Shown here piece by piece: positions 1 to 64,000 of a stretch of 64,000 nt of DNA. The first letter of the stretch is position 1, and every line of letters starts with the position of its first letter. This DNA is from Eledone cirrhosa. Taxonomy: Eukaryota. The notes beneath the pieces were generated by a model. It ran no database searches and was not told the origin of the DNA. It was given only the letters and a program-made list of their open reading frames with translations. The position numbers were made by a program, and so were the translations under genes. The stretch covers positions 37,076,001 to 37,140,000 of the forward strand of contig OZ024744.1 of NCBI GenBank assembly GCA_964016885.1. Direction: 5' to 3'.

Positions 1-400
1 TCGCGAATAGAAGCGGGCGAAATGGGGTTCCTCCGAAGAGCCTTTGGAGTAATGTTACTGGATAGTGTACGTAGCTTGGAGATCAGAGACTCACTCCAGG
101 TAGAGCCGCTACTTCTCTGCATTGAGAGATCACAGCCCCGATATTATGGGCATGTAGTTAGAATGTATCAGGAGAGAATCGCTGGACAGATTTTACGGGC
201 AAAACCAACTGGCAAGAGAATCAGAGAGGGTAGACTCCGAGCAAGATGGTTGGATAACATCCATGAACTTGGCTGCTCTTGCTTGAGTATCTAATAAGAT
301 CAGTTGGAGACGATTGCTACTGTCAGGACCCCTTGGAGCAAATGTTTCAGGACTCTTCCCCCACAACCGTCTCAGGAATATGTGGGCGAACAGGAAGAAG
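1..400 (+). mobile_element. RTE-clade LINE, 3' terminal fragment (post-RT C-terminal region), ending at a (TA)n tract
   Basis: ORF 22..294 reads MGFLRR..G..LLD.VRS.EIR..L.VEPLLL.IERSQ.R..GHVVRM..R...RW.D.I, the typical C-terminus of RTE/Rex3-like ORFs. Confidence 0.7.
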
Positions 401-724
<324 letters not shown>

Positions 725-1149
725 TATTGATATACATATAAGAAATGTCCATTAGTTTTGCTCAATGAATTAATTAAATAATTGACTAACTGCCACATGA
801 CATTTTTTCCCTTTCGAAAATATCACCAGTAACTGACACTTGAAATTATTCCTTGGATTGAGAATGTCTCCTGAAGAGCTGTGATGTATCGCAGCGGAGG
901 ATATACTAACTTAATGGAATATCCGCGCCGAAATATATTAAGGTTTAATGTTTCGAGAAAGCCCACTATTTAAGTAGAGTATTTATTCCCTTGAATATAT
1001 TTATATATATATAGCGCGTTGATGTACCTATGATGTATAAAGTTGATGTACTTATTCACGTGACAGGCATCAACCAACCAAATTTCACTTATATATATAA
1101 AAAACAAGAATTTGAGCCACATTTTAAAAGGCAAATATAATAATAACTT

Positions 1150-1421
1150 TGTAATGCGAACTAGCGCGAAATGTTTTATACTTATTCATGTGACAGTCAT
1201 CAACCAAACAAATTATTAAAAAGAAAACAGCCCAGCAATTTGAGCCACTCTTTCCACATAAAACAGAAGTAAGATTCGAACACCAAGCAGATGCCAGAAA
1301 AACCACAAACCCTCAATCTCAATTCTACTTTTGAAAAGCATAAGAACTGAAACCGGTAAAGGAAAAAAATAAATATTCGTAAAAAGACTCCAGTTGCTTT
1401 TCTGATTTATTTTCCTATCCT
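1150..1421 (+). repeat. Dispersed repeat, probably a Penelope-like terminus; inverted copy at 11403-11665
   Basis: The reverse complement matches 11403-11665 (gcaactggagtcttttt..aatatttat..aaaagtagaattgagatt..gtggaaagagtggc..ttggttgatgactgt..aataagta). It contains TTGAAAA...GAAACCGGTA, resembling a degenerate PLE hammerhead end. Both copies abut (TA)n. Confidence 0.6.
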
Positions 1422-1580
1422 TATATATATATATATATATATATATGTAGAGGTTATATTTAATTTGTTGGGATACAACAACCAAAATATTTTTATAACT
1501 GATATAAAGCACTCAACAAATTATTAGAGTAAATATACAATATATTAACAAATGGAAACTATATTTATAAAACCATATTT

Positions 1581-1644
1581 ATTTCATTATACATATTTCA
1601 AGGGCCACCAAGGCAGATTATGGTGCGCTTTCATCAGATAAAAT
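1581..1644 (-). ncRNA. Mirror copy of the hammerhead ribozyme motif
   Basis: Reverse complement of 1729-1792 within the inverted repeat; core intact. Confidence 0.6.
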
Positions 1645-1728
1645 ATAATATGGATTAGTTTTATAAATAAATATTGACATACCCTGAACAAATGCAACCT
1701 TCACGGTTGTAGCCTCAATCTATATTAC

Positions 1729-1792
1729 ATTTTATCTGATGAAAGCGCGCCATAATCTGCCTTGGTGGCCCTTGAAATATGTATAATGAAAT
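1729..1792 (+). ncRNA. Minimal type-I hammerhead ribozyme motif (PLE-associated)
   Basis: Stem I ATTTTAT(1729-35) pairs with ATGAAAT(1786-92). Core CTGATGA 1736-42, stem II AAGCGCGCCA/TGGTGGCCCTT, GAAA 1774-77, one-bp stem III, cleavage triplet ATA 1783-85. Confidence 0.65.
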
Positions 1793-1854
1793 ACATATGG
1801 TTTTATAAATATAGTTTCCATTTGTTAATATATTGTATATATATATATGTATAT

Positions 1855-2145
1855 GCCCTGCGTCTCAAACAGACCAGTGCCTGTCCTTAGAGCGTCAACA
1901 TACTTTAACCTTAGTCTTCCTCTTCCGGTGTGTCTATGTAGGGGCTTCCACAGGAGCACTGAGTGCAGTGTCAACTCTGGATGTCGGTGAGCATGTGCAG
2001 CTAACTTCAGTCCCCTCTGTGTCACTTTTGAGTTGACTTTTGGGAGGCTCCCATACAGCTCTGAGTTTTTCATCCTCAGTGTTTTCTGATTAATGTTCAG
2101 AGCCATCCTCTGCATTCTCGTGTAGCACCCATCCACCATCTTAGT
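1855..2145 (-). mobile_element. RTE-like LINE C-terminal fragment between (TA)n tracts
   Basis: DGCYTRMQRMALNI...LYGSLPK...LKLAAHAHRHPEL...LLWKP...RGR.R..YVDAL..TGL within ORF 1825..2328. Confidence 0.65.
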
Positions 2146-2167
2146 GATATATACATACATATTATAA

Positions 2168-2234
<67 letters not shown>

Positions 2235-3044
2235 TACACACACACACATATATATATATATCGATTGAAAAGGCCAATGGAAACACTGTTTCCACGGTCC
2301 AATTCGACGAACGTCGATCGACTGTCAATGTATATATATATGCGGATCTTCACCTTGGAGCTGAAGATCCGCATAAAGTGAAACAATTATTCTCGGTATG
2401 GTGAAATAACTGTTGTGTTACCACTTCTACCTATCTCGTCCCATGGACTGGGTGCTCTACTACTCGGATATTGCGTTCCAGGGTTCTACCTTTATATATA
2501 TATATATGTGTGTGTGTGCGTGTGTGTTTGTGTGTGTTTGTGTGTGTGTGCGTGTGTGTTTGTGTGTGTTTGTGTGTGTGTGCGTGTGTGTTTGTGTGTG
2601 TTTGTGTGTGTGGGGGGGGGTCCTTGAGGGAATGTAAGAGTAAATCTTACCGGATTAAAAAAAACGAGAGAACTGTCATGAGATTGTTGCTGATTTTTCT
2701 ATCTCTCAATCTCTCATACTTTTTATTACAGCTCATTATGTCTTTCAATTTGATTTTCGATATGTTTACAATATATATATGAATATATTGATATGACATT
2801 TCCTGTAAAACCTACTTATGAACAGCTGAATAATTCATGAATGTTGTAGCTTATATTTCAACATAGATAAAATGAAGGTGAAAAAAACAACAACCCATAA
2901 GCTAGAAAAGGAGGGAGTAAAAGTGAAAGTGAGGGAGATTCACTGACGGAAATGTTCATCATATAATTGACATTTAATTTACAAATAATAACTTTTGTAA
3001 AATATTCTAAGTTCCTTTACCGTGAGAAGGTGTGATATTTCGAA

Positions 3045-3104
<60 letters not shown>

Positions 3105-3117
3105 CTAAATATGTTTG

Positions 3118-3178
<61 letters not shown>

Positions 3179-3199
3179 AGGTTATAGTTCACTTGAAGC

Positions 3200-4180
3200 A
3201 TTGTGTAATGAGGTATAAACGTTTGAATATGTGTAATAAGGCCAAAACAATGCAGGTATGGACATAGAAAAAAGAATGCAATAGTAAAAGATATTGTTGA
3301 GAATTTGTCTTTCACCTTGAATTTATTTAAATGTCCTTAATTTTCGAGATAATATCTCTTCTTCGGAGGGAAGTAAAGGTCTCAAACCAGCGTCTTAAAT
3401 CTCTAGCCAAGCCATGCTGACCGGAAATAGAATAGAGTATCAGTTCTAACTCTAATATCAAAGAATTGAAATTAGGTGGATAACGAGTAGTCTCCCTTTA
3501 AGAGGGGTTTGTTTAGGTTTTTTTTTTTTTTTTTTTTAATTTTATATTAGTGCCTGTATATGTGTGTGGGAGAATGCATGGAGGTGTAGGTATGTGGGTG
3601 TGTGTGTGTGAGTGTGGGAAGAAAGGTCTAATCGTAAAAGTGGGGGGTAGGTGTTATCTGGTGTTAGAACTGGTTTTGTGTGTGTATGTGTGAGAGACAA
3701 AAAGTGGAGGTGTAAGCGTGTGTGTGTGCGCGTGCCTGTGTGTGGGGTGTGTAAATATGGGGCTAGAGGCCCTATCAGGTTATAAATTGGGTGTTGAGCT
3801 CTAGTCTATTATTGATTGGAGGATGTGTTTTATCTATAATAAGTGCTTCCTTAATTCTAAGATTGCCGAGGTTTCTTTCCTTAGTTTCTATCCTAACTGT
3901 TATGTTTTTATCGGTGTTTTTGCATTTAACTAGGTGTTTCTTAAATGAGGAAGCGTTAGTATTGAGCTGTTCTTTTATTATTATGTGGAGTGGTCTGGTG
4001 GTGCTACCTACGTAGAAGTTGTTGCATTTGTCACACTCTAGTCTGTATACTACGTAAGCCTGGTGGCATAGGTCTGTGTCGTTGATGGGGCAGTTGGCTA
4101 GTCTGCAGCAGTTGTCATGTCTGGTGGAGTGTCTCTTGGCCAGCCGTCCGCGCAGAGAATGACCCGAGTGGGCCAGTTGG
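3200..4180 (-). mobile_element. Penelope-like element 3' fragment: Cys-rich linker, GIY-YIG endonuclease and 3' UTR
   Basis: ORF 3775..4236 reads C..ANCPI....C....VVYRLEC.KC..FYVGST.RPL...KE.....H......L...EAL.I....P.IN. A degenerate hammerhead-like CCGAAGA..GAGAT/ATCTC..GAAA lies near 3330-3368. Confidence 0.8.
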
Positions 4181-4475
4181 ATATATATGAAATATATGTG
4201 ATAAAATAAATATGGTTTTATGAAGATAGTTTCCATTTATTAATATCATTGTGTAAATGGTCCAGGTAACAGTCAAACTTTTCTTGAGTCGGTTTTTCGT
4301 TGTTCTGGTCCTTGCGGCTCGCTTTTCGGTCGCTGGCTTCAATTTGCATAGCTGTCTAAACGTAATGTTATAACTCTAAGGTAAAACTCCTTATTGAGAG
4401 CTTTTGGCTGCACTTTCCGGCAGCATTCGTTAGCATGTCCGCAACCAGAGCTTCGATTATGCTGCACTACCTTCT

Positions 4476-4516
<41 letters not shown>

Positions 4517-4525
4517 GCACACGCA

Positions 4526-4630
<105 letters not shown>

Positions 4631-4640
4631 ACATACACAC

Positions 4641-4673
<33 letters not shown>

Positions 4674-4920
4674 GTATGAAAGCAAAGGAAGAGAGAATCA
4701 GTGTTGGATCATAACATATTTATTATACTATGTTCTGCGAGAGCATCGAGTGCTCGCCCGGCATACTGCCAAGGGACGCAATTATCTTTCACCTCTACAC
4801 CTATATATACATATATATATATTTAGCGAGAATCGCATTTCGGCGAGTAGAAATTAGCGAAACGCAACTTCTGAATTGTGTTGGCGAGCGCTCAATGGAT
4901 ATGAATATATACAACTATAA

Positions 4921-5130
4921 ACATAAGTTTAAAAGGCCATACAAAACTGAGACGATGGTTAAGAAGCCATTAACCACCTAAGCCAAAAAAGCGAGCAAGC
5001 TAAGTGGGTGAAACAAAATATTTCAATCATATCTTATTTTGTTTCACCCACTTAGCTTGCTCGCTTTTTCCGGCTTACGTGGTTAATGGCTTCTTAACCA
5101 TCGTCTCAGTTTTGTATGGTCTTTTTAACT

Positions 5131-5135
<5 letters not shown>
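4921..5135. repeat. Long foldback (~100-bp arms, ~14-nt loop), MITE-like or inverted terminus
   Basis: 4921-5020 is the near-perfect reverse complement of 5035-5135, so both strands give the peptide KRPYKTETMVKKPLTT. Confidence 0.9.
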
Positions 5136-5192
<57 letters not shown>

Positions 5193-5599
5193 AGTGGAAA
5201 GTTAGTAAAATCGAAGTTGTGGCGGTCGGCCAACATCCGCGAAAATACAATTGGAAGCTTGCACGAAGCGCTCAATAGGAATGTATCGATAAATCGATAA
5301 GTTACATATTATAGTAATAAACATATGTTAAATAGTGTGACAAATTGAAAACCCTGGTTAAGGGGAGAAAGCCACAGAAGCCAACACAACAACGAAAATA
5401 CAATCAGATTAAATGTGTGTGTGGGGGGGGGGGGATTGTTTGTGTGGGTGGGTGTGTGTGCGTGTGTGTGTGTTGTCGCGTGCGTGTGTGTCTGTGCGTG
5501 TGTAAAAGACATAATACAAACATAATTGTGTAAGAATGAAAAAATAATGCATTTTGTTGTTTTTTTTTGTAAATATAGATGGATAAGTTGGAAAAGCAA

Positions 5600-7790
5600 C
5601 AGGAATAGTGAATGTCTAGACTGACTTCATATACAATGCTGCGAACTGCTATTACAATGAAAATGCCTAACAATGAAAACGAATTTTCCGAAAACAAGGA
5701 TGTATCATCAAGTTGGGTATGTTGCTATATGGTGTGTTTGTGTATGTGTGTGTGCTTATACACATACGTTTTAGGTTGTGTACGATATTATATGTGAGTG
5801 TGCCTGTGCGTGCAGGGGTATGCTCCTAGGTGGGAAAGTTAAACTCGAAAAAGTGAATTTCCGCTGGTGCCTGCAAGGAATGATAATCTCGGACTTGGGG
5901 TTAATCAAGTTTTGCTCTAATTTCACAATACCATGGCTTCCACCTCACAGGTTTGCAGTGCCCACCGACCACGGAATACGTGGCCGGGCGCTGCACTATA
6001 CTCCAGTGTAGCTTGAAGCTTGTGCTATTGTCCTTTAGCCTCCAGATTAAGTCCGCCAGTCTTGAGAAATGCCTCTTGGTTCAGCCTTTGGAAGAGTTTA
6101 TGTGGTTATACATCTTCGATTTAAAGCTCGTGGATGTTGCTCCATTATAATTGTTGACCGTGTTCTGCGTTTCAAGCACACATTTGTTCGTGATCATGCA
6201 GTTTCCCTGTAGAGGTCACTGCGCTTTATCACGGCAGTTGCATGGCATGACGGCAGTTGCATGACATGTATACTGGAGCCAGTGGTGTCAAGTGGTACGT
6301 CATTTATATCCGGCTTGTTACCACGTTGGGGATCACAGTCAACGTTCTGGTCAGTTGGGTGTCAGTGTCATGGCTCAGGAGGGATTGGGGCACAGTAGTG
6401 GATAAAGGGTAGTTGGTGTTAGGGACAGTAAGGGTTCCCCCAACCACTCTCGACAGATCTCCTGTCTGCTGCCGGCGGAATTGGTGCTAGTAATATAGTC
6501 ACCTAAATTGGAAAATGAGAATTTCACAGTGTGCCGGTTGAACAGTTTATGTGCTTACGGGTAGTTAGGAAACACTCATCCAGTGCCTTGAATAATATCC
6601 CCAGTATGTTGGTCCGTACATGCTTAGAGTATGGCGCATTGAACCACGTTACATTTCTCGAGCTGTTCTTAACACGTCCTCTATACATTGGTGGTATAGG
6701 TGTGTTGTTGTGTTGTCTGCTGCTACGATAATGGCCGTTGTTGTTTACACTCCATATTGCTAGGTCTATCAGTCCGATACGAGTTGTCGTGGTTATTGCC
6801 TATTCTAGAGTGTGGAGGACTTAAGACATGATACTTGTTCCTATTCCTATTTTCTGTACGACTATAGTTGCTGGTGCAGGTTTCTGTTAATCTTACGTTG
6901 TCTGCTAATCGTACTGTATCCCTGCCGCGATTATCCTTATTTGTGGACCATGTTGTGTCCCTATTTCTAATATTTCTATCTGTTGGTATGTTGTTGGTGT
7001 GTCCTTGGTTTCGCGTGTTATGTGACCTATCATTCGCCAGTGCCTCAATATATTCGTATGTCATATTGGTATTCCTATCTCTTCTAACGTCCCGGGGCTT
7101 GTCGTTAAATATTCATCCCAGGTTAATGTGTTGGTGATTGCCTGTACTGCTACTACTCGAGTACCTACGTTCCCTGGAGCTAGGTCTGTCAGTATCAGGG
7201 ATGTATTTAATACCTTCTATATAACCACCCTAGTCAGTGCCTCGTTGTAATATTCGGCATGCTGCCTGAATAATTCGGCATTGGCTGACAAGGTAGACAC
7301 TCGGTTCGATACTGTTTTATCTATAGAGTTAATTATAGTCTTGGGGTGGTTCGAGTGTCAACCCACGTACTGCAAATTTTCATTTGGTTTGCGCCACCCT
7401 CTGTAAATTCCTGTGTCCAGCTCCAGAGTCACGTCCAGAAAGTTCGCCATCTGTCTTGGGGTCTATCTTGGGGTCAGTCCGTATTGTTTGAAAAAATAAT
7501 TAATACGTTTCCTCATTCTCTCTAGTTGGTTAGGGTTGGGTGAGTGGAAGGCAAAAAGAGCATCGTCACTATACAATCCACCCCCACCCCGGGAATTTCC
7601 TCCAACAGCTGTTGCAGGAGGTATATTCGCACTACGTCCGTTAACTGTGCGGAGTCTCTGGACCCCATAGTTATGTCGAAACTGGCGGGTCTATCCCTAT
7701 GCTCCTAGGGTCTGCCGCCGTACTGAACGGGCAGCTATAATTGTGTGCACCTCTCTTCTCATTAAGTTAGATTTACTCATGGTATTCATC
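5600..7790 (-). mobile_element. Degenerate Naiad-type Penelope-like element (RT, linker, GIY-YIG), 5'-truncated
   Basis: Manual translation across frameshifts: FDITMGS.DSAQL, GLYSDDAL, NFLDVTLEL, RKPN..L.YV..HSNHP, RNVTWFNAPYSKHVRTNI, LFNRHTVK, CNCR..Q*PLQGNC, G.T.TSFK..YNH, LADLIWRLKD...WSIV. Confidence 0.75.
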
Positions 7791-7901
7791 ATTGGGGAGA
7801 TTGACACGTAATATATATATACGTACATTCACATATAGATACAGACACCCACACCCACCCACACACACATACGTATGTATATATATATACGTATATACAT
7901 A

Positions 7902-8175
7902 CATCATGGCTGCCCCCTCGTTATCGAGTATGGCTATTGCACGATATGACATTATTAATAATTATCAATTCATACTATCGTGCAATGCCTATGGGTGAAG
8001 ATTTTTTTAAAGTGAGGAAAGACTGTGCACTGAGCCAATCCCACTCTCTGAGCGACAGTGGCTGTAACCCGAAAAGAAGAAAAGATCAACATCATAGATA
8101 ACTACTGACAAAGGCTAGGGGTCCTTCACTCACAGTGGTTTAACCGCGCGATCGGGTATCCAGCACGATTATTTC
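7902..8175 (-). mobile_element. Short non-autonomous retroposon, possibly RTE-derived
   Basis: GC-richer cassette between microsatellites. Its minus-strand end (..gagggggcagccatgatg) resembles RTE-type 3' tails. Weak support. Confidence 0.3.
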
Positions 8176-8824
8176 TATGTCCCCGCGCATATACATACAC
8201 ATGCAAACATGTATATATATATATATATATATATTTATATGTGTGTGTGTGTGTATGTATGCATACATATATACACATGCATACATGTATATATATATTT
8301 ACACATTTTTGGATGACCGTTAACTCTTATGAGTTCTTCCGCCTTTACATACATACACTCATAAGTGTTTGAGAGACAACGAGAGAGATACACTGGTGCA
8401 AACTAATGCGTTGGCTGACTGAAAGTTACTTCGGGACATTCGGAGTACACTTAGCCGTTGGTTGTGCAATAATTTATAATTTGTTCACCCATTTAACTGT
8501 AGGTTATAGTGTTAACAGAATAGACTTGTCAGAGACACGTAAAATGTATGCTAAACCAATGATTAATTCTTAAAAGTGCATATTTAACATTATCTCACTT
8601 GTGTAAACAATTTGTAGCAATTTCCATTTTGGAATAGGTAGTGTCTCGCCGAGATTAACTTTACCTTTCATCTCTACGAGGTTGATGATATAAAGTACCA
8701 GTAATGAACTGGAGTAATTGCTGGCCTTGTGCGAAAAGTAGAAACAATTATTCCAAATGTACATGTCCATTGTTTGCTCGCTTCATTCCTGGTGGAAAAC
8801 CTCCGGTGAAACATATACATATAT

Positions 8825-9050
8825 ACCAGGTCCGAAAACAAAGGAACCAAACTCCCACTGTCATCACCTCCGTCTCTCCCCTCCCCCCATGTATTATGAG
8901 CAAATGGGGGTTCACGCGCTGGCTGCCCCCGCTGCCCGGGCGGACACAGTCGGCAAGGCGTTTCGCCGGAGGATGGTGAGGGAGACGCGCTGGAAGAGTT
9001 ATTCCAGCTCGCGAGGCTCACGCCTGCGTGTAACCATTTTTGTGCCGTTG
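8825..9050 (-). mobile_element. CRE-clade (RLE) non-LTR retrotransposon, extreme 3' fragment
   Basis: The minus frame from ~9045 reads GTKMVTRRREPRELE*LFQRVSLTILRRNAL, matching the CRE-like C-terminal motif PRE..xLxQRxSxxIxRGNA. Confidence 0.5.
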
Positions 9051-10962
9051 GTGGTGAATACGGAGGTGGCCCTACGGTGTTCCTTCGTAGTTTTGTCTTG
9101 CGATATGCATGTACTAGTGGCTATCTCTTTTCTAAACGAATATAGTGTTTGTAGCTCCTAGACAAGCGACGACTAACTTTCAGCGGATTGTATGTGCGAA
9201 ATCATGGAACTAGTGGTGTAAACTTTCCAAAGAAATGTAGTTGTTGGTTGCTGCTCCTCTACTGCTTTCCTAAATGTGACACTATTTAGTGCTCGAGTTT
9301 CACAAAATAGTTAAATATGGTAATAAATTCAATTCTCTTCGAAAACAACCAAGCTTGTATAAAATTCGCATGAAGCTATGCACATTGAACACTGATCACG
9401 TAATCCGTACAAGCATCGGAGAAGAAAGTACGACATCTTTTTTTCTTATCGGTCTCTCTAGCTAATGGACCGAAAATAGAAATGGACTTCACGTCAAGTA
9501 TTTCAAATGATCAAAACTGACAATCTGGTGCTTATGTATAGGGTTCAGACGAATGATTTTATAAAACCCCAAATATAATTGACTTCAGTGGTTTCTTACA
9601 TCCTCTCAAATATAGAACATGGCTACATTCTTTTAAATTATCTAACAATAACAAAACATTTCGATGGTGTGTGGGTTGGTTCTCAGTTTGTTAAAATAAG
9701 TGTTCAAAGTGAGTGGTGGTGGCACATCTGAATGAATTGATTTCAATTGTCCAGGTAACTTCAGGGTAGTCTTATTTACTAATCCCTATGTGCGCCTAAT
9801 GAGTAAAACAGCATAAGATCCTGTGAGTTGTCAGTGTTGAGTTGTGTTATGTGCAGAACTTTCAACTGAAGATGGAACCATTTGAAGATGCAACTTTGGC
9901 CTCTGAAAGATAGACACTGGTGTCTATTTGTCAACACAGAAGGAGCTTTGTTATTAAAGTGAGAAAGTGCTGATTGCCTCTATGGTGTAAAATGGTAGGA
10001 AAAACAACAACAACATATCTAGATATGGAATGTTCTAATCATTTTCTTGTAACTGTCTTGGCTGTTGTGAAAACAAGAAGTTTGAAAATAAACAGTGATT
10101 CAATCAGAAATAAGAGGTTTCTAATTACAACGTTAATAAAAACAATCTTTACATCAATGTGTCTGTAAAGTCAATTGACTAATTCGTTCGTTGTAGAAAA
10201 TGAATTATGCATGGTGATCATGAATTAAAATTCTTGAGTATCACACTGGTCAGAGCAGATAATATCTCTGTGCTGAAAAAGGAGATGATAAACATACATG
10301 TTTTACGAAAAACTGGCAGAAATAAGATACTGCGAGAATTGATTATTCATTCAGTTTTAAAATGGCTAATATTTTATACCAGCTGACAAGAGGTTTCCAT
10401 ATGAAGAAGAAATTCTATTGGTTGCTGCGGTATGGAATTCAGTCAAAGAAAATGGAGAGAATGAAGCGTAGCATTTTCTTAATGTCTTACGGCTTGGTTA
10501 GCCTCGAAACGACCGAATCTATTATCATGTGATAATATGCAAATCTAGTTAATACAGAAAGTATTAATGTCATGATCACTTGTCGAACGATATGTAGGTT
10601 GTATTAGGTTTTGTGGCTATAAATTAAGGCATTATTCGATCGAAAAGTTGTGCATGTAACTTGTCGAAGTGGGTATATGTAGTAACTGTTGCTGTAAGAT
10701 GGCTGTCATAATAAACTGAAGCATCGGACAAAGTGGTTGTGTCTGTATTTAAATTATTCAAGCATTGATTAAGCACTCAATACTTGTGAGTAGAGAATGA
10801 ATTTTAGTGACTTCGAGGTTTCAGCGTGCTTGTTTCATTATATATTTGGGTGTAATTACAAAAACCAATCTTAATGTTTATTAGTATATATATATATATA
10901 TTTATATACATATATAGCTGTCAAAATGGCCGGAGCTCAGCCGTCGGGGTCCTGACTCTTTT

Positions 10963-11012
<50 letters not shown>

Positions 11013-11016
11013 TAAA

Positions 11017-11272
11017 TTTGAAGAAAAGTCAGACAAAATATATCCAATTTTTCTTCCCCTTGGTCCGTAGAAATTAACTAGATAAATTACCATTTAAACG
11101 GAGCTAAGTTTAAAATGTAACTTTGAAGAAATAACAGATAAATATCAGACTATCCGCTGTGAGGAACAGTCAGATAAAATTTACCTAGTCTTTCCTCTTA
11201 GTCCGTACAAATTAACTAGACAAATAATCAATTAAACGAAGCTAAGTCTAAAATGCAAGTTTGAAGAAAAAA
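11017..11272. repeat. Diverged tandem duplication, period ~138 bp
   Basis: gtccgta.aaattaactaga..aa...ttaaacg.agctaagt.taaaatg.aa.tttgaagaaa occurs at ~11063 and ~11201. Confidence 0.7.
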
Positions 11273-11330
11273 TGTATATAAACTTTACCAAAGGGAGTAT
11301 AGAATAAATTCATAAGTATATATATATATA

Positions 11331-11402
<72 letters not shown>

Positions 11403-11407
<5 letters not shown>

Positions 11408-11665
11408 AAAAGAAATCGAAAATGCAACTGGAGTCTTTTTAAGAATATTTATTTATTTCCTTTTCCGGGTTCTCAGTTCGTATGCTTTTTAAAAGTAGAA
11501 TTGAGATTGGGGGGGGGGGGGTTGTCTCGCATCTGAGTGCTGTTCGAACGTTATTTCTGTTTTGTGTGGAAAGAGTGGCAGAATTGCTAATTTTCTTTGT
11601 TTGTTTATGTAATTTGGTTGGTTGATGACTGTGAATAAGTACATCAAATTTCGCGCCATTCGTCG
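11403..11665 (-). repeat. Second copy of the dispersed repeat at 1150-1421
   Basis: Direct sequence similarity in opposite orientation; starts immediately after a long (TA)n. Confidence 0.65.
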
Positions 11666-11734
11666 TGTTTGGGGGTTCTTTATTGTCATTTCAATTGTTA
11701 GTCACAGTCACATGATTGGCCATGTAATATAAAT

Positions 11735-14020
11735 TTATTTATTAGCCATAAGGGCACAAAAGAAGGGGACAAATACAAATGGGGAGTTTACATACAGGTA
11801 TATAAAAATAAAACTATTAATAAAATAACAAATAACAATTGAAATCCCCAATAGGGGGGAGGCGTTACACAGGGGTTGTACACATCCCGAAAAAATGTAC
11901 AACCCTCATCTCCAGGAGCACCACGAGTTAGTACTCCCTACCTCACTTCCTCTTTTTCCTCAACCTACAGGCTTATATAGAGAGAAGGCCCAACTACTCG
12001 GACCATCTTTGCCACATTCACCCACCTTTTATAAAATTTGCTGGGGTAAGCATCTCTCTCTCCATCCTGATTCTTCTTCCAAAATAATATTTGAAAAAAC
12101 GAATCAGTTGTTCGCCGGAGAGAAAGGTGTACGACCTCAGCCCTTTTAACCTCGTCCACCATATAACCTCTTTCACCATAGCCATAACACATAGGAAAAC
12201 CGCCTGTCCTTCGTTTTTGAAGGAGGGTGGCGGTTTGATCATGAAAATGGACTCGGTGGTCACCCGCGACAAAAGTCGTTCTACATAGCCCCACAGGTCG
12301 GTAACTCCCGGGCAGTGACCAAATGCGTGCGCGAAAGTTTCCTCGTCGGGCACGCATCTAAGACAGATCTTTTTCGAAGGGTCCCTGTCCGGGCGCCCGT
12401 GTCTGTAGAGCTTGTCTCGAACTGGTACAGCTCCTCCGTAGCACTGCCAGGCCAGGGACTTTTGGAAGTTGTCAATCGGTCTCGGGCGGAAGGTCCTACC
12501 GAACAGACTGGCCAGTTCGTCCTCCTCTACGCCTAGAGTTTCTCCGAGCGCGTCGTCGCACTTGCTGCGGGCCAACCCACTATAGAATGACGAAGTGGAG
12601 TCTCCACTGATCGCCAGAGGACTGTGAGCGCCTGAGCAGATTCGATGTGCCAGTCGCCCATTTTCCTCGGGTTTTGCTTGACCCAGGACTGCAGTTCGGT
12701 CAGCGAGACGAGTCGTGGGAAGGCTTGCCTCACAAACCGGTTGTCCGGTGAGGAATACGTGGAGGTGCCGCAGCTTGAGCTCGTGTTTGCGCATCGTCAG
12801 CCACGACATCACCAGCCCTCCGTTTGAAGGGTGTTGGCATCAGATGGATCTTCTCACCAAAGGAGCCCGTTTCTTTCAAAGGAATTGGAAGAGCGCGCGC
12901 TCCATTTTGGTGTGCGTTCTGGCTGGACAGGTCAAGCGGTAGTATATGACGGACGCTATAAAAGTGTTCGCCACCTCCGCTCGACCCTTCAAGGATAGTT
13001 TGCACTCGGCCCACTTCTGGGTGAGCGCAAACACCTTGGCCGTCACATCGTTCCAGTTATTCTCCACCTGGAGCTCCGGACCAAACCAGACCCCAAGCAG
13101 CTTTACCGGTCCTTCCGTCCAGCGTCCGACGACGCCATCGGAAGGCATCGGTTTACCTCTCCACGTTCCGAGTTGCAAACCGGCGGATTTGTCACGGTTC
13201 AGCTTGGCTCCTGTGAATCTTTCGTATTCCTTCAGTAAGGTGCCGACCTCCCCGATTTGCGAGGTGCCCGACACCATTACTGTCACGCCGACGCCGCTTT
13301 TCGCAGTCCCGGTTCCAAATGGATGCCCTGCAATAGCTCCAGCTTCCGCAGTAGTGGCTTGAGAGTCAGTACGTACAGAAGGGAGGAGAGAGGGCATCCC
13401 TGTTGGATGGATCGCGTGATATGGAACGGCTCCGAGAGGTACCCGTTCACCTTGACCCTTGAGCAGATGTTGCTGTTGTGCATTGCGGCAATCCAGCCCT
13501 TGAACACGGGTCCGAAGCCTGCCGCCTCGAGCACTGCATCCAGGTAACGATGGTCAACCCTATCGAAAGTCTTAGACTTATCCAATTGATCAGGGCCCCA
13601 CCGAAGCCGGGTTTACACCCTACCCTCTCCACGATGTATCGCATGAAGTGGAGGTTGTCGTGTATGGACCTGGTCGGGATTGCGCATGTCTGCGTTTCTC
13701 CCACCATGTTTTCGACGAAAAGCGCCAGTCTCTTTGCCAAAATCTGTAACTCTGTATTTAGCAGAATTATGGGCCGGAAGTTGCCTATGTCATGCCCCTT
13801 ATTCTCGTCCTTCCTGACTAACGTGACTACGCTCTTGGTTACAGAACTGGGAATTCTCCCGTTGTTCTCTCAGTTTCAGTAGACCGCTTCCAGGAGACTG
13901 GAGAACTAGTCTGGCATTGCTACGTAACATTCGTAGGGTTGACCGTCGAGACCTGGAGATTTGCGTTTGCCGCATTGGCTCAGCGCGTCTCCTATCTCAG
14001 CGGCCGAAATCGGCCTGTGC
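11735..14020 (-). mobile_element. Tx1/L1-clade LINE T0: 5'-truncated, degenerate ORF2 (RT and C-terminal zinc finger) plus 3' UTR
   Basis: KSPGLDG, NFRPI, D.SK.FDRVDH, QGCPLS, GLQLGTWRG, LSLKGRAEVAN, CLRC...EETFAHAFGHC. The 3' terminal motif CCCTTATGGCTAATAAA (11738-11754) is shared with the array copies. Confidence 0.9.
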
Positions 14021-14371
14021 CAGAAAAGGATGATTTGTCATAGAAAGTTTTGTACCAAACAAAAGATAATGGTCAAGAAATGGGAGGAGAAGAAATAGTT
14101 CTGTTTCAGTGATTATGGCTGATGGAGTGTCAAAATTTAGATTTTCTATGGAAATAAATTGGATGTTTGTGTCGATAGTGGTGATGGTGGCAGCAGGGCA
14201 GAAAATAGAAATATATTTTTTATGTGTGTGCGGGTACGCGCGCGCGTGTGTGTGTGTGTGTGTGTGTGTGCGTGCGTGTGTGTGTGTGTAGCAAAGAGGT
14301 TTATCGTCTTGATTAAAGAACTAAAAATGATTCATTTAGTAGAAGTGGAGGAGGGTGTTATGTGTGTGTGT

Positions 14372-14520
14372 ACTAGACTGGTGCATTTTTAATCTACCTC
14401 GAAAGGACGAAAGGGAAATTTGACCTTGGTAGGATTTGAACTGAGAGAGCAAAGAGCCGGAACGAACACGGTAAAATAGCCTATCCGACATTCTCACGAC
14501 TCTGCCAATTCTCCGCCTCC
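14372..14520 (-). mobile_element. tRNA-derived SINE head and core (cephalopod-type)
   Basis: Minus strand: AGGCGGAGAATTGGCAGAGTCG (A box), AGTTCAAATCC (B box), then CCTTTCGTCCTTTCGAGGTAGATTAAA..ACCAGT, resembling the abundant Octopus SINE from memory. Confidence 0.7.
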
Positions 14521-16081
14521 TATTCGCAATATGGGCACCTAAAAATCCTCATGGAAGCATGAGCAATAAACTATCATGATATTCTCGATTGAGAAAGATT
14601 GCCGTAATAGATATGCCTGCACATAAAGCCGGTAACTCGTAGTAAGTTCTACATAATCTTTGCATATGCAAGTAAACTTCAAACAACATAAGATCAGTTG
14701 GCTTAGAAACTAAGTGTACCATATGTGCATAAGTGTGTATGTATGAGTATGTGTATGTGTGTATGTATGTATGTATGTATGTGTATGTGTATGTATGTGT
14801 ATATGTATGTATGTGTATGTGCATGTAAATGTGTGTGTGTGTAGTGTGTGTCTCTGTGTGTGTGTGTTTAAGCATATACATTCGCTTTCTTTTTACGTCA
14901 TTAATATTATAAGATTATCTAGATAACTAGCTTTTTTTTCCTTCTGTTTTTACATATTTGGGATCTATCTCTATGAATCTGGGTACTTACAAATTTCAAA
15001 GTAATCACACATGTATTAATAGTGTACAGTTTAGTTTCATATCTCGATCTATACGCCTCAGATGGGTGCTATTCCATCATATCTTCCAGTTTCAATTTCA
15101 ATTTATTTACATCTCTAAATTTCTTGACAAATGTATGCATGCTCATTCCTTTTCAAATTTCTATATTGTTCTATATGCTGTGCAACTGAATATATTCTGT
15201 GCAATAAAAGAAAATCAAATTAAAATAAACAAGCAAATACAATAAGTGAACGAAAATGCGATCAAGGATGAAAATAATTGACTAAACATTACAAAAACAA
15301 AGAAAAAGAAAACACTAGGAAGAAGTAAAATAAAAAGAAAGAAGGAAAAGTAGGTGAAAAAAATACGGGAGCGTAAACAAGAATAACACAAAGAAAGCAA
15401 TGAATGTAAGAATTCGCTCTAAGTTATTATTATGGAAACACATCACGACTAGTTTTGATTTGCAAGTCATATCTCAGAAACAGCTGTGCTTCTTTTGAAA
15501 TTCCATCCGGGGCGTACCTTTACTACAGCTTGGGCTACGGAAAATACACAGAAGAGGATAAAATGTAAAGAAGAAAGTGAGCCCCCGCCAAAACAAAATG
15601 AAAGACAGGATGAAAAAGAAGGTTGAAAATATATAGAGAAGGAAAATATCATACGGAGAATAAAAAATAAAAATAGTTAGCAAGGCAAAATAAAAAGATG
15701 TTGCCACCGACAAAGAAATCTGATCAAGAGAAACAAACGCGAAGATGAATAATATGGGACAAGATGAATTTAAAAATATATAGAAAAAATAATAAGAATA
15801 AGGGAACGAAGAATAACTAAGAGTGGAAGAAAAAAATTCATGCATTGGCAAATAATGAAATTAATAGCCAGAAGGTAGACGAAAGGAAAACAGACTGGTA
15901 AACAGAGAAATATAGTGCAACGTGGCACTGCCATATTGCAGGTTGTAGATAACAAAGCTAGCTAGGTACATAAATATGCAGGTGTGTATTAAATCCCAGG
16001 AAGACCCGGACGAAATTAATACTTATTGAGTACTCATTTAAATGGGATTTACTTAATTTTTCTTCTAAAATAGACCCCCCT

Positions 16082-16125
<44 letters not shown>

Positions 16126-16477
16126 GTGCCCACCTACATATATTCCTACGGACTATGTGTAGGCTTCTACATAACCTGGACATTATTTTCCCAATTTGTA
16201 GAAAACTTATAATGAAACGATCGTTTTGAAAGACAGATGTATTTTAATTATGTCTCATATAAAATAATACAACTGGTTATCCGCAAAATACGTATAGTTA
16301 GCACCCCAAACGTATAATTGGGATTAACCTAAGGTGTATCCTAATGTTTGTTGAGTGAGACGGAAGCCGGTCGGAGTATTGCTTAAAGCTTTCTCTGTTA
16401 ATGTATTAAATATATATATATATATATTGGAAAATGTGTTAATCCCTAACATGTCAGGGTATGTCATGTATCATTTT

Positions 16478-16542
16478 ATTTTATCTGATGAGGGCGTACT
16501 GTTGAACTTGATTCGGAACCTCTGAAATATGTATAATAAAAT
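16478..16542 (+). ncRNA. Hammerhead ribozyme motif upstream of a Penelope-like ORF
   Basis: Perfect stem I ATTTTAT/ATAAAAT, CTGATGA 16485-91, GAAA 16524-27, triplet ATA 16533-35. Stem II is weak. Confidence 0.55.
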
Positions 16543-16598
16543 GTAATTGATCACAAGAATATCTATTTTGTTAATATTTGAATTAATATATATATATA

Positions 16599-16629
<31 letters not shown>

Positions 16630-16659
16630 GGGGGTGGGGGGGTTATCTTATTTTAGAAG

Positions 16660-18640
16660 GAAAAATAAAGTAAATCACATTTAAACACAGTACACAGACA
16701 CAGAGAAACAAGATGACACAAGACATACAGGAGAGACCAAATGTAATAAAAGTCATAAATTTAGCCACTAAAAAACTAACAACAGACCAAATTAACATAT
16801 ACTCCAAAGGGTTGAAATTTACACCGGCCCCCACCAACGTCCCAACTACTCCGAAATTAAAGAAGACATTACAGAATTCTGTAGAAAATTAACTTGAGAG
16901 GAACTATACAAGCAGGATAATAAGGACAAATCATTAGCTAGAAATAGAAGTAACTACATCCCGTCAAAAGGTAAAAATAAAATTCTCGACCAATTCTGCT
17001 AACACATTACAAATTACCGATATCAACACCTACACAGACATAGACACAAACCGTACGTCAACAAGAAAGTATTAAAGAATGATAAAACTATAACAATAAA
17101 AGAGGCGGAAAAGGGGGAGTGCGGTAGTCCTAATGGAGACGAAATATTATACAACCCTAGTACTCTCATCTTTAGAAGACGAAGAATACTACGAAAAGGC
17201 TCAACACTACAGTCAACAGAAAATGATGAGAAACCTAAAAACTCTGATAACCCTTTACGCAGAAGAACTTACTGACACGGAATATAACTATATCATTGAC
17301 TTCAAAAGCAAAGCCTTTTCTACGGTATTCCTAAAGGTGAAAAAATATGTTAGGCATGTAGGGGAGTCACAGATATATTCATCAATTTCCCTTCACCTAA
17401 TAAGCTCAAATTAAGACCTTTAATAGCAGGCCCCACTTGCGAAACTCACCGCCCCAACAACTTCCTGGATACCCTATTAAAACCATTCCTTAAACACATT
17501 AAAAGCTATATAAGTGACGACCTTATACTACTAGTGTCTTTTGATGTAGTCAGCCTACATTCTAATATCCCTCACAACCTAGGAATAGAAGCAATCCAAT
17601 TCTGGCTAGAAAATTACTCCAATGAACTCCCACACCTCATCAAAAAAGAATTCGTAATAGAAGGGTTCAAATTTATCTTGGAGAATAACTACTTCCTATT
17701 CAATAACAAATTTTATAGACAGAAATCTGACTCTACGACGGGCACGAAAACGGCCCCTCTTATGCCAACCTAGTCATGGGGTTCCTGGAAATCACCCTTT
17801 ACCGTAAAGTACTACATAAATACGGAAACTACTTCTACCTGCACATAGAAAAAAACTGGAAGACATATCTAGATGATAATTTCATCCTCTGGCATGAAAG
17901 TATGGAAAGACTTAAAGAATTTAAAGCACTTCTAAATGGACTCAACACAACCATACGATTTACAATGGAATACAGCCATCCACACATTTCTTTCCTCGAT
18001 ATCCTTATTAAAAAACTAACAACAAAATAGTAACAGACATATATATAAGCCCACAGACTCCAAGCAATATCTTCTATTCAACTAATGACACCCGAGACAC
18101 ACCAAAATGAATATTCCTTATAACCTAGCCAAAAGGATTTGTACAATAGTATCTGATAGAAACACCTGTTACATACGACTAGAAGAATTAAAGGATACAC
18201 TCATCAGCAGGAATTACCCACCATCCCTAATTAACAATGGATTCCAACGTGCCCTAAAACTCAGTAACCAGGAACTTAGACACCCAAAACTAAAGAATGA
18301 ATCGAAACTGAAATCTCTACCATACATCTCCGCACCAACCCCCTTAACAACGAGGCCTTCAACACCATCCTCCAGAACATACCTTTACTAAAAAGGGATC
18401 ATAGAATGACCCATATCCTTGAAACGCACAACATCATAACGAGCAAAAGGCAACCCAAGTCAATGAAAAATATCCTAACACAGGCCGAAGTCCAGTCGAC
18501 CACTACAACATAAACAAACAGTAAAAAAAATGTGGAAGACCCAACTGTGGTATATGTATCAACCTAATAGAAGGATCGGAGTTCTGCTTCAAACAGAGCT
18601 TTGCGGTGAAAAACAATTTCACATGTGCATCCGAAAACCT
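16660..18640 (+). mobile_element. Degenerate Neptune-type Penelope-like element (RT, thumb, Cys linker; GIY-YIG missing)
   Basis: SKGLKFTP, IKEAEKG..VV.M, LRPLIAGP.CETHR, LVSFDVVSL.SNIPH, WKTYLDDNFILW, ISFLDI, KPTDSKQYL, NIPYNLAKRI, CGRPNCGIC...FTC.SENL; many stops and frameshifts. Confidence 0.85.
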
Positions 18641-18816
18641 TCTTCTTCTTCTTCTTCTTCTTCTTCTTCTACTACTACTACTACTACTACTGCAATTGAA
18701 GTCACCAGCCAATCAGACAATAACAGGGGAGACGCTAATTTCTATTCTAGCTGCTACTACCACAAAACCACCAAGGAAGATAGAGAGAGAGATAGAGAGA
18801 GACAGAGGGGGCGAGC

Positions 18817-18872
<56 letters not shown>
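18639..18872. repeat. Compound (CTT)n(CTA)n tract and a (GA)n tract
   Basis: Directly visible at 18639-18691 and ~18780-18872. Confidence 0.95.
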
Positions 18873-18875
<3 letters not shown>

Positions 18876-18984
18876 TGTGAATTTTTATATTTTTATATAT
18901 ATGTAAACTATGATCGCTAATATCTTCTAATTAATATACACGTTAATTCTATTTTATACGTATTGTGCGTGTAAAAATGTTTAT

Positions 18985-20107
18985 TATAAGAAAAGAAGAA
19001 GAAAAAGACATAGAAACATATATATATATAAACAATAAAAATGACAATTGAAACAATGACAAATTCCTCAATAGGGGGGAAACCTCTGAGGGTTACTCGT
19101 GGCGAAAACCACACAAAAGAGCACGGCCACCCTGGCTACCAGGGCAAGCGCCCTCTCTCAATTTTTCCATTTCTCAAACTACAGACGTATATTCAGAGCG
19201 GTCCCGTTCACTCGGACCATTCTCGCTACATACACCCACCTTTCAACAAACTTGCTAGGAGTCACCCTGATTTTCCTCTTCAAGTGAAACTTGAAAATGT
19301 TAATTAGGGATTCGCCGAAGAGGAAAGTGTCTGTCTTTAACCCTTTCAACCTTGTCCACCACACAATCTCTTTCGCCATGGCCACCAGGCAGATGAAAAC
19401 CGCCTGCTCTTCCTCCACGAAGGAAGACGGCGAGACCATCTGCACAATGGACTCAGTCGATAACCGGATCAGTCCTACACGCGACAGCAACTGTTCGACA
19501 TAGCTTCACAAGTCAGCAATGCTTGGGCACTGAACGAATGCGTGCACGACGGTTTCGTCGCTCTGCGCGCATCTCGGCTGACGGCCCTTCCGTGCTTGTA
19601 GAGCTTATCTCGAACCGGCAACGCTCCCCGATAGCACTGTCAGACCAGGGATTTTTGGAAGTTATCCATAGGCCCCGGGCTGAAAGTTCTCCGAAAAAGA
19701 GCAAACAGCTGATCTTCTTCGACGCCCAGGATCTCTCCGAGAACGTCGTCATTCTTCCCCTCTACTAGTCCGCTATAGAACGCCGAGGTGGATGTTCCAC
19801 CGATGTCAGTGTCCAGTTGAGCGCCTGGAGACATTCCAAGCGCTATCCCTCGGGCTTTTCCTGACCAAGGACAGCAGCGTCAAGGAGACGAGCTGTGGTA
19901 AAACGTGCCTGGAGAACGGCGACCACACCTGTTCACCGTCAAGGAAGCACCAGAGATGTCGCAGCCTCAGCGCATGATTGCGCATCATCAGCCATGGCAT
20001 GCCTAGACCTCCACGCAAAGAGTGTTGACAGCAGATGAACGTCTGACCATGGGAGAGCGTCCTTTCCACAAAAAGCGGAAGAGGAGGCGCTCCATTTTTG
20101 TGAGAAT
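18985..20107 (-). mobile_element. Tx1 copy T1, 5'-truncated 3' fragment
   Basis: ORF2 C-terminus (GGLGMPWLMMR, DNFQKSL, KEIVWWTRLKGL, stop at 19179). The truncated 5' end abuts (AAT)n at 20110. Confidence 0.85.
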
Positions 20108-20109
20108 TT

Positions 20110-20135
20110 ATAATAATAATAATAATAATAATAAT
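20110..20135 (+). repeat. (AAT)n spacer 1
   Basis: Direct. Confidence 0.95.
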
Positions 20136-21632
20136 GTTTTCCGTATTAACCACAAGGGTTTACATAAAGTAGACATTAAGGACAGTACAGGACAATACAG
20201 GACGGTACAAATGGGCATTTCTGCGTGTAAAAAAAACAAGAAACAGAGGATGTAATAAAATAACAAAGAAAAATTCCTCCATAGGGGGGAGAATTCCGAG
20301 GGACATTTGTGGAGAAAGCCCATTAAAAGACCACAGTGACCCTAACCACCAGGGCAAGTGCCCTCTCCCAGTTTTCCATCTTTAATTTACAGACACATAC
20401 TCAGAGAAGGCCCATTCACTCGGGCCATACTTGCTTCTCTCACCCATCTTTCAACAAAATGCTGGGAAGAGAGCACCTCCCTCTCTACCCTGATTTTCCT
20501 TTTCAAATGAAATTTGAAAAAGTTAATCAGGGCATCACCGAAGAGGTAAGTGCCCGTCTTCAGCCATTTCAAACGTGTCCACCATACTATCTCTTTCGCC
20601 ATGGCCACCAGACAGATAAAAACTGCCTGCCCTTCCCGGCTAAAGTAAGAGGGCGGGGCAATCCTCACGATGAACTCAGTTGATAGCTGGATCCGTCCTA
20701 CACGTGACAGCAGGTGTTCGACATAAACCCACAAGTAAGCAATGCTCGGACACTGGACGAGTGCGTGGAGGACGGTTTCTTCGCTCTGTGCGCATCTCGG
20801 ACATGCCCGGCTGACGGCACCTCCATGCCTGTAGAGTTTATCCCGAACTGGCAAAGCTCCCCGGTAGCACTGCCAGGCCAGGGATTTCTGGAAGTTGTCC
20901 ATAGGCTCCGGCCCGAAAGTTCTTCCGAAGAGATTGACTAGTTGATTTTCGTCGACGCCTAGAGTTTCTCCAAGTACGTCGTCGCTTTTCCCCTCCACTA
21001 ATCCTCTATAGAACGCCAAGGTGGAGTTTCCACCGATTACATTGCCCGATTGGTCTTCGCTTGACCCAGGACTGCAGCTCCGTCAAGGAGACGATCTGGG
21101 GAAAGACGTGTCTAGCAAACGGCGACCACACCTGATCACCGTCGAGGAAGAGGTGGAGATGTCGTAGCCTGAACGCGTGTCTGCGCATCATCAGTCACGG
21201 CATGCCCAGCCCTCCACGTAGCGGGTGTTGACAGCCGATGGACCGCCTGACCATCGGAGCACGTCCCTTCCACAAAAAAACCGAAAGAGCAAACGCTCCA
21301 GCGCAGTCAGGCGGGGCTTAGGATAAGGTACGACGGTCAGGCGGTAGTAGATGACGGACGCGATGTACGCGTTAGCCACCTCCGCTCGACCTTTCAGGGA
21401 TAGCTTCCTCTCGGCCCATTTCTGGGTGAGAGAAGCCACCCTGCTCGTCACCTCGTCCCAGTTTTTGTCCGTCTGGAGGTCTGGACCGAACCAGACCCCT
21501 AGCAATTTAACCGGTCCGTCCGTCCAGCGCCCGACGACGCTGTTGGACGGCATGGACCTGCCTCTCCAAGTGCCGAGCTGCAGGCCCACTGACTTTTCCT
21601 GGTTGATCATTGCTCCTGTCACCGCTTCGTAC
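20136..21632 (-). mobile_element. Tx1 copy T2 (family A), 3' 1.5 kb
   Basis: ORFs 21191..21634 and 20387..21019 (CPRC....ETVLHALVQC). The 3' UTR is closely similar to 26614-26880. Confidence 0.9.
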
Positions 21633-21650
21633 ACCGATCGAAATTATCGA

Positions 21651-24600
21651 TCAGTCAAAGAAACGAGCTGCGGAAAGGCCCGTCTGACAAACGGGGACCA
21701 CACCTGTTCACCGTTTAGGCAGAATATCTGGAGATGCCGCAGCCCCAGCGCGTGCCTGCGCATCATTAGCCACGGCATGCCCAGCCTTCTACGTAGAGGG
21801 TGCTGGCAGCACATGGACCGCCTCACCAGCGGAACCTGACCCCTCCACAAGAATTTGAAGAGGAGCCGCTCCAAGATGGCGAGGCGCGAACGGGAGCAAG
21901 GGACGACGGTCAGACGGTAGTAGATGACGGACGCGATGTACGCATTCGCCACCTCTGCACGACCTTTCAGCGATAGCTTCATCCCAGCACATTTCTGGGT
22001 GAGACAGGCTAGCCTGCCCGTCACCTCATCCCAATTCTTATCCACCTGGAGGTCTGGCCCGAACCAAACCCCTAGCAACTTTACCGGTCCGTCCATCCAG
22101 CGCCTAACGACGCTGTTGGACGGCATGGACTTGCCTCTCACGGCGCCGAGTTGCAAGCCCACAGACTTTTCCGGGTTAATTTTGCTCCCGTCAACCTTTC
22201 ATATTCCTCCAATAAGTTGCCAACCACCTCGATTTCTAAGGTTTCCGGCACCATCATGGTGATGTCGTCCGCATAAGCCGACACAGCCATTCTACGTCCC
22301 CGTTCGAGCGGGATACCCTGAACAGCTCCAGCTTCCGCAGTAAAGTCGCGAGAGTCAATACGTACAGAAGGCAGGAGTGAGGGCACCCTTGACGGACCGA
22401 TCGGGAGACCTGAAACGGTTCCGAGAGGTGGCCATTGATTTTGAACATCGAGCAGGTACCGCTGTGTATTGCAGGGATCCAGCTTCTGAAGACAAGGCCG
22501 AAGCCAGCCGCCTTGAGGACAGCCTCCGGGTACCGGTGGTCGACCCTATCGAATGCTTTCGATTGATCTAAATTGATCAGAGCCCCACCGAAGCCAGGTT
22601 TACACCCTACCCTCTCTATGATATATCGCATTAGGTGGAGATTGTCGTGTATGGACCTGGTTGGGATTGCGCAAATTTGCGCCACCGCAACCAAATCCCC
22701 ACGAAATCGCCAACCTCTTCGCTAACACCCTGGCCAAAATCTTAAACTCTGTGTAGAACAAGGTTATGGGCCTGACATTGTCTAATGTGTCCCTCTTGTT
22801 CTCGTATTTCCTTATGAGCGTCACTACGCCCCGGCTCACAGAACTGGGAATACTCCCATTTTGCTGCCAGTTGCAGTAGAAGGCTTCGAGGAGATTGGAG
22901 AACAAGTCTGGCATATTTACGTAAAGCTCGTAGGGCAGACCATCCAAACCGGGTGACTTGCGCCTCATGCAGTCGACAAGGGCATCCTGAATCTCGGCTG
23001 AAGTAATTGGGTTTCGCAGCGCCCAGCGTCAGCCGTCAGGAGTTGCGGCAAGCCATCGAGGTAGGGACTGAAGTCCGGCCAACATCTCTGACCCGCCACC
23101 TCCCCCGAACAACCGAGCAAAATGTTGGCGAAAGGCCTCACACATCCGCTTGGAATCGCTCAGCTCTTGTCCGTCTCGGTCCATCAAAGACCGAATCGTG
23201 GTTTTATTACCACGCTGCGCCTCTGCCACGCGGGCCCATCGAACACCTTTGGTTCCCTCGTTTCTCAGAGCACGCGCCTTAGCTCTGACAATGCAACCTT
23301 CGTGTTTTGCATTGAAGAAATGGTCTAATGCCATTCTCGCCGTTAGCACGTCAGTTGCAATGCCACTACCAATAGCCTCATCTAACTTATCTACCAAATC
23401 CCCCGCCTTTCTATTTTTCTCTAACGCTACTACTTTGCTAAACTCTATCGACATTACTCTAATCTCTCTTTTGAGATCCTCCTACCATCTATTGTTGACG
23501 ACTCCTCCTGTTAACTTTTTCTTAACAAAATTGTTGACCTGGTCCCTGTAAGCCTCACGTGCCGGAAATGACATGTTTAGCTTCCAGTAACCAGGTCCTA
23601 ACCTACGCGTCTTATCTAGGTCGACCATACATATCACAAACTTGTGATCTGAATAGGCGACCGTTTCAAAACGTGGGCAGCTTACACTATTTCTGTCTAT
23701 TTTCCTAATGAATATCCTGTCTATATACGATTTAGATGACCCTATGCGTTTAGCCCAGGTTCACACTGGCGCATTAGGGAAATCTAGTCGGTACCTGTCA
23801 GACAGTTGGAACTGGCTGATCAGATTCTTGAGGCTTTTGTACACCCCGCTCCTATCGGATACTCCCACACAGTCCCAGCGTGCGTCTAAGATTCCGTTCC
23901 AGTCTCCCGCTAACAGTAAAGGGCGAGACGTACCCAGAAAGTATTCTAAGCGTCTAAAGAAGTCCAGCCGTCCTGCCCCAGTAGGAGCATAGACGGCCAC
24001 CAGTCTAAAGACACCACCTTCGTTATTGTTCACGTCCAGGACCACCAACTTCCCGTCCGGGTCCCAGAAGATCGATCTTTCCTCGAGATCCAGGCCTTTC
24101 CTAAACAGCACTGCTACCCCGCCTCCCATTCCCGATCGGCTAACAGATGCAAAGATCTGATAGTCGTCGAAAATGGGGGCTAGTGCGCGCGTGTCGGAAA
24201 TCCTGGTCTCGCTGTCTGCAATTACATCCATTTCTATAGACCTGAGGTCGTTGAGCAGGTGACCCTGCTTCCAGGACGATCCCAGGCCTCGAACATTTAA
24301 CACATCCTACTCTTAATACGGCCATGTTGGCAGGTTCAACAGAGAGAGAGGAAGGTTTACTTACCTTCCGGGCTCTTGTGAAGGTCGAGTTGTTCGACCT
24401 CCATGGTTGGTGGGGTTTCTTTAAACGTCTTTAAAGTCGGTTTAACGTTCGGGGTTCCCACGTCCCGAGGAAAGCTGTCTCGGATTTTTTTTGAATATCC
24501 TGAGCGACATTCGCACCAGAACCAAATCTTCCGGCACGCGAAATTTGCTCGATTTAAAAATTTCCCCCACTTTTTTTATATTTTCAATTCGTGGTACGAG

Positions 24601-26523
24601 GGCCATCAGTTCCTTGTTGGCCCTCCTGACGAGCACAAAGTTTTGTATGTATTGTTGGTGTGATTTTATTTGTTTGCGTGGCTGTGGTAGTGATGGTTTT
24701 GGTTGTGTTGTTTCGGTTGTGTCTGTGTTTGTTGTGAGTGCTGTGTCTGTGGTTTCAGATGTTTGTGTGTATATTTGTTCTTGCGTCTGTTTGGGTTGTT
24801 TGCGTTTTGGGGATTATGGTGATGGTGATGGTGGTGTTGATGTTGGTGTTGTTGGAGAGATGTTTGCGTGGGTAGTGTCTGCGTTTTTTATTGTGGGTGA
24901 TTTTGGGCTTTGTTAATTTTTTTTTTTTCTTTTTGTGTTTCCTTTTTTGTATTTTGGGGGATTTTGGTTTTCCCTCACCTTCACTACTGGTAGATGAGGG
25001 GTCTGTGTCTGTAAGTGTGTCTGTATGTACGTTTATGGTTTTATTGGTGTGTGAATTTTGGGAGGGAGGGGGAATTTGACAGCTTTCCTCATTTCCCCCC
25101 TGGGTGGTCAATGTTGGTGGTGGTCTTTCTATTGGTGTTGTTGTTGGTAGTTTTGCCGGTGCTGGTATTGGCTGTGGTCCTCTCTCCGGCGTCGGCAGCA
25201 GTGGAGCCTTTCGACCCCTTGGCTCTTTCAGCAGTTGAGGGCAGAAGGCTCGCAAATGGGTTTATTCCCCACAAACAAAACACTGCGGCCTTTTGCCTTC
25301 GGTCATAATGTGAATGACCGTCCCATTCTGAAGGCGGATGTGGTCCGGGATTGTCTTCACATTCTCGGACCTGATCTGGAGAAGGATCTCCAGGTCAACC
25401 CCGGACCAGTCCTCTATGACCGTTCTGCTCACTTCTATAGGGACTGTATCCGTCCCCTCCACAATCACACATCGCAGAAGCCACCACATGTCAAGTCCTG
25501 GTGGGATTCTGGGAATGCGGAGACGGGCCGTTCTTTTTCCCATGTGGGATGGGTACATTATGACCTTGCTGGTTTTGCAAGGAGTCATAGCGTGTTTCAT
25601 AGCGAGGGCTTCTGACTTGAACAACACCGAAATGGTGCCGTACTGTCTGCCCCTCTCTATGTATTCGGTGTCTTCTCTGATGCACCTCAGTGCGACTTCG
25701 ACATCTTCTTGTGGGATTAAAGCTGCCCTTTTGGGTTGTGCTGAGATGCATCTATAATGTACCGTTCTGCCCTCCACTGCCTCAATAGCTTCTACCGGGA
25801 CAGTTAAGTTGGCCCAGGTTTGCTCTTGCTTGATGAGCTTCCATGCCTGGGCCAACTTTTCATCTTTGTTTGAGAGGTCCATGTTGAAGCATGGCCTCCT
25901 CTTTACTGCTACCGCAGCGAAAGTTTTCTTGTTTTCGTTGGGGCTGTTGTCGTTGTTCCTGTTGGTGCTGTTGTTAGCACTGTCGCTGTTATCATTGTTG
26001 TCTTTGTTGCCACCGTTGTTCTCGGTGCAGTTGGTATTGTTGCTGTTGGTGTTGCCGCTATTTGTTTTCATGTTAGTGGTGTTGATATTGTTGTTGTATT
26101 TGTTTGTTTTATTTGTTATCTGTATTCTCGTTGTCGCTGTTACTGTCATTTATTTCAAAATGAGAGTTCTCATTGGTATCATTCGTGTCTTTCTTTACCT
26201 TGTTTGTGGTGGTGTTTGTGTTATCAATTTGTGTTAATTTCGCTGTAGCGCTCCTCTCAACGTCCACGTCGTTGTCGCAAGACAGCCGACATATCGCTGG
26301 GGGCGTGGCTCAGCCATGTTTTTTTTTTCTTCGTAAATTTTTTAATATGTAAAAAAGTTCAAATATTTTGAAACAAAAGGCCCAAATATTATACTCTCCC
26401 CTTCACGGGGCAAAGTCTAAGGGCTTATATCCATTATACAACAAGAAATATTCAACAACAAATAATTTTAACAGGCAAATAAAGCGACTTACTGTGATCG
26501 AGCAAAATACGTCCGCTTAGACC
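21651..26523 (-). mobile_element. Tx1 copy T3 (family B): 5' UTR, ORF1 (~26317-24357), ORF2 (24325 onward), 3' end missing
   Basis: ORF1 has the CCHC knuckle KRPQCFVCGE..HLRAFC. ORF2 has APE motifs LNVRGL, SETR, VYAP, GDWN, SDHK, YWKLN and RT motifs KAFDRVDH, RQGCP, AYADD. Frameshifted. Confidence 0.92.
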
Positions 26524-26548
26524 AATAATAATAATAATAATAATAATA

Positions 26549-26613
<65 letters not shown>
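26524..26613 (+). repeat. (AAT)n spacer 2
   Basis: Direct. Confidence 0.95.
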
Positions 26614-26614
<1 letters not shown>

Positions 26615-29600
26615 CTTTCTTTATTAACCACAAGGGTTTACACAAAGTAGACATTAAGGTCAGTACAGGACAATACTGGACGGTACAAAAGAGCATTTCT
26701 GCGTGTGAAAAAAACCAAAAACAGAGGATGTAATAATAGAACAATGAAAAAATTCCCCAATGGGGGGAGACTTTCGAGGGACATTCGTAGAGAAAGCCTA
26801 TTAATAAGCCACAGTGACCCTGACCACCAGGGCAAGTGCCCCCTCGCAGTTTTCCACCTTTAATTTACAGACAGATACTCAGCAATTTAACCGGTGCGTT
26901 CGTCCAGCGCCCGACGACGCTGTTGGATGGCATGGACTTGCCACTCCAGGCGCCGAGCTGCAAGCCCACTGACTTTTTCTGGTTGATCATTGCTCCTGTC
27001 ACCGCTTCGTATTCTCTTAGTGTAGTGCCGATCGCCTCGATGTGTTTGGCGTTCGACACCACTACGGTGACATCGTCCGCATATGCTGACACGGATCTTC
27101 CGCATCCTAGTTCACGTGGGACCCCCTCAACGTCTCCAGTTTGTGCACTAATGGCTCGAGAGTCAATACGTACAAGAGGGACGAGAGGGGACATCCTTGG
27201 CGGACAGAGCGCATGATGTTGAACGGTTCCGAAAGGTGACCGTTCACTCTCACCACAGAGCAGATGTCGCCTCGTCTAATTTTCTAATTAGTTCTCCCTC
27301 TGCTCTATTTTTCTCTATTGCTAAAGACTTACTGAACCTAATGGACTCTATTCTAATCGCTCTTTTCAGAGCAAACCACCACTTGTTGTTGACGATGGCC
27401 CCCGTCAACGCCCGCTTAACTAGTTCGCTAATCCAGTCTCGTCTAATTTTCTAATTAGTTCTCCCTCTGCTCTATTTTTCTCTATTGCTAAAGACTTACT
27501 GAACCTAATGGATTCTATTCTAATCGCTCTTTTCAGAGCAAACCACCACTTGTTGTTGACGATGGCCCCCGTCAACGCCCGCTTAACTAGTTCGCTAATC
27601 CAGTCTCTGTAGGCCTTGCGCGCTGGTAAGGACGCGTTTAGCTTCCAGTAACTGGGTCATCGACTATGAAGCCTATCTAAGTCAAGCACACAGATCACGA
27701 ATTTGTGGTCCGTGTAGCTGTCCAGGAAGATGGCCCGTATGGCGAGATCCAAACCTCTCCGAAAAAGCACAGCAACTCTTCCCCCGATCCAGGACGGCTG
27801 GGAGATGCGTACACATCGTAGCCGCCGAAGATCGGTGCGAAAGCCCGTGCTTCGGAGATTCTGGTCTCGCTGATGGCCACTACATCTATGTTTAGTGAAC
27901 TGAGGTCGTTGAGCAGGTGGCCCTGAATCCATGACCACCCCAAGCCACGCGCATTTATGCTGCCTATTCTGAATGAGGTCATGTTGAAATGGATTGGAAA
28001 AGATGGGAAGACCACTTACCTTACTTCTCGTAGAGGAAGGATGGTTTCGCCATCCTTTTCACTGCTTGTGGCCTCCTCCGGAAGGATGTCCTTATAAATC
28101 CTCCTGGAGAGTGCTTGTCGGAAGTCTCCGATGTGCTTGAGGAATTTTTGTTTTAGTGTCGTGTACGTTTTCTGCGTGATGTTAGTGATTTGTATGTGTG
28201 GAGGTGGTGTGAACTTTTGGGTTGTTGTGTAGTTTTTTTCTGTGATGTTGGTGTTGTGTTGGATGTAGTGTAATAATTGCTTGTTGTTCAAATTTAATGC
28301 TGTGTAGTGTGTATCGTTTTGGTTGTTTTGTTTTGTTTGCGTTTGTTGTGGGTTTGTTTCTGTTTCGCGCTTTGATGACTTTTGTGGTGTTGGTGATGGT
28401 GGTGTTGGGGTTAATGATGGTGATGGTGTTGGTGTTTGTGGTGATGGGGTTGGTGATGCTGGTGTGGATGGTGGCATAGCTGTCCTAACTTTTTTGTCTG
28501 TTAATTTATTTGTTTCCCTCTGTATTTTGTTTTTTGGAGGGGAAGGAAGGGGATTTTTTCTTTTTTGGTTTCTTTTTCTTTTTTTCTTTTTTTCCGATAC
28601 CGTTTACCACTCGTCGTCACAATCTGTCTCCAGTTGATGTAGGTCGGGGAGTGGAAAATCCTCCACAGGCGTTGGTTTTGGTGGTTGTGGGGTGGTGGAC
28701 GGTGTAGGCGCTGGTGCAATTTCTGGCGCGTTGGGTGATGGTGGTGTTGGTTTTGCTACTGTTGCTGGGGTTGTTGCTGTTACAGTTGCTTCTGTTGTTG
28801 CTGCTACAGTTGTTGCTGCCATTTCTGCTGCTGGTGGTATTGATGGTTGAGTCACTGGGGTGGGTAAGAGAGGAGGCCTCAACCTTTTAGCCTGAGGGCA
28901 GAAAGCCCTTAGGTGGGCTACTTCACCACAAACGACACACCTAGGCCGTCTGCCCTCGACGATTACGGTGAGGTTGCAGCCGTCAGTGAGGTCTATTACC
29001 TCTGGGATCTCCTCAATGCTTTTTTGGTCCGCTTGGATCAGGAGCTCCTTCCCAGATCCGGACCAGTTCTCCTGCTTTTCTTTCGCTATTTCGATCATCT
29101 TGATGTTGGCTTCGATGCCGGCGAGGACGGCAGCCATTAGCAAGGGAATTTCGATGGCCGGTGGAACGTGGGTCACTCTGATCTTCACGAGTCTCTGGCC
29201 ACAATAGTTTGGGACGAGTGTGAAGTCGTCACTTTTTAATGGGGCCATGGAGTGTTCTCTGGCTTCCTTTGGTGTTTCAAAGAACACGTCCACGGTTCCA
29301 TATTTCTGCCCACGTCTGGTGTGGGTTTCTTTTACCCACACATGTCCCAAAGCTTTTTGGATTTGGGACTCGGATGCCCATTCCACTCGGCGCGATTTTA
29401 GGTTAATCGTCCGATAAGACACGGTGCATAGGCACCCATGCTCCATTTTATTAGGTGTGTGGGGGGGAGGCTGACCCTGTACCCATCTTTCTTTACCATT
29501 TTTTTGGCTTCTTGTAATTCCTCCTGAGTTACCTGGAATGCTTCGCTTTTTTTGCTACTCTGACAAAAGACAGGATTTTCTTATTCTCATTGTTGCTGTT

Positions 29601-30154
29601 GTTGTTATCGTTATTTTTGTTATTGTTAATTTTATTTTCAGTTGTGGTGGTGGCGTCAGTGGTGTTCGGTGTGGAACAGTTCATTTTGGCTGAATTCGTT
29701 TCGATATCACGAGATAATTTATTTTTTTCTTTTGTTTCTGTTGTCGCTGTGGTGGTTGTGGGCGTGGCGGCTTCAACACCTGCAGTCATTGGTAATGGCG
29801 GGAAATGAACGTCTGCCTGAGACAAATTTAAAATATTGCTACTGCTTATATTTTTAGTGTTGTCAAACGTAGTAATATTTGCAATGGTCGTGTCGGTGTG
29901 AGGTGTTAGTTTGTGAGGAAGGCTCTCAGCTACTGGGTTCAGCTGTGAGTCGGCCATGATTTTTCAAAGAAAATTATAAAAGTTTAAATTTTGGGCTCAA
30001 GGCCCCAATCTTTTTGAGTGGCCTTATCAGAAAACAATGTATGTGCACTTATATACAGTTAACAATAAACATTTCCCATAAATATCAATTTTAAACAACT
30101 GAAAATAACAAACCTGCGGAGCTCACGATTATACGATTTACTACGTAGATCGCC
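26614..30154 (-). mobile_element. Tx1 copy T4 (family A): both ends present, ORF1 (29957-28016) largely complete, ORF2 (27982-26865) with three large internal deletions
   Basis: ORF1 RRPRCVVCGEVAHLRAFC. ORF2 jumps IFLD->SYTDHK, KLDE->[10 protein letters not shown] and PVKLL->SICL* relative to the sister copies. Confidence 0.9.
27271..27607. repeat. 167-bp tandem duplication inside T4
   Basis: ctcgtctaattttc... begins at 27271 and again at 27438, with CTC shared at the junction. Confidence 0.9.
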
Positions 30155-30163
30155 AATAATAAT

Positions 30164-30224
<61 letters not shown>
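30155..30224 (+). repeat. (AAT)n spacer 3
   Basis: Direct. Confidence 0.95.
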
Positions 30225-30226
<2 letters not shown>

Positions 30227-33200
30227 GATTTCATTTATTAGCCACAAGGGCTGACATGTAGGGGACAATACAAAGACAGGGACAGTGGGGGTTTACAATA
30301 AGGTCGAGTAAAAGTGCACAATGGCAAGACTAATTTAACAATGAAAATATAAAAATATAAAATAAACTATGCATAAATATTACAAAATAAATTCCCCGAT
30401 AGGGGGTGGACAACCCTGGGGTGATTCGGGTACCCCACCAATCCTGAACCACCCTGCGCTTCTAGGGCACCCAGGGAGAGCACTCTTCTCCTCAAGTTAG
30501 CTAGCCTATAGGCGCATGGTCAGAGTAGGCCCATTCACACGAGCCATTCTCGCCACATTCACCCACCTTTTAGCAAATGTACTGGGGGGGCAGCACTTCT
30601 CTCTCCACTCTCACCCTCCTTTCCAGGTGAAACTTGAAGAAGTTGATGAGGGATTGGCCGAAAAGAAAAGTGTCTGTCTTTAGTCCTTTCAACCTGGTCC
30701 ACCTTATAATCTCTTTCGCAACTGCCACCAAACAGAGGAAAATGTCCTGTTCTTCCTGACATAAGGAAAGTGGCGGCTCGATCTTCACTATGGACTCGGC
30801 CGATAGCCGGATTCGTTCCACACGCGACAGTAGCTGTTCGACATAACTCCACAAGTCAGTAATGCACGGACATTGGACAAGTGCGTGCAGAACGGTTTCG
30901 TCGTTCTGTGCGCATCTTGGGCAGGTCCGTCTGACAGCACTTCCGTGCCTGTAGAGTTTATCCCGAACCGGCAGTGCCCCCCGGTAGCACTGCCAAGCGA
31001 GGGATTTCTGGAAATTGTCCATCGTCCCCGGCTCAAAAGTCCTCCGGTACAGACTGGTCAGTTCGACTTCGTCGAGGCCCAAAGCTTCTCCGAGTGCGTC
31101 ATCGCACTTGCCCACCACTAATCCTCTATAAAACTCGAGAGTGGAAGTTCCACTGATCGCATTGCCCGCTTGGTAGAGGGCAGTGAGTGCCTGGCAACAT
31201 TCCAGGTGCCAGTCACCCAGTCTCGGTCTCTTCTTGACCCAGGACTGCAGCTCAGTCAAAGAAATGAGCTGCGGAAAGGCCCGTCTGATAAACGGCGACC
31301 ACACCTGTTCACCATTGAGGCAGAATATCTGGAGATGTCGCAGCCTCGACGCATGTCTGCGCATCATTAGCCACGGCATGCCCAGCCCTCCGTGTTGAGG
31401 GTGCTGGCAGCAGATGGACCGCCTCACCAACGGAACTTGTCCCCTCCACAAGAATTTGAAGAGGAGCCGTTCCAACATGACGAGGCGCGGACGGGGGCAA
31501 GGCACGACGGTTAGGCGGTAGTAGATGACGGACGCGATGTACGCATTCGCCACCTCCGCGCGACCTTTCAGTGATAGCTTCCTCCCAGCCCATTTTTGGG
31601 TGAGACTGGCTACTCTGCTCGTTACCTCGTCCCAATTCTTTTCCACCTGGAGGTCTGGTCCGAACCAAACCCCGAGCAACTTTACTGATCCGTCCGTCCA
31701 GCGCCCCACGACGCTGTTGGACGGCATGGGCTTTCTTCTCCAGGTTCCGAGCTGCAAGCCCACCGAATTTTCCGGGTTAAGTTTCGCTCCTGTCAACCTT
31801 TCATATTCCTTCAATAAGGTGCCGATCACCTCGATTTCTGAGGTGTTCGACACCATTACGGTGATGTCGTCCGCATAACCCGACACCGCCTTTCCACGTC
31901 CCGTTCGAGCGGGATGCCCTGCAACAGCTCCAGCTTCCGCAGTAAAGGCTCGAGAGTCAATACAGAAGGGAAGAGAGAGGGCACCCTTTACGAACCGATC
32001 GGGAGAGCCGAAATGGTTCCGAGAGGTGGCCATTAACCTTGACCACTGAGTGTGTGCCGCTGTTCATTGCAGCGATCCAGCTTCTAAATACAGGGCCGAA
32101 GCCAGCTGCTTTGAGGACAAACTCCAGATACCGATGGTCGACATTATCGAATGCTTTCGATTGATCTAAATTGATCAGTGCCCCACCGAAGCCAGGTTTA
32201 CACCCTACCCTCTCTATGATGTATCGCATGAGATTGTCGTGTATCGACCTGGCTGGGATTGCGCAAGTCTGCGCCTCCCCAACCAAATCCTCGACGACAA
32301 GCGCCAATCTCTTTGCTAACACCTTGGTCAACATCTTAAACTCTGTGTTGAGCAGAGTTATGGGCCTGAAGTTGTCTAATGTATCCCTCTCGTTCTCGTC
32401 TTTCCTTATCAGCGTCACCACTCCCCTGCTCACAGAACTGGGAATACTCCGATTCTGCTGCCAGTTACCGTAGAGTGCTTCGAGGAGTTCGGAGAACAAG
32501 TCTGGCATATTTACGTAAAGCTCGTAGGGCAGGCCATCCAAACCGGGTAACTTGCGCCTCATGCAGCCGACAAGGGCGTCATGAATTTCGGCTGAAGTAA
32601 TCGGCCTTTCGCAGCGCTCAGCGTCGACCGTTGAGATGCGCGGCAAGCCGTCAAGGTAGGGACTGAAATCCGCTACTCTTTCTGACTCTCCACTCTCCGC
32701 TAACAACCGAGCAAAGTGCTGGCAAAAGGCCTCACACGTCTACTTGGAATCGCTTATCTCGTGTCCGTCTCGGTCCGCCAAAGACCGAATTGTGGTTTTA
32801 TTACCACGCTGCGCCTCCGCCACGCGGGCCCATCGCACAGCTTTAGTTCCCTCGTTTTTCAGCGCACGCGCCTTAGCTCTGACAATGCAACCTTCGTGTT
32901 TGGCATTGAAGAAATGGTCTAATGCCATTCTCGCCGCTAGCATGTCAGTTGCGATGCCACTACAAATAGCCACGTCTAACTTATCTTCCAGCTCCCCCTC
33001 CTTTCTATTTTTCTCTAACGCTAGTTCTTTGCTGAACTCTATCGAAGTTACTCTAATCTCTCTTTTGAGAGCCCCCCACCATCTGTTGTTGATGATCTCG
33101 CCTGTCAACTTTTTCTTAACTAAATTGTTGACTCGGTCCCTGTAAGCCTTACGTGCCGGAAATGACATGTTCAGCTTCCAGTAACCAGGTCCTAACCTAT

Positions 33201-36112
33201 GCGTTTTATTTAGGTCGACCGTACAGATCACAAATTTGTGATCTGAATAGGCGACCGTTTTAAAAAGTGGACAGCCGACACTATTTCTATCTATTTTCTA
33301 ATGAAGATTCTGTCTATATACGATCTAGATGACCCCATTCGGTTGGTCCATGTCCATACTGGCACATTGGGGAAATCTAGTCGATACCTGTCAGACAGTT
33401 GGAACTGGCTGAGTAGGTGCTTGAGGCTTTTGTACCCCCCGCTCCTATCGGCTACTCCCACACAATCCCAGCGTGCGTCTAAGATGCCATTCCAGTCTCC
33501 CGCTAACAGTAAAGGGCAAGACGTACCCAGAAAGGTCTCCAGGCGCCTAAATAAGTCAGGTCGTCCGGCCCCTGTAGAGGCGTAGACGCCAGCAGTCTAA
33601 AGGCACCACCTTCGCTACTGCTCACATCCAAGACCACCAACTTACCGTCCGCGTCCCGGAAGATCGACCTTACCTCGAGATCCAGTCCTTTCCTAAACAG
33701 CACTGCCACCCCACCCCCCATTCCCGGACTGCTAACAGATGCGAAGATCTGATAGTCATCGGAAATGGGGGCTAGTGTGCGCGTGTCGGAAATTCTGGTC
33801 TCGCTGACGGCAATCACATCCATTTCAAGCGACCTGAGGTCGTTGAGCAGGCGACCCTGCTTCCAGGGTGACCCCAGGCCGCGAACATTTAAACTTCCTA
33901 CTCTTAATATGGCCATATTGGTAAGCTAAGAGATAGAGGGGGAAGGTTTACTTACCTCCCGGGTCTTGTGAAGGTCGGGTGGTTCGACCTCCATGGTTGG
34001 TGGGGTTTCTTTTGGGTACCCCTTTAAAAGTCTTGATGTGGGTTTCACATTCGGGTTTCCCACGTCTTGAGGAAAGCTCTCTCGAATTTCTTTGAAGGAA
34101 TTGAGTGACATTCGGACCAGAAGCAAATCTTCTGGCACGCAAAATGTGCTCATTTCAAAAATCTCCCCATCTGTTTGAATGTCCTCGTTTGCGCTAAGAG
34201 GGCCATCAGTTTATCGTTGGCCCTTCTGACAAGCACGAAGATTTTAACATTTTGTTGGTGTGGTTTTATTTGTTTTCGTTTTGGTGAATGTGGTGGCGAT
34301 GGTTTTGGTGGTGTTGTTTCGGGTATGTCTATGTGTGTTGTAGGTGTGGTGTCTGCAATTTCAGGTATTTGTGTGCTTATTTGTACTTGTGTTTGTTTAG
34401 GTTGTTTGCGTTTCGGGGATTGTGGAGGTGGTGTCGATGTTGCTGATGGTGCTGATGTTATTGGGGAAGTGTCTGTGTTAGTGGTGTCTGTATTTTTTGT
34501 TGTGTGTGTTTTTGTGTTTTGTTGGGGCTTTTTTTGTGAGTTTTCTCTGTTTTTTTGCACTTTGGGGTTTTCCTTCATCTTCGCTGCTGGAAGACAAATG
34601 GTCTGTGTCTGTGAGTGTCTCCGGGTCTGTGTGTGCGTTTATTTTTTCTTTGTCTATGTGTATAGTTGGGGGGTAGGGGGAGTGGGAGAGCTTTCCTCGT
34701 TTTCTCCTTGGATTGGTTTTGGTGCTGGTGGTGATCCGGCTGCTTTTGATGTTGGTGTCCGTGTTTTTGTTGATGTTGTTTTTGGTAGTGGTGGTGGTGC
34801 AGCTTTCCGTGCTGACACTGGCGTTGGAAACAAAGGAGGTCTGCGACCCCCTGCATTTTTGCGCTGAGTGCAGAAGGCTTGAACATGTGTGGCTTCCCCG
34901 CAAACGAAGCAGCGTGGCCTTCTTCCGTTAATCATTAGTTGGATTGTTGTCCCGTCCTGCAGGCGGGAAAAATCTGGGATGTTATTCATATCCTCCGGTT
35001 TCATTTGGAGAAGAATCTCCAAATCCATTCCGGACTAGTCCTCTCTCTCTGTCCTTTTGATGTCCAGGAGGGTGGTGTCTGTCCCCTCCTCGATTACGCA
35101 TCCCAGCAGCCACCATATGTTCATTCCTGGTGGGATGCTGGGAATGCGTACCTTCACTGTCCTTTTACCCATATAGGACGGATGCATGATAATGCGTTCC
35201 GTTCTGCAGGGGGTCACCGAGTGCTTAATAGCGAGGGCCTCGGTTTTGAACAGTACCGAGAAGGTACCGAACTGTTTGCCTCTTGCTTTGTACTCTATGT
35301 TACTTCCGATGTACTCCAAAGCAGCCTCTACCTCTACTTGGCTCGCAAGTTCCACTTTTCGTGTCTGCACCGAAATACATCGAAAGAGCACCGTCCTCCT
35401 TTGCATAGCCGCTATTGCCTCGTCCGGGTTGGTCAGGTTTGCCCAGGACTTCTCCCGTTTAATTAGCCTCCACGCCTTGGCCAACTGTTCGTCTTTATCG
35501 CTAATATCAATATCGATATTCAATAAGCGCTTTGTTTTTGCTGCTGCTGCAGCAAATGTGGTGTTTCTGATGCTCTTATTGTTGTTGTTGTCATTCTTGC
35601 TGTTCCCACCACCATCCTTGTTTAGATTGAAGCTGTCGGTGTTTTTGTCGTTATTGCTCTGAGTTGTTGTTGTTGTGGTGGCGGTGGTGGTGGCGGTGGT
35701 GGTGATGTCGTTTTCAGATGATACTGCTGCTATGCCAGAAGGTTGTGATGGTAGCTTTTTAGTTTTGCCTTCACATTCAGTAGAGTGGATGACAGGCATG
35801 ACTGTAGCCGTCGTAGTCGTGGTGAAATCTGCAGTGGCTGCCTTTAAACTTTTGACCTGAACGTTGTTTACCGTTTCAAGGTCTAAAATTTCCATAATTT
35901 TCTTTTGGTGGGGAAGCGATTTTTTTCGAAGTTTTTAAAAAATAAATCTGAATATTCGGGCTTAGAGCCCGGATATTGAGAGGTATCCCTCTCTTTAAAT
36001 CAAGATGTTTATCTTAAGTTTCGTTAATGACAAGAAAATACAAAAAAAAAAACACTTTAAAACAGCTTAAAGCTACGAACCTTTTCCCCCGCAGACTTGT
36101 TTGTCTTCACAC
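30225..36112 (-). mobile_element. Tx1 copy T5 (family C), essentially full length: ORF1 35895-33926, ORF2 33916-30506, frameshifted
   Basis: ORF1 RRPRCFVCGEATHVQAFC. ORF2 has APE, RT (GYADD) and CPRC..ETVLHALVQC. AATAAA lies just before the tail. Confidence 0.93.

Positions 36113-36201
<89 letters not shown>
36113..36201 (+). repeat. (AAT)n spacer 4
   Basis: Direct; it produces the artefactual poly-Ile in ORF 36101. Confidence 0.95.
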
Positions 36202-36203
<2 letters not shown>

Positions 36204-37467
36204 ACAAAAAAATGAAGGAATTGTTAAGAACTGAATACATTCGGAGAGTAAGGAGCGTATTGAAGTCTCATCTGAACAGCAGAAATGCCATAAGCGCAGT
36301 AAATTCCCGAGCTGTGTCTATTATTAGGTACAGTGCGGGAATTCTGAGATGGAATGTTGCTGAACAAAAAGAAATGGATAGGAAGACTAGGAAGCTATTG
36401 ACTATCTACAACATGTTCCACAAGAGGAGTGATGTCGATAGACTCTACCTAAGGAGATCTGAGGGTGGAAGAGGTCTTATCAGCATAGAGGACTGTGTTC
36501 AGATGGAGAAAAACAACCTATACAAATACGTGACCTATAGTAAGGAGCCAATGCTCAGAGGTGTACTGAAGGAGGGGACAGTAGGCCAGGGGATATCCAA
36601 GGAGGAAATAACATCAAGGAGGAAGAGCAGCCTTAAGGGAAAATCCCTTCATAGTACCTTCTTTGAGAAAACTGAATTTAGAGATCCACAGACATGGAAC
36701 TGGTTGAGAAGAGGAGACCTCAAAAAGGCTACAGAAGGAATGCTAATGGCTGCGCAGGAGCAGGCCCTCAAAACGAAGTGGTTGAAGCACCATATCTACA
36801 AGGAGGAGGCTAGCCCACTGTGCAGGATCTGTGGAGAGAGAGAGGAGACTGTGGCTCACATTGTGTCCGAGTGTAAACACCTAGCCCAGACCCACTATAA
36901 GGGCTGGAGACACGATGTGATGGGCAGGGTGATCCACTGGCACCTGTGCAAAGTAAACAATCTACCACATTCTGAGAAATGGTATGAGCATAGGCCAGAG
37001 GCGGTGATGGAGAACAGTCAGGTGAAGGTGCTGTGGGATTTTAGGATACAGACGGACAAAAAACTGGAACACAATAGACCTGACCTGGTGGTTGTGGACA
37101 AAGAAAAAAGATCGTGCCTGATTGTGGATGTGGCCTGCCCGTTCGACACGAGAGTGCAAGAGAAGGAGAGGGAGAAAATTAACCGATACCAGGACCTAAA
37201 GTGGGAGGTGAAAAGGATTTGGAACTGCCATGAAGTCAAAGTGATCCCGATTGTCATAGGCGCACTGGGGACTATCTCCAAAGGTTTCCAGGGATGGTTA
37301 AAGAAAATCGGCCCCTTCACGCTTTTTGGAACGCTTCAAAAGGCATGCTTGCTTGGAACGGCAAGAACCCTCCGATACGTCCTGAATATCTGAGGCTGCA
37401 GGTAGTGGCTTGATATTCAATCCAACGGACTTTCCAGTTAACCAACATCAATGACTGAGATTCAAGG
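36202..37467 (+). mobile_element. R4/Dong-clade copy D1, 5'-truncated (thumb, CCHC, RLE, 3' UTR)
   Basis: Nearly identical to 41140-42405. Motifs CRIC..ETVAHIVSEC, RHD, RPDLVV, DVACP. Confidence 0.92.
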
Positions 37468-37479
37468 AATAACAATAAC

Positions 37480-37549
<70 letters not shown>

Positions 37550-37555
37550 TAATAA
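37468..37555 (+). repeat. (AATAAC)2(AAT)n spacer 5
   Basis: Direct. Confidence 0.95.
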
Positions 37556-37721
37556 GGGAAGAAGACGCACGAGGTGACGGAGGTCATGAAATCGCTCCCG
37601 TAAGTTTTGAATTTTTAACATATTTAAATCATTTGTGAAATAACAACTCTTAGTACAAATGCTACGTAAAGCACCCGGCTTGAGCCCAAAAAAAATTCGG
37701 ACCCAAAATATATTGTTATAA

Positions 37722-38369
37722 GGCTCAAATATTCAAATATTCAACTTTGTATTGTACACTGTATATCCAAAAAAAAATGGCTATAAATGGAAGAAGAAGA
37801 ACCCCCCCCCCCTCCTCTCCTCTGGCTACACTATATAGGACAGCTAAACTCACCAACACCAGAAACTAGATACACCACCCACCCCATCATCTGTGTACAC
37901 TAAACACAACAACATTTACACCTTCACCGCCACCGCTCACTACGGCCATCATTACCACCACTATCCCATCACCGCCGCCACCACCCCTTGACTCCTTCAC
38001 TGCTGCTGCCACCGCTACAGCACCATCACTACAGTAATACGGCTCAAATATTCAAATATTCAACTTTGTATTGTACACTGTATATCCAAAAAAAATAAAT
38101 AAAATGGGTATAAATGGAAGAAGAAGAACCCCCCCCCCCTCCTCTCCTCTGGCTACACTATATAGGACAGCGAAACTCACCAACACCAGAAACTAGATAC
38201 GCCACCCACCCCATCATCTGTGTACACTAAACACAACAGCATTTTCACCTTCACCGCCACCGCTCACTACGGCCATCATTACCACCACTATCCTATCACC
38301 GCCGCCACCACCCCCTGACTCCTTCACTGCTGCTGCCACCGCTACAGCACCATCACTACAGTAATACGG
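37722..38369. repeat. ~320-bp tandem duplication in the D2 5' leader
   Basis: ggctcaaatattcaaatattcaac... starts at 37722 and at 38041; both units end acagtaatacgg and differ at few positions. Confidence 0.9.
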
Positions 38370-38938
38370 TCGCATCACCGCCACCACTGCCTCGGTACCG
38401 ACATCACCACCACCACTGTCTCAGTATCGCCAACGCCGCCAGTCTCTGCTGGCTACCACTTCCACATTATAGAATTCCTACTACTAACAAAGAGGAAGGC
38501 ATCAAAATATATAGATAGACTCAAAAGAAAAAAGAAAAAACAAACAACAAAAGCAGCACAGCAACAACAGTAAAAAACGAGAAAAACAGAGAAAAACAAA
38601 AACAAAAAAAGAAACCCCAAAAACGTAAAGAAAATAAGAATGAAGAGAGAAGCAGGCGGACGGACAGAGAAGAGGGGGGAAAAAGTAAAACTTAAAAAAC
38701 AAAAACTAAGTCAGACATTCGAATACTACATTACAATGAAACTTATGCTTATTCATTTTTGGGGCCCTTTCTGCCCGTGTGTTTGTTTGTTTATGTGTGT
38801 CCGTATACAGCGTGGTGATAATGCCACACAAGGGCCAAGTGGGATGGCGGATCCACAGATGGCTATGTAAACATACATTCGCCAATCCTCGATAAGAGTG
38901 TTTAAATATCGAACATAAACAGTTCGAATAACGGTGAA

Positions 38939-41900
38939 ATGGAGACTAGAACGTCATGTGACAGACTCTCACCCAACAGGTGCCCCCTGGCTCAGCAGCA
39001 GGAACCTGACTGTCAACCAAATACTGCTGATGTTGGAGGAAGAAGAAGAAGGAAAGGGGCCAGAACCAACTGGACGAAAGAATTGAATAGAACTGTTATG
39101 CAATGCTACCTGAAAAGTAACCCCAAGGAGAGGGGCTACAGGAGACGGATGCATAACATCTGGAACGAGATTGGTTTATTTAAATTAGATGAACAAAAAT
39201 TGGCCGGGCAGGCTCGGGTAATAAGAACTAATGGGTGGATAAGCGAGCTGGAACTGGAGGAACTGAGCAGAGAGAATGGCTTGGAGATGGCGGGTGTAGT
39301 ATGCCAGACAAGCGAGCCGGCGGGAAATGAAGGTGAGGAGGTCCTGAGAACGGAGGAACCACCCGAAGCAGACAATGATCTGAATACTGAGATAAATAAT
39401 ACCTGGAACAGAGATACGGCCACTGAGGAGATGAATGCTGACGGGCTAGGACAAGATTCGGTTGACATCCTAAATTTAGTGGTAGATGAGTTGAACAATG
39501 ATAGTGGGAGACCTATGAACCTAAGATTTGTAGACAGGAAAAAGTTAAAAGAAACAACAGCTAAGGTAAACAAAGTCATCCCATACCTTGAGGCGAGGAG
39601 TCTTCACCAGTGCAACAATATCCTCAAAGCAACAGCAAATACGGTGAGGAAACTACTTGGTATAAAAGCGAGAGGAAACAACAGACAAGAAAGAGCAGAG
39701 CCGTGGTGGAGGAAGCGACTGAGTGGGCAAATCGGGGAAATGAGAAATGACATAGGAAAGCTTGAGTCACTACTGAATGGGACACTAAAAAACATAGGCA
39801 CTAAAAATAGACTGGAAATAAAATACAAAACTAGGAGTAAAAAGCTAAATATTATCATAGAGGAATTGAAGCAACGCATTGTAGCAAAGAGTGCCAAAAT
39901 CAGGCGATACGAGAACAGAGTCAGTCAGTATAAACAGAACCGCATGTTCGACAACAACCAGAAGATGCTGTTTGGACAGCTTGAGGGGAAAGAAAGAGGC
40001 AACGACTTGATCCCTGGGGCGGAACAAGCTAAAACATTCTGGAGAGGAATATGGGAGCAGGATGTTAGACACAATGCCCAGGCAGGGTGGATTGAGACAG
40101 TACAGAGGGAGATCGGTGAGCAGGCACAGCAACAGACTGATTTGAGTATCACAGTTGAAACTCTTAAGGGGCAAGCCAAAAAACTAACCAACTGGAAATC
40201 ACCAGGCCCAGATGGTGTGCAGGGGTATTGGATTAAACATTTAACATCCCTCCACCCGAAGCTGACGGCCATGTTCAATGACTGCTTGGTGTCGGGTGAG
40301 GTGCCAGAGTGGTTGACAAAAGGTACCACAGTTCTGATAATGAAAGACCGAATCAAGGGTAATGATGTTACCAACTATAGATCTATCACATGTCTGCCCG
40401 TAATGTGGAAACTGTTGACGAGCATTGTGTCTGAGGAAATCTACCATCACCTCCACACAAACAACTTGTTGCCGGACGAACAGAAAGGATGCCGAAAGAA
40501 GTCACGTGGTACAAAGGACCAGTTGCTTATTGATAAGATGGTAATGGGGAATTGCAGGAGGAGACACACTGATCTTGCCATGGGATGGATAGACTACAGA
40601 AAGGCATTTGACATGGTGCCTCATTCCTGGATCACCAAAAGCCTGGAGATCTTCAGGGTGGCAGATAACATCAGACAGTTGCTGGGCAGGAGTATGGGGT
40701 CCTGGGAGACAGAGTTGACATCAACTGGAGTATCCTTGGGAAGCGTGAAGATCAAGAGAGGTATCTTCCAGGGAGATAGCCTGTCCCCTCTGTTGTTTGT
40801 CCTTGCCCTGATGCCCTTAACCATTATGCTGCGAAAAGTGAGAGCAGGATACAAGTTGGGAAGGGGAGAGCTTACCATCAATCACCTCCTCTTCATGGAC
40901 GATCTTAAGCTCTTCGGGAAAAGTGAGAAGGAGTTGGATGTGCTTGTTGACACTGTCCGTATTTTCAGCAGTGATATATGTATGCAGTTTGGTATTGGTA
41001 AATGTGGAGTCATTGTGATGAGGAGGGGTAGGTTGAGCAGAAGTAACGGGATCCAGATACCAACAGGTGAGATGATAAAGGAAATTGACTCTGAGGAAGG
41101 ATACAAGTATTTGGGCGTTCTGGAGGCTGATGGCATAAAGAACAAAAAAATGAAGGAATTGTTAAGAACTGAATACATTCGGAGAGTAAGGAGCGTATTG
41201 AAGTCACATCTGAACAGCAGAAATGCCATAAGCGCAGTAAATTCCCGAGCTGTGTCTATTATTAGGTACAGTGCGGGAATCCTGAGATGGAATGTTGCTG
41301 AACAAAAAGAAATGGATAGGAAGACTAGGAAGCTATTGACTATCTACAACATGTTCCACAAGAGGAGTGATGTCGATAGACTCTACCTAAGGAGATCTGA
41401 GGGTGGAAGAGGTCTTATCAGCATAGAGGACTGTGTTCAGATGGAGAAAAACAACCTATACAAATACGTGACCTATAGTAAGGAGCCAATGCTCAGAGCT
41501 GTACTGAAGGAGGGGACAGTAGGCCAGGGGATACCCAAGGAGGAAATAACATCAAGGAGGAAGAGCAGCCTTAAGGGAAAATCCCTTCATAGTACCTTCT
41601 TTGAGAAAACTGAATTTAGAGATCCACAGACATGGAACTGGTTGAGAAGAGGAGACCTCAAAAAGGCTACAGAAGGAATGCTAATGGCTGCGCAGGAGCA
41701 GGCCCTCAAAACGAAGTGGTTGAAGCACCATATCTACAAGGAGGAGGCTAGCCCACTGTGCAGGATCTGTGGAGAGAGAGAGGAGACTGTGGCTCACATT
41801 GTGTCCGAGTGTAAACACCTAGCCCAGACCCACTATAAGGGCTGGAGACACGATGTGATGGGCAGGGTGATCCACTGGCACCTGTGCAAAGTAAACAATC

Positions 41901-42331
41901 TACCACATTCTGAGAAATGGTATGAGCATAGGCCAGAGGCGGTGATGGAGAACAGTCAGGTGAAGGTGCTGTGGGATTTTAGGATACAGACGGACAAAAA
42001 ACTGGAACACAATAGACCTGACCTGGTGGTTGTGGACAAAGAAAAAAGATCGTGCCTGATTGTGGATGTGGCCTGCCCGTTCGACACGAGAGTGCAAGAG
42101 AAGGAGAGGGAGAAAATTAACCGATACCAGGACCTAAAGTGGGAGGTGAAAAGGATTTGGAACTGCCATGAAGTCAAAGTGATCCCGATTGTCATAGGCG
42201 CACTGGGGACTATCTCCAAAGGTTTCCAGGGATGGTTAAAGAAAATCGGCCCCTTCACGCTTTTTGGAACGCTTCTAAAGGCATGCTTGCTTGGAACGGC
42301 AAGAACCCTCCGATACGTCCTGAATATCTGA
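38939..42331 (+). CDS. R4/Dong-type polyprotein, 1130 aa: N-terminal Myb-like region, reverse transcriptase, CCHC finger, PD-(D/E)xK restriction-like endonuclease
   Basis: Open ORF with WT.E.N..VM.CY...GYR.RM..IW, KSPGPDG, WIDYRKAFDMVPH, RGIFQGDSLSPLLF, LFMDDLKL, YKYLG, CRIC..ET..HI.S.C, RHD, RPD, D...P, K..RY.DL. Confidence 0.93.
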   Translation: METRTSCDRLSPNRCPLAQQQEPDCQPNTADVGGRRRRKGARTNWTKELNRTVMQCYLKSNPKERGYRRRMHNIWNEIGLFKLDEQKLAGQARVIRTNGWISELELEELSRENGLEMAGVVCQTSEPAGNEGEEVLRTEEPPEADNDLNTEINNTWNRDTATEEMNADGLGQDSVDILNLVVDELNNDSGRPMNLRFVDRKKLKETTAKVNKVIPYLEARSLHQCNNILKATANTVRKLLGIKARGNNRQERAEPWWRKRLSGQIGEMRNDIGKLESLLNGTLKNIGTKNRLEIKYKTRSKKLNIIIEELKQRIVAKSAKIRRYENRVSQYKQNRMFDNNQKMLFGQLEGKERGNDLIPGAEQAKTFWRGIWEQDVRHNAQAGWIETVQREIGEQAQQQTDLSITVETLKGQAKKLTNWKSPGPDGVQGYWIKHLTSLHPKLTAMFNDCLVSGEVPEWLTKGTTVLIMKDRIKGNDVTNYRSITCLPVMWKLLTSIVSEEIYHHLHTNNLLPDEQKGCRKKSRGTKDQLLIDKMVMGNCRRRHTDLAMGWIDYRKAFDMVPHSWITKSLEIFRVADNIRQLLGRSMGSWETELTSTGVSLGSVKIKRGIFQGDSLSPLLFVLALMPLTIMLRKVRAGYKLGRGELTINHLLFMDDLKLFGKSEKELDVLVDTVRIFSSDICMQFGIGKCGVIVMRRGRLSRSNGIQIPTGEMIKEIDSEEGYKYLGVLEADGIKNKKMKELLRTEYIRRVRSVLKSHLNSRNAISAVNSRAVSIIRYSAGILRWNVAEQKEMDRKTRKLLTIYNMFHKRSDVDRLYLRRSEGGRGLISIEDCVQMEKNNLYKYVTYSKEPMLRAVLKEGTVGQGIPKEEITSRRKSSLKGKSLHSTFFEKTEFRDPQTWNWLRRGDLKKATEGMLMAAQEQALKTKWLKHHIYKEEASPLCRICGEREETVAHIVSECKHLAQTHYKGWRHDVMGRVIHWHLCKVNNLPHSEKWYEHRPEAVMENSQVKVLWDFRIQTDKKLEHNRPDLVVVDKEKRSCLIVDVACPFDTRVQEKEREKINRYQDLKWEVKRIWNCHEVKVIPIVIGALGTISKGFQGWLKKIGPFTLFGTLLKACLLGTARTLRYVLNI

Positions 42332-42405
42332 GGCTGCAGGTAGTGGCTTGATATTCAATCCAACGGACTTTCCAGTTAACCAACATCAATGACTGAGATT
42401 CAAGG

Positions 42406-42442
42406 AATAACAATAACAATAATAATAATTATAATAATTAAT
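42406..42442 (+). repeat. (AATAAC)2(AAT)n spacer 6, degenerate
   Basis: Direct. Confidence 0.85.
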
Positions 42443-42444
42443 TT

Positions 42445-45400
42445 AGATCAGAAATGTTATAGTCGAAAAAGAGGAAAATAGCAAAATGGCTAAATAGCTA
42501 AATAGCTAAATGGCTAAGTGGACAGACAGAAAAATAATTTCACCACCAACACCACCACCACTACCACACTAAAAACTCTAGTCAAGTTACCTCAACTTCT
42601 ATTTCTACTTCAACTTCAACACCATCACTACAGTACTACGATCACATCACCACCACCACTGCCTCATTATCGCTACCGCCGCTATTCTATCCACTACCTC
42701 CTCCTAAGTACTACTAGTACAGCACCAGCACCAGCACCACCACTGTCTCATTATCACTACCGCCGCTATTCTCTCCCACTACCTCCTGCTAAGACATGCA
42801 CCGTAGTGTCCCCACTAAAAGAGGAAGGCACCAAAATATATAAATAGACTGATTTGATGACCCGGTCAAAAAATAAAAAAAACAAAAATCAGAATCAAAG
42901 CAGCAACGCAACAACGAAAAACGTAAAGAAAGGAAAAATGAAAAGAAAAACAAACAGACAGACAGAGAAGGGAAGGGAAAAACTAAGTCAGACATTCAAA
43001 CATTACATTACAATTAAACTTATGCTTATTCTTTTTGGGGTTTGTTTTTTACGTATTTGTTTGTTTGTTTATTTATGTTCGTCGACAGCGTGATAGTGCC
43101 ACACAAAAATCACCGGGAGTGATGAAATCACCGGTGGTTATGTAACCATACATTCACCAATCCTCGATAAGAGTGTTTCAATGTCGAACCTAAACAGTTC
43201 GAATAACGGTGAAGTGGAAACTAGAATGCCATGTGACAGACTCTCACCCAGCAGGTGCTCCTGGCTCAGCAGCAGGGACCTGGCTGTCAACCAAATACTG
43301 CTGCTGTCGGAGGAAGAAGAAGAAGGAAAGGGACCAGAACCAACTGGACGAAAGAATTGAATAGAACTGTTATGCAATGTTACCTGAAGAGTAACCCCAA
43401 GGAGAAAGGCTATAGGAAACGGATGCATAACATCTGGAACGAGATTGGTCTATTTAAATTAGATGAACAAAAATTGGCTGGGCAGGCTCGGGTAATAAGA
43501 ACTAATGGGTGGATAAGCGAGCTGGAACTGGAGAAACTGAGCAGAGAGATTAGGTTGGAAATGGAGAGTGGAGTATGCCAGGCAAACGAGCCAGTGGGAA
43601 ATGAAGGTGAAGCGGTTGAGAGAACGGAGGAACCATCCGAAGCAGACAATGATCTGAATGCTGAGATAAATAATACCTGGAACAAAGATACGGCCATTGA
43701 GGAGATGAATGCTGACGGGCTAGGACAAGATTTCGTTGATATCCTAAACTTAGTGGTAGATGAATTGAACAATGATAGTGAGAAACCTATGAACCTAAGA
43801 TTTGTAGACAGGAAAAAGTTAAAAGAAACAACAGCTAAGGTAAACAAAGTCATCCCATACCTTGAGGCGAGGAGCCTTCACAAGTGCTACAATATCCTCA
43901 AAGCAACAGCAAATGCGGTGAGGAAATTACTTGGTATAAAAGCGAGAGGAAACAACAAACAAGAAAGATCACAGCCTTGGTGGAAGAAACGACTGAATGG
44001 TCAAATCAGGGAAATGAGAAATGACATTGGAAAGCTTGAGTCCCTAATGAATGGGACACTAAAAAACATAGAAACTAAAAATAGACTGGAAATAAAGTAC
44101 AAAACTAGGAGGAAAAAGCTAAATATTATCATAGAGGAACTGAAGCAACGCATTGTAGCAAAGAGTGCAACAATTAGGCGATACGAGAGCAGAGTCATTC
44201 AGTATAGACAAAACCGCATGTTTGACAACAACCAGAAGATGCTGTTTGGACAATTTGAAGGGAAAGAAAGAGGCAACGACTTGATCCCTGAGGCGGAACA
44301 AACTAAGACATTCTGGAGAGGAATATGGGAGCAGGATGTTAAACATAATGACCAGGCAATGTGGATTGAGACAGTTCAAAAGGAGATTAGTGAACAGGCA
44401 CACCAACAAACTGATTTGAATATCACAGTTGAAACTCTTAAGGAGCAAGCCAAGAAACTAACCAACTGGAAATCACCAGGCCCAGATAGTGTGCAGGGGA
44501 ATTGGATTAAAATATAACATCCCTCCACCCGAAACTGACAACCATGTTCAATGACTGCTTGATGTCAGGTGAGGTACCAGAGTGGTTGACAAAAGGTACC
44601 ACAGTTCTGGTAATGAAAGACCGAATGAAGGGTAATGATGTTACCAAATATAGACCTATCACATGTCTGTCCGTAATGTGGAAACTGTTGACAAGCATTA
44701 TGTCTGAGGAAATCTACCATCACCCCCACACAAACAACTTGTTACCAGACGAACAGAAAGGATGCTGAAAGAAGTCCCGTGGTACAAAGGACGAGTTACT
44801 TATTGATAAGATGGTAATGAGAAATTGCAAGAGGAGACACACTGGTCTTGCCAGGGGATGGATAGACTACAAAAAGGCATTTGACATGGTGCCTCATTCT
44901 TGGATCACCAAAAGCCTAGAGATCTTCAAGGTGGCAGATAACATCAGACAGTTGTTGGGCAAAAGTATTAAGTCCTGGAAAACAGAGTTTACATCAGCTG
45001 GAGAATCCTTGGGAGGCGTGAAGATCAAGAGAGGTTTCTTCCAGGGAGATTGTCTGTCCCCTCTGTTGTTTGTCCTTGCCCTGATGCCCCTGACCATTAT
45101 AATGCGAAAAGTGAGAGCAGGATACAAGTTGGGAAAGGGAGAGCTTACCATCAATCACCTCCTCTTCTTGGACGATCTTAAGCTCTTCGGGAAGAGTGAG
45201 GAGTTGGATGTGCTTGTTGACACAGTCCGTATTTTCAGCAATGATATACGTATGCAATTTGGTATTAGTAAGTGTGGAGTCCTTGTGATGAAGAGGGGTA
45301 AGTTGAGCAGAAGCAACGGAATCCAGGTACCAACAGGTGAGATGATAAAGGAAATTGACACTGAAGAAGGATTCAAGTATTTGGGTGTTCTGGAGGATGA

Positions 45401-46673
45401 TGACTTCAAGAACAAAAAAATGAAGAAATTGATAAGATCTGAATACATTCGGAGAGTAAGGAGCGTATTAAAGTCACATCTGAACAGTAGGAATGCCATA
45501 AGTGCAGTAAATTCCCGAGCTGTGTCTATTATTAGGTACAGTGCGGGAATTCTGAGATGGAATGTTGCTGAACAAAAAGAAATGGATAGGAAGACTCGGA
45601 AGCTATTGACTATCTACAACATGTTCCACAGAGGAGTGATGTCGATAGATTCTACTTAAGGAGATCTGAAGGTGGAAGAAGTCTTATCAGCATAGAGGAC
45701 TGTGTTCAGATGGAGAAAAACAACCTACACAAATACGTGACAGATAGTAAGGAGCCAATGCTCAGAACTGTACTGAAGGAGAGGATAATAGACCAGGGGA
45801 TGTCCAAGGAGGTAATAACAACAAGGAGAAAGAGCAGCCTTCATGAAAAATCCCTTCATAGTACCTTCTTTGAGAAAACTGAATTCAGAGATCCACAGAC
45901 ATGGAACTGGTTGAAAAGAGGAGACCTTAAAAAGTCTACAGAAGGAATGTTAATGGCTGCGCAAGAACAGGCCCTCAAAACGAAGTGGTTGAAACACCAT
46001 ATTTACAAGGAGGGGGCTAGCCCACTGTGCAGGATCTGTGGAGAGAGAGAGGAGACTGTGGCTCATATTGTATCCGAGTGTAAACACCTAGCCCAGACTC
46101 ACTATAAGGGCTGGAGACATGATGTATTGGGCAGGGTGATCCACTGGCTGCTATGCAAAGTAAACAATTTTTCACATTCTGAGAACTGATATCAGCAAAA
46201 GCCAGAGTCGGTGATAGAAAACGATCAGGTGAGGGTGCTGTGGGATTTTAGGATACAGACGGACAAGAAACTGGAACACAATAGACCTGACCTGGTGGTT
46301 TTGGACAAAGAAAAAAGATCGTGCCTGATTGTGGATTTGGCCAGCCCATTAGACACGAGAGTGCAAGAGAAGGAGAGGGAGAAAATTAACCGATACCAGG
46401 ACTTAAAGTGGGAGGTAAAAAGGATTTGGAACTGCCATGAAGTCAAAGTGGTCCCGTTTGTCATAGGCGCATTAGGTACTATCTCAAAAAGTTTCCAGGG
46501 ATGGTTAAAGAAAATTGGCCCCACCACGCTTTTTGGAACGCTTGAAAAGGCATGCTTGCTGGCAACAGCAAGAACCCTCCGATATGTCCTGAATATCTGA
46601 GGCTGCAGGTAGTGGCTTTATATTCATTTCAACAAACTTTCCAGTTAAATAACATCAATGACTGAGACTCAAA

Positions 46674-46674
<1 letters not shown>
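42445..46674 (+). mobile_element. R4/Dong-clade copy D3, older sister of D2; ORF ~43214-46600 broken by frameshifts and stops
   Basis: ORF pieces 43255..44517, 44544..44768, 44811..45659, 45710..46189 and 46211..46600 are colinear with the D2 protein. Confidence 0.92.

Positions 46675-46710
<36 letters not shown>
46675..46710 (+). repeat. (AAT)n spacer 7 (tail-to-tail junction D3/T6)
   Basis: Direct. Confidence 0.95.
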
Positions 46711-46712
<2 letters not shown>

Positions 46713-49700
46713 TGATTTCATTTATTAGCCACAAGGGCCGACATGTAGGGGACAATACAAAGACAGGGACAGTGGGGGTTTACAATAAGGTCGAGTAAAA
46801 GTGCACAATGGCAAGACTAATTTAACAATGAAAATATAAAAATATAAAATAAACTATGCATAAATATTACAAAATAAATTCCCCGATAGTGGGTGGACGA
46901 CACTGGGGTGATTTGGGTACCCCACCAATCCTGAACCACCCTGCGCTTCTAGGGCACCCAGGGAGAGCACTCTTCTCCTCAAGTTAGCTAGCCTATAGGC
47001 GCATGGTCATAGTAGGCCCATTCACACGAGCCATTCTCGCCACATTCACCCACCATTTAGCAAATATACTGGGGGGCAGCACTTCTCTCTCCACTCTCAC
47101 CTCGCTTTCCAAGTGAAACTTAAAGAAGTTGATGAGGGATTGGCCGAAGAGAAAAGTGTCTGTCTTCAGTCTTTTTAATCTGGTCCACCATATAACCTCT
47201 TTCGCTACTGCCACAAGACAGAGGAAAATTTCCTGCTCTTCCTGACCTAAGGAAGGCGGTGGATCGATCTTTACTATGGAGTCGGCCGATAGCCGGATCG
47301 TTTCACACGCGAAAGTAGCTGTTCGACATAACTCCACAAGTCTGTAATGCACGGACATTGGACAAGTGCGTGCAGAACGCTTTCATCGTTCTGAGCGCAT
47401 CTTGGGCAGGTCCGTCTGACAGCACTTCCGTGCCTGTAGAGTTTATCCCGAACCAGCAGCGCCCCCCCCCCCCCCCCGGTAGCACTGCCAAGCGAGGGAT
47501 TTCTGGAAATTGTCCATCGTCCCGGCTCAAAAGTCCTCCGGTATAGACTGGTTAGTTCGACTTCGTCGTGCCCCAAAGCTTCTGCGAGTGCGTCATCGCC
47601 CTTTCCCACCACTAATCCTCTATAGAACTCGAGAGTGAAAGTTCCACTGATCACATTGCCCGCTTGGTAGAGGGCAGTGAGTGCCTGGCAACATTCCAGG
47701 TGCCAGTCACCCAGTCTCGGTCTCTTCTTGAACCAGGACTGCAGCTCAGTCAAAGAAATGAGCTGCGGAAAGGCCCGTCTGATAAACGGCGACCACACCT
47801 GTTCACCGTTGAGGCAGAATATCTGGAGATGTCGCAGCCTCAACGCATCTCTGCGCATCATTAGCCACGGCACGCCCAGCCCTCCGCGTAGAGGGTGCTG
47901 GCAGCAGATGGACCGCCTCACCAACGGAACTTGTCCCTCCACAAGAATTTGAAGGGGAGCCGTTCCAACATGACGAGGAGCGGACGGAGGCAAGGCACGA
48001 TGGTCAGGCGGTAGTAGATGACGGACGCGATGTACGCATTCGCCACCTCCGCGCTATGTTCCTCCCAGCGATAGGTTCCTCCCAGCCCATTTTTGGGTGA
48101 GACTGGCTACTCTGCTCGTTACCTCGTCCCAATTCTTTTCCACCTGGAGGTCTGGTCCAAACCAAACCCCTAGCAACTTTACCGGTCCGTCCGTCCAGCA
48201 CCCCACGACGCTGTTGGACGGCATGGGCTTTCCTCTCCAGGTTCCGAGCAGCAAGCCCACCGACTTTTCCGGGTTAAGTTTGGCTCCTGTCAACCTTTCA
48301 TATTCCTTCAATAAGGTGCCGATCACCTCGATTTCTGAGGTGTTCGACGCCATCACGGTGATGTCGTCAGCATAAGCCGACACCGCCTTTCCACGTCCCG
48401 GCTCGAACGGGATACCCTGCAACAGCTCCAGCTTCTGCAATAAAGGCTCGAGAGTCAATACAGAAGGGAAGAGAGAGGGCACCCTTTACGAACCGATCGG
48501 GAGAGCCGAAATGGTTCCGAGAGGTGGCCATTAACCTTGACCACTGAGTGTGTGCCGCTGTTCATTGCAGCGATCCAGCTTCTAAATACAGGGCCGAAGC
48601 CAGCTGCTTTGAGGACAAACTCCAGATACCGATGGTCGACATTATCGAATGCTTTCGATTGATCTAAATTGATCAGTGCCCCACCGAAGCCAGGTTTACA
48701 CCCTACCCTCTCTATGATGTATCGCATGAGGTGGAGATTGTCGTGTATCGACCTGGCTGGGATTGCGCAAGTTTGCACCTCCCCAACCAAATCCTCGACG
48801 ACAAGCGCCAATCTCTTTGCTAACACCTTGGCCAAAATCTTAAACTCTGTGTTGAGCAGAGTTATGGGCCTGAAGTTGTCTAATGTATCCCTCTTGTTCT
48901 CGTCTTTCCTCATCAGCGTCACCACTCCCCTGCTCACAGAACTGGGAATACTCCCATTTTGCTGCCAGTTGCAGTAGAAGGCTTCGAGGAGTTCGGAGAA
49001 CAAGTCTGGCATATTTACGTAAAGCTCGTAGGGCAGGCCATCCAAACCGGGTAACTTGCGCCTCATGCAGCCGAGAAGGACATCCGGAATTTCGGCTAAA
49101 GTAATCGGCCTTTCGCAGCGCACAGCGTCTACCGTCGAGATGCGGGGCAAGCGGTCATTGTAGGGACTGAAATCTTCTACTCTCTCTGACTCACCACTCT
49201 CCCCGAATAACCGAGCAAAGTGCTGGCAAAACGTCTCACACACCGCTTGCAATCGCTTATCTCGTGTCCGTCTCGGTCCGCCAAAGACCGAATTGTGGTT
49301 TTATTACCACGCTGCGCCTCCGCCAGGCGGGCACATCGAACAGCTTTGGTTCCCTCATTTCTCAGCGCACGCGCCTTAGCTCTGACAATGCAACTTTCGT
49401 GTTTGGCCTTGAAGAAATGGTATAATGCCATTCTCACCGCTAGCACGTGAGTTGCAATGCCATTACAAATAGCCTTGTCTAACTTATCTATCAGCTCCCC
49501 CTCCTTTCTATTTTTCTCTAACGCTAGTTCTTTGCTGAACTCTATCGAAGTTACTCTAATCTCTCTTTTGAGAGCCCCCCCCCCCCATCTGTTGTTGATG
49601 ATCTCCCCTGTCAACATTTTCTTAACTAAATTGTTGACTCCGTCCCTGTAAGCCTTACGTACCAGCAATGACATGTTCAGCTTCCAGTAACCCGGTCCTA

Positions 49701-52566
49701 ACCTACGCGTTTTATCTAGGTAGACCATACAGATCACAAATTTGTGATCTGAATAGGCGACCATTTTAAAAAGTGGACAGCCCACACTATTTCTATCTAT
49801 TTTCCTAATGAAGATCCTGTCTATATACGATCTAGATGACCCCATTCGGTTGGTCCATGTCCATACTGGCACATTGGGGAAATCTAGTCGATACCTGTCA
49901 GACAGTTGGAACTGGCTGAGTAGGTGCTTGAGGCTTTTGCATCCCCCGCTCTTATCGGCTACTTCCACACAATCCCAGCGTGCGTCTAAGATGCCATTCC
50001 AGTCTCCCGCTAACAGTAACGGGCGAGACGTACCCAGAAAGGTCTCCAGGCGCCTGAAGAAGCCGGTTGTCCGGACCATGAAGGGGCGTAGACGGCCAGT
50101 AGTCTAAAGGCACCACCTTCGCTACTGCTCACATCCAAGACCACCAACTTACCGTCCGGGTCCCGGAACATCGACCTTACCTCGAGATTCAGTCCTTTGC
50201 TAAACAGCACTGCCACCCCACCCCCCCATTCCCGGACTGCTAACAGATGCGAAGATCTGATAGTCGTCGAAAATGGGGGCTAGTGTGCGCGTGTCGGAAA
50301 TTCTGGTCTCGCTGACGGCAATCACATCCATTTCAAGCGACCTGAGGTCGTTGAGCAGGCGACCCTGCTTCCAGGGTGACCCCAGGCCGCGAACATTTAA
50401 ACTTCCTACTCTTAATATGGCCATATTGGTGAGCTAAGAGAGAGAGGGAAGGTTTACTTACCTCCCGGGGTCTTGTGAAGGTCGGGTGGTTCGACCTCCA
50501 TGGTTGGTGGGGTTTCATTTGGGAACCCCTTTAAAAGTCTTGATGTGGGTTTCACATTCGGGGTTCCCACGTCTTGAGGAAAGCTCTCTTGAATTTCTTT
50601 GAAGGAATTGAGTGACATTCGGACCAGAAGCAAATCTTCTGGCACGCAAAATGTGCTCAATTCAAAAATCTCCTCCTCTGTTTGAATGTCCTCGCTTCGT
50701 GCTAAGAGCGCCATCAGTTTATCGTTGGCCCTTCTGACAAGCACGAAGTTTTTAACATTTTGTTGGTGTGGTTTTATTTGTTTTCGTTTTGGTGACTGTG
50801 GTGGTGATGGTTTTGGTGGTGTTGTTTCGGGTATGTCTGTGTTTGTTGTAGGTGTGGTGTCTTCAATTTCAGGTATTTGTGTTTTTTTTTGTACTTGTGT
50901 TTGTTTAGGTTGTTTGCGTTTCGGGGATTGTGGAGGTGGTGTCGATGTTGCTGATGGTGCTGATGTTATTGGGGAAGTGTTTGCGTTAGTGGTGTCTGTA
51001 TTTCTTGTTGTGTATGTTTTTGTGTTTTGTTGGGGCTTTTTTTTTTTGTGAGTTTTCTCTGTTTTTTGCACTTTTGGGTTTTCCTTCATCTTCGCTGCTG
51101 GAAGACAAAGGGTCTGTGGCTGTGAGTGTCTCTGTGTCTGTGTGTGCGTTTATTGTTTTGTCTATGAGTATAATTGGGTGGGGGGCTGTTAGAGCTTTCC
51201 TCGTTTTCCCCTTGGATTGGTTTTGGTGTTGGTGGTGATCCGGCTGTTTTTGATGTTGGTGTCCGTGTTTTTGTTGGTGTTGATTTTGGTGGTGGTGGTG
51301 GTGGTGCAGCTTTCCGAGCTGACACTGGCGTTGGCAACAAAGGAGGTTTGCGACGCCCTGCAGTTTTGCGCTGAGGCCAGAAGGCTTGCAGATGCCTTGC
51401 TTCCCCGCAGACGAAGCAGCGTGGCCTTCTTCCGTCAATGATTAGTTGGATTGTTGTCCCGTCCTGCAGGCGGGAAAAATCCGGGATGTTGTTCAGGTCC
51501 TCCGGTTTCATTTGCAGAAGAATCTCCAAATCCATTCCGGACCAGTCCTCTCTCTCTGTCCTTTTGATATCCTGGAGGGTAGTGTCTGTCCCCTCCTCGA
51601 TTACGCATCCCAGCAGCCACCATATGTTCATTCCTGGTGGGATGCTGGGAATGCGTACTTTACTGTCCTTTTACCCATGTAGGACAGATGCATGATAATG
51701 CGTTCTGTTCTGCAGGGCGTCACCGAGTGCTTAATAGCGAGGGCCTCGCTTTTGAACAGTACCGAGATGGTACCGAACTGTTTGGCTCTTGCTTTATACT
51801 CTATGTCACTTCCGATGCACTCCAAAGCAGCCTCGACCTCTGCTTGGCTGGCAAGTTCCACTTTTCGTGTCTGCACCGAAATGCATCGAAAGAACACCGT
51901 CCTCCTTTGCATGGCCGCTATTGCCTCGTCCGGGATGGTCAGGTTTGCCCAGGACTTCTCCCGTTTAATTAGCCTCCACGCTTGTGCCAACTGTTCGTCT
52001 TTATCGCTAATATCAATATCAATATTCAATAAGCGCTTTGTTTTTGCTGCTGCTGCAGCAAATGTGGTGTTTCTGATGCTATTATTGTTGGTGTTGTCAT
52101 TCTTGCTGTTGTTATTGGTGTTGTTGTTGTTGTTGTGGTGGTGGTGGTGGTGATGTCGTTTTCAGATGATACTGCTGCTATCACAGAAGGTTGTGATGGT
52201 AGCTTTTTAGTTTTGCTTTCACATTCAGTAGAGTGGATGACAGGCATGACTGTAGCCGTCGTAGTCGTGGTGAAATCTGCAGTGGCTGCCTTTAAACTTT
52301 TGACCTGAACGTTGTTTACCGTTTCAAGGTCGAACATTTCCATAATTTTTTTGGTGGGGAAGCGATTTTTTTCGAAGTTTTTAAAAATAAATCTGAATAT
52401 TCGGGCTTAAAGCCCGGATATTGAGAGGTATCACTCTCTTTAAATCAAGATGTGTACCTTAAGTTTCGTTAACGACAAGAAAATACAAAAAATGACACTT
52501 TAAAACAGCTTAAAGTTACGAACCTTTTCCACCGCAGATTTGTACTGTCTTCACACATGTGCGGTC
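46711..52566 (-). mobile_element. Tx1 copy T6 (family C), full length: ORF1 52343-50454, ORF2 50424-46993, frameshifted
   Basis: Colinear with and closely similar to T5 over its whole length, including both UTRs. Confidence 0.93.
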
Positions 52567-52630
<64 letters not shown>

Positions 52631-52647
52631 GGGAATAATAATGATAA
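52567..52647 (+). repeat. (AAT)n spacer 8 (head-to-head junction T6/D4)
   Basis: Direct; interrupted by GGG at 52631-52633. Confidence 0.95.
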
Positions 52648-55600
52648 GGGAAGAAGTAGCACGTGGTGGATAGAATGGTATGAAATCGCTCCCGTAAGTT
52701 TTTGATTTTTAACATATTTAAAACAATTGTGATATAACAATTCTTAGTACAAATGTTACATAAAGCACCAAACGCAACTCTCAGATAATTCGGATCCATA
52801 ATATCCTGTTATATCGCTCAAATATTCAATTTTGTATTATAAATTTTATATTCCAAAAAGAAAATGGTTATAAATGGAAGAACAGCCAAATAACAGCAAT
52901 TTCACCAACACCACAAACTAGATACACCACCTATCCAATCACCACTCTGTGTACACTAAATACAACAGCCATATAACGGCAATTTCACCACCACCACCAC
53001 CAATCCCAGCATAATAATAATAACTACTATTATTGTATCTCAAGTTTTCTCAAAATGTTTAATTCAAATATTAAGAAAATATGTCAACACATATATTAAA
53101 CATGCACGACAAACCGCATAGATACACAGATCAAACAAACGCATACTACTACAGTCTATTCAACAGCACTCAGTAACGACAACGCCATCACTATAGTCAA
53201 CCACGCCACCACTCTATCATTGCTACCACTATCACATCAACGCCGCCACCACTCCTTCATTGCTACCACCACTATTCCCCCACTACCTTCTGTTAACTTA
53301 AGAAAGGGGAAGGTGGCGGTATCATGAGACAAGGGAGAGGCTAGCAAAAGATATAAATAGACTGTCTTAGTGACTCGGTCAAACGCCAAAGACTATGACA
53401 CTGCTGGCTCCCCCCTTCCCACCAACAATAGAAAAAGCCCCAACACCACCACCGACATAGCCAACAACAATAACAGGCAACCTCAGCAAAAAGTATATTA
53501 TATTATTAATAATAATTTCATTCTTAAGCCACGCAATGCTCACATTAAGGAACCACTCATGATAATAACAATTTAAAAAACAACAAAAAAGAAAACACCG
53601 TGACCAAGAAATACCGGGATGGCGGCCAGCGGGGAATAGCCGTGTCTCTAGGGGAGGACGACTCATCTAGTCTTGGTTGACACTCGTCCTAGAAGTGGTA
53701 ACACGAAATGATTACCCCTTGGGGGTTAAGGATAAAACGCGAGAAAATAAAGTAAATGTCAAATGATAAAATCTCATATCGGATCGGCCGTCACCCGGGT
53801 CAAAATGGCCGCGTCCCTCAGAGAGGAACCAGTCTGGGTTCGAAAAATCAGCTAATGGTTCAAACCTTCCCATCACTTCGGAGCTGGAGACCTCCCATAT
53901 CCGGAATACTTCTAATGTTGGCCCTCCATGCTCACCACCAAGAAATCCAAAGAAAAAGAGAGGAAAATGGTCAAAGGAAGATAATAAAGAAGTCCCTGAT
54001 GCTTTCTACACTGCCATGTACTACCCATCAAATATATCGAATACAGAACAGACATATATCAACTGGAAAAATAAACATCCCGAAAACAGAGGCTATATTG
54101 ACAGTAACAAACTAGCCAATATACGAAGAAATATTGTAAAAAAAAAGTTACTAAATGATATAGAAATTGATCAGTTCAAGCTAGTAGCACAAAGTCAGCG
54201 AAGGGAAAATGAAACATGTGTCAGTGAAAACGAGGTAAATTGTAACACTTCGAATCCCAGGGTTGGGACGGAATCACTGACAACAGAACAAATTAAAGAA
54301 AGGATCGAAAAAGTGGAGGGAGTGCATGCTCAAGATGAAACTGAAAATGAAAACAATGAAATCGTAAATGATAAAGAAATGAATGAGAATGAACTTGCCA
54401 ACTTGAAGGATGAAATTATGATCGAATGGATGAAAATGAAAGAATCTGACATGGGGGTACGAGATAACCTCTCTAAGATCCAGAACTCTAAACAGAACCA
54501 AAAGATAATACACAAGACTAACATAATTCTCAAAAACATTATCATCACAAACAAACTAAAAATTACTGATTTAAATCATCTCTATTATTCATCGGCTAAA
54601 GTCACCACTCATTTATGTAGAGTGAAAATGAAAAAACAGAGGAATTCCCACAAGAATTCTACTTGGCAAGAGAACATCAATCGCCAAATAAACCTTCTCC
54701 GATCTGACATAGAAATTTTAACAAACTACAAAGTAGGTGAACATGTTAAACAAACTAAACTTAGAAAATTGAAAAGAAAGTACAGTATAAAATCAACAAG
54801 TGACATAGACATGCTAATAGAAATAATCAAGCAAAAAGTGTCGGCCAAAGCTGCTCGTATAAGGCACTTTGAAAAACGATCTAGATTCTATAAGGACAAT
54901 AATATGTTCAAAAACAACCAAAGAAACTTCTACAGAAAAATTGGCAAGTCAACAAAAATTGCTAAATCAATACCACCCAAGGAGGGAGTGAAAGAATTCT
55001 GTGAAAAGATCTGGGCCGAAGAAAAAGTTCATAATATACATGCCCCATGGATAGACAGACAAATGAAAGATACAGCTTACCTTGAGGAACAAATATGGGA
55101 AAATATAACAGTTGAAGAGTTGCGTTTGGCTCTTAGAAAAATCAGCAAATGGAAATCCCCAGGAAAAGACAAAATACAAAATTTTTGGATAAATGATTTC
55201 ACAGAGTCTCATGAGCTGTTAGCCCAAATTTACAATGAAATAGTTAAGGAGCCAGAAAAGATACCATCATGGCTAGTTAACGGCATTACATTCCTACTTC
55301 CGAAGAATGATGAGACAAACAATCCCCAAAATTACAGACCGATAACTTGCTTGACAACAATGTATAAAATTTTAACATCAGTCCTAACTGAATATACATA
55401 TAACAAATGATCTATTTCCCAATGACCAGAAAGGGTGTAAACGAGGCTCATATGTCTGTAAGGATCAGCTTTGGGTTAACAAAATGATACTGGAAGATTG
55501 TCATAATAGACACAAAAATCTATCAATTGCTTGGATAGATTATAAAAAAGCATTCGATAGTTTGCCACACAGTTGGATTGAAAAATACTTAGAGATTTTC

Positions 55601-57523
55601 AAAATATCTCCCGCTGTCAGGAGGTTCTTGTCATTCAGTATGAAGACATGGAAAACGACACTCCTTTTGAATAGTGAAAAGGAATCACTGGAACCTGGAC
55701 AAGTTAATATTAATTGTGGAATTTTTCAGCGTGACTCTTTATCACCGCTTTTATTCTGCATCGCACTTATACCATTAAGTAAAATGCTCAATGAAACAAA
55801 ACCATTAATCACTTGTCTATGACAAAACCATTAATCACGTGTTCTACATGGATGACCTGAAACTATTTGCAAAAAATGATGAACAATTGCAAGGGCTATT
55901 ATCCACTGTTGAGCAGTTCAGTGATGACATTAAACTGGAGTTTGGACTAGATAAATGCGCCAAAGCACCGTTAACCAGAGGAAAGCTGCTGAAAAGTTCA
56001 GACATTAATCTTGATCGGGGGAATGTGATAAGAGAACTTGATCAAGAGGAAACTTACAAATATCTAGGTGTTTGTGAAGGAGACGGAATCAAGCACTCGA
56101 CAATGAGGGAAAGGATAAGGAAGGAATGTTACTGCAGAGTAAGAGCAATCTTAAGAACGGAATTGAATGCAAGGAATAGGATCGATGCCATAAACACGCT
56201 TGCCATACCAGTAGTAACCTACAGTTACAATGTCATCAACTGGTCAAGCACAGAGATCCATAGGCTCGATACAAAAATTCGAAAATTCTTAACCATGCAC
56301 AGAATGCATCACCCTAAGGCAAATACAGATAGAATATATCTCCCTAGGAAAGAAGGAGGACATGGGTTAATCCAGTTAGATATTGCGTTGAAAACTGCAA
56401 CAATTGGATTATCTACATATCTAAGAGAATCACCTGATTGGATGACCAAACTCGTTTTGAAACACGAAAGCATCAAAAGATCATATTCCATTACAAAAGA
56501 TGCACAAAGATACAGTAATGAACTACAAATTTCAGAAGTCCCATTTACTGCTGAAATGGAAAACACAGAAAAAGCAAAGCAGGTAAAAGTAACTGCAAAG
56601 AAAGAACTGCTACAGAAACTGGCTAAGAAATGTCAAGAAAAGCCTCTGTATGTGAAATACCCAGAACGAGCTAACAATTCTGATGCTGACAAAACTTTAA
56701 CCTCTGGACTGAAATCGGAGACTGAAGGACTGATTATATCAGCACAATATCAGTGTCTGCCAACAAAAAATTTCCAAGCCAGCATAATAAAAAATGGATG
56801 CAGCCCATTATGCCGTGTATGTAAAAAACAACCAGAGACCATTGACCATATAATTTCAATGTGCAGTCCTATAGCTCCAACCGAAAACCTAAACAGGCAT
56901 GACAGAGCTGCACAATACATACATTGGATAATGTGTAAGCATTTTGACCTGTCCCATCAAAAGAATTGGTGGGAGCATCAACAACCTCCCATACTTGAAA
57001 AAGATCACATCTCAATCTTGTGGAACTTTAGCATCCAAACAGACCGAAAAATAGATGCAAATAGACCTGATATAATACTGAAGGACTTTAAAAAGAGGGT
57101 ATGCCTGCTAATTGATATGTCCGTTCCAATAGACAAGAATGTATCTATAAAAACATTTGAAAAATTGATAAGTATAAGGACCTGGAGATAGAAATTGGAA
57201 AAATGTGGAAATTGAGAACTAAAACAATACCAGTGGTTGTAGGCGCTCTAGGAATGATACCTAAGGGGTCTAATGATTACTTATCCCAAATCCCAGGAAA
57301 CCCGCGTATAGGAGAAATACAAAAGATAGTACTAATGGGAACTGCCCATCTACTAAGGAAGATTCTGTCAATATAAGTACATCACAAGTCAAAACACCTA
57401 AAGATGCATGTGTGTGTATGTATATTCTTTCTTGAACATGGCGGAACTTGTTGTCTCTTGAGGTCACTGGTTGTAACTTGGTGATAACTCGTATGAACAT
57501 AAAGCAAGATAAATGCAACTGTT
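52648..57523 (+). mobile_element. R4/Dong-clade copy D4, a second divergent AT-rich family; ORF ~53756-57376 degenerate
   Basis: KSPGKD, NYRPITCL, WIDYKKAFDSLPH, GIFQRDSLSPLLF, FYMDDLKL, YKYLG, CRVC...ETIDHIISMC, RHD, NRPDII, IDMSVP. Confidence 0.9.
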
Positions 57524-57546
57524 ATAATAATAAAAATAATAATAAT
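57524..57546 (+). repeat. (AAT)n spacer 9 (tail-to-tail junction D4/T7)
   Basis: Direct; short and imperfect. Confidence 0.85.
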
Positions 57547-60500
57547 GATTTAATTTATTGGCCACAAGGGCCGACATATAGGGGACAATACAAAAGACTG
57601 GGACATTGGGGTTTTACAAAAAAATCGAGTAAACAATATGAATCACAATAACAAAGTAACAAGAAAATTACAAGAAAAAATTCCCCAATATGGGGGGGGA
57701 TGACCACCCAGGGTTCGCTCAAGTACCCCACCAATCCTGAACGACCTGACGCTTCGAGAGCAACCCCTCTCCTCCTCAAATTTACCTACCTACAGCCGCA
57801 TGACCAGAGTAGGCCCACTCACACGGGCCATTCTCGCCACATTCACCCACCTTTCAGTAAATGTACTGGGGGGCAGCACTTCTCTCTCTACCCTCACCTT
57901 CCTTTCCAAGTGAAACTTGAAAAAGTTGATGAGGGATTGGCCGAAGAGAAAAGTGTCTGTCTTCAGTCCTTTCAACCTGGTCCACCATACAACCTCTTTC
58001 GCTACTGCCACCAGACAGAGAAAAATTGTCTACCCTTCCTGACCAAAAGAAGGCGGCGGGTCGACCTTCTCTATGGACTCGGCCGATAGCTGGATCCGTT
58101 CTACACGCGACAACAGCTGTTCAACATAACTCCACAAGTCAGTAATGCACGGACACTGGACGTGTGCGTGCAGAACGGTTTCGTCGCTCTGCGCGCATCT
58201 CGGGCAGGTCCGTCTGACAGCAATTCCGTGCCTGTAGAGTTTATCTCGAACCGGCAGTGCGCCCTGGTAACACTGCCAAGCGAGGGATTTTGGGAAATGA
58301 TTCATCGTCCCCGCCTCGAAAGACTTCCGGTACAGTCTGGTTAGTTCGACTTCATTGACTCCCAGAGCCTCTCCGAGTGCGTCGTCGCACTTGCCCACCA
58401 ATAATCCTCTATAGAACTCGAGAGTGGAAGTTCCATTGACCGCATTGCCCGCCTGGTAGAGGGCAGTTAGGGCCTGGCAACATTCCAGATGCCAGTCACT
58501 CAGTCTCGGTCTCTTCTTGACCCAGGACTGCAGCTGAGTCAAAGAAACGAGCTGCGGAAATGTCAGTCTGACAAACGGCGACCACCGTTCACCGTTTAGG
58601 CAGAATATCTGGAGATGCCGCAGCCTCAGCGCGTGCCTGCGCATTAGTAGCCACGGCATGCCCAGCCCTCCACGTAGAGGGTGCTGGCAGTAGATGGACC
58701 GCCTCCCTAGCGGAACCTGACCCCTCCACAAGAATTTGAAGAGGAGCCGCTCCAAGATAGCGAGGCGCGAACGGGGGCAAGGGACGACGGTCAGACGGTA
58801 ATAGATGACGAACACGATGTACGCGTTCGCCACTTCCGCTTGACCTTTCAGTGATAGCTTCATCTCAGCCCATTTCTGGGTGAGACTGGCTACCCTGCCC
58901 GTCACATCGTCCCAATTCTTATCCACCTAGAGGTCTGGCCCGAACCAAATCCCTAGCAACTTTACCGGTCCGTCCGTCCAGTGCCTAACGACGCTGTTGG
59001 ACGGCATGGACTTGCCTCTCCAGGTGCCGAGTTGCAAGCCCACCGACTTTTCCGGGTTAAGTTTTGCTCCCGTCAACCTTTCATATTCCTCCAATAAGTT
59101 GCCGACCACCTCGGTTTCTGAGGTTTCCGACACCATCACGGTGATGTCGTCCGCATAAGCCGACACAGCCTTTCCGCGTCCCGGTTCGAGCGGGATGCCC
59201 TGCAACAGCTCCAACTTCCGTAGTAAGTGCTCGAGAGTCAATACGTACAGAAGGGAGGCATGAGGGCACCCTTGACGGACCGATCGGGAGACCTGAAACG
59301 GTTCCGAGAGGTGGCCATTAATTTTGACCATCGAGCAGGTGCCGCTGTGCATTGCAGCGATCCAGCTTCTGAAGACAGGGGCGAAGCCAGCCGTCTTGAG
59401 GACAGTCTCCAGGTACCGATGGTCGAACCTATCGAATGCTTTCGATTGATTTAAATTGATCAGAGCCCCACCGATGCCAGGTTTACACCCTACCCTCTCT
59501 ATGATGCATCGCATTAGGTGGAGGTTGTCGTGTATGGACCTGGTTCGGATTGCGCAAGTTTGCGCCTCCCCAACCAAATCCCCGACGACACGCCAACCTC
59601 TTCTCTAACACCCTCGCCAAAATCTTAAACTCTGTTTTGAGCAGAGTTATGGGCCTGAAATTGTCTAATGTGTCCCTCTTGTTCTCGTCTTATCAACGTC
59701 TCTATGCCCCGGCTCACGGAACTGGGAATACTCCCGTTTTGCTGCCGGTTGCAGTAGAGGGCTTCGAGGAGATTGGAGAACAAGTCTGGCATATTTACGT
59801 AAAGCTCGTAGGGCAGACCATCCAAACCGGGTGACTTGCGCCTCATGCAGCCGACAAGGGCATCCTGAATCTCGGCTGAAGTAATTGGCCTTTCGCAGCG
59901 CCCAGCGTCAGCCGTCGAGAGTTGCGGCAAGCCATCGAGGTAGGGACTGAAATCCTCCACCATCTCTGACCCGCCACTTCCCCCGATAAACCGAGCAAAA
60001 TGTTGGCGAAAGGCATCACACATCCTCTTGGAATCGCTGAGCTCGTGTCCGTCGCGGTCCGTCATAGACCGAATCGTGGTTTTATTACCACGTTGCGCCT
60101 CTGCCACGAACAGCTTTGGTTTCCTCGTTTCTCAGAGCACGTGCCTTAGCTCTGACTAATAGATTACCCACGCGCCTTAGCTCTGACATAGATTACCCTA
60201 TGCGGGTAGCCCAGGTCCACACTGGCGCATTAGGGAAATCTAATCGGTACCTGTCAGACAGTTGGAACTGGCTCATCAGGTTCATCAGGTTCTTGAGGCT
60301 TTTGCACCCTCCTATCGGATGCTCCCACACAGTCCCAGCGTGCGTCTAAAATGCCGTTCCAGTCCCCTGCTAACAGTAAAGAGCGAGACGTGCCCAGAAA
60401 GTCTTCCAGGCGTCTAAAGAAGTCCGGCCGTCCTTCCCCAGTAGGAGCATAGACGGCCACCAGTCTAAAGGCACCACCTTCGTTATTGTTCACGTCCAGG

Positions 60501-63006
60501 ACCACCAACTTCCCGTCCGGGTCCCGGAAGATCGACCTTTCCTCGAGATCCAGGCCTTTCCTAAACAGCACTGCCACCCCGTCTCCCATTCCCGGTCGGC
60601 TAACAGATGCAAAGATCTGATAGTCGTCGAAAATGGGGGCTAGTGCGCGCGTGTCGGAAATCCTGATCTCGCTGACGGCAATTACATGCATTTCTAGAGA
60701 CCTGTGGTCATTAAGCAGTTGACCCTGCTTCCAGGACGATCCCAGGCCTCGAACATTTAAACATCCTATTCTTAATACGGCCATGTTGGCAGGTTAAAAA
60801 GAGAAAGAGGAAAGATTTACTTACCTTCCGGGCGCTTGTGAAGGTCGAGTTGTTCGACCTCCATAGTTGGTGGGGTTTCTTTTGGGAACCCCTTTAAAAG
60901 TCTTAAAGTTGGTCTTACGTTCGGGGTTCCCACGACCGGATGAAAGCTGTCTCGTATTTCTTTGTATAATTCGATAGAACATTCGCACCAGAACCAAATC
61001 TTCCGGCACGCCAAATGTGCTCGATTTAAAAATGTCCCCCTCTTTTTCTATATGTTCACTTCGTGGTACGATGGCCATCAGTTCCTTGTTGGCCCTCCTG
61101 ACGAGCACAAAGTTTTGTATGTTTTGTTGGTGTGATTTTATTTGTTTGCGTGGCTGTGGTGGTGATGGTTTTGGTTGTGTTGTTTCGGTTGTGTCTGTGT
61201 TTGTTGTGAGTGTGGTGTCTGTGGTTTCAGATGTTTGTGTGTATATTTGTTCTTGCGTCTGTTTGGGTTGTTTGCGTTTTGAGGATTCTGGTGATGGTGA
61301 TGGTGGTGTTGATGTTGGTGTTATTGGAGAGATGTTTGCGTGGGTGGTGTCTGCGCTTTTTATTGTGGGTGATTTTGTGCTTTGTTGATTTTTTTTTTCT
61401 TTTTGTGTTTCCTTTTTTGTATTTTGGGGGATTTGGGTTTTCCCTCACCTTCACTACTGGTAGATGAGGGGTCTGTGTCTGTAAGTGTGTCTGTATGTAT
61501 GTTTATGGTTTTATTGGTGTGTGTATTTTGGGAGGGAGGGGGAATTTGACAGCTTTCCTCATTTCCCCCCTGGGTGGTCAATGTTGGTGGTGGTCTTTCT
61601 ATTGGTGTTGTTGATGGTGGTTTTGCCCGTGCTGGTGTAGGTTGTGGTCCTCACCCCGGCGTCGGCAGGAGTGGAGCCTTTCGACCCCTTGGCTCTTTCA
61701 GCAGTTGAGGGCAGAAGGCTCGCAAATGGGTTTATTCCCCACAAACAAAACACTGCGGCCTTTTGCCTTCGGTCATAATGTGAATGACCGTCCCATTCTG
61801 AAGGCGGATGTGGTCCGGGATTGTCTTCACATTCTCGGACCTGATCTGGAGAAGGATCTCCAGGTCAACCCCGGACCAGTCCTCTCTGGCCATTCTGGTC
61901 ACTTCTATAGGGACTGTATCCGTTCCTTCCACAATCACACATCCCAGAAGCCACCACATGTCAAGTCCTGATAGGATTCTGGGAAAGCGGCGACGGGACG
62001 TTCTTTTTCCCGTGAGGGAGGGGTACAATATGACCTTGCTGGTTTTGCAAGGAGTCATATCGTGTTTCATAGCGAGGGATTCTGACTTGAACAACACCGA
62101 AATGGTGCCGTACTGTCTGCCCCTCTCTATGTATTCGGTGTCTTCTCCGAAGCACCTCAGCGCCACTTCGACATCTTCTTGTGGGATTAAAGCTGCCCTT
62201 TTGGTTTGTGCTGAGATGCATCTATAATGCACCGTTCTGCGCTCCACTGCCTCAATAGCTTCTACCGGGACAGTTAAGTTGGCCCTGGATTGCTTCTGCT
62301 TGATGAGCTTCCATGCCTGGGCCAACTTTTCATCTTTGTTTGAGAGGTCCATGTTGAAGCATGGCCACTTTTTTTATGCTGCTGCTGCGAAAGTTTTCTT
62401 CTTGTTTTCGTTGGGGGTGTTGTTGTCGTGGTCGTTGTTCTTGTTGGTGTTGTTGTTAGCACTGTCGCTGTTATCATTGTTGACTTTGTTGACACCGTTG
62501 TTCTCGGTGCAGTTGGTATTGTTGCTGTTGGTGTTGTCGCCATTTTTTTCATGTTAGTAGTGTTGATATTGCTGTTGCATTTGTTATTTTTTTTTTATAT
62601 CTGTATTTTCGTTGTCGCTGTTACTGTCATTTTTTTAAAAATGAGAGTTCTCATTGGTATCATTGGTGTCTTTGTTTACATTGTTTATGGTGGTGTTTGT
62701 GTTATCAATTTGTGTTAATTTCGCTGTAGCGCTTCTATCAAATTCTACCTCGTTGTCGCACGACAGCCGACATATCGTTGGGGGGCGTGGCTCAGCCATG
62801 TTTTTTTTTCTCCGTATATTTTTTAACATGTAAAAAAAAAAGTTCAAATATTTTGGCCAAAAGGCCCAAATATTATACTTTCCCCTTCACAGGGCAAAGT
62901 CTAAGGGTTTATATCCCTTACACAACAATAAATATTTAACAACAAATAATTTTAACAGGCAAATAAACGACTTATTGGGAGCGAGCAAAATACGTCGGAT
63001 TAGACC
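57547..63006 (-). mobile_element. Tx1 copy T7 (family B): both ends present, ORF1 62799-60817, ORF2 60784-57790 with a ~440-bp deletion
   Basis: Colinear with T3 in the 5' UTR, ORF1 and ORF2; AYADD; 3' motif CCCTTGTGGCCAATAAA. Confidence 0.92.

Positions 63007-63039
<33 letters not shown>
63007..63039 (+). repeat. (AAT)n spacer 10
   Basis: Direct. Confidence 0.95.
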
Positions 63040-63041
<2 letters not shown>

Positions 63042-64000
63042 TTTCATTTATTGGCCACAAGGGCCGACATATAGGGGACACTACAAAAGACTGGGACAAT
63101 GGGGTTTTACAGAAAAATCGAGTAAACAATATGAATAACAATAACAAAGTAACAATAAAGTAACAATAACATTACAACAAGAAGATAATTCCCCAATAGG
63201 GGGAATGACCAACTTGGGTTCGCTCAGATACCCCACCAGTCCTGAACGAACCGACGCTTCGAGAGCACCCTGGAAGGGCACCCCTCTCCTCTTCAACTCT
63301 ACCTACCTATAGCCACATGACCAGAGTAGGCCCACTCACACGGGCCATTCTAGCCACATTCACCCACCTTTCAGCAAATGTACTGGGGGGGGGGGGCAGC
63401 ACTTCTCTCTCAACCCTCACCGTCCTTTCCAAGTGAAACTTGAAAAAGTTGATGAGGGATTGGCCGAAGAGAAAAGTGTCTGTCTTCAGTCCTTTCAACC
63501 TCGTCCACCATACAAACTCTTTCGCTACTGCCACCAGACAGGAAAATTGCCTGCTCTTCCTGGCCAAAATAAGGCGGCGGGTCGATCTTCACTATGGACT
63601 CGGTCGATAGCCGGATCCGTTCTACACGCGACAACAGCTGTTCAACATAACTCCACAAGTCAGTAATGCACGGACACTGGAAGAGTGCGTGCAGAACGGT
63701 TTCGTCGCTCTGCGCGAATCTCGGGCAGGTCCATCTGACAGCACTTCCGTGTCTGTAGAGTTTATCTCGAACCGGCAGTGCCCCCCGGTAGCACTGCCAA
63801 GCGGGGGATTTTTTGAAATTATCCATCGTCCCCGCCTCGAAAGTCCTCCGGTACAGACTGATTAGTTCTACTTCGTTGACTCCCAGAGCCTCTCCGAGTG
63901 CGTCGACGCACTTGCCCACCAATAATCCTCTATAGAACTCGAGAGTGGAAGTTCCACTTACCACATTGCCCGCCTGGCAGAGGGCAGTGAGTCACTGGCA
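63040..64000 (-). mobile_element. Tx1 copy T8 (family B), 3' end; continues beyond the window
   Basis: ORFs 63410..63964 and 63307..63567 match the T7 C-terminus; same 3' UTR. Confidence 0.9.

Follow-up and report, generated by a model that had tools for sequence, protein, structure and literature searches.

Tx1-type and Dong-type LINEs share (AAT)n arrays in opposite orientations in the Eledone cirrhosa genome

The window analysed here, a stretch of 64,000 nucleotides on a 136-Mb contig (C28) of the 3.0-Gb Eledone cirrhosa assembly, was found to contain LINE retrotransposons arranged end to end. The array began at position 18960 and extended about 5 kb beyond the window end to about 69285 (50 kb); a sequence-only reading, which had given it 45 kb or more at 18985..64000, located it properly but drew its limits too narrowly. 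Self-comparison, Pfam searches and tiling with natural full-length copies resolved twelve elements in the window, eight on the minus strand from the L1/Tx1-type LINE families T0-T3 and four on the plus strand from the R4/Dong-type LINE families D1 and D2. With four T families and two D, the array held six in all, where at least five had been proposed. The chance of twelve copies sorting by orientation in this way at random was about 0.0002. Ten of the 11 junctions between elements in the window consisted of (AAT)n. The 64-kb window had 16 runs of (AAT)3 or longer on the plus strand and none of (ATT)3 or longer; 14 of the 16 made up the ten junction tracts, and the other two lay within the D2 5' region. 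Tiling of 18960-69285 with natural full-length copies from other loci revealed no host DNA, nested foreign repeat or copy in discordant orientation. The end-to-end order of twelve elements with one non-AAT junction, the placement of all Tx1 copies on the minus strand and all R4/Dong copies on the plus strand, and the lack of unique host DNA and nesting had therefore been read correctly. The claim that all eight Tx1 copies encode an APE was not upheld, since two of them were short 3' pieces and Pfam recognized an endonuclease in three ORFs of the window.

In the following map, all T elements are on the minus strand, and all D elements and AAT tracts are on the plus strand. The first element was a 5'-truncated T0 piece (18960..20109) that had lost its tail and the final ~90 bp, both of which were retained in 24 other copies of the family. 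Because of this loss, no tract was found at the left edge; the proposal that the array lay inside one (AAT)n agreed with the junctions but was not supported at this edge. The T0 piece was followed by an (AAT)8 tract (20110..20135) and the 3' 1.5 kb of a T1 copy (20136..21631). At the tract-less junction (21632..21650), this 5'-cut T1 copy was joined through a short, partly palindromic filler to a T3 copy with APE and RT pieces (21651..26523), which had an intact 5' end and lacked about 1 kb at the 3' end; the junction looks like the scar of a later deletion. An (AAT)30 tract (26524..26613), a T1 copy with both ends, deleted internally at three places and carrying a 167-bp duplication (26614..30154), and an (AAT)23 tract (30155..30223) came next, followed by a near full-length T2 copy of 5.9 kb (30224..36114), which shared 97% identity with an intact copy from a different chromosome (L169). 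An (AAT)29 tract (36115..36201) lay head to head between the 5' ends of this copy and of a very young, 5'-truncated D1 copy of 1.27 kb (36202..37467), which matched copies on other chromosomes with 99.6% identity. Beyond an imperfect (AAT)29 tract (37468..37555), a full-length D1 copy (37556..42417) contained an unbroken frame of 1141 codons (38906-42331) and a 327-bp duplication in the 5' region, and an (AAT)4 tract (42418..42429) separated it from a D1 copy (42430..46674) with a broken frame and without the first ~180 bp. An (AAT)12 tract (46675..46710) was placed tail to tail between this copy and a full-length, frame-broken T2 copy (46711..52566), and an imperfect (AAT)26 tract (52567..52647) head to head between the 5' ends of the latter and of a full-length, frame-broken D2 copy (52648..57520). 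After a short imperfect AAT tract, again tail to tail (57521..57546), a T3 copy with both ends and a ~440-bp internal deletion (57547..63006) and an (AAT)11 tract (63007..63039) were found. The last T copy, a full-length T3, started at 63040, continued through the window end (64000) and stopped at 68917; beyond it came a tract, then a SINE, a T1 3' stub and (AAT)4, up to 69285.

The T2 copy on the other chromosome (L169) carried an unbroken ORF1 and an ORF2 of 1140 residues with APE, RT and zinc knuckle. The Pfam domains PF03372, PF00078 and PF13966 were identified in the intact T ORF2, whose best PDB match was L1 ORF2p (E 4e-56, whereas R2 reached only E 9e-19), and the catalytic residues of the T nuclease aligned. 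T ORF1 had no Pfam match, and a CCHC knuckle of the form C-x2-C-x4-H-x4-C was visible in it; an ORF1 with such a zinc knuckle is a feature of the Tx1 clade. Named relatives of the T proteins were from Argonauta, Octopus bimaculoides and Acanthosepion. The D elements had a single ORF, in which RT was followed by CCHC and a PD-(D/E)xK-like nuclease, without an APE. In the 1141-codon frame of D1, RT, the CCHC knuckle and a PD..D restriction-like nuclease motif were found, with R2 as the best solved match, and D2 showed the same domain layout at 27-40% amino-acid identity to D1. The close homologues of D (40-66% identity) had no informative names. The names Tx1 and R4/Dong are putative assignments made from domain anatomy and targets. 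The D elements had the target trait of the Dong group, a TAA repeat with TAA on the sense strand, and AAT was found at T flanks (51/51 5' termini and 49/53 3' termini) well within the range of over 20% of flanks that defines a target preference according to Kojima (PMC4494074). At their 5' ends, T0, T3, D1 and D2 all had a GC-rich head of ~35-45 bases, then the word GTAAG and a run rich in T, which could represent a splice donor or a promoter element. D1 and D2 also shared their first ~110 bases (72-85%; 37556-37660 versus 52648-52755 and L090-L100), and in several copies the D2 5' region was joined to D1 sequence (L090-L100).

For the census of termini across the genome, loci outside the window were fetched, and copies at least 85% identical were deduplicated by flank. 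The AAT call was lenient (two AAT units in 27 bp), and the loci came from best-hit searches, which favoured young copies. All 51 full-length T 5' ends were at AAT, as were 49 of the 53 T 3' ends (one T 3' end was in an AAG run), 66 of the 68 D 3' ends and 26 of the 32 D 5' ends (four at AAG, two at none of these), and no T or D terminus in this census was at ATT. One D row scored as ATT was located at an internal join. Of 12 rows that had looked discordant under a preliminary labelling of the ends, most turned out to be internal matches or low-complexity sequence, one was an inverted T piece and one a SINE. The 5' flanks were thus AAT and not unique sequence genome-wide, many truncation junctions included, the orientation of T and D was fixed genome-wide, and the earlier statement that repeat is left on both sides of each insertion proved right for both groups. 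AAT was present at 42 of 65 internal 5'-truncation junctions in D and 30 of 68 in T, versus 3.8% of random 27-bp windows. These internal 5' ends are informative because the flank there cannot derive from the element's own end. Many, but not all, of those without AAT (38/68 T and 23/65 D) were internal deletions, inversions or ends of reference pieces. The head-to-head tracts at 36113-36201 and 52567-52647 cannot be the tail of either neighbour. AAT is a target of these elements and not just a tail, and both groups insert in (AAT)n across the genome with fixed polarity and repeat on either side. The specificity is relaxed: some copies were found in AAG or AAC runs, and one T2 copy was in a (TTC)n run.

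Several other features were seen at these loci. A polarity switch at L150 and L155, with a SINE or T end in ATT orientation next to an AAT-oriented block, probably reflects small inversions. To the left of the tract at L012, L013, L023 and L024, the 3' end of a further element was found in D polarity, with a poly(A) run and then AAT. A LINE 3' end with a short AAT/AAC tail, which we take to be RTE-like from its C-terminal motif, adjoined a T 5' end at L172:8045-9499 and L059.

The same junction types at over 200 termini also bear on the possibility that the assembly created the array by wrongly joining sequences at AAT tracts. Short-read data of other samples (contigs and RAD-seq) contain the families but do not span the tracts, which leaves some room for such mis-joins. 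The array, however, lies inside the 136-Mb contig with no gap within it, its copies are distinct, and many of its tracts are just 12-40 bp long; false joins should, moreover, have arisen at the abundant TA repeats as well, but the AAT families were not seen there. We regard an artefact as very improbable.

The focal array was not the only one. Four other arrays of ~33-50 kb, which had been picked for two closely spaced matches, showed the same polarity; at the edge of the array on C3, an opposite-oriented T-like piece with 71% identity was noticed. Beyond the tract of 29 other T2 5' ends, two of which belong to one duplicated block, there were 17 T or D elements, 8 SINEs, 1 RTE-like LINE and 3 unassigned sequences, as judged by eye. 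A sample of 400 kb, made up of 40 segments of 10 kb chosen at round coordinates and mainly from the largest chromosomes, contained ~20.6 kb of young T and D sequence (a rough figure of ~5%) and ~24.5 kb of more divergent T-like copies. Clustering was thus seen as T/D neighbours at 17/29 T2 5' ends versus the ~5% T and D background, with the reservation that the neighbours were counted by eye. In the focal array, most copies showed 81-93% identity to one another, and same-family pairs 88-93%. The exception was a D1 pair with 99.6% identity, the members of which were no closer to each other than to copies on other chromosomes (99.5-99.6%); local duplication is not needed as a source of the D1 copy at 36202-37467, for which equally close copies exist on other chromosomes. 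The identity to the nearest copy ranged from 89.6 to 99.6% within the focal array, so the copies differ in age, and their truncation points varied. Growth of the array from the inside outwards was considered and dropped: the youngest copies of the focal array were in its middle (Spearman -0.85, permutation p 0.0002), but no such trend was found in five other arrays (rho -0.48 to +0.16, not significant).

Tandem duplication also enlarges some arrays. Six full-length D2 copies, 99.8-99.96% identical, were arranged head to tail with (AAT)7-8 spacers (L215-L218, G000:C2:353611524-353641000), which is either tandem amplification or an assembly effect, and a mixed T/D block was repeated ~24 kb apart with 99.6% identity over 15 kb (L220-L224, G000:C4:42935001-42980000), one of its two T2 copies having a 1.5-kb deletion. 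Such cases are what would be expected if the arrays were mostly the product of recombination or tandem duplication via AAT tracts, with few fresh insertions. The divergence of the same-family pairs in the focal array, the D1 pair being equally close to copies on other chromosomes, and the different truncation points argue against this explanation, and we consider it improbable as a general account.

In target-primed reverse transcription, the nicked strand, which is complementary to the element's RNA, serves as the primer. The repeat on the sense strand is (TTA)n for T copies and (TAA)n for D copies. The opposite polarity of T and D is likely due to nicking of opposite strands by their nucleases: cleavage by the T APE would fall on the AAT strand, that by the D restriction-like nuclease on the ATT strand, and in each case the nicked strand would prime reverse transcription. 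Each insertion would split the tract and leave usable tract on either side, so that the number of targets would rise with occupancy and the arrays would feed themselves. Later deletions would erase some tracts, and tandem duplication would extend some arrays. We infer the strand and position of the nick, the specificity of the nucleases and the self-feeding growth from sequence comparison. With good confidence, we interpret the focal array as a set of copies that inserted separately, from four T and two D families with fixed opposite polarity, likely through opposite-strand nicking.

The choice of the target may come partly from pairing of the RNA tail with the primer. The main rival to targeting by the nucleases extends this role: with loose nucleases, the target would be set mainly by the RNA tail, (UUA)n or (UAA)n, as it pairs with the nicked primer strand, and the polarity would follow from the tail alone. 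Both T and D end in the repeat itself, and AAG and AAC runs are also targeted, which fits tail pairing. A further point on this side is the specificity loop predicted for the T nuclease, which is as long as that of L1, with nine residues between the anchors, whereas Tx1L has eleven (PMC1950540). The endonuclease of Tx1L was nevertheless sequence-specific in vitro (PMC1950540), and the TTA and TATC families described below sort by protein clade. Additional evidence came from an abundant SINE of ~190 bp with tRNA-like boxes (identified by eye) and an (ATT)n tail (L189:6076-6265 and L031:4954-5109). Among 24 copies of the SINE, 8 were flanked by unique target site duplications, which usually ended in AAT-like letters, as tail pairing would predict. 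AAT on both sides was found for just 6 of the 24, a weak association with tracts compared with the T 5' ends, and the frequent location of a SINE with the same tail at unique sites suggests that the tail alone gives no strict targeting. Target choice mainly by the tail appears possible but rather unlikely, and tail pairing and nuclease targeting may act together. In a shuffle test, the last 43 bases of the SINE proved similar to the T 3' end, with p ~0.003 in the best pairs and weaker values in the others, but showed no similarity to the D or RTE-like end. The SINE may be mobilized by the Tx1-type lineage, as has reportedly been proposed for SINEU and Tx1-Mar. The SINE tail was rejected as the founder of the focal array: no split target duplication was found in the 24 SINE copies, and the SINE at L046 arrived after the T copy.

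The more divergent T-like copies were flanked by (AGAT)n, which is (TATC)n on the sense strand. The 5' ends of these sister families were at AGAT at 18 of 20 loci, and the 3' flanks were mostly AGAT, with some (AT)n. A second array of sister Tx1-type families, all on the minus strand and separated by (AGAT)n spacers, was located at ~78470-90600, 15-27 kb past the window end (L032-L033); with further (AGAT)n loci at L206, L207, L177, L179 and L199, the (TATC)n preference was genome-wide. A tree was built from the C-terminal third of 29 of the 80 matches, chosen to cover the families, and 7 unnamed homologues. The TATC families grouped as one clade (100/100), placed together with two TTA groups in a single lineage (100/99); monophyly of the TTA families was seen in 12% of bootstrap trees. 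A T-like LINE piece in the window (11936-13965, minus), outside the array and without an AAT tract, fell into the TATC clade. The use of TTA by the Tx1-type elements is likely the result of their own target shift because the sister branch in the same genome uses (TATC)n, whereas the TAA polarity of the Dong-type elements was likely inherited. The APE proteins of the TTA and TATC sisters were ~65% identical in the C-terminal third. In the nuclease, a hairpin loop has been linked to target choice (PMC1950540); at its tip, almost every TTA copy had M or I, and the three TATC copies that could be read had S or N, a difference that serves only as a lead to a candidate target determinant.

The reading of the locus as a shared niche agreed with the two-sided repeat and the fixed polarity, but it was incomplete with regard to the many arrays, tandem duplication, the SINE and the (TATC)n branch. 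In a broader scenario, which we favour slightly, a cephalopod Tx1-type radiation split into TTA and TATC branches, and the TTA branch met the Dong target from the opposite strand; together with the SINE, they would have built self-extending arrays that make up several percent of the 3-Gb genome. The formation of a new target by each insertion is a possible reason for very large blocks of transposable elements. The results also provide the insertion sites of two of the main active LINE classes of octopods, which are absent from the available parts of octopus repeat annotations. As of 2013, the mechanism of microsatellite targeting was not well understood (PMC3812793). Here it is directly testable, since natural unbroken ORFs exist for one T and one D family and opposite-strand cuts are predicted on one substrate. 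If the scenario is true, the close TTA/TATC sister pair is a natural experiment on target change of an APE. A practical caution is that, in these animals, repeats may often flank markers based on AAT or AGAT.

Among the known systems, the Dong-R4 and L1-Tx1 classes of Octopus vulgaris are abundant and recently active in octopods, and the available parts of the octopus repeat papers describe no target preference, polarity or shared arrays for Dong or Tx1 (PMC13282606, PMC8967140). In the literature we searched, Tx1 elements specific for TTA or TATC did not turn up, nor did co-targeting by Tx1 and Dong or by APE and RLE clades, consistent with the sequence-only reading, for which no (TAA)n-specific Tx1 group was known to share sites with Dong; Repbase, supplements and Kojima and Fujiwara 2004 may hold such cases. 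Dong on TAA, Tx1 at microsatellites and the sharing of a repeat in opposite polarity are known, whereas the targets of T and the opposite-strand sharing across clades appear to be undescribed. Dong, DongAg and DongBg belong to the R4 clade and use TAA microsatellites, in a snail host among others (PMC3812793, PMC3774820). The D elements resemble Dong in their single ORF with RT, C-terminal CCHC and restriction-like nuclease, in the TAA target and in the position of TAA, which precedes the element on the sense strand just as it does in the 5'-junction primer for Dong (PMC3774820). They differ in that two families (27-40% identical) occur together in long mixed arrays. Silkworm Dong has an HDV-like 5' ribozyme, for which D gave no match with Rfam or with a crude descriptor having no positive control. 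For the Tx1 elements Kibi and Koshi, the repeats are named on the sense strand. The reported Tx1 targets are (TC)n for Kibi, (TTC)n for Koshi and (TTCC)n/(TTTC)n for crocodilian Tx1 (PMC4494074). The T families share with all of these the L1-group ORF2 (APE-RT-knuckle), the CCHC ORF1 and the insertion in short repeats; unlike the families covered in the available text of that source, they target (TTA)n and have a (TATC)n sister, live in a cephalopod host and hold their target in common with an RLE clade. The closest parallel in arrangement is SART and TRAS, two LINE groups that form arrays in opposite orientations in silkworm telomeric repeats (PMC10088271) and are both of the R1 clade and the APE type (PMC4640811). 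Like them, T and D insert in one simple repeat in opposite directions and build arrays. In contrast to the telomeric SART and TRAS, an APE clade and an RLE clade are combined here, and the shared target is an interstitial trinucleotide repeat on many chromosomes.

Follow-up and report, generated by a model that had tools for sequence, protein, structure and literature searches.

LINEs of the L1 group and Tx1 clade, including Kibi and Koshi (PMC4494074) and the L1-Tx1 families of Octopus vulgaris (PMC13282606), have two open reading frames, the first of which encodes a CCHC knuckle. The available text of these reports also describes an ORF2 with APE endonuclease, reverse transcriptase (RT) and zf-RVT domains, insertion into microsatellites, and 5'-truncated copies; it does not mention a splice donor at the ORF1 stop (PMC4494074, PMC13282606). 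The elements described here share this organisation, but their target is (AAT)n rather than the (TC)n or (TTC)n of Kibi and Koshi (PMC4494074). In L1 and SART1, ORF2 is reached by termination-reinitiation, across a short inter-ORF spacer and at a conserved ORF2 ATG, and the available part of the source describes no splice donor at this junction (PMC5972666). Our elements have a similar spacer and ATG, and termination-reinitiation is likely to be the route to ORF2 here too. To our knowledge, the means by which bicistronic LINEs set a high ORF1:ORF2 ratio have been worked out in only a few cases, and all of these act on translation.

The Arabidopsis element Evade, which produces shGAG (PMC5580714), and Drosophila copia resemble the present elements in that a conserved U1-type donor lies where the structural gene ends, ahead of the gene for the enzymes. 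In Arabidopsis Ty1/copia elements this donor gives a gag-only RNA and blocks premature termination, and the intron of Drosophila copia, as cited in the same paper, is ~3-kb (PMC5580714). However, Evade and copia are LTR elements with one ORF, in which splicing to a defined acceptor has been demonstrated, whereas ours are non-LTR elements with two ORFs and an APE endonuclease, known from sequence alone. Human L1, with its splice sites and SpIREs, is likewise a LINE that keeps functional-looking sites in RNA that is mostly unspliced (PMC5860796). The human L1 donor is in the 5' UTR, is used inefficiently and overlaps a RUNX3 site (PMC5860796). Conversely, the donor described here matches the full consensus, lies at the ORF1 stop, and has left no spliced retrocopy in the window (the whole 64-kb stretch of DNA that was analysed). 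In the mainly open-access literature that we searched, neither a donor placed at the ORF1 stop nor a spliced ORF1-ORF2 fusion was reported for L1 or Tx1 elements.

The elements are L1/Tx1-group LINEs by their ORF1, endonuclease, RT and zinc-binding features (Table 1), and their host is probably an octopod. The CCHC knuckle pattern is present in all five ORF1s, in one case with a C to W change; a separate ORF1 with such a knuckle is classed as type I (PMC5203782). The ORF1s gave no match to the Pfam RRM, and there was no match in Rfam. At the N-terminus of ORF2, the APE-type endonuclease (PF03372) was detected at or above the cutoff in T3, T5, T6 and T7, and a weak match to L1 endonuclease structures was also obtained (E 0.002). 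The RT (PF00078) was found in T5, T6 and T7, and the C-terminal zinc-binding domain (PF13966) in T2, T5, T6, T7 and T8. The ORF2 of T5, with endonuclease, RT and zf-RVT regions, is broken by stops and frameshifts. Tracts of (AAT)n flank T4 to T7 at both ends and T3 at the 5' end; the ends of T1 and T3a have no such tract. The Tx1 label given in the original prediction fits this anatomy. The homologues returned were unnamed or hypothetical proteins, with no named Tx1 reference among them. Searches of metagenome, viral and genome contig collections returned no close relatives with DNA context.

Table 1. Elements, donor motifs and inter-ORF spacers, with positions counted from the first base of the window.
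Feature	Position	Strand	Details
T3 element, family C	21651..26524	minus	ORF1 ATG 26317; CCHC knuckle 25282; without 3' part, joined to family-A copy T2
T3 spacer	24307..24358	minus	ORF2 ATG 24325; AGs ending 24312 (phase 2, AAG), 24307 (phase 1, TAG)
T3 AG|GTAAGT	24359..24366	minus	GT 24364; stops TAA 24363-24361 and 24359-24357
T4 element, family A	26610..30155	minus	ORF1 ATG 29957; knuckle 28939; three deletions within ORF2
T4 spacer	27964..28013	minus	ORF2 ATG 27982; AGs ending 27969 (phase 2, CAG), 27964 (phase 1, TAG)
T4 AG|GTAAGT	28014..28021	minus	GT 28019; ORF1 stop TAA 28018-28016, phase 2
T5 full-length element, family B	30225..36113	minus	ORF1 ATG 35895; knuckle 34911
T5 spacer	33898..33949	minus	ORF2 ATG 33916; AGs ending 33903, 33901, 33898
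T5 AG|GTAAGT	33950..33957	minus	GT 33955
T6 full-length element, family B	46711..52567	minus	ORF1 ATG 52343; identity to T5 93%
T6 spacer	50406..50455	minus	TAG ending 50434; ORF2 ATG 50424; AGs ending 50411, 50409, 50406
T6 AG|GTAAGT	50456..50463	minus	GT 50461; ORF1 open, phase 1, to GGT AAG TAA
T7 element, family C	57530..63007	minus	ORF1 ATG 62799; ~440-nt ORF2 deletion; identity to T3 92%
T7 spacer	60766..60818	minus	ORF2 ATG 60784; AGs ending 60771 (phase 2, AAG), 60766 (phase 1, TAG)
T7 AG|GTAAGT	60819..60826	minus	GT 60824; ORF1 C-terminal block open, phase 2, to AGG TAA

All five copies that carry an ORF1, drawn from three families (A, B and C), have the sequence AG|GTAAGT at the ORF1 stop. 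It is identical to the animal donor consensus, agGTaagt (PMC13644364), and in none of the five elements does another sense-strand site match a donor better (8/9). The original prediction had located the GT of every donor correctly, and the sequence contexts that it quoted were matched. Its statement that every Tx1 copy carries the donor holds for the five copies with an ORF1, but not for T1, T2, T3a and T8, which are without a 5' part in the window. The pyrimidine-rich stretch that it described, between donor and ORF2 ATG, is borne out by counts in T3 to T7: pyrimidine content is 79-86% over positions +9 to +36 from the donor and, with spacers of variable length, the ATG is found at +38 to +41. 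The motif occurs 5 times in 25,660 sense-strand bases, against 0.45 expected, although these are related copies and represent about three lineages, not five events. Elsewhere in the 64-kb window there is only one further instance of AGGTAAGT, on the plus strand at 20544. Donor-like GT motifs are also found 33-47 nt from the 5' ends of the T-elements and of unrelated plus-strand elements.

The eight bases of the motif are identical between T4 and families B and C. Identity of A to B/C is 0.47-0.53 at ORF2 third positions and 0.42-0.54 in the spacer (shuffle baseline 0.47 +/- 0.06), and 0.48-0.52 in the last 150 nt of ORF1 (baseline 0.46 +/- 0.02). By our own arithmetic, the probability of neutral retention of the motif between A and B/C is ~0.004, or ~0.03 with TAA discounted. 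The argument for constraint at the nucleotide level stands, with the motif retained amid near-random flanks, but is weaker than originally put. Should AGG TAA be the ending in both A and C, an Arg codon followed by a stop accounts for six of the eight bases, and only about 2-5 bases would need a non-coding explanation. The comparison covers three lineages only.

A check of conservation in other Tx1 families had also been called for. We used a pattern blind to the donor, which gave at least 120 metagenome loci, and dropped 17 without an endonuclease match. Upstream sequence of 100, 200 and 280 nt was present at 98, 97 and 89 distant loci, respectively. The motif was found at none of the 98 distant L1/Tx1 loci, and is therefore not a general need of the group. 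Because it is kept among near-random flanks, and is absent from the distant loci, the motif is lineage-restricted and likely to be under selection. Separately, 43 viral matches to a donor-plus-endonuclease pattern were dropped as chance (0/43 tblastn hits).

That these bases were simply inherited, or act at the DNA level as a binding site for a protein or as an internal promoter, seems improbable to us. Such a reading draws on the small number of lineages, on the post hoc choice of the feature, on the donor-like motifs near element 5' ends and on the RUNX3 overlap of the human L1 donor. However, the neutral retention values are low, and nothing at the ORF1/ORF2 junction points to a promoter.

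The original prediction placed the T3 and T7 donors in phase 1 of ORF1. This is contradicted by a count from the conserved FVLVRR block, by which only the T6 donor falls in phase 1 and those of T3, T5 and T7 fall in phase 2; the T4 donor is in phase 2. The phase-2 frame of T7 is open to AGG TAA, that of T3 has two stops, and T5 arrives at phase 2 only via two gaps of 1 nt in its alignment with T6. In the final 50 codons, substitutions by codon position in the phase-2 frame number 12/3/12 (T6 versus T7) and 11/3/9 (T6 versus T3). Sparing of the second position favours phase 2. Counts of synonymous changes do not separate the frames (5/19 versus 6/22) and, given the FVLVRR phase count and the codon-position substitutions, we rejected such changes as proof of a phase-1 frame. 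In sequencing contigs aligned to T5, +1 rows at 33956/33960 make up ~6-25% of depth in sets X1-X3, and a +1 at 34190 about 93% of depth in X1 and X2, so that the family-B consensus may be in either phase.

These sequences could also be read as a stop and reinitiation element, in which an Arg codon with TAA, a TAA-G-TAA tandem that stops two frames, and a short hairpin closed by spacer CUUCC precede the ATG. The likeness to a donor would then be incidental. We consider this unlikely, but a serious competitor. If phase 2 is ancestral, AGG TAA spans the six bases noted above. In T3, T5, T6 and T7, TAAGTAA gives stops in two frames; in T3, T5 and T6 these stops fall within the loop of a predicted 7-bp hairpin. 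The motif is followed by CTTCC or CTTTCC in each of the five copies. Furthermore, termination-reinitiation is used by both SART1 and L1, in SART1 with an RNA structure (PMC5972666). Conversely, a fixed AGG codon is unexpected in an ORF1 tail of near-random identity between A and B/C, T4 is without the second TAA and folds differently, and the T7 hairpin is weak. The probability of finding AGG before and GT after a TAA stop, and so a perfect donor, is ~0.001. Moreover, U1 would be expected to bind a perfect donor whatever its origin.

The original prediction favoured a short intron, the removal of which would fuse ORF1 to ORF2. Its acceptor coordinates (27969, 24307, 50406 and 60766 in T4, T3, T6 and T7) and intron lengths (51, 58, 56 and 59 nt) are both correct. 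However, since the T3 and T7 donors are in phase 2 as sequenced, the TAG sites at 24307 and 60766 do not continue the ORF1 frame. These copies instead have an in-frame TTAAG (24312 and 60771), homologous to TTCAG in T4. In T4 and T7 this phase-2 AG keeps the frame; T3 has stops upstream of it, and in T6 it is out of frame. In a corrected form of the model, a 51-59-nt intron would sometimes be removed; families A and C would use the AG of ORF2 Arg5 (CAG in T4, AAG in T3 and T7), with R-(I/V)-G rebuilt seamlessly, and family B would use TAG. Even so corrected, we regard the model as rather improbable.

Several features are as such splicing would need. The donor is just upstream of the stop in both phases, and phase-2 junctions (...EVR-IGSIN in T4, ...APGR-IGCLN in T7) retain a hydrophobic residue four before the catalytic Asn. 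The TTCAG of T4 is the first AG past the donor hexamer. Branch-like yUnAy motifs occur at +31 to +34 in T5, T6 and T7; this consensus is common by chance. Animal introns of this size are known, with ~30 nt the usual lower limit (PMC13644364); the literature searched, as available, gave no figure for the minimum in cephalopods. Conversely, because ORF2 starts R-(I/V)-G, every copy has an AG in both phase 1 and phase 2 (T5 and T6 also in phase 0), and an in-frame acceptor is therefore expected regardless of splicing. Pyrimidine content upstream is 41% at TAG sites, which are purine-rich, 53% at AAG sites and 65% at the T4 CAG, compared with 79-86% directly after the donor; the tract adjoins the donor rather than the 3' AGs. 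One TAG in T5, ending at 33926 and 30 nt from the donor, has 94% pyrimidine upstream. No yUnAy motif is present in the T3 spacer, and that of T4, at +46, is 5 nt from the AG. Use of TAG would disrupt a conserved endonuclease position, placing Gly or Glu four residues before the catalytic Asn. In 20/20 homologues this position, which corresponds in alignment to residue 10 of 1vyb, an L1 endonuclease structure, is occupied by I, L, V, F, M, A or T.

The ORF2 ATG, which would be intronic in a fusion, is retained with the first codons in all five copies; in four of them it shares the frame of the catalytic Asn, T3 having a later +1. Cis preference (PMC5860796) predicts that spliced fusion mRNA would be copied. 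The original prediction proposed a search for copies precisely lacking the interval; in the window none of the five lacks it, which argues against fusion, and none is a spliced retrocopy. The deletions in T4 and T7 have their breakpoints away from the donor. The interval from donor to AG is bridged intact by two contigs (X2 record 16, X4 record 30). For contigs aligned to T5 (four sets of unrecorded kind from one study, and prone to lose rare variants), the 15 of 1754 joints and 12 of 81 gap rows listed included none that started at the donor, had CT..AC ends or was a gap of 51-59 nt, a result that weighs neither for nor against splicing. Taken together, AGs in both phases, the misassigned T3 and T7 phases, the low pyrimidine content at TAG and the kept ORF2 ATG leave the splice fusion unsupported. 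It seems rather improbable that this cephalopod LINE makes an ORF1-endonuclease-RT fusion, with an intron of ~51-54 nt holding the ORF1 stop and ORF2 ATG, Arg5 rebuilt, and a hairpin setting the ratio. Were it so, splicing in a non-LTR element would play the part that frameshifting plays in gag-pol expression.

The motif likely helps control RNA processing of these elements, and an RNA-processing switch bound by U1 snRNP is likely the better account of it than the start of a short ORF1-ORF2 fusing intron. The motif persists across differing ORF1 phase (2 in T4, T3 and T7; 1 in T6), as expected for an RNA signal and not for a frame-dependent fusion. Our preferred, if tentative, explanation is that the consensus donor is a U1-binding 5' splice site. 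As in copia and Evade, it would keep the RNA full-length and feed an ORF1-only mRNA, while synthesis of ORF2 protein would begin at the ORF2 ATG itself. A U1 site and an ORF1-only mRNA had previously been listed as alternatives; we rank them first.

According to this U1-binding scheme, most transcripts would be unspliced, and U1 at the donor would suppress cryptic polyadenylation within ORF2. Full-length bicistronic RNA would thus be produced and copied, and ORF2 would be translated from its own ATG via termination-reinitiation. A fraction would splice to a distant acceptor, with loss of ORF2, to yield ORF1-only mRNA and an excess of ORF1 protein. The predicted 7-bp hairpin over AG|GU in T3, T5 and T6 could hold splicing inefficient; hairpin z-scores are unremarkable in four of the five copies (-1.3 to +0.4) and -3.75 in T3. 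If a selected U1 site does lie at the ORF1 stop, a LINE lineage would have converged on a copia-type LTR strategy of RNA processing or, less likely, on a spliced fusion. If neither is true, these are ordinary decayed Tx1-type copies nested in microsatellite.

An AATAAA lies 1153-1156 nt downstream of the donor in T3, T5 and T6, with a matching site in T7 across the deletion. This hexamer is within coding sequence and may be protein-driven. Each copy also has 3 to 7 A(A/T)TAAA hexamers upstream of the donor. Candidate acceptors in the 3' UTR are not homologous between families, and were rejected as evidence because, across the 7 tails tested, between 619 and 1710 of 2000 shuffled sequences score at least as high. 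In the T4 3' UTR the strongest acceptor-like site ends at 26699, and AATAAA is at 26625. Further acceptor-like sites are located in ORF2.

The minus-strand elements carry an ORF1 with a CCHC knuckle and an ORF2 encoding APE endonuclease, RT and zf-RVT domains. By anatomy they belong to the L1/Tx1 group and, judged from sequence, they would work like its members. They lie in a LINE nest within (AAT)n tracts, from ~19 kb onward in the window. The DNA is animal and rich in AT microsatellites; Rfam gave no match in the window. Five copies (T3-T7) include ORF1, and all five are decayed, with stops and frameshifts in each. They form family A (T4, with the truncated copy T2), family B (T5 and T6) and family C (T3 and T7). 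In the RT region, copies of one family are 91-94% identical, B and C 86-87%, and A and B/C ~74%. Just one homologue has a named source, a protein of Argonauta hians (59%). Excerpts of PMC13282606 describe recent activity of L1-Tx1 and Dong-R4 families in O. vulgaris. Together these two points make an octopod the probable host.

The original prediction placed the splice donor AG/GTAAGT at five ORF1 ends, and all five carry it. The motif overlaps the stop codon of ORF1; a spacer rich in pyrimidines comes next, then the ORF2 ATG 38 to 41 nt downstream (+38 to +41). The motif matches the animal 5' splice-site consensus (PMC13644364, in excerpt) and is the best or tied-best sense-strand donor of each element. 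Between family A and families B/C, identity falls close to chance in the flanking DNA and to ~0.5 at third codon positions of ORF2. Despite this, all eight bases of the motif are the same, and descent or a DNA motif is a quite improbable explanation. We estimate neutral retention at 0.004 (0.03 with TAA treated as fixed), and the prior for a perfect donor around a TAA at near 0.001, for three lineages only and for a feature selected after the fact. The motif is real, probably selected and lineage-restricted, in a host element of known kind.

Distant L1/Tx1 relatives were collected by a donor-blind scan of metagenome contigs. The scan yielded at least 120 loci; among the matches listed, 103 showed similarity to an endonuclease. 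Also among the matches listed, AGGTAAGT occurred in none of 98 loci with 100 nt upstream (expected 0.29) and in 1 of 89 with 280 nt upstream (expected 0.52). The loci are mostly 22-35% identical to the query proteins; the lack of enrichment in such distant relatives indicates a lineage-restricted feature. One locus (L056), upstream of its endonuclease match, combines AG/CTAAGT with a pyrimidine spacer and CAACATG, similarly spaced. Another (L076) has AGA/GTAAGT 71 nt ahead of the catalytic Asn codon. These sites do not exceed chance expectation. No such donor in L1/Tx1 elements came up in the literature searched, as listings and excerpts (the latter including PMC1965478, PMC9115989, PMC7140322, PMC5203782 and PMC4494074).

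Phase 1 had been proposed for T3, T6 and T7. Measured from the conserved FVLVRR block, T6 is indeed in phase 1, whereas T3 and T7, like T5, are in phase 2. T3 and T7 are each one base longer than family B at ~105-120 nt upstream. Judged by where substitutions fall, the phase-2 frame is favoured; counts of synonymous changes do not discriminate. That frame contains two stops in T3 and one in T6. ORF1 of family A ends AGG TAA, as does probably that of family C; T6 (family B) ends GGT AAG TAA. Hence, the argument that codon phase excludes protein constraint is weakened. In T5 and T7 the last ~50 ORF1 codons are open in two frames, and TAAGTAA stops both; this end of ORF1 is apparently permissive for shifts of frame. 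At the ORF1 end of T4, GTAAG occurs twice in tandem, and 5 nt upstream lies a second donor, which is weaker. Thus, the T4 stop and donor may derive from a 5-nt duplication.

The donor had been proposed to serve for removal of a 51-59-nt intron, fusing ORF1 to ORF2. This use is improbable. The N-terminus of ORF2 reads M-x-x-(L/F)-R-(I/V)-G, and in every copy these codons give one phase-2 AG and one phase-1 AG. With AGs supplied in both phases, an in-frame acceptor is uninformative. The pyrimidine tract adjoins the donor rather than these AGs. Given phase 2, the in-frame acceptor in T3 and T7 is a weak AAG, not TAG. Splicing to TAG would put Gly or Glu at position -4 relative to the catalytic Asn. 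That position, which aligns with residue 10 of L1 endonuclease, is I, L, V, F, M, A or T in 20/20 homologous N-termini. The phase-2 AG would give a tidier junction, rebuilding R-(I/V)-G, and this is the version of the fusion proposal that we retain as the novel possibility. As a main route, however, fusion sits badly with retention of the would-be intronic ATG and first ORF2 codons in 5/5 copies while spacer length drifts. Furthermore, given L1-type cis preference (PMC5860796, in excerpt), one would expect copies made from spliced fusion RNA, but the interval is present in 5/5 copies, and two sequencing contigs span it intact.

Our preferred reading, at slightly under an even chance, is that the donor is a U1-binding site, kept by selection, where the structural gene ends. 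Its steps (U1 binding, splicing and reinitiation) are putative. In Ty1/copia, according to the available text of PMC5580714, a single donor serves both to produce gag-only RNA and to keep full-length RNA from terminating prematurely. The likeness to the copia/Evade gag-end donor is in way of working; the minus-strand elements are not copia members. AATAAA ~1.15 kb downstream of the donor in families B and C, and a predicted hairpin masking the donor in three copies, fit the Ty1/copia picture. Family A has a good-looking candidate acceptor 74 nt upstream of its poly(A) signal; candidate acceptors in the 3'UTR are no better than those in shuffled sequence. A purely translational stop/hairpin signal (compare PMC5972666, in excerpt) is unlikely, though less so than fusion.

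Coordinates of features in the window
Feature	Position	Strand	Sequence
ORF1-end donor (GT), T3-T7	24364, 28019, 33955, 50461, 60824	-	AG/GTAAGT
Tandem repeat, T4	28019-28027	-	GTAAG GTAAG
ORF1 tail open in two frames, T5	33955-34120	-	
ORF1 tail open in two frames, T7	60824-60990	-	
Acceptor-like site, family B	33926, 50434	-	TAG
5'-end donor-like motifs, Tx1-type copies	26492, 30113, 36080, 52523, 62975	-	
5'-end donor-like motifs, plus-strand units	37600, 52694	+	CCC/GTAAGT
Intron-like units	37600-37653, 52694-52747	+	GTAAGT ... CTTAG
Single-ORF LINEs	36197-37500, 38572-42438, 42868-46707, ~53700-57400	+	
Unbroken frame	38906-42331	+	
T3-T2 junction	~21640		
Separate copy	19052-20094		
C-run/G-run inverted motif, example sites	30406, 26767, 20289, 57698, 63203, 11859, 19079	-	

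Other splice-like sites occur in the nest. Family B has a strong acceptor-like TAG (94% pyrimidine) 9 nt before the ORF2 ATG, which families A and C lack; paired with a 5'UTR donor, it could yield ORF2-only RNA. Tx1-type copies (T3, GTAAGT; T4, GTTTGT; T5/T6, GTTCGT; T7, ATAAGT) and two plus-strand units have donor-like motifs, with 33-47 nt between motif and 5' end. Every one sits where GC-richer sequence changes to AT-rich, and TCGCTCCC directly precedes it in T7 and the plus-strand units. These motifs may be U1 sites close to the promoter, or a promoter element in common. The plus-strand units resemble very short 5'UTR introns (~54 nt, internal TTAAC) and, if spliced, would show that introns of that size work in the host.

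Single-ORF LINEs on the plus strand share the (AAT)n nest. One has an unbroken frame of 1141 codons, with RT, a C-terminal CCHC and a PD..D-type motif, which we take to be the R4/Dong type. The copy at 36197-37500 is 99.5% identical to 41135-42438, which indicates recent activity or local duplication. T3 lacks its 3' part, and a short unrelated linker joins it to T2, a 5'-truncated family-A copy; the 19052-20094 sequence is a separate copy, not the tail of T3. All Tx1-type 3'UTR tails have a C-run/G-run inverted motif, then a U-rich, AG-poor stretch, possibly a 3' recognition structure.
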